Source of the DNA: a virus
Taxonomy: Duplodnaviria; Heunggongvirae; Uroviricota; Caudoviricetes
Length of the DNA: 30,855 nt
Strand: one strand, 5' to 3'
Virus record (IMG/VR): IMGVR_UViG_2874956758_000002
Span: 1 to 30,855 of that record
The notes under the pieces are model-generated. The model made no database searches and was not told the origin of the DNA. It worked only from the letters and a program-made list of their open reading frames with translations. The translations under genes were made by a program, and so were the position numbers. Shown here one piece after another: positions 1 through 30,855 of the stretch. Positions within the stretch are counted from its first letter, which is position 1. The number at the start of each line of letters is the position of its first letter.

Positions 1-1152
1 TCATTCCAGCCCGCATTGTTGGCGGTACATTTCAGGGCTGACTGCACCCAGCGATAATTTTATACGCCGCTCGTTATACCATCTGATGTAAGCATCTACA
101 TGCTGCATGAACTTTTCTGGCGTGATGCCCGACCATTTACGCCCATAATACATTTCCGTTTTCAGTCTGCCGAAAAAGCCTTCGCATGCAGCATTATCAG
201 GTGAACATCCTTTACGGGACATTGAGCGAATAAGACCTGCTGCATTCACTCTTTCCAGCCAGCCTGGCCAGCGATAATGCCCACCTCTGTCACTGTGTAT
301 CACCGGTCGTTCGCCAGCATTTAACGTTTCGACAGCGCTATCCAGCATAGTGTTGACCAGTTCAGCATCGGGGCGTGTACTGAGAGACCAGCTCACAACT
401 TTTCCATCGAAGCAGTCCACCACCGGTGACAGCCAGACTTTACCTGCAGGGAGCTGGAACTCCGTGATATCTGTCAGCCATTTCTGATTAGGTTGCTCCG
501 CCTTAAAATCTCTGGCGATAAGGTTATCCGGAGCCGGTCCGATTTTTCCGCAATATGAGCTGTAGCGGCGACGACGGTTACGGCTGACGACAAGCTGTTC
601 CTCCACCATAAGTCTGCGTACAACCTTTTCTGATAGCCGAACCCCCTCATGCCTGAGCATCGCATGCAGGCGACGATAGCCATAACACTGGTAATTACTG
701 TTAAATATATCTGTCAGCATCGTACGTATCGTGGCGTATTTATCACCGGCTTTCAGGGCAGCCCGGTGATAAAAATAACTGCTACGGGCAAGGCCCAGAA
801 CATGCAGTAATTCTGTCAGGGGATATGTTTGTCTCAGGGCATCAGCGATCTTTGTTTTTTCTCTGTTGTTCAGGTGACTGATACTGATGCCCGGGTCTTT
901 TTTTATGATTTCCTCCGCCTTTTTCAGAATATCCAGCTCCATCTGCCGGCGGCGTATTTCCTGATTCAGTCGGGCGACTTCCTCCCGCAACGCATCGCGT
1001 TCTGCCTCCAGGGAAGGTTCGTTATGTTTACGCATAGTCTGGTAAGCACTGTTGCCGATAATTTCATCTTTCCATTTATACAATACCGCACGACTGACAC
1101 CAATACGCCTGGCGATTTCACTGGCTGATACTTGTCGTGTACAGAGTGCCAT
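1..1152 (-). CDS. IS3-family transposase, OrfA (HTH, leucine zipper) fused in-frame to OrfB (DDE domain); element truncated at its 5' end by IS66 copy 1
   Basis: 383-aa ORF with an HTH, a coiled-coil ending in ILKKA, then an OrfB-like region (motif PNQKWLTDITEF, catalytic DDE core). Stop codon at 1..3; ATG at 1150..1152 lies 7 bp from the IS66 end. No frameshift is needed between the OrfA and OrfB parts. Confidence 0.85.
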   Translation of the reverse strand: MALCTRQVSASEIARRIGVSRAVLYKWKDEIIGNSAYQTMRKHNEPSLEAERDALREEVARLNQEIRRRQMELDILKKAEEIIKKDPGISISHLNNREKTKIADALRQTYPLTELLHVLGLARSSYFYHRAALKAGDKYATIRTMLTDIFNSNYQCYGYRRLHAMLRHEGVRLSEKVVRRLMVEEQLVVSRNRRRRYSSYCGKIGPAPDNLIARDFKAEQPNQKWLTDITEFQLPAGKVWLSPVVDCFDGKVVSWSLSTRPDAELVNTMLDSAVETLNAGERPVIHSDRGGHYRWPGWLERVNAAGLIRSMSRKGCSPDNAACEGFFGRLKTEMYYGRKWSGITPEKFMQHVDAYIRWYNERRIKLSLGAVSPEMYRQQCGLE

Positions 1153-1196
1153 GACAGCCGTAAGCGTACAGCGAGGGCCGTATTGACGGGGATGTG

Positions 1197-2735
1197 TTAT
1201 TCAGCTGGCAGTGCTATGCGCCACGGAAGCAGTTCGCTGACCCGGTTGACCGGCCAGTCTGCTATGACGCCAAGCACATGGCGAAGGTAGCTTTCTGGAT
1301 CCACGTCATTCAGTTTGCACGTCCCGATCAGGCTGTACAGTAGCGCTCCCCGCTCACCACCATGGTCAGAGCCGAAGAACAGGAAGTTTTTACGACCCAG
1401 ACTGACCGCCCGCAGGGCATTTTCAGCGATGTTGTTGTCGATTTCCACCCAGCCATCGTTCGCATAGTACGTCAGTGCCGGCCACTGGTTAAGTGCGTAC
1501 GCGAACGCCTTCGCCAACTCTGAGTGTCGCGACAGGGTCTTCATCTTTTCACGCAACCAGCTTTCCAGGGATTTCAACAGCGGTTTCGTTTTTCGCTGAC
1601 GTTCAGCAAGCCGCTGCTCTGCCGGCATTCCCCTTATATCCGCCTCTATGGCGTACAACTGACCGAGCTGCTCCAGGGCTTCTTCCGTCAGTGCTGACGG
1701 GATGCGGACGTGCACATCGTGGATCTTTCGGCGGGCATGAGCCCAGCAGGCAGCTTCCGTTATCCCACCATTGCGGTACAGCTCGTTGAACCCGGCGTAC
1801 GCATCCGCTTGCAGCACACCGCTGAAGCAAGCAAGATGAGTCTGCGGATGGATGCCTTTTCTGTCCGGGCTGTAAGCGAACCACACTGCAGGTGCCAACG
1901 CTGACCCGGCATTGCGGTCATCACGAACATACGCCCACAACCGCCCGGTCTTCGTCTTCTTATTACCCGGCATCAGTACCTGGACCGGGGTATCATCAGC
2001 ATGGAGTTTGCCGTCAGTCATGACATAGCCATGAAGCGCCTCTTCCAGCGGAGACAGCAGCCGGCAGCATGCATCCACCCAGCCCGACAGCAGTGAACGG
2101 CTCAGCTCCACACCTTGCCGGCCGTATATTTCTGACTGGCGATACAGCGGGGTGTGCTCTGCATACTTCGAGGTCAGCACGCGGGCCAGCAGCCCCGGTC
2201 CGGCGATACCCCGCTCGATGGGCCGCGAAGGTGCAGGTGCCTGCACGATGGCATCGCACTGAGTACAGGCATGTTTTTCCCGTACCGTCCGGATAACCCG
2301 GAAGGCACTACGCATCAACTCCAGCTGTTCGGCGGTATCCTCGCCCAGATAGCTCAGTGAACCGCCGCAGTTCGGGCAGCACGGCGCCGCAGGCAACAGT
2401 CGCTTTTCGTCACGGGGTAGTGATTCAGGGAACGGCTTACGGGTGCGGGTCTGACGCAACGGACGCTGTACTGCCGGGTCATACACCCTACCAGTCAGCG
2501 TATCGCTCTCTTTCTGAAGCCGGTTCAGATCGGCTTCCATTTGTGCGATACGGCGGGAGACTTTTTCGGAACGACTGCCGAAGTTCATCCGGCGGAGTTT
2601 ATCCAGCTGCGCCTGCAGATGGTCTATTTCGCGCTCCCGGTTGCTCAGCTTTTCCTGCAGGGCATGGATCAGCGCTTCCTGTTCGGCCAGGCGCTGTTTC
2701 AGCAGGAAGATGTCGTCAGAAGAGATGTCGTTCAT
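1197..2735 (-). CDS. tnpC: IS66-family transposase TnpC
   Basis: 512-aa ORF with N-terminal coiled-coil, CxxC zinc-finger motifs (CCPNCGG, CTQCD) and the characteristic IS66 transposase core; near-identical to ORF 19558..21090. Confidence 0.9.
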
Positions 2736-2784
2736 AAGCCCGTATTTTACCGGGCTTATTCTGTGACAACCAGGATAAAGAGAT

Positions 2785-3132
2785 TTACAGCATGGTCAGG
2801 GAGGTCAGCAGCCGCTTAGGCTGTCGCCAGTCGATACCTTCCAGCAGCATCGCCAGCTGCGCCTGCGTAAGGAACACTTTGCCATCACGGGCTGACGGCC
2901 AGGCGAAGCGCCCACGCTCCAGCCGTTTGGTCAGGAGGCACAGTCCGTCACCGGTGGACCACAGCAGTTTAACCTGACTGCCGCTGCGGCCCCGGAAAAT
3001 GAAAACATGGCCGGACATGGGATCGTCTTTCAGCGCCGTCTGTACTTTCGCAGCCAGACCGTTGAAGCCATTTCTCATATCGGTGATACCGGCAACCAGC
3101 CAAATTTTGGTCCCGGAAGGTAACGGGATCAT
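2785..3132 (-). CDS. tnpB: IS66-family accessory protein TnpB (orf2)
   Basis: 115-aa ORF in the typical position, overlapping the upstream orfA stop (ATGA); identical to ORF 19161..19508. Confidence 0.9.
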
Positions 3133-3530
3133 CGCTTCAGTTCCTGTATCAGCAGAGTCAGGAGCTTTTCGCTGACATTGCCATTGAAGCGGAGCGTCCC
3201 GTGCCGGAACGTTACCTCACAGCTGATACTGAGGGTTTCCGGATCCTCTGCGAGCGATTCTGGCTGTTCGGCAGCTGCATCGAGAGTCACAGGAAGTAGC
3301 TGGGGGCTCTCTGAAGAAGGTAATAGCAGCTTTCCCTCGCGCCATTGTTGTCGCCATTTGAACAACAGATTGGCGTTAATGCCATTTTCAAGAGCAAGTT
3401 TTGAGATGGATATCCCGGGTTCACAGGAGGCAGCAACGAGCTGCTGTTTAAATTCGGGAGGATAATTAGGGCAGCCTTTTCGCCTGCCGGGAGTCACATT
3501 TTTCTGCATATCTGACACTTTGGTTCCCAC
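3129..3530 (-). CDS. tnpA: IS66-family accessory protein TnpA (orf1)
   Basis: 133-aa ORF, first gene of the IS66 operon; identical to ORF 18763..19164. Confidence 0.9.
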   Translation of the reverse strand: MGTKVSDMQKNVTPGRRKGCPNYPPEFKQQLVAASCEPGISISKLALENGINANLLFKWRQQWREGKLLLPSSESPQLLPVTLDAAAEQPESLAEDPETLSISCEVTFRHGTLRFNGNVSEKLLTLLIQELKR

Positions 3531-3600
3531 TACTTATTGGTGGACACCACTTTGTCTAATTCGTCAGATTCTGACCAGACGGTTCAGGCTGTACGCTTAC

Positions 3601-3704
3601 CGTTCTCCACCGACCTCTGTCAGATCGATTTCCCAGAGCACCACGCTGGCCGACTGCTCCGCACGGGTGCATTCATTCAGTGTTTCCTGCCGGATATCCT
3701 GCAT
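3601..3704 (-). pseudogene. L: 5' fragment (34 codons) of lambda-like minor tail protein L gene, interrupted by IS66 copy 1
   Basis: Minus-strand translation from ATG at 3702..3704 reads MQDIRQETLNECTRAEQSASVVLWEIDLTEVGGE, matching the lambda gpL N-terminus as recalled. Ends in GGAGAACG directly abutting the IS66 terminus. Confidence 0.85.
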
Positions 3705-4033
3705 CAGTTCACCACCTGTTCAAACTCTGCGCTGAACTCAACACGCAGCATACTGACCCGCGACGACCATTTTGCGCAGGTCACCTTTATCTGCCGCCAC
3801 TCATAAGGCGGCGTCCACAGAAAGGACTTCCAGCCCCCGTGCTCAGCCAGAAACGACTCAAGCGCCGTGGCCTCCCAACGGGGAACAGAAAGCGTCACGC
3901 TGTACGTTTTCAGGTCGGCATTCAGCCCGGCAGGCGCTCGCTGGGAATAGCCATCACCAAAGCGCACCTTTCTTACGGAAGGGGCCGAAGCCACATCCAT
4001 ACCGGGTTTCACTTTCCAGCGGAAGGTTTTCAT
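3704..4033 (-). CDS. M: lambda-like minor tail protein M
   Basis: 109-aa ORF (MKTFRWKVKPGMDV...FEQVVN) matching lambda gpM in sequence and length; stop overlaps the L start in ATGA. Confidence 0.9.
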   Translation of the reverse strand: MKTFRWKVKPGMDVASAPSVRKVRFGDGYSQRAPAGLNADLKTYSVTLSVPRWEATALESFLAEHGGWKSFLWTPPYEWRQIKVTCAKWSSRVSMLRVEFSAEFEQVVN

Positions 4034-6591
4034 CGTCCACCTCCGGAGAACAGACCACCATCGCGCATCTGCCCGGTCACAACATCCATTGCCGCCTTAC
4101 GGGCTACGTCATAAACCGCCTTCAGCGCCTGTGGCCCTATCTGACCGTTCGTGCCGTCGTTGTTAATCACCACATGGTTATTCTGCTCAAACGTCCCGGA
4201 CGCCTGCGAGCGGCTGTCCGCCATGCTGCCCGGTGTACCGACATAACCGCCGGTGGCATAGCCGCGCATCAGCCGGTAGAGATTTCCCACGCCAATCCGG
4301 CTGGTTGCCTCCTTCGTGAAGACAAATTCACCACGGTGAACAATCCCCGCTGGCTCATATTTGCCGCCGGTTCCCGTAAATCCTCCGGTTGCAAAATGGA
4401 ATTTCGCCGCAGCGGCCTGAATGGCTGTACCGCCTGACGCGGATGCGCCGCCACCAACAGCCCCGCCAATGGCGCTGCCGATACTCCCGACAATCCCCAC
4501 CATTGCCTGCTTAAGCAGAATTTCTGTCATCATGGACAGCACGGAACGGGTGAAGCTGCGCCAGTTCTGCTCACTGCCGGTCAGCATCGCCGCCATATTC
4601 TGTGCAATACCATCAAAGGTCTGCGTGGCTGCACTTTTTACCTGCGACATACTGTCCGTGGCGCTCTCTTCCCACTCACTCCAGCCGGACTTCAGACCTG
4701 CCATCCAGCTCCCGCGAAGCTGGTCTTCAGCCGCCCAGGTCTTTTTCTGCTCTGACATGACGTTATTCAGCGCCAGCGGATTATCGCCATACTGTTCCTT
4801 CAGGCGCTGTTCCGTGGCTTCCCGTTCTGCCTGCCGGTCAGTCAGCCCCCGGCTTTTCGCATCAATGGCGGCCCGTTTTGCCCGTTGCTGCTGTGCGAAT
4901 TTATCCGCCTGCTGCGCCAGCGCGTTCAGGCGCTCCTGATACGTAACCTTGTCGCCAAGTGCAGCCAGCTGGCGTTTGTACTCCAGCGTCTCATCTTTAT
5001 GCGCCAGCAGGGATTTCTCCTGTGCAGACAGCTGGCGACGTTGCGCCGCCTCCTCCAGTACCGCGAACTGACTCTCCGCCTTCCACAAATCCCGGCGCTG
5101 CTGGCTGATTTTCTCATTTGCTCCGGCATGCTTCTCCAGCGTCCGGAGTTCAGCCTGAAGCGTCAGCAGGGCAGCATGAGCACTGTCTTCCTGACGATCG
5201 CCCGCAGACACCTTCACGCCGGACTGTTTCGGCTTTTTCAGCGTCGCTTCATAGTCCTTTTTCGCCGCCGCCATCAGCGTGTTGTAATCTGCCTGCAGAA
5301 TTTTCCCGTCCTTCAGTGCCTTGTTCAGTTCTTCCTGACGGGCGGTATATTTCTCCAGCGGCGTCTGCAGCCGTTCGTAAGCTTTCTGCGCCTCTTCGGT
5401 ATATTTCAGCCGTGACGCTTCAGTATCGCTCTGCTGCTGCGCATTTTTGTCCTGTTGACTCTGCTGTTCAGCCTTCTTTCTCGCGGCTTCAAGCGCAAGA
5501 CGGGCCTTTTCACGATCATCCCAGTAACGCGCCCGCGCTTCATCGTTAACAAAATAATCATCCTTGCGCAGACTCCAGATGTCGTCCGCTTTCTTAAACG
5601 CAGCCTCTGCCTTAATCAGCATCTCCTGAGCGGTATCAGGACGACCAATATCCAGCACCGCATCCCACATGGATTTGAATGCCCGCGCTGTCCTGTCTGC
5701 CCAGGTCTCCAGCGTACCCATGTTCTCTTTCAGACGGCGGGTCTGGTCATCAAACCCTTTCGTCGCGGCCTCGTTCGCCGCCTGCAATGCCCCGGCTTCT
5801 TCGCCGGAACGCTGCAACTGAGCAACATACGCAATCTGCTCCGCCGTCACGTTATGGAACTGGCGCGCCATCGCTGTCAGCCCCGACGTCGGGTCAGTGG
5901 TCAGCTTCCCGAAGGCTTCAGCGACCTTGTCCACCTCCACGCCGGATGCAGAGGAGAAACGCGCCACACTCTGGCTGATGGACGCAATCTGAGCCTCACC
6001 GCTTACCCCCGCCTTAACCAGTGAGCTGAGTGACTCGCTGGTCTGGTTAAACGTCAGCCCTGCCGCCTGGCCAGCTCTGGACAGGACCAGCATACGATCT
6101 GCCGTCAGCCCCGACTGATTGCCGGAAAGGACCAGCGTTTTGTTGAAATCGGACAGGGTTGAGTTGCCCTGATACCAGGCATACGCCAGCGCACCGGTCG
6201 CCACCGCCAGCGAGGTGGCCCCGACCATCGGCAGGGTGATCGCACCGGCAAGCCCCCGGAACATGGGGATTATCCCGCCGAAGGAGTCCTTCACCTGCCC
6301 CCCCTGTTGCAGCAGGATCAGCCACGGACTTTGCCCGCCTGCAAGCTGCGTGGCCACGTCGGTGAACTGTGCAGGCAGCATACGCATGGCGGCTTTATAC
6401 TGCCCGACGGAAATCCCCGCTTTCTGTGCAGCCAGCGCCTGCCGGTTCATCGACTGTTCAACGACTGCCGCTGTTTTTTTCGCATCACTTTCCGTACCGG
6501 AAAAATGACGCCTGACTCTGGCCATCTGCTCGTCAAATCTGGCCGCATCCAGACTTAAATCAACGACCAGATCGCCTACCGGTTCAGCCAT
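4030..6591 (-). CDS. H: lambda-like tail tape measure protein H
   Basis: 853-aa ORF, same length as lambda gpH; long coiled-coil/Ala-Gln-rich centre and Gly-rich C-terminal region; positioned between G/T and M. Confidence 0.9.
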   Translation of the reverse strand: MAEPVGDLVVDLSLDAARFDEQMARVRRHFSGTESDAKKTAAVVEQSMNRQALAAQKAGISVGQYKAAMRMLPAQFTDVATQLAGGQSPWLILLQQGGQVKDSFGGIIPMFRGLAGAITLPMVGATSLAVATGALAYAWYQGNSTLSDFNKTLVLSGNQSGLTADRMLVLSRAGQAAGLTFNQTSESLSSLVKAGVSGEAQIASISQSVARFSSASGVEVDKVAEAFGKLTTDPTSGLTAMARQFHNVTAEQIAYVAQLQRSGEEAGALQAANEAATKGFDDQTRRLKENMGTLETWADRTARAFKSMWDAVLDIGRPDTAQEMLIKAEAAFKKADDIWSLRKDDYFVNDEARARYWDDREKARLALEAARKKAEQQSQQDKNAQQQSDTEASRLKYTEEAQKAYERLQTPLEKYTARQEELNKALKDGKILQADYNTLMAAAKKDYEATLKKPKQSGVKVSAGDRQEDSAHAALLTLQAELRTLEKHAGANEKISQQRRDLWKAESQFAVLEEAAQRRQLSAQEKSLLAHKDETLEYKRQLAALGDKVTYQERLNALAQQADKFAQQQRAKRAAIDAKSRGLTDRQAEREATEQRLKEQYGDNPLALNNVMSEQKKTWAAEDQLRGSWMAGLKSGWSEWEESATDSMSQVKSAATQTFDGIAQNMAAMLTGSEQNWRSFTRSVLSMMTEILLKQAMVGIVGSIGSAIGGAVGGGASASGGTAIQAAAAKFHFATGGFTGTGGKYEPAGIVHRGEFVFTKEATSRIGVGNLYRLMRGYATGGYVGTPGSMADSRSQASGTFEQNNHVVINNDGTNGQIGPQALKAVYDVARKAAMDVVTGQMRDGGLFSGGGR

Positions 6592-6973
6592 ACCGGACTC
6601 CTCCTGCGATCCCTTCTGATACTGTCATCAGCATTACGTCATCCTCCGTCATGTCCGCTACATCCGGGGAAGCGGGGATAACTTCTTTCCCGTCCGGGCC
6701 AAAACGAACGCCTCCGGCAAGCCCTACCGCTTTCTGCATCAGCACATCATCTTCAGGCTCTTCGTCAGCCTCACGCCGGTTAAGCAGACTGAAATCCAGC
6801 GGATGCATATCCGGATCGCTGAAAAACAGGCTGAGCACGGTATATGTCAGCCCGGAAAAGTGCATATCCAGCAGAACATCATGAAAATAATGGGTACTGT
6901 AAAAGCGGTGCCAGTCGGGTCGCCCCATCTCACGCGCCAGTTTCAGGGCAAAACTCAGCTCACCGTCGAACAC
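6584..6973 (-). CDS. T: T-frame portion of tail assembly chaperone GT (expressed by -1 frameshift from G)
   Basis: ORF in the -1 frame relative to G, overlapping the G 3' end and the H start; acidic residues typical of the gpT domain. Confidence 0.8.
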   Translation of the reverse strand: MFDGELSFALKLAREMGRPDWHRFYSTHYFHDVLLDMHFSGLTYTVLSLFFSDPDMHPLDFSLLNRREADEEPEDDVLMQKAVGLAGGVRFGPDGKEVIPASPDVADMTEDDVMLMTVSEGIAGGVRYG

Positions 6974-7377
6974 TTTCCCGCAGAAACAGGCTCTGCAGGC
7001 CCGGCGTCATCTGCCTGTTCAGGAGCATCATTCACCACAAACTCATACATACCGGACAGCCGGTACACCACGTTTTCAGCATGAGAAATTGCCTCCGTGG
7101 GCCAGGTGGTAAGCACTTCCTGCTCAATCTGTTTAACGGCTTCATTCATGGAAGGCAGCTTTGTCTTCTGCGGATGGTTATGCCACAGGGACATCGCCAC
7201 CACAAAAGCGCCGGTTCTGATGGCGTCTTCCACAGTAAACTTCCGGTTGCTGTCTGACTCCGCCTGTTCTGCCTGTCGTTTCATCAGGGCGAGATGCTCA
7301 ATACGCTGCAGGGCTGACAGTTCAGAAAGCGTGACGGTCACACCGTTATGTTCAAATGATTCGGTTTTCAGGAACAT
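6955..7377 (-). CDS. G: lambda-like tail assembly chaperone G
   Basis: 140-aa ORF (MFLKTESFEHNGVTVTLSELSALQRIEHL...) matching lambda gpG. Confidence 0.9.
   Translation of the reverse strand: MFLKTESFEHNGVTVTLSELSALQRIEHLALMKRQAEQAESDSNRKFTVEDAIRTGAFVVAMSLWHNHPQKTKLPSMNEAVKQIEQEVLTTWPTEAISHAENVVYRLSGMYEFVVNDAPEQADDAGPAEPVSAGKCSTVS
6973..6979 (-). promoter_or_regulatory. Programmed -1 ribosomal frameshift slippery heptamer GGGAAAG (G to GT)
   Basis: Plus strand reads CTTTCCC at 6973..6979, i.e. GGGAAAG on the coding strand at the G/T overlap, as in lambda. Confidence 0.8.
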
Positions 7378-7392
7378 CGCTGACTCTCCGGA

Positions 7393-8133
7393 TTAACTGG
7401 CGGTGACGTTGATTTCTGCAACCGCAGCAAGTTCACCATTACCGGATACGACAGGAATGTTGACCTTGCCTGCAGCAACACCTTTCACGGTGATGGTCAT
7501 ACCACTGACCGACACGGTGGCTTTTGTTTTATCCGCAGACACCGCACGGAGGCTCTTGTCGGTTGCGCCTTCCGGCTGGAATGCCACGGTCAGCGTGGTG
7601 CTCTGCCCTTTCACCACCGAGGTGCTGGCAGGCGTCACGGTCATGCCGGTTGCCGCTGTGACCGTGCTGCGATCTTCTGCCATCGACGGACGTCCCACGT
7701 TGGTGACTTTCACCGTGCGGGTGATCACTTCCTTCGCCGTCACCGCCTTACCGATACTGCTGACCCAGCCGCGGAACACATCGACCGTGCCGTTCGGGAA
7801 GCGGATTTTATAGGCACGGGTATCCCCTTCATTAAACCACGCCAGCAGCGCCTGCTGCCCCTGCTCTCCGGGCATCCACGCCAGCGTGAAGCTGGTATCT
7901 CCGGCAGATTTCTGCCCCTGCCCGGTCGCAGTCCAGTCCGCATCTTCATCATCGAGATAGCTGTCGTCATAGGACTCAGCGGTCAGTTCGCCGGGCGTCA
8001 GGTCTTTAACTTTAGCCAGACGCGACCAGTCAACGTCTGAAAGCGGGTTCGCATAAGGATCACCGTTCCCCTTATAAACCCACAGTGTGGTCCCGGCCCC
8101 TTTCACCGGCATTACTGGATTTGATACAGGCAT
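7393..8133 (-). CDS. V: lambda-like major tail protein V
   Basis: Matches lambda gpV from [22 protein letters not shown]; start chosen at the internal Met (8133) giving 246 aa as in lambda; the ORF track extends 10 codons further upstream. Confidence 0.85.
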
Positions 8134-8140
8134 ATCGTCC

Positions 8141-8536
8141 TCACATTTCATAGGTAATGACATAAGTCAGATCGGCTGAACTCCACAGGCCCGCATCATC
8201 GTCGCGCCGGTAGTCATAGCCGCTGGCCACCATACTGGTGATCAAATCTGACAGTGCCGGGATATCGCTCATCACCGGATAAATCCGGGACTCCATCCAC
8301 GAATCCAGCTCTGAATCCGGCACCTGAGCAGGCAGGAAAACTTCAATATGCAGCTCCGCCTGCCAGGTATCGCTGTCCAGCTCTTCGCCCGTGTATTCAG
8401 CGCCGGTGAGATAAACGGCAATTGCCGGAAAATCCGCCTCATCAAAAACAGCGGGGCGACCATCAAAAAGCGTCGCCCCGGTGTCATGCTTTTCCAGTGC
8501 ATCCAGTACGGCTGCACGGAGTTCAGTATGTTTCAT
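8141..8536 (-). CDS. U: lambda-like tail terminator protein U
   Basis: 131-aa ORF ([33 protein letters not shown]...) matching lambda gpU. Confidence 0.9.
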
Positions 8537-9110
8537 CGCTTTATTACCATTCTCAGTTGATGCTGCAGCGCATAGCCCAGCTCTTTCGGAAGACGTTCAC
8601 GCCGTATCCGTTCAATATTCTGTTTAAATGCCGTGGTAAGCGGCACCGCCATCGGAATTTTCACCACATCAATGGGGTAACGATTTTTCCCGGCCACACG
8701 CTGCATGACATGCCACCGGCCATTTTTCAGTTGCTGAATAAACGCGCCGGGAATACGACGGTTACCCACCACAAGCACGCTGCCGCCACCTTTCAGGGAT
8801 GAACGCTGCCCCTTTTTACGACGCCTGCGGCGGGACAGGACAACCCGCGCATTACCCAGCTTGATTACGGGCAAATCCCCCGGTTAACTTTGATTCTGGC
8901 CTGCGGATTTTTGACCGTGGCCCTTTTCAGCCTGGCCCTTTCCTTTACCAGTTTCCGGCGTACCTTTGTCTCACGGGCAACCTGTGACGCCGACTGCGAT
9001 ATCGCGGATGAAGCAACGCGGTTAATGGCCATTGCGGCGGCACCAGGGACCGCCGTTTTGCTGATACGGCTGAGGTTTTCAACGGCCTGCTCAAGACCTT
9101 TTATGGCCAT
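8533..9110 (-). pseudogene. Z: lambda-like tail completion protein Z, disrupted by a 1-bp deletion in a G run (or sequencing error)
   Basis: N-terminal 78 aa (ORF 8865..9110) and C-terminal 113 aa (ORF 8533..8874) both match lambda gpZ but lie in different frames. The frame break is at the C5 run 8877..8881 (G5 on the coding strand), where lambda as recalled has G6. Confidence 0.8.
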
Positions 9111-9121
9111 ACATCCCCCTT

Positions 9122-9475
9122 TCAGCGGCGACGGTTAACGGCAGGCGGTACGCCCCGTCCAAGCCAGAGATGACAGCTTCCACCATCATCCGGCGAAACC
9201 CGATCTACCCAGAAGTTTTCCTCACCGATGGTCAGCGTGTCTCCACGCCGCAGCTGCAGCACCTCATCAGTCCGGACAAACAGGGGCGGGCTGGAGCCTT
9301 CAACGCGCACGCCCTGTCCGGCATAGCTGATATTTTCAGGGTCATCAAAAACACCACGTATCACAGCACCGGACTGCTCACCGGATGTCATGGTGGCTGA
9401 CGTTCCCATGTACCCGCGTATCGTTTCATCGGCTCGGGCAATGGCAGCATCGAACAGATTATCGAAATCAGCCAC
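9122..9475 (-). CDS. FII: lambda-like head-tail joining protein FII
   Basis: 117-aa ORF (MADFDNLFDAAIARADETIRGYMG...) matching lambda gpFII in sequence and length. Confidence 0.9.
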   Translation of the reverse strand: MADFDNLFDAAIARADETIRGYMGTSATMTSGEQSGAVIRGVFDDPENISYAGQGVRVEGSSPPLFVRTDEVLQLRRGDTLTIGEENFWVDRVSPDDGGSCHLWLGRGVPPAVNRRR

Positions 9476-9486
9476 AGCGCCTCCCG

Positions 9487-9882
9487 TTATTGCATTCTGG
9501 CCAGGCCGCGCTCTGTCATTTCAACTGCCACACCGGCAGAGACACGGAACGCCGTTCCCGGCAGCACAAATGCCACAGGTTCATCCCGCGTGGCGTGAAG
9601 TGCATCGGTATGCAGCGTCACCAGTGCCACAACCGTGACCAGAGCAGCCGTATCAGTCACGGTATCCGTCTGTGCTGATACCACCTCATTTTTATGTCCG
9701 GTCAGCGCATTTTCCGGGCTGACAGACGTGTCCTGACCGGCTGCGTCATCCGTGTCATCAAGCTCCTCTTCCAGCTCTGCCACACGGAGCGCCAGTTCTT
9801 CTTTCGTCCCCGTCAGGCTGACATCACGGTTCAGTTGCTCACCCAGCGACCGGAGACGGGCAATCAGTTCATCTTTCGTCAT
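9487..9882 (-). CDS. FI: lambda-like DNA packaging protein FI
   Basis: Matches lambda gpFI from MTKDELIARLRSLGEQLNRDVSL; start at the internal Met preceded by GGAGGA. Confidence 0.85.
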   Translation of the reverse strand: MTKDELIARLRSLGEQLNRDVSLTGTKEELALRVAELEEELDDTDDAAGQDTSVSPENALTGHKNEVVSAQTDTVTDTAALVTVVALVTLHTDALHATRDEPVAFVLPGTAFRVSAGVAVEMTERGLARMQ

Positions 9883-9923
9883 GGACTCCTCCACAGAGAG
9901 AAAATGGCCCCGAAGGGCCATGA

Positions 9924-10961
9924 TTACGCCAGTTGAACGGACACGAACTCATCAGGATCAGCCAGCAGCATCAGCGGTGCTGACTGAATCATGGTGAACT
10001 CTCGCGCCGGATCGCCGGATGTCTTCCAGTTTTTCGGATAACGGGGAGACGCATTAATACCCTCACTCAATGCATCCGCATCCTGAATACAGCCATAGGT
10101 ACGCAGACCGCGTGCATGAGTGTTACCCAGCACCATCGTGTTGTCCGGCAGGAAGTTCTTTTTGACGCCGTTTTCCACGTACTGTCCGGAATACACGACG
10201 ATGGCCACATCGCCATACATTCCCTTATAAGACACCGCTTTGCCCAGGTCTTTTACCGCTGTCTCCAGTTCGGAATTAGAACCACGACGGGTATCCAGAG
10301 CCTCTTTTATCGCTCTGAATGAACGGTATTTCTTCCATACATTACCGCCCATAATGATGATATTAGTGACGCCCTCACTAAATTCTGCGTAGCTCTCAAT
10401 ATCATCATTTGGATCAAAAGTTTCTTTATCCTTACCTGACCACTCAGCACCGCCAAACTGAGTGATGATATTTTGTGGTTTAATATTCCAGTCCAGCTCA
10501 TAACGTTCAATACCATCGCCCTCAATGATATTTTTCCCCGTTGTGATTGCCTGAACAGCAAGCCATTCAATACGTGCACGAATAGCTTTAGCTTGATTTA
10601 CAATCGCCTGTTTAACTTTAATATTACGCGCCCCAAAAGCATTGTATTGCTCAGGTGATACACCAGCAGGGCGCACAGCTAACTTATTTGGATCAATGCT
10701 GCTTTTCGGCTTCATATAGCCTGGACGAATTGTTTTTGATTCGTACCCTTCGTCACGTGAAACTTTACTACCCACCATAGGAGAACAAAACGCTGCAATT
10801 GGGATATTTGGATCGTCGATTGTATCAAGAATAATATCGCGCGATTCAAACATTACCGAGCGAGTAAAAAACAAACTGGTAAACAACGCATTTAGTTGTT
10901 TTTGTACATCTACAGCATTAACCACCTGTACAAGCTGAGTAGGCGAATATAAATCAACCAT
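9924..10961 (-). CDS. E: major capsid protein, lambda gpE family (mosaic: divergent 5' two-thirds, lambda-like 3' third)
   Basis: C-terminal ~115 aa (from LDTRRGSNSELETAVKDLGKAVSYKGMYGDV to SVQLA) are near-identical to lambda gpE as recalled; the N-terminal ~230 aa are homologous but divergent and AT-rich. Start assigned to ATG at 10959..10961 (MVDLYSPTQL) preceded by AGAGGA. Confidence 0.8.
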   Translation of the reverse strand: MVDLYSPTQLVQVVNAVDVQKQLNALFTSLFFTRSVMFESRDIILDTIDDPNIPIAAFCSPMVGSKVSRDEGYESKTIRPGYMKPKSSIDPNKLAVRPAGVSPEQYNAFGARNIKVKQAIVNQAKAIRARIEWLAVQAITTGKNIIEGDGIERYELDWNIKPQNIITQFGGAEWSGKDKETFDPNDDIESYAEFSEGVTNIIIMGGNVWKKYRSFRAIKEALDTRRGSNSELETAVKDLGKAVSYKGMYGDVAIVVYSGQYVENGVKKNFLPDNTMVLGNTHARGLRTYGCIQDADALSEGINASPRYPKNWKTSGDPAREFTMIQSAPLMLLADPDEFVSVQLA

Positions 10962-11178
10962 ACGCATCCTCTTTGCATTCATTAAAAATAATTGTGGATA
11001 TATGCTATCACCGATATTTGTCATGCGAACACATGCAACCGAGTGCAATGTTGTATAAAGTTTTGGGGTGACAACTTCAGTGCGGACAATTAGTGTTAAT
11101 ATCTTCACTCCCTTTGGTCGGGATTTATGTAGCATGCTGGAAAATTTATTTTTTCCGGCCTTTTTTTATTGGCAATAT

Positions 11179-11628
11179 TTAAAACGGGATATCATCTCCC
11201 CATTGCTCATTATCTCCCACTGGTGGCTGGCTTCCTTGCTGATCTGCCTGTTGTTTTGCTCTGTTCAGTGCGTCAGTAGCCTGCCCCTGTTGGCCTTTAT
11301 TGCCGCCCGGTCGCACCGATCGCGCACTGATTACGCTGTCTGCGATAACCTGCCAGCCCAGCCGCGTTTCGCCGTTCTGTCCAGTCCACTGGCTCGTCTG
11401 CATGTTACCCGCCACGCTCAGGAGTTCGCCTTTGTGATGCTTTGCCAGCGCGTCGGCTTGTCTGCCAAACGCCAGGACAGATAACCACATCGTCGCCTGA
11501 CCGTCATCCGACTGACTGCAGGGCAGTGATACCGCCATACGCGCCAGCGTCATGGGGGTGCCCTTGCTAGTCTGTTTTGTCTGCGGGTCGTCCACCAACC
11601 GCCCGTAAACTGATATTTGCGCCGTCAT
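11179..11628 (-). CDS. ssb: phage-type single-stranded DNA-binding protein (SSB)
   Basis: 149-aa ORF with an OB-fold-like N-terminal region, a Gly/Gln-rich linker and the SSB C-terminal acidic tail ending DDIPF. Confidence 0.75.
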   Translation of the reverse strand: MTAQISVYGRLVDDPQTKQTSKGTPMTLARMAVSLPCSQSDDGQATMWLSVLAFGRQADALAKHHKGELLSVAGNMQTSQWTGQNGETRLGWQVIADSVISARSVRPGGNKGQQGQATDALNRAKQQADQQGSQPPVGDNEQWGDDIPF

Positions 11629-11634
11629 GCTGCC

Positions 11635-11961
11635 TGAGGTAGCCTGAGTTTAACGGACACTCCTTCCTGAAATAGAATGGCATCAGAAGGAGCTAATAAT
11701 GAGCAGAAAAACCCAACGTTACTCTAAAGAGTTCAAAGCCGAAGCTGTCAGAACGGTTCTTGAAAATCAACTTTCGATCAGTGAAGGCGCTTCCCGATTA
11801 TCCCTTCCTGAAGGCACTTTAGGACAATGGGTTACCGCCGCCAGAAAAGGGCTCGGTACTCCTGGTTCCCGCACGGTGGCTGAACTGGAATCTGAAATTC
11901 TGCAACTGCGTAAGGCGTTAAATGAAGCTCGCCTTGAGCGAGATATATTAAAAAAAGCAAC
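11635..11961 (+). mobile_element. IS3-family (IS600-like) left-end fragment: IRL plus 5' ~93 codons of orfA, arm 1 of an inverted pair flanking IS30
   Basis: Begins TGAGGTAGCCTGAGTTTAACGG. Encodes the OrfA N-terminus MSRKTQRYSKEFKAEAVRTVLENQ...ILKKATVDS, then runs into the IS30 end; the rest of the element is absent. Confidence 0.7.
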
Positions 11962-13182
11962 TGTAGATTCAATTGGTCAACGCAACAGTTATGTGAAAAC
12001 ATGGGGTTGCGGAGGTTTTTTGAATGAGACGAACATTTACAGCAGAGGAAAAAGCCTCTGTTTTTGAACTATGGAAGAACGGAACAGGCTTCAGTGAAAT
12101 AGCGAATATCCTGGGTTCAAAACCCGGAACGATCTTCACTATGTTAAGGGATACTGGCGGCATAAAACCCCATGAGCGTAAGCGGGCTGTAGCTCACCTG
12201 ACACTGTCTGAGCGCGAGGAGATACGAGCTGGTTTGTCAGCCAAAATGAGCATTCGTGCGATAGCTACTGCGCTGAATCGCAGTCCTTCGACGATCTCAC
12301 GTGAAGTTCAGCGTAATCGGGGCAGACGCTATTACAAAGCTGTTGATGCTAATAACCGAGCCAACAGAATGGCGAAAAGGCCAAAACCGTGCTTACTGGA
12401 TCAAAATTTACCATTGCGAAAGCTTGTTCTGGAAAAGCTGGAGATGAAATGGTCTCCAGAGCAAATATCAGGATGGTTAAGGCGAACAAAACCACGTCAA
12501 AAAACGCTGCGAATATCACCTGAGACAATTTATAAAACGCTGTACTTTCGTAGCCGTGAAGCGCTACACCACCTGAATATACAGCATCTGCGACGGTCGC
12601 ATAGCCTTCGCCATGGCAGGCGTCATACCCGCAAAGGCGAAAGAGGTACGATTAACATAGTGAACGGAACACCAATTCACGAACGTTCCCGAAATATCGA
12701 TAACAGACGCTCTCTGGGACATTGGGAGGGCGATTTAGTCTCAGGTACAAAAAACTCTCATATAGCCACACTTGTAGACCGAAAATCACGTTATACGATC
12801 ATCCTTAGACTCAGGGGCAAAGATTCTGTCTCAGTAAATCAGGCTCTTACCGACAAATTCCTGAGTTTACCGTCAGAACTCAGAAAATCACTGACATGGG
12901 ACAGAGGAATGGAACTGGCCAGACATCTAGAATTTACTGTCAGCACCGGCGTTAAAGTTTACTTCTGCGATCCTCAGAGTCCTTGGCAGCGGGGAACAAA
13001 TGAGAACACAAATGGGCTAATTCGGCAGTACTTTCCTAAAAAGACATGTCTTGCCCAATATACTCAACATGAACTAGATCTGGTTGCTGCTCAGCTAAAC
13101 AACAGACCGAGAAAGACACTGAAGTTCAAAACACCGAAAGAGATAATTGAAAGGGGTGTTGCATTGACAGATTGAATCTACA
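11962..13182 (+). mobile_element. IS30, complete (1221 bp)
   Basis: Terminal inverted repeats TGTAGATTCAAT at both ends; single 383-aa transposase ORF; length matches IS30. Confidence 0.9.
12024..13175 (+). CDS. insI: IS30 transposase
   Basis: 383-aa ORF with N-terminal HTH and C-terminal DDE domain, recognised as the IS30 transposase. Confidence 0.9.
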   Translation: MRRTFTAEEKASVFELWKNGTGFSEIANILGSKPGTIFTMLRDTGGIKPHERKRAVAHLTLSEREEIRAGLSAKMSIRAIATALNRSPSTISREVQRNRGRRYYKAVDANNRANRMAKRPKPCLLDQNLPLRKLVLEKLEMKWSPEQISGWLRRTKPRQKTLRISPETIYKTLYFRSREALHHLNIQHLRRSHSLRHGRRHTRKGERGTINIVNGTPIHERSRNIDNRRSLGHWEGDLVSGTKNSHIATLVDRKSRYTIILRLRGKDSVSVNQALTDKFLSLPSELRKSLTWDRGMELARHLEFTVSTGVKVYFCDPQSPWQRGTNENTNGLIRQYFPKKTCLAQYTQHELDLVAAQLNNRPRKTLKFKTPKEIIERGVALTD

Positions 13183-13508
13183 GTTGCTTTTTTTAATATA
13201 TCTCGCTCAAGGCGAGCTTCATTTAACGCCTTACGCAGTTGCAGAATTTCAGATTCCAGTTCAGCCACCGTGCGGGAACCAGGAGTACCGAGCCCTTTTC
13301 TGGCGGCGGTAACCCATTGTCCTAAAGTGCCTTCAGGAAGGGATAATCGGGAAGCGCCTTCACTGATCGAAAGTTGATTTTCAAGAACCGTTCTGACAGC
13401 TTCGGCTTTGAACTCTTTAGAGTAACGTTGGGTTTTTCTGCTCATTATTAGCTCCTTCTGATGCCATTCTATTTCAGGAAGGAGTGTCCGTTAAACTCAG
13501 GCTACCTC
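13183..13508 (-). mobile_element. IS3-family (IS600-like) left-end fragment, arm 2, inverted copy of 11635..11961
   Basis: Reverse complement reproduces the same IRL and OrfA N-terminus (ORF 13095..13445 is identical through VDSI). Its outer end overlaps the xis start codon. Confidence 0.7.
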
Positions 13509-13745
13509 ATGGGCAATGTGATTCAACTGGCTCCCAATGAATGGGTTTGTGAAAGCGTTCTTATCGCAATTACCGGGCTCAAACCAGGCACAATTCTCCG
13601 AGCCCGGAAAGAATGCTGGATGGTAGGAAGAGAGTATATTCACGTATCACCAGACGGTAATCCAAAGCCATCCAGCGAATGTATGTATAACAGAAAAGCA
13701 ATAGATGCCTGGGTCTCTTCAATGAAAAACAAACAACCTGGGTGA
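13508..13745 (+). CDS. xis: putative excisionase (DUF1233-type Xis)
   Basis: Small ORF immediately upstream of and co-oriented with the integrase; motif pattern (IQLAPNEWV...LTGLKPGTI.RARKECWMVGREY) resembles DUF1233 excisionases as recalled. Start taken at ATG 13508..13510; the ORF track begins 16 codons upstream, inside the IS arm. Confidence 0.6.
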
Positions 13746-13800
13746 TTTAATGCCATGAAGTATGTAAGCTCGTATCGCTCTTGGGCGTCTGGAGGTATCA

Positions 13801-15114
13801 ATGGATAAAGTCAAATATCCAACAGGCGTCGAAAACCACGGTGGCACATTACGCATCTGGTTTAATTTTAAAGGTAAACGTGTCAGGGAAAATCTTGGTG
13901 TCCCTGACACTGCCAAGAACAGGAAGATCGCCGGAGAGCTGCGGACATCTGTATGTTTTGCCATTCGTACAGGAAATTTTGATTATGCTGCGCAGTTCCC
14001 TGACTCTCCTAACCTCAAGGCTTTTGGGGTAAATAAAAAAGAAATTACGGTGAAAGAACTTGAAGAAAAATGGCTGGATCTGAAACGAATGGAAATCTCT
14101 GCAAATGCATTCAATCGCTATGAATCCATTGCAAGGATGATGGTTCCGAAGATTGGTGGCAACCGACTGGTATCAGCAGTGACCAAAGAGGAATTGCTGT
14201 ATATCAGGAAAGATTTGCTGACCGGATACCAAAATCCAACAAAAGGTAAAGCTCCAGTAAAAGGACGAAGCGTTGTCACAGTAAATTATTACATGACAAC
14301 AATCGCTGGAATGTTTCAGTTTGCTGCAGATCACGGTTACTTAGAAGCAAATCCCTTCGAGGGAATTAAGCCTCTTAAAAGAGCCAAGGCAGAACCAGAT
14401 CCGCTAACTCGTGACGAATTTATTCGCCTGATAGATGCTTGCCGGCATCAGCAGACAAAAAACCTGTGGTCATTGGCTGTGTACACAGGAATGCGTCATG
14501 GTGAACTGGTCTCCCTGGCCTGGGAAGATATCGATCTGAAAGCAGGAACAATTACTATCAGGCGCAATTATACGAAACTCGGTGAGTTCACTCTACCTAA
14601 AACTGAAGCAAGTACAAACAGGGTTGTGCATCTTATCCAGCCCGCTATCAGTGTCCTGAAAAATCAGGCTGAAATGACAAGACTGGGTAAGCAGCACAAC
14701 ATCAAGGTTCAACTACGTGAATATGGACGTTCAGTAAATCATGAATGTACTTTCGTATTTAACCCCCAGGTGGTTAGAAAAAGCAAACAGGTAGGTTTTA
14801 TCTACAAGGTAGATTCCATTGGCGACTCATGGGAAACAGCCATTAAACGTGCAGGCATCAGGCATCGAAAGGCATACCAGTCACGACACACTTATGCGTG
14901 CTGGTCATTATCTGCCGGAGCAAATCCAAGCTTCATTGCCAGCCAGATGGGGCATGCAAGTGCCCAGATGGTGTTCAATGTATACGGAGCATGGATGACT
15001 GACAGCAATGCAGAACAGATCGCAATGCTGAATCAGAAGCTGGCAGATTATGTCCCAATGATGTCCCATGGTCACCAAAGTGACACAAGAGGCTTATTAA
15101 AATCAGTGAGTTAG
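13801..15114 (+). CDS. int: prophage tyrosine integrase
   Basis: 437-aa ORF with a C-terminal tyrosine-recombinase catalytic region (R...HxxR...Y); RBS GGAGG upstream; reads toward the host junction as lambda int does. Confidence 0.9.
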   Translation: MDKVKYPTGVENHGGTLRIWFNFKGKRVRENLGVPDTAKNRKIAGELRTSVCFAIRTGNFDYAAQFPDSPNLKAFGVNKKEITVKELEEKWLDLKRMEISANAFNRYESIARMMVPKIGGNRLVSAVTKEELLYIRKDLLTGYQNPTKGKAPVKGRSVVTVNYYMTTIAGMFQFAADHGYLEANPFEGIKPLKRAKAEPDPLTRDEFIRLIDACRHQQTKNLWSLAVYTGMRHGELVSLAWEDIDLKAGTITIRRNYTKLGEFTLPKTEASTNRVVHLIQPAISVLKNQAEMTRLGKQHNIKVQLREYGRSVNHECTFVFNPQVVRKSKQVGFIYKVDSIGDSWETAIKRAGIRHRKAYQSRHTYACWSLSAGANPSFIASQMGHASAQMVFNVYGAWMTDSNAEQIAMLNQKLADYVPMMSHGHQSDTRGLLKSVS

Positions 15115-15140
15115 CTTTTAATACCCGTCATGTTAACTGT
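15115..15140. other. prophage/host attachment junction (att core region) within yecE
   Basis: Integrase stop at 15112..15114 is followed within ~10 bp by sequence that, read in the yecE frame, matches the YecE interior as recalled (...RHVNCVEGNTT). Exact core not determinable without the other junction. Confidence 0.5.
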
Positions 15141-15866
15141 GTGGAGGGCAACACCACGCTTTACGCCCTGCCCAAACTCGAGGTTGTCCTGCGCTGGCGT
15201 GAGCAGACCACAGATGACTTCCGCTTCTGTTTTAAGTTTCCGGCGACCATTTCGCATCAGGCAGCATTACGGTATTGCGATGATTTAGTGACTGAATTTT
15301 TGACCCGCATGTCACCGTTAGCGCCGCGCATTGGGCAATACTGGGTGCAACTGCCTGCCACATTTGGCCCACGGGATCTGCCTGCGCTTTGGCATTTTCT
15401 CGACTCTCTTCCCGGCGAGTTTAATTATGGTGTGGAAGTCCGCCATCCACAGTTTTTCGCCAAAGGGGAAGAGGAACAAACACTTAATCGCGGTTTACAT
15501 CAGCGCGGCGTTAATCGGGTGATTTTAGACAGCCGCCCGGTTCATGCAGCACGTCCACACAGTGAAGCTATTCGCGACGCTCAACGAAAAAAACCTAAAG
15601 TTCCGGTACATGCTGTACTGACGGCGACAAATCCGCTGATCCTTTTTATCGGTAGTGATGATATGACGCAAAACCGGGAATTATTTCAGGTCTGGTTACA
15701 AAAATTAGCGCAGTGGCATCAGACCACTACGCCTTATCTTTTTTTACATACGCCAGATATTGCCCAGGCCCCGGAACTGGTACATATCCTGTGGGAAGAC
15801 TTACGTAAAACGCTTCCAGAGATCGGAGCAGTTCCGGCTATTCCACAGCAATCTTCTCTTTTCTGA
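15141..15866 (+). CDS. yecE: DUF72-family protein YecE, 5'-truncated by prophage integration
   Basis: 241-aa ORF directly upstream of yecN-cmoA-cmoB as in the E. coli K-12 gene order; N-terminal ~30 aa missing relative to recalled YecE. Confidence 0.7.
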   Translation: MEGNTTLYALPKLEVVLRWREQTTDDFRFCFKFPATISHQAALRYCDDLVTEFLTRMSPLAPRIGQYWVQLPATFGPRDLPALWHFLDSLPGEFNYGVEVRHPQFFAKGEEEQTLNRGLHQRGVNRVILDSRPVHAARPHSEAIRDAQRKKPKVPVHAVLTATNPLILFIGSDDMTQNRELFQVWLQKLAQWHQTTTPYLFLHTPDIAQAPELVHILWEDLRKTLPEIGAVPAIPQQSSLF

Positions 15867-15918
15867 ATTTGCCACCTATCATAGACAGGTGCCATCGGCC
15901 ATTTTAAAGGGAGTTTGT

Positions 15919-18066
<2,148 letters not shown>

Positions 18067-18071
18067 AGATT

Positions 18072-18094
18072 AGCGCCCGTTTCCGGGCGCTTTT
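18072..18094. terminator. rho-independent terminator between cmoB and the torZ remnant (likely bidirectional)
   Basis: GC-rich hairpin AGCGCCCG-TTTC-CGGGCGCT followed by TTTT, immediately after the cmoB stop. Confidence 0.7.
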
Positions 18095-18100
18095 CACGTC

Positions 18101-18331
18101 TTATGCCTGAACAGCTGGCTGATCAAACGCCGTTAACTTCGGCGCATTGCTCGTATATTTTTCGATATACACCAGCGCAGAGTTACCGGCACAGACATTT
18201 GCCAGCTGAGAGCTGGGGATATCCGCCGTTAACACGTTCGCACTGCCGTTTTTACACAAGCCATTTTCCAGATCTGGCCATGCACCTTCATGCACGCATA
18301 CCACGCCTTTTTTGATCCCGTCAGTCACCAC
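18101..18331 (-). pseudogene. torZ: 3' remnant of a molybdopterin oxidoreductase gene, probably torZ
   Basis: 76 codons with DMSO-reductase-family C-terminal character, convergent with cmoB as torZ is in K-12. No ATG (frame starts at GTG); the remaining ~700 codons are absent, replaced upstream by IS sequence. Confidence 0.55.
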
Positions 18332-18387
18332 CGCGCCTGTCAGAATCGGGGATGCGGACGATTTCCTGGACTCTCAGGAGATAACAC

Positions 18388-18692
18388 ATGTTTACTGAAG
18401 AAGAAAAAATCCGCGCCATTGAGCTTTATTTCAAATATGGTAAGAAGCTGGCTCCCGTCGTACGCGAACTGGGCTACCCTTCGAAAAGAAATCTGCGGCG
18501 TTGGATCCGCTCATGGGAAGCAGGTGGTGGCGCAAAAGAATCTATTCGTCATAAGCACCGTTACTCCGATGAACAAAAACAGGTTGCCGTTGAACATTAT
18601 CTTAACCACGGCTGCTGCCTGGCGTTTACCAGCAGAGCCCTGGGTTATCCCTGCACTGATGTACTCGCTCGCTGGGTTAATGAACTTTATCC
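18388..18692 (+). pseudogene. IS3-family (IS150-group-like) orfA 5' fragment, truncated by IS66 copy 2
   Basis: 102-aa ORF with two tandem HTH-like motifs; the ORF runs straight into the IS66 terminus, which supplies the last base of the final codon and the stop. Confidence 0.6.
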
Positions 18693-18762
18693 GTAAGCGT
18701 ACAGCCTGAACCGTCTGGTCAGAATCTGACGAATTAGACAAAGTGGTGTCCACCAATAAGTA

Positions 18763-19164
18763 GTGGGAACCAAAGTGTCAGATATGCAGAAAAATGTGAC
18801 TCCCGGCAGGCGAAAAGGCTGCCCTAATTATCCTCCCGAATTTAAACAGCAGCTCGTTGCTGCCTCCTGTGAACCCGGGATATCCATCTCAAAACTTGCT
18901 CTTGAAAATGGCATTAACGCCAATCTGTTGTTCAAATGGCGACAACAATGGCGCGAGGGAAAGCTGCTATTACCTTCTTCAGAGAGCCCCCAGCTACTTC
19001 CTGTGACTCTCGATGCAGCTGCCGAACAGCCAGAATCGCTCGCAGAGGACCCGGAAACCCTCAGTATCAGCTGTGAGGTAACGTTCCGGCACGGGACGCT
19101 CCGCTTCAATGGCAATGTCAGCGAAAAGCTCCTGACTCTGCTGATACAGGAACTGAAGCGATGA
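18763..19164 (+). CDS. tnpA: IS66-family TnpA (orf1)
   Basis: 133 aa, identical to 3129..3530 product. Confidence 0.9.
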   Translation: MGTKVSDMQKNVTPGRRKGCPNYPPEFKQQLVAASCEPGISISKLALENGINANLLFKWRQQWREGKLLLPSSESPQLLPVTLDAAAEQPESLAEDPETLSISCEVTFRHGTLRFNGNVSEKLLTLLIQELKR

Positions 19165-19508
19165 TCCCGTTACCTTCCGGGACCAAAATTTGGCTGGTTG
19201 CCGGTATCACCGATATGAGAAATGGCTTCAACGGTCTGGCTGCGAAAGTACAGACGGCGCTGAAAGACGATCCCATGTCCGGCCATGTTTTCATTTTCCG
19301 GGGCCGCAGCGGCAGTCAGGTTAAACTGCTGTGGTCCACCGGTGACGGACTGTGCCTCCTGACCAAACGGCTGGAGCGTGGGCGCTTCGCCTGGCCGTCA
19401 GCCCGTGATGGCAAAGTGTTCCTTACGCAGGCGCAGCTGGCGATGCTGCTGGAAGGTATCGACTGGCGACAGCCTAAGCGGCTGCTGACCTCCCTGACCA
19501 TGCTGTAA
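19161..19508 (+). CDS. tnpB: IS66-family TnpB (orf2)
   Basis: 115 aa, identical to 2785..3132 product. Confidence 0.9.
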
Positions 19509-19557
19509 ATCTCTTTATCCTGGTTGTCACAGAATAAGCCCGGTAAAATACGGGCTT

Positions 19558-21090
19558 ATGAACGACATCTCTTCTGACGACATCTTCCTGCTGAAACAGC
19601 GCCTGGCCGAACAGGAGATCCACGCCCTGCAGGAAAAGCTGAGCAACCGGGAGCGCGAAATAGACCATCTGCAGGCGCAGCTGGATAAACTCCGCCGGAT
19701 GAACTTCGGCAGTCGTTCCGAAAAAGTCTCCCGCCGTATCGCACAAATGGAAGCCGATCTGAACCGGCTTCAGAAAGAGAGCGATACGCTGACTGGTAGG
19801 GTGTATGACCCGGCAGTACAGCGTCCGTTGCGTCAGACCCGCACCCGTAAGCCGTTCCCTGAATCACTACCCCGTGACGAAAAGCGACTGTTGCCTGTGG
19901 CGCCGTGCTGCCCGAACTGCGGCGGTTCACTGAGCTATCTGGGCGAGGATACCGCCGAACAGCTGGAGTTGATGCGTAGTGCCTTCCGGGTTATCCGGAC
20001 GGTACGGGAAAAACATGCCTGTACTCAGTGCGATGCCATCGTGCAGGCACCTGCACCTTCGCGGCCCATCGAGCGGGGTATCGCCGGACCGGGGCTGCTG
20101 GCCCGCGTGCTGACCTCGAAGTATGCAGAGCACACCCCGCTGTATCGCCAGTCAGAAATATACGGCCGGCAAGGTGTGGAGCTGAGCCGTTCACTGCTGT
20201 CGGGCTGGGTGGATGCATGCTGCCGGCTGCTGTCTCCGCTGGAAGAGGCGCTTCATGGCTATGTCATGACTGACGGCAAACTCCATGCTGATGATACCCC
20301 GGTCCAGGTACTGATGCCGGGTAATAAGAAGACGAAGACCGGGCGGTTGTGGGCGTATGTTCGTGATGACCGCAATGCCGGGTCAGCGTTGGCACCTGCA
20401 GTGTGGTTCGCTTACAGCCCGGACAGAAAAGGCATCCATCCGCAGACTCATCTTGCTTGCTTCAGCGGTGTGCTGCAAGCGGATGCGTACGCCGGGTTCA
20501 ACGAGCTGTACCGCAATGGTGGGATAACGGAAGCTGCCTGCTGGGCTCATGCCCGCCGAAAGATCCACGATGTGCACGTCCGCATCCCGTCAGCACTGAC
20601 GGAAGAAGCCCTGGAGCAGCTCGGTCAGTTGTACGCCATAGAGGCGGATATAAGGGGAATGCCGGCAGAGCAGCGGCTTGCTGAACGTCAGCGAAAAACG
20701 AAACCGCTGTTGAAATCCCTGGAAAGCTGGTTGCGTGAAAAGATGAAGACCCTGTCGCGACACTCAGAGTTGGCGAAGGCGTTCGCGTACGCACTTAACC
20801 AGTGGCCGGCACTGACGTACTATGCGAACGATGGCTGGGTGGAAATCGACAACAACATCGCTGAAAATGCCCTGCGGGCGGTCAGTCTGGGTCGTAAAAA
20901 CTTCCTGTTCTTCGGCTCTGACCATGGTGGTGAGCGGGGAGCGCTACTGTACAGCCTGATCGGGACGTGCAAACTGAATGACGTGGATCCAGAAAGCTAC
21001 CTTCGCCATGTGCTTGGCGTCATAGCAGACTGGCCGGTCAACCGGGTCAGCGAACTGCTTCCGTGGCGCATAGCACTGCCAGCTGAATAA
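19558..21090 (+). CDS. tnpC: IS66-family transposase TnpC
   Basis: 510 aa; versus copy 1 lacks two codons (EQEIHALQ vs [10 protein letters not shown]) and has A for V at one position (PAAPCC vs PVAPCC). Confidence 0.9.
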
Positions 21091-21127
21091 CACATCCCCG
21101 TCAATACGGCCCTCGCTGTACGCTTAC

Positions 21128-21730
21128 GGAGAACGTTATTTTTTCTGTAATGAGCAGAACGAAAAAGGTGAGCCGGTCACCTGGCAGGGGCGACAGTATC
21201 AGCCGTATCCCATTCAGGGGAGTGGTTTTGAACTGAATGGCAAAGGCACCAGTACGCGCCCCACGCTGACGGTTTCTAACCTGTTCGGTATGGTCACCGG
21301 GATGGCGGAAGATCTGCAGAGTCTGGTCGGCGGAACGGTGGTCCGGCGTAAGGTTTACGCCCGTTTTCTGGATGCGGTGAACTTCGTCAACGGAAACAGT
21401 GACGCCGATCCGGAGCAGGAGGTGATCAGCCGCTGGCGCATTGAGCAGTGCAGCGAACTGAGCGCGGTGAGTGCCTCTTTTGTACTGTCCACGCCGACGG
21501 AAACGGACGGCGCTGTTTTTCCGGGACGTATCATGCTGGCCAACACCTGCACCTGGACCTATCGCGGCGATGAGTGCGGTTATCACGGTCCGGCGGTCGC
21601 GGATGAATATGACCAGCCAACGTCCGATATCACGAAGGATAAATGCAGCAAATGCCTGAGCGGTTGTAAGTTCCGCAATAACGTCGGCAACTTTGGCGGC
21701 TTCCTTTCCATTAACAAACTTTCGCAGTAA
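21128..21730 (+). pseudogene. L: 3' fragment of lambda-like minor tail protein L gene, separated from its 5' end by IS66 and inversion
   Basis: In-frame translation from 21128 reads GERYFFCNEQNEKGEPVTWQGRQYQPYPIQGSGFELNGKGTSTRPTLTVSNL...SINKLSQ, matching lambda gpL residues ~33 to the end. Begins with GGAGAACG, the same 8 bp that end the 5' fragment at 3601..3608. Confidence 0.9.
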
Positions 21731-21735
21731 ATACC

Positions 21736-22479
21736 ATGACACAGACAGAATCAGCGATTCTGGCGCACGCCCGGCGATGTGCGCCAGCGGAGTCGTGCGG
21801 CTTCGTGGTAAGCACGCCGGAGGGGGAAAGATATTTCCCCTGCGTGAATATCTCCGGTGAGCCGGAGGCGTATTTCCGTATGTCGCCGGAAGACTGGCTG
21901 CAGGCAGAAATGCAGGGTGAGATCGTGGCGCTGGTCCACAGCCACCCCGGTGGTCTGCCCTGGCTGAGTGAGGCCGACCGGCGGCTGCAGGTGCAGAGTG
22001 ATTTGCCGTGGTGGCTGGTCTGCCGGGGGACGATTCATAAGTTCCGCTGTGTGCCGCATCTCACCGGGCGGCGCTTTGAGCACGGGGTGACGGACTGTTA
22101 CACGCTGTTCCGGGATGCTTATCATCTGGCGGGGATTGAGATGCCGGATTTTCATCGCGAGGATGACTGGTGGCGTCACGGTCAGAATCTCTATCTGGAT
22201 AATCTGGAGGCCACAGGGCTGTATCAGGTGCCGTTGTCATCAGCACAACCGGGCGATGTGCTGCTGTGCTGTTTTGGTTCATCGGTGCCGAATCATGCCG
22301 CCATTTACTGTGGTGATGGCGAGCTGCTGCACCATATTCCTGAACAACTGAGCAAACGAGAGAGGTATACCGACAAATGGCAGCGACGCACACACTCCCT
22401 CTGGCGTCACCGGGCATGGCGCGCATCTGCCTTTACGGGGATTTGCAACGATTTGGCCGCCGCATCGACCTTCGTGTGA
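21736..22479 (+). CDS. K: lambda-like tail tip assembly protein K
   Basis: Matches lambda gpK including the HSHP metal-binding motif. The lambda-annotated 199-aa start corresponds to ATG 21880; the ORF is open from ATG 21736. 3' end overlaps I by ~100 bp as in lambda. Confidence 0.85.
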   Translation: MTQTESAILAHARRCAPAESCGFVVSTPEGERYFPCVNISGEPEAYFRMSPEDWLQAEMQGEIVALVHSHPGGLPWLSEADRRLQVQSDLPWWLVCRGTIHKFRCVPHLTGRRFEHGVTDCYTLFRDAYHLAGIEMPDFHREDDWWRHGQNLYLDNLEATGLYQVPLSSAQPGDVLLCCFGSSVPNHAAIYCGDGELLHHIPEQLSKRERYTDKWQRRTHSLWRHRAWRASAFTGICNDLAAASTFV

Positions 22480-23048
22480 AAACGGGGGCTGAAGCCATCC
22501 GCGCACTGGCCACACAGCTCCCGGTGTTTCGTCAGAAACTGAGCGACGGCGGGTATCAGGTACGGATTGCCGGGCGGGACGTCAGCACGTCCGGGTTAAC
22601 GGCGCAGTTACATGAGACTCTGCCTGATGGCGCTGTGATTCATATTGTTCCCAGAGTCGCCGGGGCCAAGTCAGGTGGCGTATTCCAGATTGTCCTGGGG
22701 GCTGCCGCCATTGCCGGATCATTCTTTACCGCCGGAGCCACCCTTGCAGCATGGGGGGCAGCCATTGGGGCCGGTGGTATGACCGGCATCCTGTTTTCTC
22801 TCGGTGCCAGTATGGTGCTCGGTGGTGTGGCGCAGATGCTGGCACCGAAAGCCAGAACTCCCCGTACACAGACAACGGATAACGGCAAACAGAACACCTA
22901 TTTCTCCTCACTGGATAACATGGTTGCCCAGGGCAATGTTCTGCCGGTTCTGTACGGTGAAATGCGCGTGGGGTCACGCGTGGTTTCTCAGGAGATCAGC
23001 ACGGCAGACGAAGGGGATGGTGGTCAGGTTGTGGTGATTGGTCGCTGA
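22377..23048 (+). CDS. I: lambda-like tail tip assembly protein I
   Basis: 223-aa ORF (MAATHTLPLASPGMARICLYGDLQRF...) matching lambda gpI in sequence and length. Confidence 0.9.
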   Translation: MAATHTLPLASPGMARICLYGDLQRFGRRIDLRVKTGAEAIRALATQLPVFRQKLSDGGYQVRIAGRDVSTSGLTAQLHETLPDGAVIHIVPRVAGAKSGGVFQIVLGAAAIAGSFFTAGATLAAWGAAIGAGGMTGILFSLGASMVLGGVAQMLAPKARTPRTQTTDNGKQNTYFSSLDNMVAQGNVLPVLYGEMRVGSRVVSQEISTADEGDGGQVVVIGR

Positions 23049-23105
23049 TGCATAATGTTTTATGTGAAACCGCCTCCGGGCGGTTTTATCGTTTATGGAG
23101 CATGA

Positions 23106-26478
<3,373 letters not shown>

Positions 26479-26500
26479 AATATTTATAACCCCAATAAAT

Positions 26501-26526
26501 GGCGTCAGGAATGACGCCTTTTTTAT
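26501..26526 (+). terminator. rho-independent terminator downstream of J
   Basis: Hairpin GGCGTCA-GGAA-TGACGCC followed by TTTTTTAT. Confidence 0.7.
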
Positions 26527-26548
26527 TGCAGAAAAGCGAGAGGTAATT

Positions 26549-27148
26549 ATGCGTAAAGTTTGTGCAGCCATTTTGTCCGCAGCCATTTGTCTGGCCGTAT
26601 CCGGTGCGCCTGCATGGGCGTCTGAACATCAGTCCACGCTGAGCGCGGGGTATCTTCATGCCCGGACCAACGTTCCCGGCAGTGATGATCTGAACGGGAT
26701 TAACGTGAAATATCGTTATGAGTTTACGGATACGCAGGGGCTGGTGACGTCATTCAGCTATGCAGGAGACAAGAATCGCCAGCTTACCCGTTACAGCGAT
26801 ACCCGCTGGCATGAAGATTCCGTGCGTAACCGCTGGTTCAGCGTGATGGCGGGGCCGTCTGTGCGCGTGAATGAATGGTTCAGCGCGTATGCGATGGCGG
26901 GTATGGCTTACAGCCGTGTTTCGATTTTCTCCGGAGATTATATCCGCGTAACTGACAACAAGGGGAAAAAGCACGATGTGCTGACCGGAAGTGATGACGG
27001 TCGCCACAGCAACACGTCTCTGGCGTGGGGGGCTGGCGTGCAGTTTAACCCGACCGAATCCGTGGCCATTGATATTGCTTATGAAGGCTCCGGCAGTGGT
27101 GACTGGCGCACTGACGGTTTCATCGTGGGTGTCGGTTATAAATTCTGA
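26549..27148 (+). CDS. lom: Lom outer membrane protein (Ail/Lom family)
   Basis: 199-aa ORF with signal peptide ([24 protein letters not shown]) and a C-terminal aromatic residue (GYKF) typical of a beta-barrel; position between J and stf as in lambda. Confidence 0.85.
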
Positions 27149-27173
27149 TTAGCCAGGTAACACAGTGTTATGA

Positions 27174-27200
27174 CAGCCCGCCGGTTCAGGCGGGCTTTTT
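27174..27200 (+). terminator. rho-independent terminator downstream of lom
   Basis: Hairpin AGCCCGCC-GGTTCA-GGCGGGCT followed by TTTTTG. Confidence 0.65.
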
Positions 27201-27211
27201 GTGGGGTGAAT

Positions 27212-30200
27212 ATGGCAGTAAAGATTTCAGGTGTACTGAAAGACGGCACAGGAAAACCGGTACAGAACTGCACAATCCAGCTGAAAGCAAAACGTAACAG
27301 CACCACGGTGGTGGTGAACACGCTGGCCTCAGAAAATCCGGATGAGGCCGGGCGTTACAGCATGGACGTTGAGTACGGTCAGTACAGCGTTATTCTGTTG
27401 GTGGAAGGATTCCCGCCGTCACATGCCGGGACCATCACCGTGTATGAAGATTCCCGACCCGGTACGCTGAATGATTTTCTCGGTGCCATGACGGAGGATG
27501 ATGCCCGTCCTGAGGCACTGCGCCGTTTTGAACTGATGGTGGAAGAGGTGGCGCGTAACGCGTCCGCCGTGGCACAGAACACGGCAGCCGCGAAGAAGTC
27601 AGCCAGCGATGCCGGCACATCAGCCCGTGAGGCGGCAACCCATGCGACTGATGCTGCAGGCTCAGCACGCGCAGCCAGCACGTCAGCCGGACAGGCCGCG
27701 TCGTCGGCTCAGTCAGCGTCTTCCAGCGCAGGAACGGCATCAACAAAGGCCACTGAAGCGGAAAAAAGTGCTGCCGCTGCAGAGTCCTCAAAAAGCGCGG
27801 CAGCTACCAGTGCCAGTGCCGCGAAAACGTCAGAAACGAATGCTGCAGCGTCACAACAATCAGCAGCCACTTCTGCATCCACCGCGACTACGAAAGCGTC
27901 AGAAGCTGCCACCTCAGCCCGGGATGCGTCGGCTTCAAAAGAGGCGGCAAAATCATCAGAAACGAACGCATCCTCGAGCGCCAGCAGCGCAGCTTCCTCG
28001 GCAACGGCGACAGCAAATTCTGCGAAGGCGGCAAAAACGTCCGAGACGAACGCTAAGTCTTCTGAGATGGCAGCGGGACAGAGTGCCTCAGCTGCGGCAG
28101 GCTCAAAAACAGCGGCTGCGTCGTCTGCCAGTGCAGCGTCAACAAGTGCCGGGCAGGCCTCAGCCAGTGCTAGCGCCGCCGGAAAATCGGCAGAAAGCGC
28201 CGCATCGTCCGCTTCAACAGCCACAACGAAGGCTGGCGAAGCCACTGAACAGGCCAGTGCAGCAGCGAGGTCTGCTTCCGCAGCGAAGACATCCGAGACG
28301 AACGCGAAAGCGTCGGAAACCAGCGCAGAATCCTCAAAAACGGCTGCCGCATCGTCCGCCAGTTCGGCGGCGTCATCGGCGTCTGCTTCAAAAGATGAGG
28401 CGACCAGACAAGCGTCCGCAGCGAAGGGCAGCGCCACGACAGCATCCACGAAGGCGACAGAGGCAGCTGGCAGTGCGACGGCGGCAGCACAGAGCAAAAG
28501 TACGGCGGAATCTGCAGCAACGCGCGCTGAGACAGCGGCAAAACGGGCAGAGGATATTGCATCCGCCGTGGCGCTTGAGGATGCGAGCACGACGAAAAAG
28601 GGGATAGTACAGCTCAGTAGTGCGACTAACAGCACTTCCGAGTCACTGGCGGCAACACCAAAAGCCGTTAAGGCCGCGTATGACCTGGCTAACGGGAAAT
28701 ACACCGCACAGGATGCAACGACAGCACAGAAAGGGATAATCCAGCTAAGCAGCGCGACCAACAGCACGTCTGAAACGCTTGCCGCGACACCAAAGGCAGT
28801 AAAAACAGCCTATGACAATGCTGAGAAACGTCTGCAGAAAGATCAGAGCGGTGCGGATATCCCTGGCAAAGACACCTTTACGAAAAATATTGGTGCCTGC
28901 CGTGCCTTTGGTGGGTCAGTAAGCACAATAACAGGAAACTGGACGACTGCACAGTTTATCGAGTGGCTGGATTCTCAGGGAGCATTTAACCATCCCTACT
29001 GGATGTGCAAGGGTTCCTGGTCTTATGGCAATAATAAAATCATTACTGATACTGACTGCGGTAATATTCATCTCGCCGGAGCTGTCATTGAAGTAATGGG
29101 GATAAAGTCAGCGATGACGATCCGCATTACCACACCGACCACCTCCACTGGTGGTGGAACAACTAACGCCCAGTTTACCTATATTAATCACGGAACAGAT
29201 TATTCACCTGGCTGGCGAAGGGACTATAACTCCAGAAATAAGCCAACGGCATCAGAGATCGGGGCGTTACCGTCAGGTGGAACAGCAGTATCATCAGTTA
29301 ATCTGTCTTCAAAAGGTCGGGTAACCGCGCTGACAGACAATACGCAGGGGGCAACAGGTCTTGAGTTATACGAGGTGTATAACAACGGATATCCAACAGC
29401 GTATGGAAATATCATTCACCTGAAAGGGATGACAGCCGTTGGCGAAGGTGAGTTACTCATCGGCTGGAGTGGTACAAGCGGTGCCCATGCTCCGGCATTT
29501 ATTCGTTCACGACGGGATACGACCGACGCAAACTGGTCGCCGTGGGCGCAGCTTTACACCTCGGCTCATCCTCCTGCAGAGTTTTATCCAGTCGGTGCAC
29601 CAATCCCGTGGCCATCAGATACCGTTCCGTCTGGCTATGCCCTGATGCAGGGGCAGACTTTTGACAAATCTGCATACCCGAAACTTGCAGCGGCTTATCC
29701 GTCAGGCGTGATCCCTGATATGCGTGGCTGGACGATTAAGGGCAAACCTGCCAGTGGTCGGGCCGTATTATCTCAGGAACAGGACGGCATTAAATCGCAC
29801 ACCCACAGCGCCAGCGCATCCAGTACGGATTTGGGGACGAAAACCACATCGTCGTTTGATTACGGCACTAAATCCACGAATAACACCGGTGCTCATACGC
29901 ACAGTCTGAGCGGCTCTACAAGCTCGGCCGGAGCACACTCGCACGTTGATGGTCGCAGGTTTAATACAAGCACTTTTAAAGACACCTATCAGTATGGTTC
30001 TACAGCTGTCGGAAGTAACTCATACCAGGTACAAGGGGCGGTTGGTCTGGGCATTGGCACGATGGCCAATACGAACTCTGCTGGCGCGCATACCCACTCA
30101 CTGTCCGGCACTGCTGCAAGCGCAGGTGCACACGCACATACTGTCGGTATTGGTGCTCATACGCACTCCGTTGCGATTGGCTCACATGGACACACCATCA

Positions 30201-30274
30201 CCGTTAACGCTGCTGGTAACGCGGAAAACACCGTCAAAAACATCGCATTTAACTATATTGTGAGGCTTGCATAA
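27212..30274 (+). CDS. stf: side tail fibre protein Stf, full length
   Basis: Starts [26 protein letters not shown] as in lambda Stf; long Ala/Ser/Thr-rich repeat shaft; C-terminal His-rich GAHxH repeats and terminal [22 protein letters not shown]. The ORF track start at 27170 overlaps the lom terminator and is rejected. Confidence 0.85.
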
Positions 30275-30855
30275 TGGCATTCAGAATGAGTGAACAAGCA
30301 CGGACCATAAAAATTTATAATCTGCTAGCCGGAACTAATGAATTTATTGGTGAAGGTGACGCATATATTCCGCCTCATACAGGTCTGCCAGCAAACAGTA
30401 CCGATATTGCACCACCAGATATTCCTGCTGGCTTCCTGGCTGTTTTCAACAGTGATGAGGCATCGTGGCATCTCGTTGAAGATCATCGGGGTAAAACGGT
30501 TTATGACGTAGCGTCAGGGGACGCGTTATTTATTTCTGAACTCGGTCCGTTACCGGAAAATGTTACCTGGTTATCGCCGGAAGGGGAGTTTCAGAAGTGG
30601 AACGGCACAGCCTGGGTGAAAGATGCAGAAGCAGAAAAACTGTTCCGGATCCGGGAGGCGGAAGAAACAAAAAACAGCCTGATGCAGGTAGCCAGTGAGC
30701 ATATTGCGCCACTTCAGGATGCTGTAGATCTGGAGATCGCAACGGAGGAAGAAAACTCGTTGCTGGAAGCCTGGAAGAAGTATCGGGTGTTGCTGAACCG
30801 TGTTGATACATCAACTGCACCTGATATTGAGTGGCCTGTAATACCAGAAGTTTAA
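30274..30855 (+). CDS. tfa: tail fibre assembly protein Tfa
   Basis: 193-aa ORF overlapping the stf stop (ATAATGG); Tfa-like sequence; stop codon TAA is the last 3 bases of the window. Confidence 0.85.

Follow-up and report, generated by a model that had tools for sequence, protein, structure and literature searches.

Does a run of seven A's that holds the OrfA-like and OrfB-like parts of an IS3-family transposase in one reading frame reflect a homopolymer error, an accident of one copy or the native state of the element, and which proteins would the element then make? The question arose from a sequence-only reading of the 30,855 nt stretch of viral DNA analysed here (IMGVR_UViG_2874956758_000002; hereafter the window), which described a minus-strand ORF passing from an HTH and leucine zipper directly into a DDE domain, with the A-run inside it. 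The sequence, the ORF list and Pfam agree with that description. The same reading left the choice between a natural fused-frame variant and a length error, and predicted that the copy would make only the OrfAB fusion, with no separate OrfA regulator. As set out below, the fused frame is native, the window's own copy is a dead remnant, and the conserved signals at the junction probably serve to produce an OrfA-like protein from intact copies.

Results

A split and inverted remnant of an IS150-like element

The features of the locus are collected in Table 1. Compared with full-length copies, the ORF corresponds to residues 128-510 of a ~510-aa single-frame transposase, and the ATG at 1152 is the internal Met128, not the true gene start. 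Pfam placed HTH_21 at residues 148-195 of the ORF and rve, rve_2 and rve_3 at 219-379 (rve, 1.3e-18), with HTH_Tnp_1 at residues 7-66 scoring 23.9 bits, marginally below its cut-off of 24.1. This order, a DDE (rve) domain after an HTH and leucine-zipper region, is that of the IS3 family, and the rebuilt full-length transposase scored 427 bits against NCBIfam NF033516 (IS3 family transposase, cut-off 160). The terminal repeats of full-length copies (TGGGGATGCGGACGATTTCCTGGACT ... AGTCCAGGAAATCGTCCGCATCCCCA) are 25 nt long, 96% complementary and of the form TG...CA, in keeping with the 20-40 bp inverted repeats, 5'-TG to CA-3', of that family. The family's usual two overlapping ORFs, with orfB in the -1 frame, are not seen here; that layout is typical of the IS3 family but not universal, and NCBIfam still files the protein as IS3 family. 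PGAP labels it only as "IS3 family transposase", and one Shigella record labels a fragment "IS150 ORF B".

Table 1. Features of the IS3-family remnant and its surroundings in the window
Feature	Position	Strand	Basis
3' fragment of IS3-family (IS150-like) IS; element nt 416-1575 of ~1606	1..1159	minus	blastn
Remnant ORF, 383 aa, ATG start	1..1152	minus	ORF list and Pfam
3' arm of conserved stem; CUGAUGCCC at 845..837	837..847	minus	RNAfold, RNAalifold, pair counts
-1-frame UGA stop, inside 3' arm of stem	842..844	minus	read from sequence
5' arm of conserved stem; GGGCAUCAG at 892..884	882..892	minus	RNAfold, RNAalifold, pair counts
A7 run, slippery heptamer A_AAA_AAA in 0-frame phase	898..904	minus	plus-strand T7
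IS66-family element copy A (tnpA, tnpB, tnpC; ends GTAAGCG...CGCTTAC)	1158..3600	minus	Pfam, boundary comparison
5' fragment of same IS3-family element (element nt 2-346); IRL and first ~100 codons (MFTEEEK...)	18348..18692	plus	blastn
IS66-family element copy B, 99.6% identical to copy A, inverted relative to A	18693..21129	plus	boundary comparison

An IS66-family element cuts the IS3-family element at 1159/1160: similarity to other IS3-family copies starts at 1159, and above it lies the end of IS66 copy A, whose ORF at 1197..2735 matches DDE_Tnp_IS66 (Pfam, 4.4e-107). By blastn, a full-length copy (L003:1086-2692) is 98.9% identical to the window over 1160 nt, and the 5' fragment, 17 kb from the 3' fragment, shows 98.3% identity over 345 nt. 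The IRL (TGGGGATGCGGACGATTTCCTGGACT) is present in the window from 18348 onward, and the right inverted repeat lies past the window start, outside the window. The left flank of IS66 copy A and the right flank of copy B have an 8-bp duplication, GGAGAACG, in common. The window's IS3-family copy is 5'-truncated, split by the IS66-family element, and has had its halves parted by an IS66-mediated inversion. Its 3' fragment also lacks the first HTH domain; with the promoter, the IRL and the first 127 codons absent, it is dead and yields no functional product, so the expectation that this particular copy would make the OrfAB fusion does not hold. Elsewhere, an IS3-family query found 2289 matching places in 1626 of 5426 E. 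coli genomes.

At the run itself the codons are AUA AAA AAA (I K K) followed by GAC, in the minus-strand context gag gaa atc ata aaa aaa gac ccg ggc. Deleting one A gives AUA AAA AAG ACC ... ACC UGA, the stop being codon 12 when AUA is codon 1, as the sequence-only reading had stated for an A6 version with OrfB in the -1 frame; the +1-frame stop 8 codons beyond KK agrees with this one-A-deleted reading. Seven runs of the A7 type occur in the window against 4.6 +/- 2.9 expected; this count is not statistically unusual, and the significance of the run comes from comparative conservation only.

The native state is A7 in one frame

Three full-length E. coli copies carry A7 and are read through it in one frame, as is the closest intact-length copy, which lies on a Shigella boydii plasmid, is 99.7% identical and also has A7. 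Using 99-nt and 98-nt queries for the A7 and A6 versions, we found the A7 99-mer at 99% identity or better in ~700 E. coli records and A6 with otherwise perfect flanks in 12 of ~1139 matching E. coli records. Of these 12, 11 belong to a single assembly series, and a strain of that series shows A6 on three different replicons, as would be expected of an assembly artefact. A shorter, 61-nt query around the run returned no E. coli match, low-complexity masking having probably left it too little seed. One sequence cluster with 1567 members encodes the intact 510-aa ORF. Independent gene calls gave single ORFs for more than 100 listed homologues, 509-515 aa in length. Where examined copies are labelled as pseudogenes or as having a "programmed frameshift", the label goes back to stop codons or 1-bp indels at other places in the gene.

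The comparison was extended to 82 loci from other species (among them Enterobacteria, Burkholderiales, Rhizobia and Firmicutes), down to ~40% identity; 80 of these were the best-scoring of at least 582 tblastn matches, and frameshifted two-ORF relatives may be under-sampled among them. Within this best-scoring set, 76 of the 82 loci read NUA AAA AAA, four have A_AAA_AAG, one has lost the heptamer and one has A12, and the frame is continuous through the junction in 80. Transposases of 509-515 aa form a clade spanning Enterobacteria, Burkholderiales, Pseudomonas, Rhizobiales, Halomonas and Firmicutes. A7 in the fused frame is the wild-type state of the IS and of this large multi-phylum clade. 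The natural fused-frame variant of the sequence-only reading is thus the reference state, naturally single-frame in E. coli, in Shigella and across phyla, and a copy-specific event in the window is contradicted by the other copies compared.

A conserved heptamer, stem and -1 stop

In our alignment (A3) of 74 sequences, the codon before KK is ATA in 33, CTA in 21, TTA in 17 and GTA in 3 (74/74 NUA), and the KK codons are AAAAAA in 69/74 and AAAAAG in 4/74, such that 73 of the 74 have an in-phase slippery heptamer, either A_AAA_AAA or A_AAA_AAG. Among intact ORFs, NNA-AAA-AAA is used in 64 of 69, against a median of 1.1% (about 1-2%) expected from their own codon usage. A_AAA_AAA is kept in phase at synonymous positions against the codon usage of the hosts. 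A Shine-Dalgarno (SD)-like GGAGG lies 7 nt upstream in the enterobacterial lineage only, where the protein has KAEE instead of KANE, and we rejected it as a general stimulator on account of that restriction.

Downstream of the heptamer is an 11-bp stem whose 5' arm begins after 5 nt, within the 4-10 nt range of stimulatory structures. RNAfold gives the window copy -18.8 kcal/mol (z = -3.1), a modest value for the stem of the E. coli lineage, and RNAalifold recovers the stem from the alignment. All 11 pairs form in 54 of the 74 sequences and 10 of the 11 in another 19; pairing is seen in 90% of cells, and sliding the partner columns lowers this to 28-51%. Compensatory changes occur at nine pairs, and the observed values were reached by none of 500 shuffles, controls that leave some phylogenetic relatedness in the pair statistics. 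At pair 31-78, for example, 34 sequences have GC, 32 have AU and 7 have GU. Amino acids are altered by some of the compensations, among them an otherwise invariant Asp (L063/L065, L069/L075, L082). Synonymous-codon identity reaches its whole-gene peak at codons -3 to +27 around the site (2.44, against a mean of 1.28, sd 0.21), a stretch that covers the stem. L012, alone in having lost the heptamer, is likewise alone in carrying a C-U mismatch at pair 31-78, a coincidence suggesting that heptamer and stem work together. The whole recoding cassette is small, about 70 nt.

Further pairings inside the stem, an inner helix (columns 43-48 with 55-60) and an extension (39-41 with 68-70), were considered and rejected as conserved features, with 83% of cells pairing and little covariation; they are strong in Burkholderiales-type members (L015: -38.8 kcal/mol, z = -6.1) and weak in the E. 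coli lineage.

The -1 frame closes 18 codons past the heptamer in 54/74 sequences and 10 codons past it in 11/74; most of the others have a -1 stop at 4-25 codons, and two have none in the aligned stretch. The triplet within the 3' arm is TGA in 66 of the 74 aligned sequences. A +1-frame stop at 8 codons is present in 56/74. The arrangement is that of dnaX, with the full product in frame 0 and the -1 frame closed by a near stop.

Discussion

Proposed recoding

The heptamer and the covarying stem are conserved far beyond the needs of the protein, which points to a truncated OrfA-like protein made by -1 frameshifting and leaves the earlier expectation of no separate OrfA regulator unsupported. 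We consider it likely, from the comparative sequence evidence, that an IS150-like IS has its native recoding region here, with the fused transposase as the default product and a -1 shift giving the OrfA-like protein. In intact copies, standard translation would produce the full OrfAB-type transposase, while a fraction of ribosomes would slip by -1 on A_AAA_AAA with the stem as stimulator. The slipped ribosomes would stop 18 codons on, ending the protein with ...EEIIKK and then RPGHQYQSPEQQRKNKDR; the transframe junction peptide is predicted to be ...AEEIIKK followed by RPGHQYQSPEQQR. The short product, of ~230 aa, would contain the HTH domains and leucine zipper without the catalytic domain, and could be the functional equivalent of the OrfA regulator, following the tau/gamma logic of dnaX as a mirror image of the canonical IS3 arrangement. 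In E. coli reporters, A_AAA_AAA on its own gave 0.4% frameshifting, a figure raised to 0.8% by the IS911 stimulators and to 25% by the IS3 pseudoknot (PMC4066793, Table S3). Unless a strong stimulator is present, this heptamer shifts less in E. coli than A_AAA_AAG does.

More tentatively, and at somewhat less than even confidence, the clade as a whole may run the recoding of the IS3 family in reverse, with the transposase in frame 0 and an OrfA-type regulator made by -1 frameshifting, a single A interconverting the two layouts and the same signals being reused.

Comparison with known systems

A close parallel in sequence is IS150 (insJ/insK of E. coli K-12), to whose OrfAB fusion the transposase is 36% identical over 466 aa (BLASTP, E = 5e-83). 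Each protein carries additional HTH domains at its N-terminus, a leucine zipper that closes with a KK motif, and a DDE domain; the one described here extends ~55 aa further at the N-terminal end. In both elements the first A of the slippery run is the third base of an I/L codon and is followed by a 5-6-nt spacer and a ~10-bp stem; IS150 has CUA AAA AAG, a 6-nt spacer and a 10-bp stem with similar folding energy and z-score, and the 3' arms of the two stems lie over aligned codons (NELR and DALR). However, the IS150 run is A6G and its orfB lies in the -1 frame, with the long protein as the product of frameshifting, whereas the present IS has A7G with the catalytic part in frame 0, and its frameshift would lead to a short one. 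The suggestion of an extra A that mimics the frameshift at the DNA level is a fair account of the clade relative to IS150 (CUA AAA AAG against NUA AAA AAA G). That the join falls exactly at the IS3-family heptamer position, as was also proposed, stands to within a few codons but not to the codon, since in BLASTP the KK of the IS150 shift site aligns either on this KK or on an ILKK six codons upstream; the downstream hairpins align within one codon.

In layout a close parallel is E. coli dnaX (tau/gamma), where a long 0-frame product, a phased A_AAA_AAR with a downstream stem-loop and a near -1 stop are likewise combined, and where ribosomes that shift by -1 make a protein shortened at its C-terminus that has a role of its own (PMC5009743). 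The dnaX products belong to an unrelated protein family; their -1 stop comes after a single codon, and an SD-like stimulator upstream plays a part, whereas here the stop is 18 codons downstream, in the stem, and the GGAGG is found in the enterobacterial lineage only. Experiments have proven the dnaX mechanism, whereas that of the IS is deduced from sequence.

IS911, IS3 and IS2, with canonical -1 frameshifting, belong to the same family and have the same domain order, and the outcome expected here would match theirs: a pair of proteins with a common DNA-binding and zipper part, of which only one has the catalytic domain. Compared with these the frames are swapped here, the default product being the transposase and not OrfA, and the expected OrfAB:OrfA ratio is accordingly inverted. 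An A-run at the OrfA/OrfB junction is also found in IS1447/IS120, IS3-family elements that use transcriptional slippage on A9. In IS1447, however, the transposases are ~383-400 aa, +1 slippage is needed for OrfAB and the hairpin is upstream, in contrast to the ~510-aa proteins, shift-independent transposase and downstream covarying stem of the present clade. The paper on these elements mentions in passing non-Firmicutes relatives with "no or -1 frameshifting" (PMC6211511). We also examined the IS cluster A_AAA_AAA_1 of PMC4066793 as a possible instance of the same arrangement and rejected it, as it is IS600, which is canonical.

Alternative explanations

A homopolymer error or copy-specific mutation, hiding a true A6 and canonical overlapping orfA/orfB, has in its favour that homopolymers are error-prone, that the 12 A6 records have the same flanks and that A6 would make a textbook A_AAA_AAG in the right phase. 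Against the ~700 E. coli records and the nearest Shigella copy with A7, the 76 of 82 other-species loci with A7, all in one frame (80 of the 82 being the best of at least 582 matches), the more than 100 independently called ORFs and the origin of 11 of the 12 A6 records in one batch, it is scarcely credible. A DNA-level phase switch, in which replication slippage would toggle the run between A7 (fused, transposase-rich) and A6 (two-ORF, transposase-poor), draws on the same observation that A6 would give a perfect canonical layout with the same stem, on the existence of A6 and A12 variants and on frame-shifted OrfA-length products in metagenome gene calls. Yet the variants are rare (about 1-2% in E. 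coli and 1/82 loci elsewhere, 80 of these the best of at least 582) and mostly sit in error-prone assemblies or pseudogenes, the metagenome examples carry further frameshifts in the same protein, A7 is short for efficient phase variation, and a switch alone would leave the stem unexplained; we regard it as very improbable. Canonical two-ORF relatives with an OrfA-sized protein were sought with an 85-aa HTH-zipper segment against 1.84 billion cluster representatives. A few products of 215-230 aa (P0129, P0162 and P0185) end in the +1 or -1 frame after KK; they have other frame errors in their N-terminal parts, and we treat them as noisy assemblies and not as support for a canonical sister group. 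No 510-aa representative was among the matches listed, and the listing therefore carries little weight for or against such a group.

Two further explanations accept the conserved signals and give them another role. An A7 run can support RNA-polymerase slippage, so part or all of the truncated product could arise at the transcript level, A6 and A8 transcripts giving truncated OrfA-like proteins without ribosomal frameshifting. Thermus dnaX and IS1447 are model cases, the latter an IS3-family element for whose slippage seven A's are sufficient (PMC6211511); E. coli genes strongly avoid AAAAAAA in each of the three phases, a bias partly ascribed to transcriptional slippage (PMC4066793); and near stops close both other frames here (+1 at 8 codons in 56/74, -1 at 18 codons in 54/74). 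Transcriptional slippage usually needs a run of at least nine, often with an upstream hairpin, although seven are enough in IS1447 (PMC6211511; PMC1088944). That this mechanism acts here in place of ribosomal frameshifting is unlikely: four lineages have A_AAA_AAG, which brings the run down to six while keeping or improving ribosomal slipperiness; the covarying stem is downstream at the 5-nt spacing typical of ribosomal stimulators, whereas slippage hairpins are upstream (PMC6211511); and in IS150 a cassette of this geometry has been proven to act as a ribosomal signal (PMC4066793). Heptamer and stem might otherwise serve a translational pause that aids co-translational folding and cis-action of the transposase, or RNA processing or binding, with the full-length protein as the only product, and a pause at the frameshift signal has indeed been tied to cis preference in IS911 (PMC5009743). 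A pause, however, needs no phased A_AAA_AAA/G at three synonymous positions with rare codons, and the joint loss of heptamer and pair 31-78 in L012 also speaks against such a role, which we judge quite improbable.

Implications

On a practical level, A7 at this site should not be "corrected" to A6; the homopolymer-error explanation fails on the rarity and common origin of the A6 records. Users should also be aware that automatic "programmed frameshift" labels on this IS mislead, as in the examined copies they compensate for unrelated indels in the DDE region. We found no earlier description of reversed IS3 recoding in the open-access literature searched, which included PMC4066793, PMC5009743, PMC1088944, PMC6211511, PMC3606827, PMC7371123 and PMC3196728. 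Searches based on disrupted ORFs would have missed it, among them GeneTack and the slippage screen of Baranov 2005, from which cases with truncated products were explicitly excluded.

If -1 frameshifting to an OrfA-like protein is correct, the clade would offer a natural experiment, with a single nucleotide inverting the OrfAB:OrfA ratio of an IS3-family element and both products kept, and it would bear on frameshift efficiency as the setter of transposition rate and on cis-preference. It would also add a broadly distributed dnaX-style case to the few bacterial examples in which a frameshift leads to a shorter protein.

The fused frame is native to the element

The A7 run lies at 904..898 on the minus strand (...GAG GAA AUC AUA AAA AAA GAC CCG GGC...), inside the 383-aa transposase ORF of an IS150-like remnant of the IS3 family. 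Domain matches along this ORF (HTH_Tnp_1, borderline; HTH_21; rve, rve_2 and rve_3) bear out the sequence-only reading of one frame running from HTH to DDE domain. Its thought-experiment with six A's also holds, the frame then reading AUA AAA AAG ACC through to a UGA and leaving the catalytic part in the -1 frame. Runs of seven A's are unremarkable across the window (7 seen against 4.6 expected).

A homopolymer length error, one of the two origins proposed in that reading, is ruled out by the public record: 700 E. coli records match a 99-nt query centred on A7 at 99% identity or more, whereas an A6 version of the query (one A removed) finds a perfect match in only 12 E. coli records, all other listed records aligning to it with a 1-nt gap. 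The 12 A6 sites occur in NZ_JBRE*, NZ_CM128603.1 and NZ_AP043646.1, with 11 from one accession series. In strain E203449 of that series the chromosome and two plasmids all have A6, and the pattern looks as if a single sequencing project had systematically under-called homopolymers. Nor did A7 arise by mutation in this copy alone, as A7 with straight read-through is shared by three full-length copies from E. coli and by the closest one from a Shigella boydii plasmid (99.7% identical), which leaves the other proposed origin, a natural fused frame. The window site is an ordinary truncated IS remnant with native sequence, neither an error nor a private variant.

PGAP labels of “programmed frameshift” or “internal stop” on full-length copies trace to 1-bp indels or stops elsewhere. 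In the two copies with RefSeq “programmed frameshift” joins, L001 (NZ_CP019243.1) and L003 (NZ_LR778147.1), neither annotated frame change is located at the A-run; each is needed because one base pair has been lost or gained within the DDE region, at the equivalents of window positions 282 and 374, and the label looks like automatic rescue of ordinary frameshift mutations.

Truncation by IS66-family elements

Full-length E. coli copies encode a protein of about 510 aa (MFTEEEKIRAIELYF...QQCGLE) within a ~1606-bp element bounded by 25-nt inverted repeats that start with TG and end with CA, and the apparent start codon of the window ORF is Met128 of this protein. Similarity to other copies of the element begins at 1159; the sequence above this point belongs to an IS66-family element, copy A, at its right end (...CGCTTAC). 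The missing 5′ end of the IS3-family element adjoins a second, inverted copy of the IS66-family element, copy B, which is 99.6% identical to copy A. Of the 8-bp duplication GGAGAACG, one repeat flanks copy A on its left and the other flanks copy B on its right; we therefore conclude that the ~15 kb between them was inverted by their recombination, which also explains the split of the lambdoid tail genes between strands. Both halves of the IS3-family element are present in the window except for nt 347-415 (69 nt), absent at the IS66 junctions, and there is no 8-bp duplication across the two halves at these junctions; a small adjacent stretch was therefore deleted during or after the IS66 insertion. 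The IS3-family copy in the window is dead.

Features of the window
Feature	Position	Strand	Details
Remnant transposase ORF	1..1152	-	383 aa
Stem 5′ arm	892..884	-	GGGCAUCAG
Stem 3′ arm	845..837	-	CUGAUGCCC
IS66-family copy A	1158..3600	-	flank 3601..3608
TnpC ORF of IS66-family element	1197..2735		
Tape measure, tube and capsid genes	4030..11135	-	
Inverted repeat pair	11635..11961 / 13183..13511		
IS3-type OrfA ORF	11699..12067	+	122 aa; HTH_Tnp_1
IS30-type transposase ORF	12024..13175	+	383 aa; HTH_38 plus rve
Phage integrase gene	13801..15114	+	
Methyltransferase gene 1	16355..17098	+	
Methyltransferase gene 2	17095..18066	+	Pfam Methyltransf_9/DUF1698
Missing 5′ end of IS3-family element	18348..18692	+	nt 2-346, with left inverted repeat
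IS66-family copy B	18693..21129	+	flank 21130..21137
J and tail fibre genes	23109..30274	+	

The region 11699..13175 is another nested IS arrangement, in which the IS30-type ORF directly follows and overlaps the OrfA ORF; both arms of the inverted repeat pair match one Shigella boydii plasmid stretch, and the shared length of the IS30-type and remnant ORFs is a coincidence. Between the prophage structural genes and the IS3-family 5′ fragment sit the integrase and two methyltransferase genes (13801..18066). We take the latter to be cmoA/cmoB-like, in which case the locus would be chromosomal, IS-rich and of E. coli or Shigella type.

A single-frame clade with a phased heptamer and a conserved stem

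A search at the protein level gave thousands of relatives. Of the top 120, almost all are 509-515 aa long; they are single-ORF calls drawn from many sources, with 56-84% identity, and belong to Salmonella, Dickeya, Enterobacter, Rahnella, Pseudomonas, Cupriavidus, Burkholderia, Ensifer and others. Both lysines encoded by the slippery AAA AAA (KK) are invariant in this comparison. The fused frame is native, and a large clade inherited the single-frame design from its ancestor. We read the DNA at the site in 82 loci, 80 from species-representative genomes (the best of at least 582 tblastn matches) and two more distant. NUA AAA AAA G is present in 76 of the 82 and NUA AAA AAG in four; one locus, L012 (Paraburkholderia sp. 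GAS448), no longer has the heptamer (AAAAGAA, K to E), and one, L072 (Novosphingobium rosa), is a pseudogene with A12 and an in-frame stop further on. Hosts are often GC-rich (GC3 up to 0.82), and each gene's own codon usage predicts NNA-AAA-AAA by chance at 1.1% (median; mean 2.4%), against 93% observed in 69 intact ORFs. The codon before KK, whether AUA, CUA, UUA or GUA, also ends in A in every case. Selection is acting on nucleotides rather than protein.

Downstream, 74 distinct sequences align gap-free and RNAalifold places a stem at columns 28-36 with 73-81, 5 nt from the heptamer. When the stem is taken as 11 bp (27-37 with 72-82) and inner helices are included, pairing is found in 90% of cells, against 28-51% with partners slid, and nine pairs show compensatory changes; the observed values were reached by 0 of 500 shuffles, a control that only partly removes phylogenetic relatedness. 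At pair 31-78, 34 sequences have GC, 32 have AU and 7 have GU; at pair 36-73, 36 have CG, 20 have UA and 15 have UG. Amino acids on both sides are altered by several compensations: in L063/L065 V becomes A and D becomes G, in L082 V becomes G and D becomes V, and in L069/L075 a silent Ile change (AUC to AUU) accompanies D to N. The sole copy without the heptamer, L012, is also the sole sequence in which pair 31-78 is a C-U mismatch. The stem 3′ arm contains a -1-frame UGA (TGA in 66 of 74 sequences), with the -1 stop 18 codons away in 54 and 10 in 11. A simple whole-gene scan of synonymous sites peaks exactly at the slippery site and stem (ratio 2.44; mean 1.28, sd 0.21). Predicted folds reach -18.8 kcal/mol for the window copy (z = -3.1) and -38.8 kcal/mol for a Polaromonas copy (z = -6.1). 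Both the phased heptamer and this stem are under selection.

A second synonymous-conservation peak lies 45-51 codons (135-150 nt) upstream of A7 in related loci (e.g. L009, L015 and L033), corresponding to ~1035..1050 of the window. Its motif is GAGG, 10-11 nt, then AUG AAA CG, the in-frame Met being Met167 in E. coli numbering; the SD-like GAGG precedes it in most non-enterobacterial members and is absent from the E. coli lineage. The Met167 equivalent may be an internal start for an N-terminally truncated product. In the enterobacterial lineage only, the KAEE codons (GCG GAG GAA) give GGAGG (912..916, minus strand) 7 nt upstream of the heptamer, a spacing at which -1 frameshifting can be stimulated by SD-like sequences; KANE replaces KAEE in the other lineages, which lack GGAGG.

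Comparison with IS150 and a probable reversed arrangement

The IS150 OrfAB fusion of E. coli K-12 is 36% identical to the ~510-aa protein (E = 5e-83), and IS150 carries CUA AAA AAG followed, after a 6-nt spacer, by a 10-bp stem (-18.5 kcal/mol, z = -3.2) whose 3′ arm lies over codons NELR of the -1 frame. Since NELRQFYPL of IS150 aligns on DALRQTYPL, the two hairpins are positionally equivalent, although in the same alignment the placement of KK is ambiguous by six codons. That the IS150 signal is a frameshift site stimulated by a stem-loop is established (Vogele et al. 1991, cited in PMC4066793). One nucleotide of frame separates the clade from IS150: there the long protein requires the shift, whereas in the clade it is made by default and shifting would yield a short one.

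Transcriptional slippage on A7 could also change the frame (PMC6211511). We consider it unlikely and favour ribosomal shifting, because the stimulator lies downstream of the run at canonical ribosomal spacing, because four lineages use A_AAA_AAG with just six A's, and because IS150 uses this geometry as a ribosomal signal. Frameshifting on A_AAA_AAA, measured with reporters in E. coli, is 0.4% without a stimulator, rises to 0.8% when the stimulators of IS911 are present and reaches 25% with the pseudoknot of IS3 (PMC4066793, Table S3).

The fused ORF is already annotated publicly as a ~510-aa “IS3 family transposase”, and the fused frame of the sequence-only reading is not new. In the open-access literature covered, we found no description of a clade-wide in-phase slippery site with a covarying stem in a single-ORF IS3 lineage, although an earlier one may exist. 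A 2016 recoding review covers IS elements in the canonical direction only (PMC5009743), a survey of E. coli motifs gives no such IS cluster (PMC4066793), a slippage screen left out truncated-product cases by design (Baranov 2005), and the IS1447 paper mentions relatives with “no or -1 frameshifting” without analysis (PMC6211511).

The interest of the site sits at the level of the clade, as a probable reversed frameshift arrangement in which a nearby -1 stop accompanies the native fused frame and the selected heptamer and stem. In intact elements, standard decoding would yield the ~58-kDa transposase, and -1 slippage a product of ~230 aa (residues 1-212 plus 18), which would keep the HTH domains and zipper but lack the catalytic domain. 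This product would be the equivalent of OrfA, by the same logic, if the analogy holds, as dnaX tau and gamma.

Follow-up and report, generated by a model that had tools for sequence, protein, structure and literature searches.

A 15.1-kb chromosomal inversion bounded by inverted ISEc8 copies, with a split prophage tail gene, in Shigella dysenteriae

Elements of the IS66 family duplicate 8 bp of target on insertion, and in Agrobacterium tumefaciens pAt15955 recombination between IS66 copies was diagnosed from swapped 8-bp flanks (PMC6778807). For IS26, intramolecular replicative transposition "in trans" has been described as the source of a 1,220-kb inversion in Salmonella Mbandaka (PMC12502706). 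A survey of Shigella treated large synteny blocks and found the IS1, IS3, IS4 and IS91 families enriched in all Shigella (PMC8072062). ISEc8, the IS66-family element at the locus described here, is known from E. coli O157:H7, with nine copies in strains Sakai and FRIK804 (PMC7430833).

The DNA that we analysed (the window, 30,855 nucleotides) belongs to the chromosome of a Shigella dysenteriae ATCC strain (CP026831.1). We confirm that a 15.1-kb stretch of this chromosome (3601-18692; 15,092 bp), bounded by two inverted ISEc8 copies, is flipped, as originally predicted, and that both phage tail gene L and an IS3-family element are split. Because the segment between the copies is flipped, each ISEc8 copy now has one flank from each original site. 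Flank exchange is reciprocal: upon re-inversion both flank pairs become continuous, in L and the late operon on one side and in the IS3-family element with a 3-bp duplication in torZ on the other. The elements and the fragments of L are placed as follows.

1160-3600, minus strand, 2441 bp: ISEc8 copy A (IS66 family), tnpC end at 1160 and tnpA end at 3600, in inverted repeat with copy B
1197-2735, 2785-3132 and 3129-3530, minus strand: tnpC (512 aa), tnpB and tnpA of copy A (Pfam DDE_Tnp_IS66, TnpB_IS66 and HTH_Tnp_1)
3601-3608, minus strand: first copy of the target-site duplication, CGTTCTCC, the reverse complement of GGAGAACG, inside the inverted segment
3601-3704, minus strand, 104 nt (34 codons + 2 nt): 5' fragment of L, which reads on into ISEc8 and stops as a 35-aa ORF (a 35-aa gene call in locus L009)
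18693-21127, plus strand, 2435 bp: ISEc8 copy B, tnpA end at 18693 and tnpC end at 21127
21128-21135, plus strand: second copy of the target-site duplication, GGAGAACG, outside the inverted segment
21128-21730, plus strand, 603 nt: 3' fragment of L (Pfam Phage_tail_L, E = 2.5e-99)

The segment is thus bounded by long, near-identical inverted repeats of 2441 and 2435 bp with 15,092 bp between them. A repeat search returned their arms at 1158-2670/19617-21129 and 2677-3600/18693-19616, and the true ends of ISEc8 were set from the terminal sequence GTAAGCG; these ends are alike in both copies (GTAAGCGTACAGCC... at the tnpA end and, as reverse complement, GTAAGCGTACAGCG... at the tnpC end) and form GTAAGCG-type terminal inverted repeats. 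The IS66-family gene set tnpA, tnpB, tnpC is called in consecutive order and intact in both, with Pfam matches to DDE_Tnp_IS66 (E = 4e-107, on tnpC), zf-IS66, LZ_Tnp_IS66, TnpB_IS66 and HTH_Tnp_1. Over its full length copy B is 99.1% identical to an "ISEc8 family" element of O157:H7 strain 4276, and merely 84.9% identical to ISEc22. Copies A and B differ solely by one SNP (2664) and a 6-bp indel (2671-2676), and the tnpC product of copy B is 510 aa long because of the 6-bp deletion. The same deleted tnpC variant occupies both copies in a sister strain (see below) and was not seen in O157:H7 ISEc8, and the exact 510-aa protein has no other occurrence in the protein index searched, which fits descent of one ISEc8 copy from the other. 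With the deletion present in both copies of that strain, the SNP and indel do not place a crossover.

The two halves of L lie 17.5 kb apart (21128 - 3601) on opposite strands, each beside a different IS66-family copy, just as the original prediction stated. It had also reported the same 8 bp at both L ends, and re-inspection bears this out: GGAGAACG occurs twice in the window, exactly at the two L-side ISEc8 flanks, where a match at two fixed positions would arise by chance at 4^-8 (~1.5e-5). When the reverse complement of 3609-3704 is joined to 21128-21730, so that one 8-bp copy is kept, the anticipated 699-bp gene is recovered as an unbroken 232-aa ORF, and the rejoined M-L-K stretch aligns with intact prophages as a single block through the joint (e.g. 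1992 bp, 98.1%, gapless). The 8-bp duplication is therefore present at the L insertion once its flanks are re-paired, and absent at the second ISEc8 site, within the IS3-family element, whose surroundings are listed with the neighboring host genes.

1-1159, minus strand: 3' part of the IS3-family element, from element position 415, forming the outer flank of copy A (NCBIfam IS3 family transposase, E = 2e-116)
1-1152, minus strand, 383 aa: IS3-family transposase ORF within this 3' part
15141-15866, plus strand: yecE without its first 31 codons (NCBIfam equivalog; begins at profile position 32)
15919-16314, plus strand: yecN (NCBIfam equivalog)
16355-17098, plus strand: cmoA (NCBIfam equivalog)
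17095-18066, plus strand: cmoB (NCBIfam equivalog)
18101-18347, minus strand, 247 bp: 3' end of torZ, the only torZ part in the window, cut by the IS3-family element; its last 3 bp (ATC) are the element's target duplication
18348-18692, plus strand, 345 bp: 5' part of the IS3-family element, with its terminal inverted repeat at 18348 and the orfA ATG at 18388, forming the inner flank of copy B

The outer flank of copy A (1152-1159, TGACAGCC) and the inner flank of copy B (18685-18692, CTTTATCC) show no matching duplication, an absence from which the original prediction had rightly concluded that more than one event took place; the explanation is that the IS3-family element has lost 69 bp at this ISEc8 site. 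Positions 1-1159, formerly read as host DNA, are instead an IS3-family transposase gene, and the earlier reading had missed that these two flanks also rejoin, as parts of one IS3-family element. In alignments to intact copies (L002 and L003 for 1-1159), 18348-18692 corresponds to positions 301-645 and 1-1159 to positions 715-1873, and the 69 bp at 646-714 are missing between them. Re-inversion makes the two parts of this 1.6-kb element, which the window has on opposite strands, collinear. The element continues for ~45 bp to the left of the window, where locus L009 holds its end followed by the torZ 5' part, torY, cutC, yecM and argS, and the 3-bp duplication ATC that marks its insertion in torZ is visible only after re-inversion.

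Restored synteny points the same way. Re-inversion yields the E. coli order argS-yecM-cutC-torY-torZ-cmoB-cmoA-yecN-yecE, with int beside truncated yecE, and hence the native yecE-yecN-cmoA-cmoB-torZ arrangement that had been foreseen; the orientation of the genes to the left of the window gives the E. coli order only upon re-inversion. The host block 15141-18066 is collinear with 5,139 E. coli genomes at up to 98.4% identity, and the collinearity of yecE-yecN-cmoA-cmoB-torZ in these outgroups identifies it as the ancestral orientation. The remainder of the window is made up of phage and IS-derived genes.

3704-4033, minus strand: M (Pfam matches, L009 gene calls, as for the rest of the late-gene block)
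4030-6591, minus strand: H
6584-6973, minus strand: T
6955-7377, minus strand: G
7393-8133, minus strand: V
8141-8536, minus strand: U
between U and FII, minus strand: Z, broken into two ORFs
9122-9475, minus strand: FII
9487-9882, minus strand: FI
9924-11135, minus strand: chimeric capsid gene "E", a satellite/phage chimera
11179-11628, minus strand: satellite-derived ssb, the end of the late-gene block (3704-11628) inside the inverted segment
11962-13182, unstranded: IS30, in a composite (11635-13509) with a 327-bp copy of the IS600 left end on each side of it, the two in inverted orientation
13509-13745, plus strand: xis (NCBIfam and Pfam matches)
13801-15114, plus strand: tyrosine integrase gene int (NCBIfam and Pfam matches), adjoining the attachment junction in yecE
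21736-22479, plus strand: K, outside the inverted segment and supported by Pfam matches, gene calls and alignment to an O157:H7 prophage, like all that follow
22476-23048, plus strand: I
23109-26153, plus strand, 1014 aa: J, with its C-terminal domain missing
26549-27148, plus strand: lom
27170-30274, plus strand: stf
30274-30855, plus strand: tfa

The late-gene block 3704-11628 is also supported by alignments to L053 and L054. Against an intact O157:H7 prophage the re-inverted late operon forms one collinear 11.7-kb alignment block, which upholds the predicted restoration of the operon except at "E", where the gene is the satellite/phage chimera listed above. A prophage at yecE had likewise been proposed, and this is borne out at one end only: the integrase lies beside truncated yecE, as in a yecE-site lambda-like prophage, and the same xis-int-yecE layout recurs in E. 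coli BEC1-S17-ESBL-09, a comparison of the kind that had been suggested. A complete collinear prophage with the yecE remainder at its other end was not found at the locus. The early, lysis, terminase, portal, protease and decoration genes are absent, and xis adjoins an IS600 remnant and the satellite ssb. At the right end a Mn-catalase module comes after tfa, an arrangement shared with the O157:H7 icd-site prophage; this end joins DNA that in O157:H7 flanks such a prophage, not yecE. This "prophage" is a decayed mosaic, its left end of yecE type and its right end of icd type. The IS30 composite lies inside the inverted segment, is missing from the sister genome and had no part in the inversion. 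The inversion is probably neutral in effect; both the defects of the prophage and the break in torZ predate it.

All four junctions recur, identical and in the same order, in GCA_031665835.1, which is a different strain: it is without the IS30 composite, its Z is intact and J carries a 39-bp indel. The two long-contig assemblies (4.88 Mb and 4.84 Mb) are independent and of different strains, and both are inverted; they are the only long assemblies of the lineage (n = 2), for which sampling is very thin. The short-read assemblies of the lineage (L010-L013, L025, L057-L062) do not settle orientation, because all of them break at the ISEc8 and IS3-family boundaries. The inversion is a fixed, chromosomal feature of this S. 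dysenteriae lineage; rearrangements of this kind are routine in Shigella.

With respect to mechanism, we consider it most likely (a probability of roughly 70%) that ISEc8 inserted into L and that the segment was then flipped by homologous recombination between the inverted copies. In the order of events that we infer, an ancestral ISEc8 would have lain within the 1.6-kb IS3-family element already inserted in torZ, a site at which 69 bp were lost and no target duplication was left. A second, sister ISEc8 would then have inserted, in opposite orientation and 15 kb off, in L of the neighboring decayed lambdoid prophage, duplicating GGAGAACG. Host homologous recombination (RecA-type) between the 2.4-kb inverted copies would finally have flipped the intervening DNA, comprising part of the late operon, int and xis, yecE', yecN, cmoA, cmoB, the torZ 3' end and the 5' part of the IS3-family element. 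Against this recombination view, the 69-bp loss without duplication at the donor site requires a separate event, and the predicted un-inverted two-copy intermediate (L::ISEc8 with direct GGAGAACG repeats) was found in 0 of 5,426 complete E. coli genomes and 0 of the 2 long lineage assemblies.

Insertion followed by a flip, as originally predicted, holds with respect to the inversion itself but is not the sole route to it, since a one-step intramolecular replicative transposition would yield exactly the same final sequence. By this route, which we regard as a less probable though substantial alternative, the ISEc8 copy within the IS3-family element took GGAGAACG in L, on the same chromosome, as its target, and replication through ISEc8 created the second inverted copy, the inversion and the 8-bp target as reverse complements, with neither a separate insertion nor homologous recombination. 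The geometry is exact, a-[IS]-rc(T)...rc(b)-[IS inverted]-T, with the target copies at 3601-3608 inside and 21128-21135 outside, and is the signature used for IS26 intramolecular transposition "in trans" (PMC12502706). The 6-bp-deleted variant shared by both copies in the sister strain, and the adjacent 69-bp loss without duplication at the donor site, a footprint that intramolecular replicative transposition also classically leaves, point in the same direction, as does the missing intermediate; the last is weak evidence because only two long lineage assemblies exist. On the other side, our literature search gave no report of replicative transposition or of a cointegrate pathway for IS66-family elements, and no description of their transposition chemistry; the papers that it did yield describe simple insertion with an 8-bp duplication, and copies that recombine with each other (PMC6778807), and in IS-rich Shigella inverted repeats of 2.4 kb commonly recombine (PMC8072062). 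Somewhat more doubtful still is a capacity of ISEc8 for replicative intramolecular transposition of the IS26/Tn3 type, with one donor copy in this lineage leaving both footprints; these would be the adjacent 69-bp deletion without duplication and the L-splitting inversion with its reverse-complement target and new inverted copy.

Two further explanations are very improbable. The halves of L might derive from different prophages, each struck by an IS66-family element, with the 8-bp match reflecting conservation of L; the mosaic ends of the prophage and the frequency of IS66-family insertions in E. coli lambdoid tail genes would suit such an origin, but it requires that one nucleotide position was hit twice independently, in exactly complementary orientations, and the other flank pair is reciprocal too, both L halves and their neighbors are collinear with one prophage over 11.7 kb, and ISEc8 occurs at this site in no other genome searched. 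That a wrong path was taken through the 2.4-kb repeat, with L really contiguous around one ISEc8, is a reading that the broken short-read assemblies leave room for, but the second, distinct long-contig assembly has the same four junctions and order, so that an identical error would be required in both, and the SNP and 6-bp indel between the source copies aid assembler placement; we conclude that the arrangement is not an assembly artefact.

The element matches ISEc8 of O157:H7 in identity (99.1% for copy B), in its tnpA-tnpB-tnpC layout and in its presence in lambdoid tail regions, e.g. between I and J in strain 4276; the locus differs in its insertion sites, as neither this L site nor this IS3-family element carries ISEc8 in any of the 5,426 complete E. 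coli genomes. The sequence signature is identical to that of the IS26 case, a segment between inverted IS copies with the 8-bp target as reverse complements beside one end of each (PMC12502706). IS26, however, is an IS6-family element whose replicative pathway has been demonstrated; the literature search gave no counterpart for ISEc8/IS66, and here the donor copy is without a duplication of its own. The pAt15955 case shares the IS66 family, the 8-bp duplications, the remaining flank pairs from two insertion sites and the inference of homologous recombination; it differs in that direct repeats there gave a 270-kb plasmid deletion, whereas inverted copies here bound a 15-kb chromosomal inversion and one original site had already lost its duplication and 69 bp (PMC6778807). 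Finally, the locus resembles other IS-mediated inversions of Shigella in its IS-rich S. dysenteriae host, its IS breakpoints and the collateral decay of torZ and prophage genes (PMC8072062); in contrast to the large synteny blocks of that survey, it is a small, local, ISEc8-bounded inversion that can be reconstructed to the nucleotide.

Within the window a long inverted repeat pairs in two blocks (1158-2670 with 19617-21129, and 2677-3600 with 18693-19616), and because the terminal motif GTAAGCG stands at both ends of both copies, the limits of the repeated element can be placed at 1160-3600 (copy A) and 18693-21127 (copy B). Each copy encodes tnpA, tnpB and an IS66-type DDE tnpC. Over its full length copy B is 99.1% identical to ISEc8 of E. 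coli O157:H7 and 84.9% identical to ISEc22, and judged by such matches both copies are bona fide ISEc8.

The two ISEc8 copies and their 8-bp flanks
1152-1159: flank left of copy A, TGACAGCC
1160-3600, minus strand: ISEc8 copy A, 2441 bp
3601-3608: flank right of copy A, CGTTCTCC
18685-18692: flank left of copy B, CTTTATCC
18693-21127, plus strand: ISEc8 copy B, 2435 bp
21128-21135: flank right of copy B, GGAGAACG

According to the original prediction, tail gene L is in two halves separated by 17.5 kb and on opposite strands, with a different IS66 copy abutting each half and the same 8 bp at both fragment ends; the junction sequences bear this out. The flanks at 3601-3608 and 21128-21135 are reverse complements of each other and form a unique pair, no further occurrence of GGAGAACG being found in the window when both strands were searched. 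Joining the fragments with one copy of the 8 bp (the reverse complement of 3609-3704 followed by 21128-21730) gives the expected 699-bp gene, with an uninterrupted reading frame for a 232-aa L protein. When the rejoined M-L-K region was aligned with intact prophages, the two were collinear in a single block that crosses the joint with no gap, for example over 1992 bp at 98.1% identity.

The flanks of the other insertion show no matching duplication, as had been reported, but they are nonetheless informative, being two parts of one IS3-family element. Positions 1-1152 (minus strand) are an IS3-family transposase gene; torZ or host DNA is thus ruled out there, and 1-1159 is to be corrected from host DNA to insertion sequence. 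The other part, 18348-18692 (plus strand), opens with a 25-bp terminal repeat and the start of orfA. Put together, the two pieces match intact E. coli elements of the IS3 family, 1.6 kb long, at ~99%, the left piece stopping at element position 345 and the right piece beginning at 415, so that exactly 69 bp are absent and nothing is duplicated. Like the halves of L, the halves of this element are 17.5 kb apart on opposite strands, each adjoining a different ISEc8 copy. The element is inserted in torZ, of which the window holds only 247 bp: the 3' end of the gene (18101-18347) terminates at ATC, and just left of the window the other end of the element is followed by ATC and then by the remaining torZ. 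ATC thereby reads as the normal 3-bp IS3-family duplication, visible only with 3601-18692 turned back. In contig 143 of ERR712683 the same IS3-family element is cut at the identical nucleotide (...CTTTATCC) by a different IS66-family end (GTAAGCGTAAACTGACC...); this cut site, at the end of 18348-18692, may be an insertion hotspot for IS66-family elements.

Re-inversion of the segment in silico restores both the host order and the late operon, as predicted. The DNA to the left of the window carries the 5' portion of torZ, then torY, cutC, yecM and argS. With these genes included, the re-inverted order argS-yecM-cutC-torY-torZ::[IS3-family::ISEc8]-cmoB-cmoA-yecN-yecE'-int is that of E. coli, and 5,139 complete genomes show it collinear. 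Once re-inverted, the late region (C-terminal portion of the capsid gene through J) matches a prophage of O157:H7 ATCC 35150 in one alignment block of 11.7 kb with 96.3% identity. With the flanks in L and in the IS3-family element both reciprocal and synteny restored, the junctions show an inversion relative to the ancestral order with reciprocal flank exchange between two ISEc8 copies.

The source assembly, GCA_002950055.1 (CP026831.1, 4,880,735 bp), identified through exact protein look-ups with the window, is listed as a Shigella dysenteriae ATCC strain (PMC12679885, PMC9830988) and is an outlier among Shigella (PMC9830988), which fits the identity of the host genes at 15100-18347 (even the best match among 5,426 complete E. 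coli genomes does not exceed 98.4%). An assembly artefact, in which L would be contiguous around a single IS copy, is not supported, since a second strain (GCA_031665835.1, 4.84-Mb contig) has all four junction sequences identical and the same inverted arrangement. This sister strain differs from the source in lacking a 1.9-kb IS600/IS30 composite, in its intact Z gene and by a 39-bp indel in J; because different strains share the arrangement, the inversion is older than their split, and on the evidence of the two genomes it is neither an artefact nor private to one strain. In short-read assemblies of the lineage the contigs end at the repeats, and the orientation is not visible.

Copies A and B differ by one SNP (2664) and one 6-bp indel (2671-2676). 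The canonical ISEc8 sequence, with a 512-aa TnpC, is found in copy A of the source (2664-2676, against 19617-19623 in copy B); copy B of the source and both copies in the sister strain have the 6-bp deletion and nearby SNP, with a 510-aa TnpC. Since the sister's A-position copy also has the deleted variant, source copy A was probably altered later, via gene conversion from another ISEc8 copy or by mutation. The SNP and indel are uninformative for placing a crossover or detecting repeated flips, given that both sister-strain copies are of the deleted type.

Searches for the same junctions elsewhere covered the 5,426 complete E. coli genomes and exact protein look-ups. An un-inverted ancestor, built in silico by placing ISEc8 between the 5' and 3' fragments of L, was not found in those genomes; the sole match with at least 80% coverage was an ISEc22 in the tape-measure gene. 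The remaining matches had ISEc22 inside K or ISEc8 in the interval from I to J, and in no case was the L site occupied. IS66-family elements (ISEc22, ISEc8) turn up repeatedly within lambdoid tail modules of unrelated E. coli (Z1323PEC0008, 10035210-2 and O157:H7 4276), at these three positions. In none of the complete E. coli genomes is ISEc8 present at this L site, and neither of its junctions with the IS3-family element occurs there. A match in O55:H7 that seemed to run 20 bp into the flank was due to chance alignment; the other junction seemed to be covered in 581 complete genomes, where in fact this IS3-family element lies within a tnpA gene of IS66 type. When the 35-aa product of the 5' L fragment was looked up exactly, nearly all matches were intact L genes truncated at contig ends (...GGAGAACGTTA) and not IS junctions; for the 146-aa reading frame of the 3' fragment, all matches were frameshifted L genes in noisy long-read assemblies. 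Looked up in the same way, the chimeric orfA product of 102 aa gave the same junction nowhere beyond the source, its other matches being contig-end truncations and one contig with a different IS66-family end at the same nucleotide.

What had been called a prophage is a decayed mosaic with missing modules and not a lambda-like prophage simply part-flipped. The stretch from xis to the capsid gene is devoid of early, lysis, terminase, portal, protease and decoration genes, and next to xis is an IS600-derived structure, followed by an ssb gene. In the 9924-11628 region, ssb and the N-terminal portion of the capsid gene match a phage satellite with int, primase, ssb, capsid, decoration and small terminase genes, which in E. 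coli SCU-102 lies intact inside the capsid gene of a lambdoid prophage. Judged by these matches, the capsid gene of the window is a satellite/phage chimera whose C-terminal part is phage capsid, with the crossover within a shared 135 bp (10192-10326). Further evidence of a defunct prophage comes from Z (8533-9110), which is split into two 81-aa reading frames and is intact at 192 aa in the sister strain, and from J (23109-26153), which at 1014 aa lacks the C-terminal Ig_GpJ_C receptor-binding domain of its 1132-1160-aa homologues.

Right of the window (L007, 17747-23045; L024), a Mn-catalase gene comes no more than 120 bp after tfa; behind it are two ferritin-like genes and a KGG stress-protein gene, and further on ABC transporter genes resembling sit, then a fragment of icd. 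The tfa/Mn-catalase junction is 97.7% identical to the prophage of O157:H7 ATCC 35150, whose integrase is at icd. The left end of the mosaic is thus of yecE type and the right end of icd type, which implies at least one earlier large rearrangement. Mosaicism does not weaken the inversion call, because the two parts of L and the genes around them follow the order of one prophage type and the second flank pair is independently reciprocal. The IS600-derived structure is a unit of 1875 bp (11635-13509) in which a complete IS30 (11962-13182, 1221 bp) lies between two perfectly inverted 327-bp copies of the IS600 left end, both outer ends being IS600 left ends. In the sister genome the unit is absent, but a 10-12-bp IS600-end remnant (CAGGCTACCTCA) at the xis/ssb joint suggests that it was ancestral and deleted there.

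The original prediction had one IS66 insert into L and the intervening segment then flip; the inversion stands, and the mechanism is ambiguous between two routes. Most likely (probability about 0.7), ISEc8 inserted into L, which would have created the GGAGAACG duplication, and the intervening DNA would then have been flipped when that copy recombined homologously with its inverted counterpart inside the IS3-family element. Exactly the same final sequence would result from a single intramolecular replicative transposition from the torZ copy into L, whose product is a second inverted copy, an inverted segment and the target as reverse complements; we consider this rather unlikely, and against it stands that no report of replicative transposition by IS66-family elements was found in the literature. 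Three observations lean towards it, none decisively: the donor site has an adjacent 69-bp loss and no duplication, the tnpC of both sister-strain copies has the 6-bp deletion (and the protein index contains the exact 510-aa product of copy B nowhere else), and the un-inverted two-copy intermediate was not found. That ISEc8 produced both the inversion and the 69-bp deletion in this replicative manner is slightly less likely still.

Every factual statement of the original prediction checked out. The main value of the locus is as a clean worked example, with four junctions, both interrupted sequences and the ancestral synteny reconstructible to the nucleotide; this, with the arrangement common to two strains, makes it a usable lineage marker for the divergent S. 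dysenteriae group. Annotators should take caution, as L, torZ and the IS3-family transposase are each split over 17.5 kb on opposite strands. The biological gain is small, the prophage having been dead beforehand and IS-bounded inversions being commonplace in Shigella; of wider interest is the possibility, which this locus raises, that IS66-family elements may make such inversions in one transposition step.

This particular inversion was not found in the searchable literature, and the event falls into a well-known class, that of IS-bounded inversions, with the known 8-bp IS66 duplication. The flank-swap reasoning applied to it has a precedent in Agrobacterium, where recombination between IS66 copies was diagnosed in this way (PMC6778807), and the signature of the event is also that by which intramolecular transposition events are called for IS26 (PMC12502706). 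The case adds one more example to a familiar type of event, in a genus noted for such inversions.

Follow-up and report, generated by a model that had tools for sequence, protein, structure and literature searches.

The tail completion gene Z of a lambda-type prophage is interrupted in the window analysed here (the whole stretch of DNA studied, 30,855 nucleotides), and the break is due to a single missing G. The question raised by this locus is whether the lesion is a mutation that inactivated the gene or an error in the consensus of the assembly that carries it. The original prediction had left the choice between a sequencing error and a true inactivation of Z in a defective prophage, and both alternatives proved sound: the prophage is grossly defective, and the comparison with sister copies favours an error. 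The window is 100% identical to Shigella dysenteriae CP026831.1 / GCA_002950055.1.

Identity of the split gene

The gene order FII-Z-U-V-G-T-H is that of a lambda-type tail operon, in which Z sits between FII and U. Indeed, an intact head-tail joining gene FII (9122..9475, minus strand; PF05354, 117 aa) is encoded directly upstream of Z, and an intact tail terminator gene U (8141..8536, minus strand; PF06141, 131 aa) directly downstream. The whole coding region of gpZ, the tail completion protein, lies at 8533..9110 on the minus strand and comprises 578 nt instead of 579, with an interrupted frame. It is represented in the ORF list and by Pfam as two parts: (i) an N-terminal ORF of 81 aa (8865..9110, minus strand), made of 78 authentic residues followed by ICP and a stop, which ends KVNRGICP, the TAA of the shifted frame being located at 8867..8865 on the minus strand, and (ii) a C-terminal ORF of 113 aa with a TTG start (8533..8874, minus strand; MPVIKLGNARVV...RMVIKR), which contains the codons L80 to R192 in the -1 frame and ends in ATGA, where its stop and the start codon of U overlap. 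In all, the C-terminal 113/114 codons are placed in the -1 frame by the shift. Both ORFs match the Minor_tail_Z family (PF06763) above its curated cut-off of 23.9 bits: model positions 1-76 correspond to residues 3-78 of the 81-aa ORF (100.6 bits, E 1e-28) and model positions 79-190 to residues 2-113 of the 113-aa ORF (161.9 bits, E 2e-47), so that the two halves of Z abut exactly.

The site of the frameshift is a run of five G (five C on the plus strand) at 8877..8881, minus strand, within the codons R77-G78-D79. Direct reading of the minus strand gives ...AAAGTTAACC GGGGG ATTTGCCCGTAA, and, over a longer stretch, ...ATCAAAGTTAACC-GGGGG-ATTTGCCCGTAA; lambda and all sister assemblies described below have six G at this position. 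In an alignment with lambda (J02459), the Z gene of the window shares 98.2% nucleotide identity with its homolog and contains one 1-nt gap, the difference between five and six G being the only indel across the 579-nt gene. When the G is put back, the 192-aa product is 100% identical to lambda gpZ, and the 11 nucleotide substitutions that separate the two genes are all synonymous, 10 of them being located downstream of the shift. The reading frame has therefore not decayed after the shift, and this shows a frameshift that would be instantaneous on an evolutionary scale. The lesion is specific and is not a chance pattern. The original prediction of a gpZ homolog split by one lost G, with 78 N-terminal and 113 C-terminal residues in different frames, five G in place of the six of lambda and a product ending after KVNRGICP, is thereby borne out, both in the identity of the gene and in the nature of the lesion, by the ORF list, Pfam, the alignment and the repaired translation.

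Condition of the prophage

No terminase, portal, protease or decoration genes (Nu1, A, W, B, C, D) are encoded between xis and the capsid gene. From the excisionase-like gene (DUF1233) to the capsid gene, only an SSB gene and an insertion carrying an IS30 element are present. Virion genes besides Z are lost or disrupted, as is typical of defective lambdoid prophages, and the element is a prophage remnant unable to build a virion with or without Z. Since no virion can be built, Z has no function to lose. In lambda, Z is needed for infectious tails; the importance that the original prediction gave to this requirement is justified for lambda and has no consequence here, as the element makes no virions.

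The major capsid gene (9924-10961, minus strand; considered together with 11179-11628, minus strand) is chimeric. Its residues 1 to approximately 240 are 100% identical to the product of a satellite-type capsid gene found in contig L006, and the remainder, from approximately residue 241 to 345, has the same sequence as an ordinary lambdoid E. In the E. coli loci L006 and L014, such a capsid gene is surrounded by a satellite-like module comprising a primase, an SSB, a head-decoration homolog, AlpA and Nu1. Two capsid genes seem to have recombined, with a deletion, to give the chimeric gene, and the undeleted tandem arrangement of these genes is found in 137 complete genomes of E. coli.

The tail gene L is cut approximately 105 nt from its start, and its two halves lie 17.5 kb apart in opposite orientation, the tail operon being broken at this point. 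A 5' stub of about 35 codons (3598..3705, minus strand; positions 3-458 of the reference M-L-K sequence aligning to 4053-3598 of the window) abuts a first copy of an IS66-family element, which contains three ORFs (1197..3530, minus strand). The rest of L (21128..21730, plus strand; PF05100 positions 59-206; reference positions 448-1900 aligning to 21128-22580 of the window) abuts a second copy (18763..21090, plus strand), which is inverted relative to the first and 99.6% identical to it. These two inverted copies bracket a 17.5-kb inversion, and the inverted segment carries head and tail genes of the prophage, the integrase and the host genes yecE, yecN, cmoA and cmoB. The halves of L overlap by approximately 11 nt of the reference sequence, which is consistent with a target-site duplication.

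The tail-tip gene J is altered at two places. The C-terminal receptor-binding domain (PF12421, 25969-26478) is encoded in another frame than the rest of J (23109-26153), and the similarity to a reference J falls from 95% to 40% at the break, located at about 26.09-26.12 kb. This frameshift is shared base for base with sister assemblies and is consequently real, a genuine frameshift at a mosaic junction. At 23798-23804, J is without 39 bp in frame (13 codons, SRNYHLRGRILQV), a segment that is present in the sister assemblies L022, L024 and L025 and in a reference J. Direct repeats of 7 bp (GCAGGTG) border the deletion, which looks like a real slippage event; the resulting J of 1,014 aa is found in CP026831.1 only.

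Other insertions are present in the window. A block of 1,861 bp (11636-13496), absent from L016, L018 and L019, contains an element of the IS30 type, with its transposase at 12024-13175. On each side of this element is a copy, approximately 327 bp long, of the left end of an IS3-family element (HTH_Tnp_1 ORFs), the two copies being inverted relative to each other, so that the whole block forms a long palindrome-like structure. An ORF coding for an IS3-family transposase of 383 aa (1-1152, minus strand; HTH_Tnp_1, HTH_21 and rve domains) is located at the edge of the window; it abuts a truncated torZ in the source genome and adds to the very high density of IS elements.

The missing G in other assemblies and other genomes

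The same prophage remnant is present in at least four other assemblies, namely L016 (JARFTJ01), L018 (SRR36469256), L019 (GCA_053979195.1) and L020 (ERR5982241), and the number of sister contigs is at least four and probably seven. These four share with the window an identical tape-measure protein H of 853 aa, the int-yecE junction and the junction between M, the L stub and IS66. A single uninterrupted ORF of about 192 codons for Z is absent from the window and present in all four, where the run has six G (an additional C at 8881 on the plus strand). The comparison with other copies of the same prophage, which had been proposed as a check, thus gave six G and a 192-aa Z in four sister assemblies. 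Base by base, this G is the sole difference between L020 and the window over 8,090 bp; L018 and L019 differ from the window by three SNPs in addition to this G, and the further differences of L016 are confined to IS66.

The contig L020 appears to be especially close to the source of the window. CP026832, the accession next to that of the window, is a PacBio sequence from a set of 59 historical Shigella strains, according to PMC10132075, and CP026831.1 presumably belongs to the same PacBio set, judging by its accession and assembly series. In PMC8795385, two references of S. dysenteriae serotype 10 are given: ERR5982241, which is the strain NCDC 2050-52, and ERR5984615 (L021). ATCC 12039 is the same as CDC A-2050-52 (PMC6964806). 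Two characters are common to the window and L020 alone, namely a C at 7443 and the junction formed by the IS30-containing insertion. On the basis of these shared characters and strain designations, CP026831.1 (PacBio) and L020 (Illumina) are probably derived from the same strain, and we infer that CP026831.1 would be ATCC 12039 / 2050-52.

The five-G allele was also searched for beyond the remnant, with a 49-nt query in which a 28-nt seed is possible only from a C-GGGGG-A context. Among 5,426 complete E. coli genomes, 29 carry it, at 36 places in total, compared with a baseline of approximately 4,100 places for an 86-nt fragment of Z in complete E. coli genomes; it thus represents less than 1% of the Z copies of this species. 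None of the 109 Z-matching records of the phage collection has it, and no match was obtained in GTDB contigs with one genome per species, in which Shigella and E. coli count as a single genome. The allele is carried by unrelated prophages that share 90-97% identity with that of the window, which indicates that the contraction of the G run recurs independently. Three matches in IMG/VR were considered as the origin of the window and rejected; they belong to different prophages with 90-97% identity and illustrate recurrence, not origin. Accessions in the range CP014-CP044 account for 20 of the 29 carriers and for 13 of 59 genomes in an evenly spaced sample of Z-bearing genomes (Fisher p = 4e-5), a category that was chosen post hoc and is confounded with pathotype. 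Among genomes of at least 5.2 Mb, 14 of 19 carriers and 4 of 16 sampled genomes fall in this range (p = 0.007), again with confounding by pathotype. We take this accession range to be the era of PacBio-only assemblies.

At the protein level, the exact 81-aa product of Z is encoded on at least 122 contigs elsewhere, most of them short and of the size of short-read assemblies, and those carriers that were looked up are exclusively unrelated prophages. In four of them (L006, L009, L012 and L013), genes are split throughout the whole prophage, which suggests an error-prone long-read consensus. In Shigella CP026845.1 (L002/L007), an accession of the same series as CP026831.1, the contraction to five G is found in a different prophage, and Z contains a further nonsense codon (CAG to TAG) near its 3' end, downstream of the contraction. 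Given this additional nonsense codon, Z of L002/L007 looks like a pseudogene in genuine decay. Five-G alleles clearly do occur in nature, as indicated by the predominance of contigs of short-read size, by the nonsense codon of L002/L007 and by the copy of E. coli 2013C-3264, which lies in a tail-deleted prophage.

For the window itself, the five-G call in CP026831.1 is likely to be a homopolymer assembly artefact. The missing G would have arisen in the consensus of the long-read (PacBio) assembly CP026831.1, as an error in a G/C homopolymer of six bases, and the real sequence of the strain is probably GGGGGG with an intact ORF for a 192-aa gpZ, as in the other assemblies of the remnant. The comparison of the assemblies points to sequencing chemistry or consensus calling, and not mutation, as the cause. 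Indeed, the five-G lesion is private to CP026831.1 among the assemblies of the remnant, and it has the features expected of a long-read error, namely a homopolymer, at least five to six bases long, whose length changes by one base (here a contraction from six G to five), the change not being reproduced by independent short-read assemblies of the same strain or lineage (four other assemblies with six G, including ERR5982241). An artefact is favoured because the lesion is private, is of a typical error type, is contradicted by at least four assemblies, is the only difference in 8 kb and is followed by no decay.

A genuine and very recent slipped-strand deletion of one G, which would have occurred in the stock or in the lineage and would make Z a pseudogene in the making under no selection, is an unlikely explanation that nevertheless keeps some weight. 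Runs of six G are classic hot spots of replication slippage, and the five-G allele recurs in many unrelated prophages, including contigs of short-read size, L002/L007 and the copy of 2013C-3264 annotated as frameshifted. The existence of such genuine alleles was counted against an artefact. Moreover, the remnant already carries real lesions (the cut by IS66 with the inversion in L, the shared frameshift in J and the loss of head and packaging genes), and the private 39-bp deletion in J of CP026831.1 is not a typical consensus error, so that the stock may carry real private deletions. Over approximately 33 kb compared with a sister complete assembly, the Z site is the only 1-bp homopolymer indel; CP026831.1 is therefore not generally error-ridden, which also counts against an artefact. 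However, only one long-read assembly has the allele, when six G are present in other contigs of the remnant (at least four in number, and probably seven), and L020, the contig that is probably of the same strain, shows no other difference in 8,090 bp. In addition, no nonsynonymous change follows the shift, and a homopolymer consensus error has, a priori, a higher probability than a real 1-bp change that stands alone in this interval.

Possible recoding, significance and comparison with known systems

The five-G gene could in principle be functional, gpZ being produced by -1 ribosomal frameshifting or transcriptional slippage, or the run acting as a phase-variable switch of tail completion, an explanation that is highly improbable. 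According to the sequence, a -1 slip of tRNA-Gly on GGG would give exactly ...N-R-G-D-L-P..., and the same contraction is present in independent prophages. However, C CGG GGG does not conform to the canonical heptamer X XXY YYZ, and the P-site codon would re-pair at two of three positions only. The predicted fold of the 100 nt downstream is no better than that of shuffled sequences (MFE -36.6 versus a mean of -37.9 kcal/mol, z = +0.38). Likewise, the shifted arrangement is not conserved (none of the 109 phage records, 36 of approximately 4,100 E. coli places, and six G in the sister copies), and the remnant is in any case unable to make particles. A run of five G is too short for known transcriptional slippage. 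Programmed frameshifting or slippage at Z was rejected, as the site has no heptamer, no stimulatory structure and no conservation. A broader proposal, in which the six-G run at codons 77-79 of lambdoid Z would be a reversible slippage contingency switch, or in which low-level -1 frameshifting would supply some gpZ, is scarcely credible; the contraction recurs independently in dozens of unrelated prophages, yet it is rare, is missing from viable phages and is located here in an element unable to make tails. A known system for comparison is the programmed -1 frameshift of lambda G/GT, which belongs to the same tail operon and has the same direction as the correction that Z would need. Whereas G/GT relies on a slippery heptamer, G GGA AAG, conserved in all relatives, the Z site has neither heptamer, conservation nor structure, and when tested for membership of this class it proved to resemble G/GT without belonging to it.

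The five-G Z, a probable artefact, is an ordinary case of a homopolymer that differs in length between assemblies, in a well-known gene whose prophage is dead. Its biological weight is small, since Z is a textbook tail gene of lambda and its carrier is dead whether or not Z is intact. Its interest lies rather in curation. The frameshift in Z of CP026831.1 should not, without read support, count as evidence of pseudogenisation. In public assemblies, five-G calls recur at the six-G run of lambdoid Z, and annotations of the type 'frameshifted phage tail protein' at this run consequently deserve suspicion.

Among known genes, the counterpart of the locus is lambda gpZ (UniProt COMPL_LAMBD; PF06763), the same gene at the same position, whose protein is 100% identical once the G is restored. 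Unlike lambda gpZ, which serves a viable phage, the Z gene of the window has five G, is split into ORFs of 81 aa and 113 aa and belongs to a prophage remnant of Shigella dysenteriae that is not functional. A comparable lesion is found in E. coli 2013C-3264 (NZ_CP027544.1, MJ68_RS04040), a complete genome of the 2018 era, in which the same run is contracted to five G with the same 81-aa product; Z is labelled by PGAP as 'phage tail protein, frameshifted' and is a pseudogene. That prophage is also defective, with a truncated U and a deletion from V to J, but it differs from that of the window in its identity (approximately 96%), its chromosomal site and its intact head genes, and its lesion arose independently. 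With respect to the homopolymer errors of long-read-only assemblies, the Z site differs in being the lone indel of this kind in the approximately 33 kb compared, and its status as an error is judged here from assemblies. In its other features it resembles them: it is likewise a one-base loss from six G/C in a row, it is private to the long-read assembly, short-read assemblies of the same lineage contradict it, and the five-G allele is enriched in older accessions of complete genomes.

Follow-up and report, generated by a model that had tools for sequence, protein, structure and literature searches.

The locus described here raises the question of how a major capsid gene of the lambda family came to be composed of two stretches of DNA of clearly different composition, and whether such a gene could still serve as a capsid gene. 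It lies in the window, by which we mean the whole stretch of 30,855 nt that was analysed (IMG/VR record IMGVR_UViG_2874956758_000002), and all coordinates refer to that window. A first-pass annotation, made from the letters of the sequence, had read the gene as a mosaic of a lambda-like 3' third and a divergent, AT-rich 5' part, and had explained the join by homologous recombination between two lambdoid phage lineages. We find that the gene is a mosaic of two parents, but that its 5' parent was a capsid gene borne by a helper-embedded PICI, and we conclude, with a probability of about 0.85, that the gene is a fusion of the front of a satellite capsid gene with the back of the helper prophage E gene.

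The fused capsid gene

An intact open reading frame spans 9924..11135 on the minus strand, and within it the start of the capsid gene is the ATG at 10961, which is preceded at 7 nt by the ribosome-binding site AGAGGA and which agrees with the 346-aa homologues. With these bounds (9924..10961, minus strand) the gene encodes 345 aa, and homologue lengths range from 341 to 346 aa. Upstream, an AT-rich spacer separates the capsid ATG from the stop codon of an SSB gene (11179); a scan of this leader for promoters and terminators gave one weak sigma-70-like match, not above the level of shuffled sequence.

That the AT-rich part nevertheless encodes a divergent member of the E family, as the first-pass annotation had supposed, is borne out by the Pfam family Phage_cap_E (PF03864), which spans residues 12-343 (profile positions 4-328 of 329, 179.6 bits against a cut-off of 22.9), and by a match to the structure of lambda gpE (PDB 7vi9, chain 7vi9_A; E = 1e-114, residues 12-345 against 8-341). 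The predicted shift in composition is also seen in a sliding-window plot, with 41% GC in the 5' part and 53% in the 3' part: in 150-bp windows GC falls near 10290 from about 0.53-0.55 to about 0.40, stays low until about 11150, and reaches 0.56-0.62 from about 11200. The values for the individual segments are as follows.

Capsid gene, 5' part (nt 1-685): GC 0.411, GC3 0.329
Capsid gene, 3' part (nt 699-1038): GC 0.533, GC3 0.598
SSB-capsid spacer: GC 0.369
Upstream SSB gene: GC 0.578

Two parents and the crossover

The gene was aligned with the PICI capsid alleles of E. coli DSM 103246 (L007) and MLI106K3 (L001) and with the E gene of phage ev099. These alignments, three-way and four-way, show a clean switch of parent and divide the region into four segments.

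9924..10263, minus strand: 3' third of the capsid gene (gene nt 699-1038, codons 233-345 and the stop), from the lambda-family E gene of the helper prophage
10264..10276, minus strand: crossover interval (gene nt 686-698, codons 229-233 of the motif LDTRRGSNSELE), a 13-bp run that is the same in both parents
10277..10961, minus strand: 5' two-thirds of the fused gene (nt 1-685), whose source is the capsid gene carried by a helper-embedded PICI of the 11capE type
10962..11178, minus strand: AT-rich 217-bp spacer that separates SSB from the capsid gene in the PICI, inside the 99.07% alignment to L007

The first 685 nt match the L007 capsid allele at 683 positions and the L001 allele at 682, and are only 47.8% identical to the lambda-type E of ev099. 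For nt 699-1038 the relation is reversed, with 339 of 340 positions identical to ev099 E and 54.5% identity to the L007 satellite allele; lambda E itself is 91.1% identical to this 3' third, which is thus a member of the lambda E family, as first proposed. At the protein level the N-terminal part agrees with the PICI capsid at 227 of 228 residues and the C-terminal part with ev099 E at 110 of 110, and when the two parents are compared with each other the satellite capsid and the lambda-type E share 38% amino acid identity in the N-terminal part and 47% in the C-terminal part. The satellite alignment continues beyond the gene: window positions 10246-11636, which include the SSB gene, the spacer and the capsid 5' part, are 99.07% identical to L007 positions 13993-15383. 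The 5' 685 nt, the spacer and the SSB gene are therefore satellite DNA, whereas the 3' 340 nt come from E of the helper. The AT-rich upstream leader noted at first turns out to be the intergenic spacer between the satellite's SSB and capsid genes and not the leader of a head operon.

PICI-specific sites end at gene nt 685 (window 10277) and E-specific sites start at nt 699 (window 10263), so that the switch of parent sits in the 13-bp identical run (10264..10276), a slight refinement of the interval of about 10270..10290 first given, which it overlaps. This run (nt 686-698) is the second longest shared by the gene pair, after one of 14 bp (nt 664-677), and both lie inside one 35-bp patch with 3 mismatches. 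Similarity between the parent genes is detectable by blastn only over E nt 624-758, at 73.5% identity, and the crossover falls inside that stretch. At the protein level the patch corresponds to LDTRRGSNSELE, the best-conserved motif of the family and nearly invariant in 100 homologues; residues R226, G227 and E233 are the same in all of them. The exchange used an identity of just 13 bp within this patch and not a long stretch of homology.

Since both halves of the protein fall within Phage_cap_E, one might suppose an ordinary mosaic head gene, formed from two lambdoid phage lineages with diverged E genes. Lambdoid phages are commonly mosaic through recombination at conserved patches. A megablast search of 50,697 phage records, however, gave matches confined to the last third of the query (ev099 at 98.9% from query position 881, lambda at 91.1% from position 853), and the 5' two-thirds, the leader and the SSB gene have no nucleotide match in those records. 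A single phage covering the whole reading frame was not found there either, 0 records reaching at least 80% of the query, and in a tblastn search the best phage protein was 37.3% identical to the 5' type. The 5' and 3' portions have different nearest relatives, satellite islands of E. coli and phage ev099 respectively, and in E. coli the 5' type is seen within int-alpA-primase islands embedded in E or B. With a satellite SSB gene and the satellite spacer upstream in place of the decoration gene D, we reject the mosaic of two phages as highly improbable.

Satellite islands in the helper capsid gene

The satellite parent is of a kind already described. Tommasini, Mageeney & Williams (2023, PMC10111431) report Eco567.11capE as a "helper-embedded PICI" in prophage 50icd, with the site designation E:Phage_cap_E:80, its insertion point being codon 80 of E, the capsid gene of a lambdoid prophage. 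In their account the att sites of 11capE have a common 10-bp identity block, the island carries an E-family capsid gene of its own, there are 201 instances at this site, and related islands occur in A, B, C and other late genes (PMC10111431). Such helper-embedded PICIs (HE-PICIs) excise and replicate upon induction (PMC10111431). Capsid genes are found in 21 of 29 reference PICIs and are dispensable for transfer, according to Fillol-Salom et al. (2018) as cited in PMC10111431.

When 5,426 complete E. coli genomes were searched by megablast, a further class of matches appeared (query 1-987, about 97% identity), which correspond to islands of about 11 kb in MLI106K3 (L001), DSM 103246 (L007) and 13P477T (L010). 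The gene order of these islands is integrase, a short HTH (alpA-like) regulator, variable genes, an Icd-like gene, DUF4222, primase, a small ORF and SSB, followed by the major capsid gene (346 aa), a head decoration protein, an HTH gene and cargo (DUF2971, a TIR-domain protein or others). All three islands interrupt the lambda-type E of a prophage and are co-oriented with the helper late genes; a 245-nt 5' piece of E lies to the left of the island, and a 789-nt 3' piece lies to the right, followed by FI, FII, Z, U and V. By blastn, ev099 E aligns over nt 1-245 at the left junction and over nt 238-1026 at the right. The satellite capsid gene and the 789-nt piece of helper E are direct, diverged repeats about 3.5 kb apart, and the two parents, which had been thought of as independent, sit in these relatives on one molecule.

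The satellite segment of the window (SSB, spacer and capsid 5' part) is covered to at least 80% in 366 of the 5,426 genomes, and about 145 complete genomes have the closely matching class of satellite, which is inserted in E in all 3 that were inspected. A B-embedded relative has an SSB-capsid segment 88.9% identical to that of the window. We also considered the conserved patch as a recurrent breakpoint between PICI lineages and found no support for this, as the E-embedded and B-embedded alleles switch similarity at about capsid nt 230 instead.

Compared with Eco567.11capE, the window agrees in its SSB gene, its 217-bp spacer and the first two-thirds of its capsid gene, at 99% identity to the E. 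coli islands, in that the helper's E 3' piece, FI and FII follow next on the strand of the island, and in that the integration point mapped in the relatives (E nt 238-245) is the published codon-80 site. It differs in having no PICI int, alpA, primase, decoration gene, attL or attR, and in having its satellite capsid gene fused in frame to the 3' piece of helper E. The satellite part is thus a remnant of an 11capE-type member and not an intact one.

The remnant prophage

The first 20,961 positions of the window are identical to S. dysenteriae CP026831.1 (the whole of the stretch compared), and the surroundings of the fused gene are a decaying prophage remnant of S. dysenteriae. Four features frame it.

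3704..9921, minus strand: helper genes FI, FII, Z (frameshifted), U, V, G, T, H and M (Pfam families found in an identical locus, L003, and Pfam Packaging_FI and Phage_attach)
11179..11628, minus strand: PICI SSB gene, 149 aa, the last surviving gene of the satellite replication zone (Pfam SSB, 59.7 bits)
11635..13509, no strand assigned: palindrome of IS600' (327 bp), IS30 (1221 bp, 11962..13182) and 'IS600 (327 bp), identified from RefSeq IS600 and IS30 and Pfam HTH_Tnp_1 and rve
13509..15114, plus strand: prophage excisionase (13509..13745) and integrase (13801..15114) (Pfam DUF1233, Arm-DNA-bind_2 and Phage_integrase)

The helper genes downstream of the fusion are 94-96% identical in nucleotide sequence to those of the L007 composite, and the PICI segment (10277-11634, 99% identical to L007) is joined to the E 3' piece, FI and FII on the same strand. 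Z is frameshifted in the window strain, and an inverted pair of IS66 copies (1197-3530 and 18763-21090) separates M from L-K-I-J.

Upstream, the SSB gene is the same gene in the same position as in the three E. coli islands, and PICI DNA stops 7-8 bp before its ATG, at the outward-facing left end of an IS600. The palindrome that begins here measures 1,875 bp; its IS30 is complete, both IS600 left ends point outward, and its arms are 353-bp inverted repeats of 99.15% identity. It forms the left boundary of the remnant and stands in place of all the DNA from xis of the prophage to SSB of the PICI, its far end adjoining the excisionase start codon. The excisionase and integrase stand beside the chromosomal yecE (DUF72), followed by yecN-cmoA-cmoB, and mark the attL end of the helper prophage; the same int/xis pair is found at yecE in 424 complete E. 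coli genomes.

Missing from the remnant are the prophage early and lysis genes, the genes from Nu1 to D, the E 5' piece and the PICI genes from int to primase. The sole integrase in the window is the prophage one of the Arm-DNA-bind_2 type by yecE, a PICI-clade integrase and an AlpA-like regulator being absent; the PICI primase is likewise absent from the window, and SSB alone is left of the replication zone. Neither att site of 11capE is present in the window, while the positions of both were verified in the relatives (E nt 1-245, island, E nt 238-1026). Of the satellite capsid gene just the first 685-698 nt are left, the rest having been deleted together with the decoration gene.

Decay has gone further in a sister assembly (JARFTJ010000001.1), in which the palindrome has been lost and 13 bp of the IS600 end are kept, fused to SSB codon 2, so that its SSB gene is without a start codon. 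The 13 bp retained indicate that this arrangement derives from a state like that of the window.

Origin of the fusion

We propose that a short-homology exchange between the satellite capsid gene and helper E joined the two repeats in frame, the simplest origin being an in-situ deletion of about 3.5 kb in an integrated composite. As the parents are direct repeats on one strand, one intramolecular exchange suffices and the frame is kept. The fusion equals the deletion of positions 15366..18853 (3.49 kb) from L007, and from the coordinates one of about 3.48 kb in L001. Such a deletion would have removed the 3' third of the satellite capsid gene, the decoration gene, the HTH gene, the cargo, attR and E nt 238-686, and would thereby have welded the satellite remnant to its helper: with attR gone, the satellite is unable to excise and E is not restorable. 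Later IS600 and IS30 activity would then have taken the prophage early and lysis genes, the Nu1-to-D genes, the 5' piece of E and the satellite genes from int to primase, and the IS66 copies would have turned round a portion of the tail operon. An identity of 13 bp is short for RecA, which in E. coli usually needs longer homology to act efficiently; RecA, a phage recombinase or replication slippage may each have made the join.

A different route, possible but in our judgement rather unlikely, begins with a PICI circle, either excised or incoming, that crossed once with an intact helper E at the LDTRRGSNSELE patch. The whole satellite would have been inserted at about codon 230, giving two reciprocal hybrids of which the upstream one was lost in the IS-bounded deletion. 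Such a crossover yields the identical right-hand junction and the same SSB-spacer context; excision and replication of HE-PICIs on induction (PMC10111431) could supply the circle, and all sequence that would discriminate between the routes lies in the deleted interval. It requires, however, that a free satellite circle met, in one cell, a helper whose E was still unoccupied, whereas the in-situ deletion requires only the arrangement seen in relatives (about 145 genomes, with the island in E in each of the 3 inspected), and a hybrid of an E 5' part with a satellite 3' part is absent from 120 homologue cluster representatives.

The ancestral composite, intact at yecE with attL and attR, was looked for and not found, and the closest int/xis relative inspected, FDAARGOS_944 (99.6%), is uninformative, having another head module (of the ClpP-capsid fusion type) and no satellite. 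With neither the ancestral nor the reciprocal state preserved in this lineage, the two routes are indistinguishable in sequence, and the in-situ deletion is preferred, as the simplest, because the island-in-E arrangement is common.

Distribution of the junction

In the databases searched, the junction was located solely in S. dysenteriae assemblies. The exact protein is found on 9 contigs, from two NCBI assemblies and several Logan assemblies, with the same neighbourhood at all five places listed. The junction is present in a closed chromosome of 4.88 Mb, in the second NCBI assembly and in Logan assemblies of at least three separate runs (SRR36469256, ERR5982241 and ERR5984615), with 5-12 kb of flanking sequence. 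A conserved patch common to both parents could in principle be mis-joined by an assembler, collapsing two similar capsid genes into one. We regard such an artefact as barely conceivable here: the shared run of 13-14 bp is far under assembler k-mer or read length, and the closed chromosome, the second NCBI assembly and the independent Logan assemblies agree.

None of the 5,426 complete E. coli genomes contains the junction, either with the whole gene as query, which none covers to at least 80%, or with a 161-bp junction query, whose best full-length matches there are 86% identical. The junction is also absent from the 50,697 phage records and from plasmid records, and a 40-mer spanning it was matched exactly neither in IMG/VR nor in 185,579 GTDB species-representative genomes. 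When identities were computed per segment for the 120 homologue cluster representatives, no other hybrid of a satellite N-terminal part and an E C-terminal part was seen, nor the reverse. The junction-bearing assemblies appear to be one narrow lineage, and the fusion looks like a single, lineage-restricted event.

Fate of the hybrid protein

Could the hybrid still work as a capsid protein? In favour of this, the gene has an uninterrupted frame and a good ribosome-binding site, its fusion point coincides with the best-conserved motif, so that an HK97-type fold could survive, and the identical protein recurs in several assemblies. One may therefore imagine a hybrid kept by selection, for instance for satellite-type assembly or for interference with or defence against lambdoid phages. 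Yet those assemblies appear to represent one narrow lineage, and no terminase, portal, protease-scaffold or decoration gene is present in the window, nor any head gene upstream of the fusion, to act with it in cis. The adjacent Z is frameshifted and the sister genome has lost the SSB start codon. The hybrid also carries the non-conservative substitution S169F at a position where small residues prevail, 97 of 100 homologues having A, S, V or T and none F. Finally, PICI capsid genes are reported as dispensable for transfer (Fillol-Salom 2018, as cited in PMC10111431). A functional hybrid maintained by selection is improbable on this evidence.

Judged from its sequence, the fused gene is very probably an inert relic and not a working capsid gene, given the lack of assembly partners, the decaying neighbours, the non-conservative substitution and the dispensability of PICI capsids for transfer. 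The intact reading frame and the ribosome-binding site leave a small chance that some residual activity persists.

Relation to known elements

The HE-PICI type, its integration in E and its possession of a capsid homologue are already known; what is new is the documented fusion of a satellite capsid gene with that of its helper and the path of decay that it implies. No description of such a fusion was found in the text or supplements of PMC10111431 or in the related literature searched, and the supplements of that study contain no mention of Shigella, dysenteriae or CP026831.

With respect to lambda gpE, the last 113 residues of the fused protein differ at few positions and are the same as in ev099 E, whereas the first 228 or so are about 38% identical to lambda-type E, and the gene is preceded by SSB instead of D and has no head-assembly partner genes. 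Its 5' parent belongs among the capsid homologues of PICIs of gram-negative bacteria, EcCICFT073 being an example, in so far as these are described in PMC10111431; the fused gene differs from them in having helper sequence in place of the original C-terminal third. The 'elongated' PICIs, which have captured clusters of helper late genes, likewise reflect recombination between satellite and helper in the late region (PMC10111431); those, in contrast, retain both att sites and stay bounded, while the window has a single, attR-destroying junction in a decayed prophage.

The locus provides a case, resolved to the base pair, of a satellite recombining with its own helper prophage. Local helper genes have been proposed to facilitate recombinational shuffling of late genes (Tommasini et al. 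2023, PMC10111431), of which a capsid-gene case is apparently undocumented in that work. For composites of this kind it suggests a mode of decay in which a single deletion at short homology takes away attR, traps the satellite in the helper and puts the helper capsid gene beyond repair. Being a relic of one lineage, in a Shigella prophage full of IS elements, the locus is of limited wider importance unless such junctions recur. It is conceivable, though we think it unlikely, that the LDTRRGSNSELE patch is a recurrent point of exchange between HE-PICI and helper late genes and that the hybrid capsid can still assemble or interfere. If so, exchange at the patch would be a first step either of the 'late-gene capture' seen in elongated PICIs or of permanent satellite-helper fusion, and the window would show a general route caught for the first time, not an isolated scar.

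Satellite surveys seeded on integrases, as in PMC10111431, would overlook remnants of this kind. The fused protein is present in NCBI as WP_128881606.1, where its annotation reads merely "major capsid protein [Shigella dysenteriae]".

Insertion sequences and loss of the left-hand region

The left flank of the satellite single-stranded DNA-binding protein gene (SSB) is occupied by a compound insertion-sequence structure:

11635-13509, IS600-IS30-IS600 palindrome
11962-13182, complete IS30 within it

Two inverted copies of the IS600 left end, each 327 bp in length and 99% identical, lie one on either side of the IS30, and their IRLs both point outward from the palindrome. One IRL abuts the start codon of the prophage excisionase gene (xis), whereas the SSB ATG follows 7-8 bp downstream of the other, and the palindrome therefore bounds a large left-hand deletion. 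It is possible that the structure originated when an IS30 already resident in an IS600 targeted the corresponding site of another IS600 copy in inverted orientation. In several complete E. coli genomes, too, an IS30 is bordered on one side by this IS600 5' fragment.

In the sister assembly L002 (JARFTJ010000001.1), which also carries the fused capsid gene, the entire palindrome is missing (9320-9340, compared with 11626-13509 in the window), and only 13 bp of the IS600 IRL, TGAGGTAGCCTGA, are retained, joined to SSB codon 2. A secondary deletion, occurring at a TGA microhomology, produced this state and took the SSB ATG with it.

A second rearrangement affects the tail genes, and an inverted pair of IS66-family copies brackets an inversion in the window:

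1-1152, further IS30 copy
1197-3530, minus strand, IS66-family copy
8533-9110, minus strand, tail gene Z, broken into the ORFs 8865..9110 and 8533..8874
18763-21090, plus strand, IS66-family copy

The inversion has split tail gene M (3704-4033, minus strand) from L-K-I-J-lom-stf (21101 onward, plus strand) and positioned cmoA/cmoB between them. The interval from cmoB to the second IS66 copy holds a 139-aa ORF (18290-18709, plus strand) that has no Pfam match. Sister assemblies L002, L004 and L005 carry an unbroken gene Z of 192 aa.

Module exchange and mosaicism among relatives

The same integrase and excisionase genes, 99.6% identical, are found at yecE in FDAARGOS_944 (NZ_CP065613.1; loci L011 and L012), but there they join a very different head module of the ClpP-protease/capsid fusion type, which shows that whole modules are exchanged among prophages at this site. 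The genome is labelled E. coli, yet carries ipaH and numerous IS600 copies.

Variation is also seen within the satellites. Among otherwise near-identical islands embedded in E, the cargo slot, from the HTH gene to attR, differs:

L007, 17053-18195, TIR-domain protein
L001, DUF2971 and TerS pseudogene; variable genes of cargo slot and early zone at 14907-15665 and 7776-8354
L010, 11448-13385, DUF3892 and hypothetical genes

The early zone of L001 additionally holds SWIM and HicB genes. These variable genes could be anti-phage defence cargo. The E-embedded and B-embedded islands are themselves mosaic (L007 14001-16459 compared with L009 9001-11430): from SSB across the spacer to capsid nt ~230 they are ~75-93% identical, and beyond that point identity rises abruptly to ~97-100% for the remaining capsid sequence and the decoration gene.

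The fused capsid protein and its homologues

In its satellite-derived part the fused gene differs from the satellite parent by a single amino acid, S169F (window ~10455-10457). Among 100 homologue representatives, 97 have A, S, V or T at this position and none has F.

Some longer database entries, mostly on short contigs, join an E-family capsid protein to decoration-protein, FI or terminase-type domains, namely Phage_cap_E with PF02924 (P0005, P0019), with Packaging_FI (P0021, P0024, P0036) or with PF05876 (P0098). Such entries may reflect frameshifts or read-through in gene calling, or may be additional rearrangements.

What the first reader, a model, noticed from the sequence alone, without database searches (positions are those of the whole stretch)
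9924..13745. Prophage lacks DNA-packaging, portal/scaffold, lysis and early-region genes; an ssb gene sits directly upstream of the capsid gene
In lambda, E is preceded by Nu1, A, W, B, C, Nu3 and D. Here the gene immediately upstream of E is a phage-type SSB (11179..11628, same strand), followed by IS fragments and then xis-int. There is no room for terminase, portal, protease or decoration genes, nor for replication, immunity or lysis modules, between int (13801) and E (10961). The element is therefore a defective remnant that has kept a nearly complete tail module and accessory genes lom, stf and tfa, probably through IS-associated deletion.
Basis: inference. Interest (0 to 1): 0.4.

Follow-up and report, generated by a model that had tools for sequence, protein, structure and literature searches.

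The report
Satellite remnant fused to dead prophage
The "misplaced" ssb gene and the first two-thirds of the capsid gene are leftovers of a known phage satellite (a helper-embedded PICI) that sat inside the capsid gene of a lambda-like prophage in Shigella dysenteriae; insertion sequences have since scrambled the region into an immobile patchwork, so it is ordinary genome decay.

Summary
Between the capsid gene (9924-10961, minus strand) and int (13801) lie only a 217-bp spacer, ssb, IS600/IS30 sequence and xis. No terminase, portal, protease, decoration, lysis, replication or immunity gene is found in the window or up to the element's right end.

- **The ssb is not the prophage's own gene.** ssb, the spacer and capsid nucleotides 1-693 are 96.5-97% identical to the replication/late border of E:Phage_cap_E:80 helper-embedded PICIs (prototype 11capE of E. 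coli NRG857c; Tommasini et al. 2023).
- **The capsid gene is a hybrid.** One in-frame crossover at window 10264-10268 joins the satellite's capsid gene to the 3' third of the helper's gene E. It deleted the satellite's decoration gene, cos, cargo and attR.
- **Two prophages are joined.** xis-int belong to a yecE-integrated prophage. The late genes end at an icd-type attR (sitABCD, icd fragment, iraM). These loci are 755 kb apart in K-12, so the IS600-IS30-IS600 palindrome is probably an inversion joint, not a deletion scar.
- **The tail module is broken too.** L is split by an IS66-family element and a 17.5-kb inversion. Z and J are frameshifted.

This is a decayed example of known kinds. Interest is low.

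The parts
9924..10961 (-). Hybrid major capsid gene (345 codons, intact ORF, Phage_cap_E)
   Evidence: Pfam PF03864; chimera profile
9924..10263 (-). Helper-derived 3' third of the capsid gene (lambda E-like)
   Evidence: All 132 diagnostic sites match the helper 'E fragment. The C-terminal part is 95% identical in protein to lambda E and 49% to the satellite capsid.
10264..10268 (-). Crossover interval inside a ~35-bp patch of satellite/helper similarity (codons ~222-233, LDTRRGSNSELE)
   Evidence: The last satellite-diagnostic site is at 10269 and the first helper-diagnostic site at 10263.
10269..10961 (-). Satellite-derived 5' two-thirds of the capsid gene (captured late-zone capsid gene of an HE-PICI)
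   Evidence: 197 of 198 diagnostic sites match the satellite. Residues 1-230 are 98.7% identical in protein to the L001 satellite capsid and 38% to lambda E. GC drops to 0.44-0.45 here, against 0.575 in the flanking late genes.
10962..11178 (-). 217-bp ssb-capsid spacer of the satellite
   Evidence: Same 217-bp spacing in the prototype 11capE (L012 10030-10246). It lies within the 96.5% match.
11179..11628 (-). ssb (149 aa, ends ...GDDIPF), last gene of the satellite's replication zone
   Evidence: PF00436; 96% protein identity to the ssb of 11capE; SSB is assigned to the PICI replication zone in PMC10111431
11635..11961 (+). IS600 nucleotides 1-327 (IRL and 5' part of orfA), starting 7 bp upstream of the ssb start codon
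   Evidence: 100% identical to an intact IS600 in L010; inverted repeat I3; junction sequence
11962..13182 (+). Complete IS30 (1221 bp; transposase 12024-13175)
   Evidence: Pfam HTH_38/rve; ends read; 99.5% identical to a K-12 IS30 copy
13183..13509 (-). Second, inverted copy of IS600 nucleotides 1-327, abutting the xis start codon
   Evidence: There is no 3-bp target duplication around the composite (GCC against TGG), so this is a recombinant joint.
13509..13745 (+). xis (78 aa, DUF1233) of a yecE-integrated prophage
   Evidence: PF06806; collinear with L010 from 24164 onward
13801..15114 (+). Tyrosine integrase of the yecE-integrated prophage
   Evidence: Arm-DNA-bind_2 plus Phage_integrase. 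It has no similarity to the satellite int or to the icd-prophage int.
15141..18347 (+). Chromosomal flank: 3' part of yecE, yecN, cmoA, cmoB, and the 3' end of torZ (18072-18347, minus strand)
   Evidence: 95-96% collinear with E. coli RMDEC332 and in the K-12 gene order
1158..3600 (-). IS66-family element, copy A (TnpA/TnpB/TnpC)
   Evidence: Inverted repeats I1 and I2; Pfam; flanked at 3601-3608 by the target duplication CGTTCTCC in gene L
18693..21129 (+). IS66-family element, copy B. It is identical to copy A apart from the 6 nt at 2671-2676 that copy A has in addition.
   Evidence: flanked at 21130-21137 by GGAGAACG, the same target duplication inverted
3600..3704 (-). Gene L, codons 1-35
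   Evidence: tblastn
21128..21727 (+). Gene L, codons 33-232
   Evidence: tblastn; PF05100
3707..9882 (-). Helper late genes FI, FII, Z (frameshifted: 9110-8868 and 8880-8536), U, V, G, T, H, M
   Evidence: tblastn; Pfam
21736..30855 (+). K, I, J (frameshift near codon 1007), lom, stf, tfa
   Evidence: tblastn; Pfam

Best explanation
The window is Shigella dysenteriae CP026831.1:1711725-1742579. It holds an immobile patchwork of three mobile elements, not one deleted prophage.

Step 1. A lambda-like prophage was integrated in icd and carried sitABCD at its right end.

Step 2. A helper-embedded PICI of the E:Phage_cap_E:80 type (like 11capE of E. coli NRG857c) integrated at codon 80 of that prophage's capsid gene E. 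Such satellites carry int-alpA, a Bro zone, primase-ssb, and then a captured capsid gene, a decoration gene, cos and defence cargo.

Step 3. A single crossover in a ~35-bp similarity patch joined the satellite's capsid gene to the displaced 3' fragment of helper E. About 3.5-3.9 kb were lost: the satellite capsid 3' third, the decoration gene, an HTH gene, cos, cargo, attR, and E codons ~80-230. The result is an in-frame hybrid capsid gene with ssb 217 bp upstream.

Step 4. Two IS600 copies recombined through IS30, which recurrently sits at IS600 nucleotide 327. One IS600 copy lay 7 bp upstream of ssb. The other lay at the start codon of xis in a different prophage, integrated in yecE. This left the IS600L-IS30-IS600L palindrome. 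Because the two loci are 755 kb apart and flank the terminus in K-12, the event was most likely a large inversion. It would have moved the satellite's int-to-primase part and the helper's head, packaging, lysis and early genes elsewhere.

Step 5. An IS66-family element in gene L and a second copy at torZ then inverted 17.5 kb. Z and J acquired frameshifts.

Consequences. The element has a yecE-type attL and an icd-type attR, and it has no cos, terminase, portal, replication or lysis genes. It cannot excise, replicate, package or make tails.

Shown: the origins of each segment, the crossover, the IS structures, the target duplication, and both element ends. Inferred: the order of events, the inversion (as opposed to another rearrangement), and the role of IS30.
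For: Identity of the window: 100% match to CP026831.1; proteins named Shigella dysenteriae.

Satellite origin:
- In E. coli relatives, ssb lies in a ~12-kb element inserted in gene E. That element has int, HTH, an Icd-like gene, primase, ssb, capsid, decoration and defence cargo.
- The relatives' att junctions carry the published identity block AGCCGAAGCA.
- The published doubled TGTATTGC arm motif is present twice in the prototype.
- The family is described in PMC10111431.
- Window 10192-11636 is 96.5-97% identical to these satellites.
- The ssb-capsid pair is in 366 of 5,426 complete E. coli genomes and in none of 50,697 phage records.

Hybrid capsid gene:
- Diagnostic sites run 197 satellite-type, then 132 helper-type, with one switch at 10264-10268.
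- A GC step coincides with the switch.
- The fused arrangement is absent from all 5,426 E. coli genomes.
- It is present in 2 NCBI assemblies and 7 contigs assembled from sequencing runs, so it is not an assembly artefact.
- Only 2 of the 16 satellite genes are detectable in the window. Neither the att-arm motif nor cos is present.

Two prophages:
- Right end: tfa, catalase/DUF892, sitDCBA, a 168-bp icd fragment, iraM, ymgL. This is collinear at 94-98% with the intact icd prophage of BH100N.
- Left end: xis, int, yecE through the torZ 3' end, collinear with the RMDEC332 yecE prophage.
- K-12 distance between the loci.

IS joint:
- Palindrome structure; no target duplication around it.
- IS30 sits at IS600 nucleotide 327 in both orientations in 1,284 and 850 E. 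coli genomes, and a palindromic version exists in strain M217.

IS66 inversion:
- The 8-bp duplication CGTTCTCC is split between the two inverted copies.
- torZ is split: its 3' end is at 18072-18347, and a molybdopterin-oxidoreductase fragment lies left of the window start.
Against: The reciprocal junction of the proposed large inversion was not retrieved, so inversion rather than some other multi-step rearrangement is inferred from flanking synteny only. Lambdoid prophages recombine freely, so the boundary between yecE-prophage and icd-prophage DNA could in principle lie elsewhere than the IS palindrome. The outer flanks of the two IS66-family copies carry no matching target duplication, so at least one further IS event is unaccounted for. 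The order of the events is unknown. All genomes found to carry the hybrid also carry the IS66 inversion.
Confidence: 0.8

Rival explanations
1. One reading: one yecE-integrated lambda-like prophage that carried its own ssb next to the head genes and lost packaging, head, lysis and early modules through an IS-mediated internal deletion.
For: int-xis and the late genes have the relative orientation expected for one lambda-type prophage, and an IS joint lies between them.
Against: ssb and the capsid 5' part are satellite DNA and are absent from all 50,697 phage records. The right end is an icd-type attR, not yecE'. The capsid gene is a hybrid.
Confidence: 0.08
2. The ssb-capsid segment belongs to a still-functional satellite (PICI, cf-PICI or HE-PICI) that could be mobilised by a helper phage.
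For: [quoted passage not shown]
Against: The satellite int, alpA, primase, decoration gene and cargo are absent. Both att arms are absent. There is no cos site. The upstream side is cut by IS600 7 bp from the ssb start codon.
Confidence: 0.02
3. The hybrid is not a deletion product but an ancestral mosaic capsid allele, and satellites captured its 5' part from such a phage.
For: HE-PICIs capture late genes from helpers, and a short patch of high similarity exists between satellite and helper capsid genes.
Against: The satellite-type sequence continues upstream through the spacer and ssb, which are not head-operon genes. The fused arrangement occurs in no E. coli complete genome and in no phage record. 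It was found only in this S. dysenteriae lineage.
Confidence: 0.04
4. The junctions are assembly artefacts caused by repeats.
For: The region is full of IS copies and holds a long palindrome, both of which are hard to assemble.
Against: The hybrid capsid and its flanks recur in two independent NCBI chromosomes and in contigs assembled from several sequencing runs. The crossover lies in unique sequence.
Confidence: 0.01

Closest known systems
HE-PICI of site group E:Phage_cap_E:80; prototype Eco567.11capE in E. coli NRG857c (Tommasini, Mageeney and Williams 2023, PMC10111431)
   Same: ssb, the 217-bp spacer and a capsid gene lie in the same order and orientation. Window 10192-11636 is 96.5% identical in nucleotides. 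The segment sits immediately upstream of the helper's 'E-FI-FII-Z-U-V genes.
   Different: The window keeps only 2 of about 16 genes. It has no int, alpA, Bro zone, primase, decoration gene, cos, cargo or att sites, and the capsid gene is fused to the helper's E.
icd-integrated lambda-like prophage carrying sitABCD (for example E. coli BH100N, NZ_CP025703.1:1285000-1334900). From my own knowledge, not tested here: the helper '50icd' of NRG857c and the CFT073 icd island are of this kind.
   Same: FII through tfa, sitDCBA, the icd fragment and the flank are collinear at 94-98% identity.
   Different: The window lacks everything from int through D. E is replaced by the hybrid, L is split and inverted, Z and J are frameshifted, a catalase/DUF892 block lies between tfa and sit, and an IS lies before the icd fragment.
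yecE-integrated lambdoid prophage (for example E. coli RMDEC332, NZ_CM177021.1)
   Same: xis, int, the integration point in yecE and the chromosomal flank up to torZ match at 95.9%.
   Different: Only xis and int remain. IS600 abuts the xis start codon, and all other genes of that prophage are absent from the window.
Chromosomal gram-negative PICIs such as EcCICFT073
   Same: They share the four-zone plan, with SSB at the end of the replication zone followed by late-zone genes.
   Different: Those elements integrate in chromosomal genes, not in a helper late gene.
Cryptic lambdoid prophages and IS-driven rearrangement in Shigella (general knowledge, not tested here)
   Same: IS insertions, inversions between IS copies, and retention of useful cargo genes (sitABCD).
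   Different: Here the scar additionally contains a satellite remnant and a satellite/helper gene fusion.

Membership tests
HE-PICI (E:Phage_cap_E:80 group) | Integrase of the HE-PICI clade at the upstream end, with AlpA/HTH next to it | tested here: not met
   tblastn with the 11capE int and HTH proteins found no hit in the window. Both are present in relatives L001 and L012.
HE-PICI (E:Phage_cap_E:80 group) | Insertion at codon ~80 of a lambda-E homologue, with a 10-bp identity block at attL and attR | tested here: not met
   Neither junction is present in the window. Relatives have AGCCGAAGCA at both ends. The helper E codons 1-80 and about 80-230 are missing.
HE-PICI (E:Phage_cap_E:80 group) | Doubled TGTATTGC motif in both attP arms | tested here: not met
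   0 matches in the window at up to 3 mismatches; 2 correctly placed matches in the prototype.
HE-PICI (E:Phage_cap_E:80 group) | Replication zone with primase and SSB | tested here: inconclusive
   SSB is present and 96% identical. Primase and the gene upstream of ssb are absent, cut off by IS600.
HE-PICI (E:Phage_cap_E:80 group) | Late zone with its own capsid gene, co-oriented with the helper late operon | tested here: inconclusive
   The 5' 693 nt of the satellite capsid gene are present and co-oriented. The 3' third, the decoration gene and cos are deleted. Verdict: a remnant derived from a member, not a member able to function.
Lambda-like temperate prophage (complete) | cos, terminase, portal, protease/scaffold, decoration and capsid genes | tested here: not met
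   No Nu1, A, W, B, C or D by tblastn. No cos. The capsid gene is a hybrid.
Lambda-like temperate prophage (complete) | Immunity, replication, antitermination and lysis genes | tested here: not met
   No repressor, O, P, Q, holin or endolysin homologue.
Lambda-like temperate prophage (complete) | Matching attL and attR for its integrase | tested here: not met
   The left end is yecE-type with its int. The right end is icd-type.
Lambda-like temperate prophage (complete) | Intact Z-to-J tail operon | tested here: not met
   Z and J are frameshifted, and L is split by an IS66-family element and inverted.
IS66-family insertion followed by inversion | 8-bp target duplication and TnpA/TnpB/TnpC genes | tested here: met
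   CGTTCTCC flanks one side of each inverted copy and occurs once in the uninterrupted L gene. Pfam TnpB_IS66 and DDE_Tnp_IS66.

The most novel reading that the evidence does not exclude
The in-frame fusion of a satellite's captured capsid gene to the interrupted helper gene could be more than a scar. It could be a general route by which a helper prophage regains a complete capsid gene without satellite excision, locking the satellite in place and moving satellite capsid sequence into phages. The hybrid protein might still assemble, or might poison capsids of superinfecting lambdoid phages. The ORF is intact in a region where Z, J and L are broken. However, no other example of a fusion was found in 5,426 E. 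coli genomes, and sister strains have lost the ssb ATG.
Probability: 0.05. Interest if true: 0.5.

Novelty: new member of a known kind. Interest (0 to 1): 0.25.

Why it matters
The main value is as a correction for annotation. A "phage ssb next to a capsid gene" inside a lambda-like late operon marks a helper-embedded satellite, not a rearranged phage. Integrase-based searches miss remnants like this one. The supplementary files of the HE-PICI paper that are held as text contain no mention of S. dysenteriae. The case also documents one concrete fate of such satellites: irreversible fusion to the helper through the captured homologous gene. It further shows that an apparently single Shigella "prophage" can be the joint of two prophages at different attachment sites. 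No new biology is demonstrated.

Tried and rejected
- **Reciprocal junction of the proposed inversion.** A protein search with the satellite primase returned only clusters named E. coli among the 120 listed, so no route into CP026831.1 was found. The look-up tools cannot target a chosen genome, so the reciprocal joint was not retrieved.
- **Literature on the accession.** A search for CP026831 found no paper.
- **Promoter and terminator scan of 9800-13900**. Counts were no higher than in shuffled sequence, so nothing can be said about expression of ssb or the capsid gene.
- **Rfam and tRNA scans**. No satellite immunity RNA (C4/isrK) and no tRNA, as expected if the Bro zone is gone.
- **The IS600-IS30-IS600 palindrome as a mobile composite.** Rejected for this locus because its flanks lack a 3-bp target duplication.
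- **The 383-aa ORF at 1-1152 as a second IS30.** Rejected. It is an IS3-family transposase (HTH_21/rve).
- **That ORF and the orfA fragment at 18388-18696 as halves of one IS split by the IS66-family element.** Not resolved. No matching 8-bp duplication was found.


Full report
**Source.** The window is 100% identical to Shigella dysenteriae CP026831.1 (GCA_002950055.1), positions 1711725-1742579. The capsid and SSB proteins are named Shigella dysenteriae in NCBI.

**Observation.** On the minus strand the window has, in order:
- late genes M, H, T, G, V, U, Z, FII and FI;
- a Phage_cap_E capsid gene at 9924-10961;
- a 217-bp spacer;
- an SSB gene at 11179-11628.

To the right follow IS sequence, xis (13509-13745), int (13801-15114) and the 3' part of yecE.

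I ran tblastn with every head, packaging, lysis, replication, immunity and integration protein of an intact relative. It found no Nu1, A, W, B, C, D, holin, endolysin, Q, O, P, repressor or icd-type int. The 10 kb beyond tfa contains only cargo genes and the prophage end.

**Where the ssb comes from.** A megablast of the region against 5,426 complete E. coli genomes gave matches in two pieces, separated by several kb of variable genes. In E. coli PRO_A-2576 (L001) the ssb lies inside a ~12.4-kb element inserted into gene E of a lambda-like prophage. The order there is:
- D and the first 82 codons of E;
- then tyrosine integrase, a small HTH protein, an Icd-like protein, DUF4222, primase, a small ORF, ssb, a second complete capsid gene, a second decoration gene, an HTH gene, a terminase small-subunit pseudogene and DUF2971;
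- then the remaining 263 codons of E, followed by FI, FII and the tail genes.

This is the helper-embedded PICI (HE-PICI) of Tommasini, Mageeney and Williams (PMC10111431). It is a satellite that integrates at codon 80 of lambda-E homologues (site E:Phage_cap_E:80, 201 instances) and carries its own capsid gene. It has four zones: integration, Bro, replication (primase, SSB) and late.

The att junctions of L001 carry the published identity block AGCCGAAGCA. The prototype 11capE of E. coli NRG857c (L012) has ssb, a 217-bp spacer and the capsid gene exactly as in the window. Window 10192-11636 is 96.5% identical to it.

The ssb-capsid pair occurs in 366 of 5,426 E. coli genomes, close to the paper's estimate of about 5.4%. 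It occurs in none of 50,697 phage records, even at low stringency.

**The capsid gene is a hybrid.** I aligned the window gene with the satellite capsid genes and the helper 'E fragments of L001 and NRG857c.
- 197 of 198 diagnostic sites are satellite-type from nucleotide 258 to 693 (window 10704-10269).
- All 132 diagnostic sites are helper-type from nucleotide 699 to the end (window 10263-9927).
- Upstream of nucleotide 258 no helper sequence is available for comparison, but identity to the satellite is 98-100%.

The switch lies in GAACTGGA, within a ~35-bp patch where the two genes are nearly identical. In protein, residues 1-230 are 98.7% identical to the satellite capsid and 38% to lambda E. 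Residues 231-345 are 95% identical to lambda E and 49% to the satellite capsid. GC content steps from 0.575 in the neighbouring late genes (9001-10000) to 0.44-0.45 over the satellite-derived stretch.

Relative to intact composites, 3.5-3.9 kb are missing: the satellite capsid 3' third, the decoration gene, HTH, cos, cargo, attR, and E codons ~80-230.

The fused arrangement is in no complete E. coli genome. The exact protein is encoded in two NCBI chromosomes and in contigs assembled from several sequencing runs, so it is real and specific to this lineage.

Of the satellite's 16 genes, only ssb and the capsid gene are detectable in the window. The doubled TGTATTGC arm motif is absent from the window but present twice in the prototype. 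The lambda-like cos region is present in both intact satellites and absent from the window.

**The IS joint.** Seven bp upstream of the ssb ATG, the satellite sequence is cut by the left end of IS600. Nucleotides 1-327 of IS600 (11635-11961) are followed by a complete IS30 (11962-13182). Then comes the same 327 bp of IS600 inverted (13183-13509), ending at the xis start codon.

The flanks show no 3-bp target duplication (GCC against TGG). The structure is therefore a recombinant joint between two IS600 insertions, not one insertion.

IS30 sits at IS600 nucleotide 327 in both orientations in 1,284 and 850 E. coli genomes, K-12 included. A palindromic version exists at another locus in strain M217. 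Recombination between two such composites, or attack by IS30 on a second IS600, explains the symmetry. That step is inference.

Sister genomes (L003, L005, L007) lack the palindrome but keep 10 bp of the IS600 end (GGCTACCTCA), and the ssb start codon reads CTG instead of ATG there. This is a secondary deletion of the palindrome across a TCA microhomology.

**Two prophages, not one.**
- Right of the window, tfa is followed by a Mn-catalase, two DUF892 genes, a KGG gene, sitDCBA, an IS, a 168-bp icd 3' fragment, iraM and ymgL.
- This stretch, and the tail genes from FII onward, are collinear at 94-98% with an intact lambda-like prophage integrated in icd in E. coli BH100N. That prophage runs icd, int, xis, early genes, Nu1 through tfa, sitDCBA, icd fragment, ymgL.
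- By contrast, xis, int, yecE, yecN, cmoA, cmoB and the 3' end of torZ are collinear at 95.9% with the left end of a different, yecE-integrated prophage in E. coli RMDEC332.

In K-12, icd and yecE are 755 kb apart. From my own knowledge, that interval straddles the replication terminus and contains essential genes. The joint therefore cannot be a deletion between the two loci. Gene orientations on both sides fit a single large inversion with endpoints in the two prophages. I could not retrieve the reciprocal junction, so this step is inferred.

**A second, local inversion.** Two copies of an IS66-family element lie in inverted orientation at 1158-3600 and 18693-21129. They are identical apart from 6 nt (2671-2676) that only the first copy has. 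Each has on one side a copy of the 8-bp sequence CGTTCTCC, which occurs once in uninterrupted gene L. L codons 1-35 sit at 3704-3600 (minus strand) and codons 33-232 at 21128-21727 (plus strand). torZ is likewise split: its 3' end is at 18072-18347, and a molybdopterin-oxidoreductase fragment lies just left of the window. Undoing this 17.5-kb inversion restores the order xis-int-side / ssb, E through L, K through tfa. Z and J are frameshifted in the window, whereas Z is intact in sister genome L003.

**Function.** The patchwork has a yecE-type attL with its integrase and an icd-type attR. It has no cos, terminase, portal, protease, replication, immunity or lysis genes, and L, Z and J are broken. 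It cannot excise, replicate, package, lyse or build tails. The satellite remnant lacks everything needed for its own mobility. What may still be expressed is cargo (lom here; sitABCD outside the window) and possibly ssb and the hybrid capsid. The promoter scan gave nothing above chance.

**Verdict.** It is wrong about what ssb and 'E' are, probably wrong that one prophage suffered a deletion, and too generous about the tail module. The components all belong to known kinds, and the satellite/helper capsid fusion is a small new detail.

Noticed in passing
window 11628-13509, compared with L003 9327-9337, L005 and L007: Sister genomes have precisely lost the IS600L-IS30-IS600L palindrome across a TCA microhomology. 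They keep 10 bp of the IS600 end (GGCTACCTCA), and the ssb start codon is changed from ATG to CTG.
   Followed up: yes
window 11950-11975 and 13170-13195; L015 (K-12), L016, L017, L018: IS30 is inserted after IS600 nucleotide 327 in both orientations in 1,284 and 850 of 5,426 E. coli genomes. This looks like a recurrent IS30 target inside the IS3-family orfA. K-12 has IS600 nt 1-327 plus IS30 next to a different IS3-family fragment at the fec locus.
   Followed up: partly
window 2671-2676 against 19616/19617: The two IS66-family copies are 100% identical apart from 6 nt that only the first copy has, giving TnpC proteins of 512 and 510 aa. Their outer flanks (1150-1157 and 18685-18692) carry no matching 8-bp duplication, so another IS event is unaccounted for.
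   Followed up: partly
window 1-1152 (minus strand) and 18388-18696 (plus strand): An IS3-family transposase ORF (383 aa, HTH_21/rve) lies at the left edge, and an HTH_Tnp_1/HTH_28 orfA-like fragment lies next to the torZ 3' end. They may be parts of one IS interrupted by the IS66-family element.
   Followed up: no
window 30617-30815 (plus strand): A full-length Rfam match to the family IS009 (RF02111, 227.9 bits) lies inside tfa.
   Followed up: no
window 26090-26472: J changes frame near codon 1007. The following segment is only 40% identical to the C-terminal domain of the BH100N J protein. This suggests a swapped receptor-binding end as well as a frameshift.
   Followed up: no
window 8536-9110: Z is frameshifted in this genome but intact (192 aa) in sister genome L003. 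Decay is ongoing within the lineage.
   Followed up: partly
L008 13806-22125 (CP026831.1, just right of the window): A Mn-catalase, two DUF892 genes and a KGG-repeat gene lie between tfa and sitDCBA, where E. coli BH100N has no such block. A further IS (DDE_Tnp_1) interrupts the stretch before the icd fragment.
   Followed up: no
L001 21997-22755; L012 12537-14253; hits H7, H10 and H19: The attR-proximal end of intact capE-type HE-PICIs is a variable cargo slot. It holds DUF2971, DUF262 plus HEPN, a restriction endonuclease or a TIR-domain protein, so it looks like a defence hotspot.
   Followed up: no
window 10962-11135: The capsid reading frame stays open for 58 codons upstream of the true start, giving the 403-aa ORF. 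Homologues start at 10961, so this is a chance extension and not a longer protein.
   Followed up: yes

Follow-up and report, generated by a model that had tools for sequence, protein, structure and literature searches.

A stretch of 1,875 bp (11635-13509) within the DNA analysed here (the window, all 30,855 nucleotides of virus record IMGVR_UViG_2874956758_000002) consists of a complete IS30 element enclosed between two inverted copies of the 5' part of IS600. In this unit, two IS600 copies are bridged by IS30 at a target that IS30 has used repeatedly, and it is most likely the scar of a deletion internal to a prophage. The feature is real and has a satisfactory and largely conventional explanation, its closest precedent being annotated in E. 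coli K-12.

Anatomy of the IS600-IS30-IS600 unit

The unit has the form IS600(1-327)-IS30-inverted IS600(1-327). A repeat search of the window detected inverted arms of 353 nt at 11635-11987 and 13157-13509 that are 99% complementary, with all three mismatches confined to the 26-bp terminal repeats of IS30. In pairwise comparison, the IS600 part at 11635-11961 is identical to the reverse complement of 13183-13509 at 327 of 327 positions, so that the unit amounts to a perfect 327-bp inverted repeat with a 1.2-kb spacer; an inverted repeat of this length and perfection cannot have originated by chance. Comparison with annotated IS600 elements identified the arm sequence as IS600 nt 1-327 (99.7% identity to the copy in locus L016, and 100% to that in L018). 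The left arm (11635..11961, plus strand), cut off at the target site of IS30, comprises the left terminal repeat, the region of the orfA promoter, and the first 87 codons of orfA with 2 further nt. Its OrfA fragment matches the IS3 transposase model in a profile search. The right arm (13183..13509, minus strand) is the second, inverted copy, and like the first it is recognisable as IS600 by left terminal repeat and orfA. A complete IS600 (1,264 bp, with orfB and right terminal repeat) is not found: only nt 1-327 occur, twice, and a search of the whole 30.8-kb window detected none of nt 328-1264. The 3-bp direct target duplication of IS600, which is present at 8 of 9 intact IS600 copies among the fetched loci, is absent around the unit, where the outer flanks read GCC on one side and TGG on the other.

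The central IS30 (11962..13182, plus strand) is full-length (1,221 bp) and carries imperfect 26-bp terminal repeats that match at 23 of 26 positions. Its single transposase gene (12024..13175, plus strand, 383 aa) is intact, and the product scores 276 bits against the NF033563 profile, for a cut-off of 80. Length, terminal repeats and gene content are thus those of an IS30 family member, and the sequence is identical to the K-12 copies IS30A, IS30C and IS30D at 1218-1219 of 1221 positions (99.8%). The junctions read ...TTAAAAAAAGCAAC immediately before IS30 and GTTGCTTTTTTTAA... immediately after it. A 2-bp direct target duplication of IS30 is lacking; the flanking dinucleotides, AC and GT, are inverted with respect to each other, as expected of the product of a rearrangement.

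Each junction gives rise to a chimeric ORF, one of 122 aa (11699..12067, plus strand) and one of 116 aa (13095..13445, minus strand). Both start with OrfA residues 1-87 and a split Thr-88 codon that is completed by a base of IS30 (its first base, in the case of the 122-aa ORF), and then continue into the left and the right end of IS30, respectively. The 116-aa ORF overlaps the 3' end of the transposase gene on the opposite strand. Both arms retain the promoter side of orfA together with these OrfA-like ORFs, for which a regulatory role would be speculation.

A previous, sequence-only reading of this DNA had already recognised a complete IS30 at 11962..13182 between inverted IS600-like left ends, and the repeat search and the comparisons with IS600 and IS30 bear this out. 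The junction sequences likewise agree with its statement that both arms meet IS30 at the identical IS600 nucleotide, and the lack of nt 328-1264 in the window with its rejection of a simple insertion of IS30, the 3' part of IS600 being missing. Some details need correction. The limits proposed for the left arm (11635..11961) stand; the right arm, described as ending at 13508 with about 326 bp, actually ends at 13509 and measures 327 bp. The arms do share the OrfA N-terminus, but the residues VDSI, taken to be encoded by IS600, derive from the IS30 ends.

Flanking DNA points to two IS600 insertions

On their outer sides, the arms border native DNA of two different origins. On the left, the ATG of ssb (11179..11628, minus strand; TIGR00621) lies 6 bp from the IS600 tip. 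This gene belongs to a satellite or PICI-like module with capsid genes that was found in 186 complete E. coli genomes, where homology to the window ends at 11636, i.e. at the edge of IS600. In L017, the corresponding satellite or PICI-like island has the order int...primase-hyp-ssb-capsid-decoration-terS, and the native sequence across the insertion point reads ...CGTCATGCTGCC up to that point and TGCTCTCC beyond it. On the right, the start-codon A of the excisionase gene xis (13509..13745, plus strand; DUF1233) is provided by the last base of IS600. It is followed by the prophage integrase gene (13801..15114, plus strand), which adjoins yecE. This xis-int module is that of a lambdoid prophage with its integration site at yecE. 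Relatives have a 48-aa gene 8 bp upstream of xis; there, the native sequence reads ...GGTAATGCA followed by TGGGC, with homology up to the IS600 tip. The earlier reading was thus accurate in placing one arm 6 bp from ssb and letting the other overlap the start of xis.

None of the relatives has xis and ssb side by side, and the gene natively found upstream differs between the two. Gene orientation in the window is canonical for one prophage: the tail and head genes are on the minus strand, and xis-int points towards yecE on the plus strand. The same region underwent another IS-mediated inversion, via a pair of IS66-family elements.

Given that the two arms end in unrelated native DNA, two separate and independent IS600 insertions were joined here, rather than one copy duplicated. 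The proposal that the IS600 5' part was "duplicated in inverse" consequently finds no support, since each arm extends precisely to the tip of IS600, beyond which different native DNA follows. The same observation weighs against a fold-back inverted duplication of a single IS600::IS30, which would have copied DNA past the IS600 tip as well. The perfect identity of the arms might also raise the suspicion of a palindromic assembly artefact, of the kind that long-read assemblers are able to create. However, the structure is internal to a 4.88-Mb contig (CP026831.1, L014), to which the window is 100% identical over 16.45 kb. An independent short-read contig from a close relative (L015) ends 3 bp from the ssb-side IS600 tip, and a sister genome (L013, see below) retains the IS600 tip of the xis side after a deletion at a microhomology. 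With unique and differing flanks in addition, we consider fold-back and assembly artefact, the latter having been suggested from the sequence previously, to be very improbable.

Distribution of the unit and its loss in a sister genome

In sister genome L013, with flanks 99.9% identical to those of the window, the unit has gone, yet the site is not an empty one. It reads xis...CCCA-TGAGGTAGCCTGA-CGGCG...ssb, which is equivalent to the window minus 11628-13499 (1,872 bp). Sequence comparison located a TCA microhomology at either end of this deletion (11625..11627 and 13497..13499). The last 10 nt of the xis-side arm (13500-13509; 13 nt counting TCA) are kept, and the start codon of ssb is turned into CTG. 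Because the IS600 tip is retained, the arrangement in L013 is a derived state and not the original site. Slippage, SbcCD-type processing, and transposase- or IEE-linked excision would all be possible routes to this loss, a transposase- or IEE-linked one being no less possible than an excision stimulated by the inverted repeat.

The exact ssb protein is encoded on four contigs, among them L014 with the intact unit, at least one deletion derivative (L013), and L015, cut at the IS600 boundary. A contig stop at a repeat boundary is the usual behaviour of short-read assembly. The IS600/IS600 version of the structure was absent from 5,426 complete E. coli genomes, in searches for the 5'/5' and the 3'/3' form alike. 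E. coli JNEC-KY203 gave matches with 100% coverage in both searches, which were rejected since they resulted from neighbouring IS600 pieces being joined and not from real 5'/5' or 3'/3' units. The exact ssb-IS600 and IS600-xis junctions had 0 matches in metagenome contigs and species-representative genomes, and no IS600 at the same position was seen in the ten xis places shown (25 contigs from 1,571 indexed blocks). The searches with the ssb and xis proteins and with the junctions found no genome with an intact IS600 at either insertion point, and hence no documented intermediate. L018 was considered as a possible ancestor of the xis-side IS600 and dismissed, as its IS600 is inserted 44 bp further into xis of a prophage with 96% identity, i.e. 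as an independent insertion. The structure of the window thus appears to be restricted to one small lineage. From the IS load, and from the lack of this structure in the E. coli collection, this lineage may have a Shigella or enteroinvasive E. coli background.

These data also bear on the idea that the unit is a non-autonomous composite, with two IS600 left ends around IS30, which was mobilised by IS600 transposase into an interval between xis and ssb. Formally, two inverted IS600 terminal repeats are equivalent to the end pair of a transposon. Such an element would have been expected to leave a 3-bp target duplication and to occur at more than one locus, but the duplication is absent and the unit was present in 0 of 5,426 complete E. 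coli genomes. Moreover, in no relative do xis and ssb, with their differing native upstream genes, adjoin each other, and the seemingly empty site of L013 holds an IS600 tip and is thus derived. The lack of a 3-bp duplication and of a natural xis-ssb neighbourhood largely rule out composite insertion, which we consider very improbable.

A recurrent IS30 target in orfA of IS3-family elements

Both junctions follow closely on the A7G frameshift motif in orfA, on its 3' side, at TTAAAAAAAGCA[AC]. In the left arm, the half-site TTAAAAAAAGCAAC (11948..11961, plus strand) consists of this A7G motif, with the run of A at 11950-11956, and the target dinucleotide AC. Simple insertions of IS30 into IS600 are found at exactly this nucleotide, with the 2-bp AC duplicated and with IS30 in either orientation. 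Insertions in the same orientation as IS600 are represented by loci L003-L012. In the opposite orientation, a simple insertion was seen among the fetched loci in E. coli JNEC-KY203 (L001) only, while L034 and two similar matches of the 3'/3' search feature the opposite-form junction between IS600 3' part and IS30 inside a chimera. A fusion protein identical to that encoded by the 122-aa ORF is indexed in 14,496 blocks from public assemblies; all ten of the places shown were same-orientation IS600-IS30 junctions.

The use of this site extends beyond IS600. In K-12, IS30A is inserted in IS911A at the homologous codon (...TTAAAAAAGGCT[AC], IS30, then [AC]CGCG), again with duplication of AC, and this codon of IS911 was used by IS30 twice. 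A third IS3-family element, of the insX or "ISX" type and listed as ISEhe3 (PMC3032704), has its junction with IS30 at that codon too, in K-12 CP4-6 as well as at other places. Even in a non-IS target, ydbA, the K-12 copy IS30C is found at a similar half-site, TTAATAAAGGTA[CT]. The junction in the window thus lies at a sequence that IS30 has used repeatedly and independently (IS600, IS911, ISX, ydbA), and the identical junction nucleotide in both arms is accounted for by this recurrent IS30 target in IS3-family elements. This target had not been considered in the sequence-only reading.

The site is directly 3' of the orfA A6-7G slippery motif, and in IS600 it is part of an imperfect palindrome, AAAAAAAGCA[AC]AGCGTATTTT. 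The natural hot spots of IS30 are described as having a symmetric consensus of 24 bp (Olasz 1998, as cited in PMC12445084), and IS30 attacks with a 2-bp stagger (PMC9333248). Compared by description only, the IS600 palindrome would fit this symmetric hot-spot consensus. No description of IS30 targeting of IS3-family frameshift sites was found in the searchable literature, nor of the IS600/IS30 structure of the window. That the hot spot is common to IS600, IS911 and ISX is the one mildly novel element of this analysis.

One might go further and regard the use of the IS3-family frameshift window by IS30 as a general and selected IS-against-IS relationship, involving knockout of OrfAB, an OrfA-like regulator fragment and the shuffling of chimeras. 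The unit in the window would then be a functional composite, mobilised in trans by IS600 transposase, and an unstable long inverted repeat driving local deletions. This we hold to be improbable.

Probable origin of the unit by an IS30-linked deletion

In our judgement, an IS30-linked deletion between two convergent IS600 copies probably removed the prophage DNA between ssb and xis. As we infer the order of events, a degenerating prophage region at yecE would first have received two independent and convergent IS600 insertions, one 6 bp upstream of ssb and the other at the start codon of xis. IS30 would then have entered the post-A7G target of the ssb-side IS600, in the common same-orientation form. 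A subsequent IS30-linked deletion would have connected this IS600 to the corresponding site of the one on the xis side, which had the opposite orientation, with loss of both IS600 3' parts and all DNA between them. The sequence-only reading had implicated IS30 in the rearrangement, in which our analysis concurs.

In the case of transposition, IR-IR junctions of IS30 are known to attack hot spots and thereby to yield deletions and inversions (PMC9333248). Here, an IR-IR junction, formed in a tandem dimer or circle, would have attacked the second hot spot, and intramolecular attack would result in either a deletion or an inversion. Starting from IS600a::IS30 at ssb and an intact convergent IS600b at xis, the predicted product is 5'a-IS30-inverted 5'b, with AC and GT at its junctions. 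Since the left junction is of the very common same-orientation type, one occupied IS600 and one intact target suffice.

The same interval could also have been deleted by a RecA-dependent crossover between two IS30 copies in direct repeat, one in each IS600 hot spot and thus in opposite orientations relative to their respective hosts. Indeed, both orientations of IS30 at the IS600 site are found in nature, and L029 features two IS600::IS30 about 7 kb apart within the same yecE prophage. This route, however, requires the opposite-orientation form of IS600::IS30 at the xis copy, the simple version of which was encountered in L001 only among the fetched loci, as against 14,496 assembly blocks with the same-orientation fusion ORF, and it needs one more insertion event. 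Owing to these two additional demands it is ranked second, as a possible but clearly less likely origin, with a modest preference for intramolecular transposition targeted to the hot spot. The final sequence expected is identical for transposition and for homologous recombination.

Inversion between two IS600 copies in direct orientation, mediated by IS30, would have produced the 5'/5' junction seen here and a 3'-IS30-3' junction elsewhere in the genome. That IS30 yields inversions as well as deletions (PMC9333248), that a tail-to-tail junction of the expected type is known from another E. coli (L034), and that the region had experienced an inversion via IS66-family elements are all compatible with such an origin. 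On the other hand, no IS600 3' part is present within 30 kb, and the flanking genes are already oriented as in one internally deleted prophage, so that inversion would require a previously inverted arrangement. An inversion therefore seems unlikely. The sequence-only reading had proposed an IS30-driven inversion/duplication or a deletion-inversion; a simple deletion is more parsimonious than an inversion, and is preferred because the canonical orientation of the flanking genes calls for no extra step.

Implications for genome decay and annotation

Deletions linked to insertion sequences are generally regarded as a driving force of genome decay in Shigella-like lineages rich in IS. The unit described here is an example of an insertion sequence that bridges two copies of a different one, and shows that tens of kilobases of prophage can be eliminated in this way. 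The preferred site of IS30 also explains nested and chimeric IS annotations in K-12 (insN, insO, insM, insX) and in many other genomes, and is of use to annotators and assemblers, to whom such palindromes may otherwise look like errors. Current understanding of the biology of IS30 and IS3-family elements is unchanged by these findings.

Comparison with known systems

The loss of the unit in L013 resembles the inverted-repeat-stimulated "nearly precise excision" of Tn10 and Tn5 that Ross, Foster and Kleckner are said to have described (cited from the reference list of bioRxiv 10.1101/2023.06.07.543989), in that almost exactly the inverted-repeat unit is lost, between 3-bp direct repeats at the bases of the arms. 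Unlike the excision of Tn10 and Tn5, the deletion in L013 is known as a natural variant only.

With the simple nested insertions IS600::IS30 and IS911A::IS30A, the window shares the target nucleotide and the 122-aa chimeric ORF on the left side. Those insertions keep the 3' part of the host element and the direct 2-bp duplication, whereas in the window a second 5' part, in inverted orientation, takes the place of the 3' part, and the dinucleotides are inverted as well (AC...GT). Transposition of IS30 through IR-IR junctions with targeting of hot spots (Olasz and Kiss; PMC9333248) is comparable in that its described products include deletions and inversions with their ends at hot spots, resulting from an attack with a stagger of 2 bp. 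Those products were obtained in plasmid and chromosome experiments, unlike the structure in the window, and a hot spot in the frameshift window of IS3-family elements is mentioned in none of the papers searched.

Further chimeras of the same elements exist in nature. A tail-to-tail arrangement, inverted IS600 3' part-IS30-ISX 3' part, is found in OkiPb01676 (L034), and a direct one, ISX 5' part-IS30-IS911 3' part, in Combat11I9 (L035). The head-to-head arrangement of the window has a counterpart in the chimera ISX 5' part-IS30-inverted IS600 5' part that adjoins cobU in many E. coli (L002 type). Among the matches listed in the search of 5,426 genomes, 38 were of this ISX-IS30-IS600 type, all covering query positions 302-1875. 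The IS600 junction nucleotide is the same as in the window, and the ISX junction is at the homologous codon. In contrast to the window, the arms are heterologous, and the setting is a chromosomal graveyard of IS fragments and not a prophage. All fetched or listed examples have the same annotated surroundings, in which IS30 has transposase fragments on one side and an ISL3 fragment on the other. This suggests that the L002 type may go back to one event and have been inherited vertically.

The closest precedent is in the KpLE2 region of K-12 MG1655, which reads IS911B 5' part (334 bp)-IS30D-inverted IS600 5' part (327 bp, insM)-IS911B-1. The arms here are also heterologous (IS911 and IS600), so that there is no long inverted repeat as in the window, and IS600 is present on the left-end side of IS30 only. 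The deletion comprised only about 1 kb within a nested IS600-in-IS911, from which some 120 bp of IS911 and all of the IS600 3' part are missing. In both structures, IS30 lies between inverted IS3-family 5' parts, with both junctions at the hot spots behind the frameshift motif, and the 3' parts and the intervening DNA are gone; the IS600 arm is the same 327 bp, the KpLE2 copy being identical at 325 of 327 positions. The KpLE2 structure is what would be expected to remain once two convergent hot spots at a distance of about 1 kb had been joined by a deletion. As KpLE2 and the ISX-IS30-IS600 chimeras show, the architecture seen in the window has arisen independently elsewhere.

Inversion between IS66-family copies and prophage decay

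The window carries two IS66-family copies that are 100% identical and lie in inverse orientation, copy A at 1158-3600 (minus strand) and copy B at 18693-21129 (plus strand). The right-hand flank of copy B (21130-21137) is the 8-bp sequence GGAGAACG, and the reverse complement of these 8 bp borders copy A on its right (3601-3608). This pair is a split target duplication, and because the duplication is divided between the two copies, the 15-kb segment at 3601-18692 is inverted, through recombination between them. The inverted segment holds tail genes, ssb, the IS600/IS30 inverted-repeat unit, xis-int and yecE-cmoB, and prophage tail genes resume from position 21130 on. The left flanks of copies A and B adjoin the two halves of a split IS3-family element, located at 6-1159 (minus strand) and 18348-18692 (plus strand), respectively. 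These halves are contiguous except for about 69 bp in L003, a locus with a same-orientation IS600::IS30 element; the left flanks of the IS66-family pair, where the IS3-family halves abut, show no corresponding 8-bp duplication.

The major capsid gene (9924-10961, minus strand) is a hybrid of two parts that overlap at 10192-10298. The 5' part and ssb jointly share 98% identity with a satellite/PICI-like island; the 3' part, FI and the tail genes jointly share 96% identity with a lambdoid prophage. In E. coli MLI106K3 (L017), the two capsid homologues are still apart, with decoration, HTH, terS and DUF2971 genes in between. The hybrid gene of the window therefore looks like the product of a recombinational deletion between two capsid homologues. 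The minor tail protein Z gene (window 8865-9110; 10519-11096 in L014, the locus from contig CP026831.1) is broken into a pair of 81-aa ORFs in the window genome but uninterrupted (192 aa) in the close relatives L013 and L015, as would fit a prophage remnant that is still decaying.

IS600 and IS30 at the ssb-xis junction and in related elements

In the sister genome L013, the entire inverted-repeat unit is gone from between ssb and xis (L013 7990-8010). The deletion spans 1,872 bp, equivalent to window 11628-13499, and has TCA microhomologies at its ends. After the deletion, the start codon of ssb is CTG, and the IS600 tip remnant beside xis measures 10 nt (13 nt including the microhomology). 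The native sequence upstream of xis (L016 and L020, at the equivalent of window 13509) features TGAGGTA 5 bp from the point where IS600 inserted; these 7 nt are identical to the beginning of the IS600 terminal repeat. In strain FDAARGOS_943 (L018), another IS600 has inserted independently, 44 bp away from the xis-side insertion point of the window. There may be a local IS600 target preference near xis, of the type in which an IS3-family element inserts beside sequences similar to its own termini.

Two nested IS600::IS30 elements (1-1710 and 7691-10070 of L029) lie about 7 kb apart within one yecE prophage of a Shigella-like genome, one of them inside int. The nested element is therefore multi-copy in some genomes: either the whole of it moves as one piece, or repeated hot-spot insertion has produced it anew.

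An apparently intact IS3-family hybrid (L031, 2569-3719) combines an ISX-type 5' part with an IS911-type 3' part, the switch falling at the IS30 target site between GCCGC and TCTTGAT. In strain Combat11I9, IS30 joins an ISX 5' part to an IS911 3' part (L035, 2262-4104). The hybrid and this chimera together suggest that hybrid IS3-family elements are generated by IS30-linked events.
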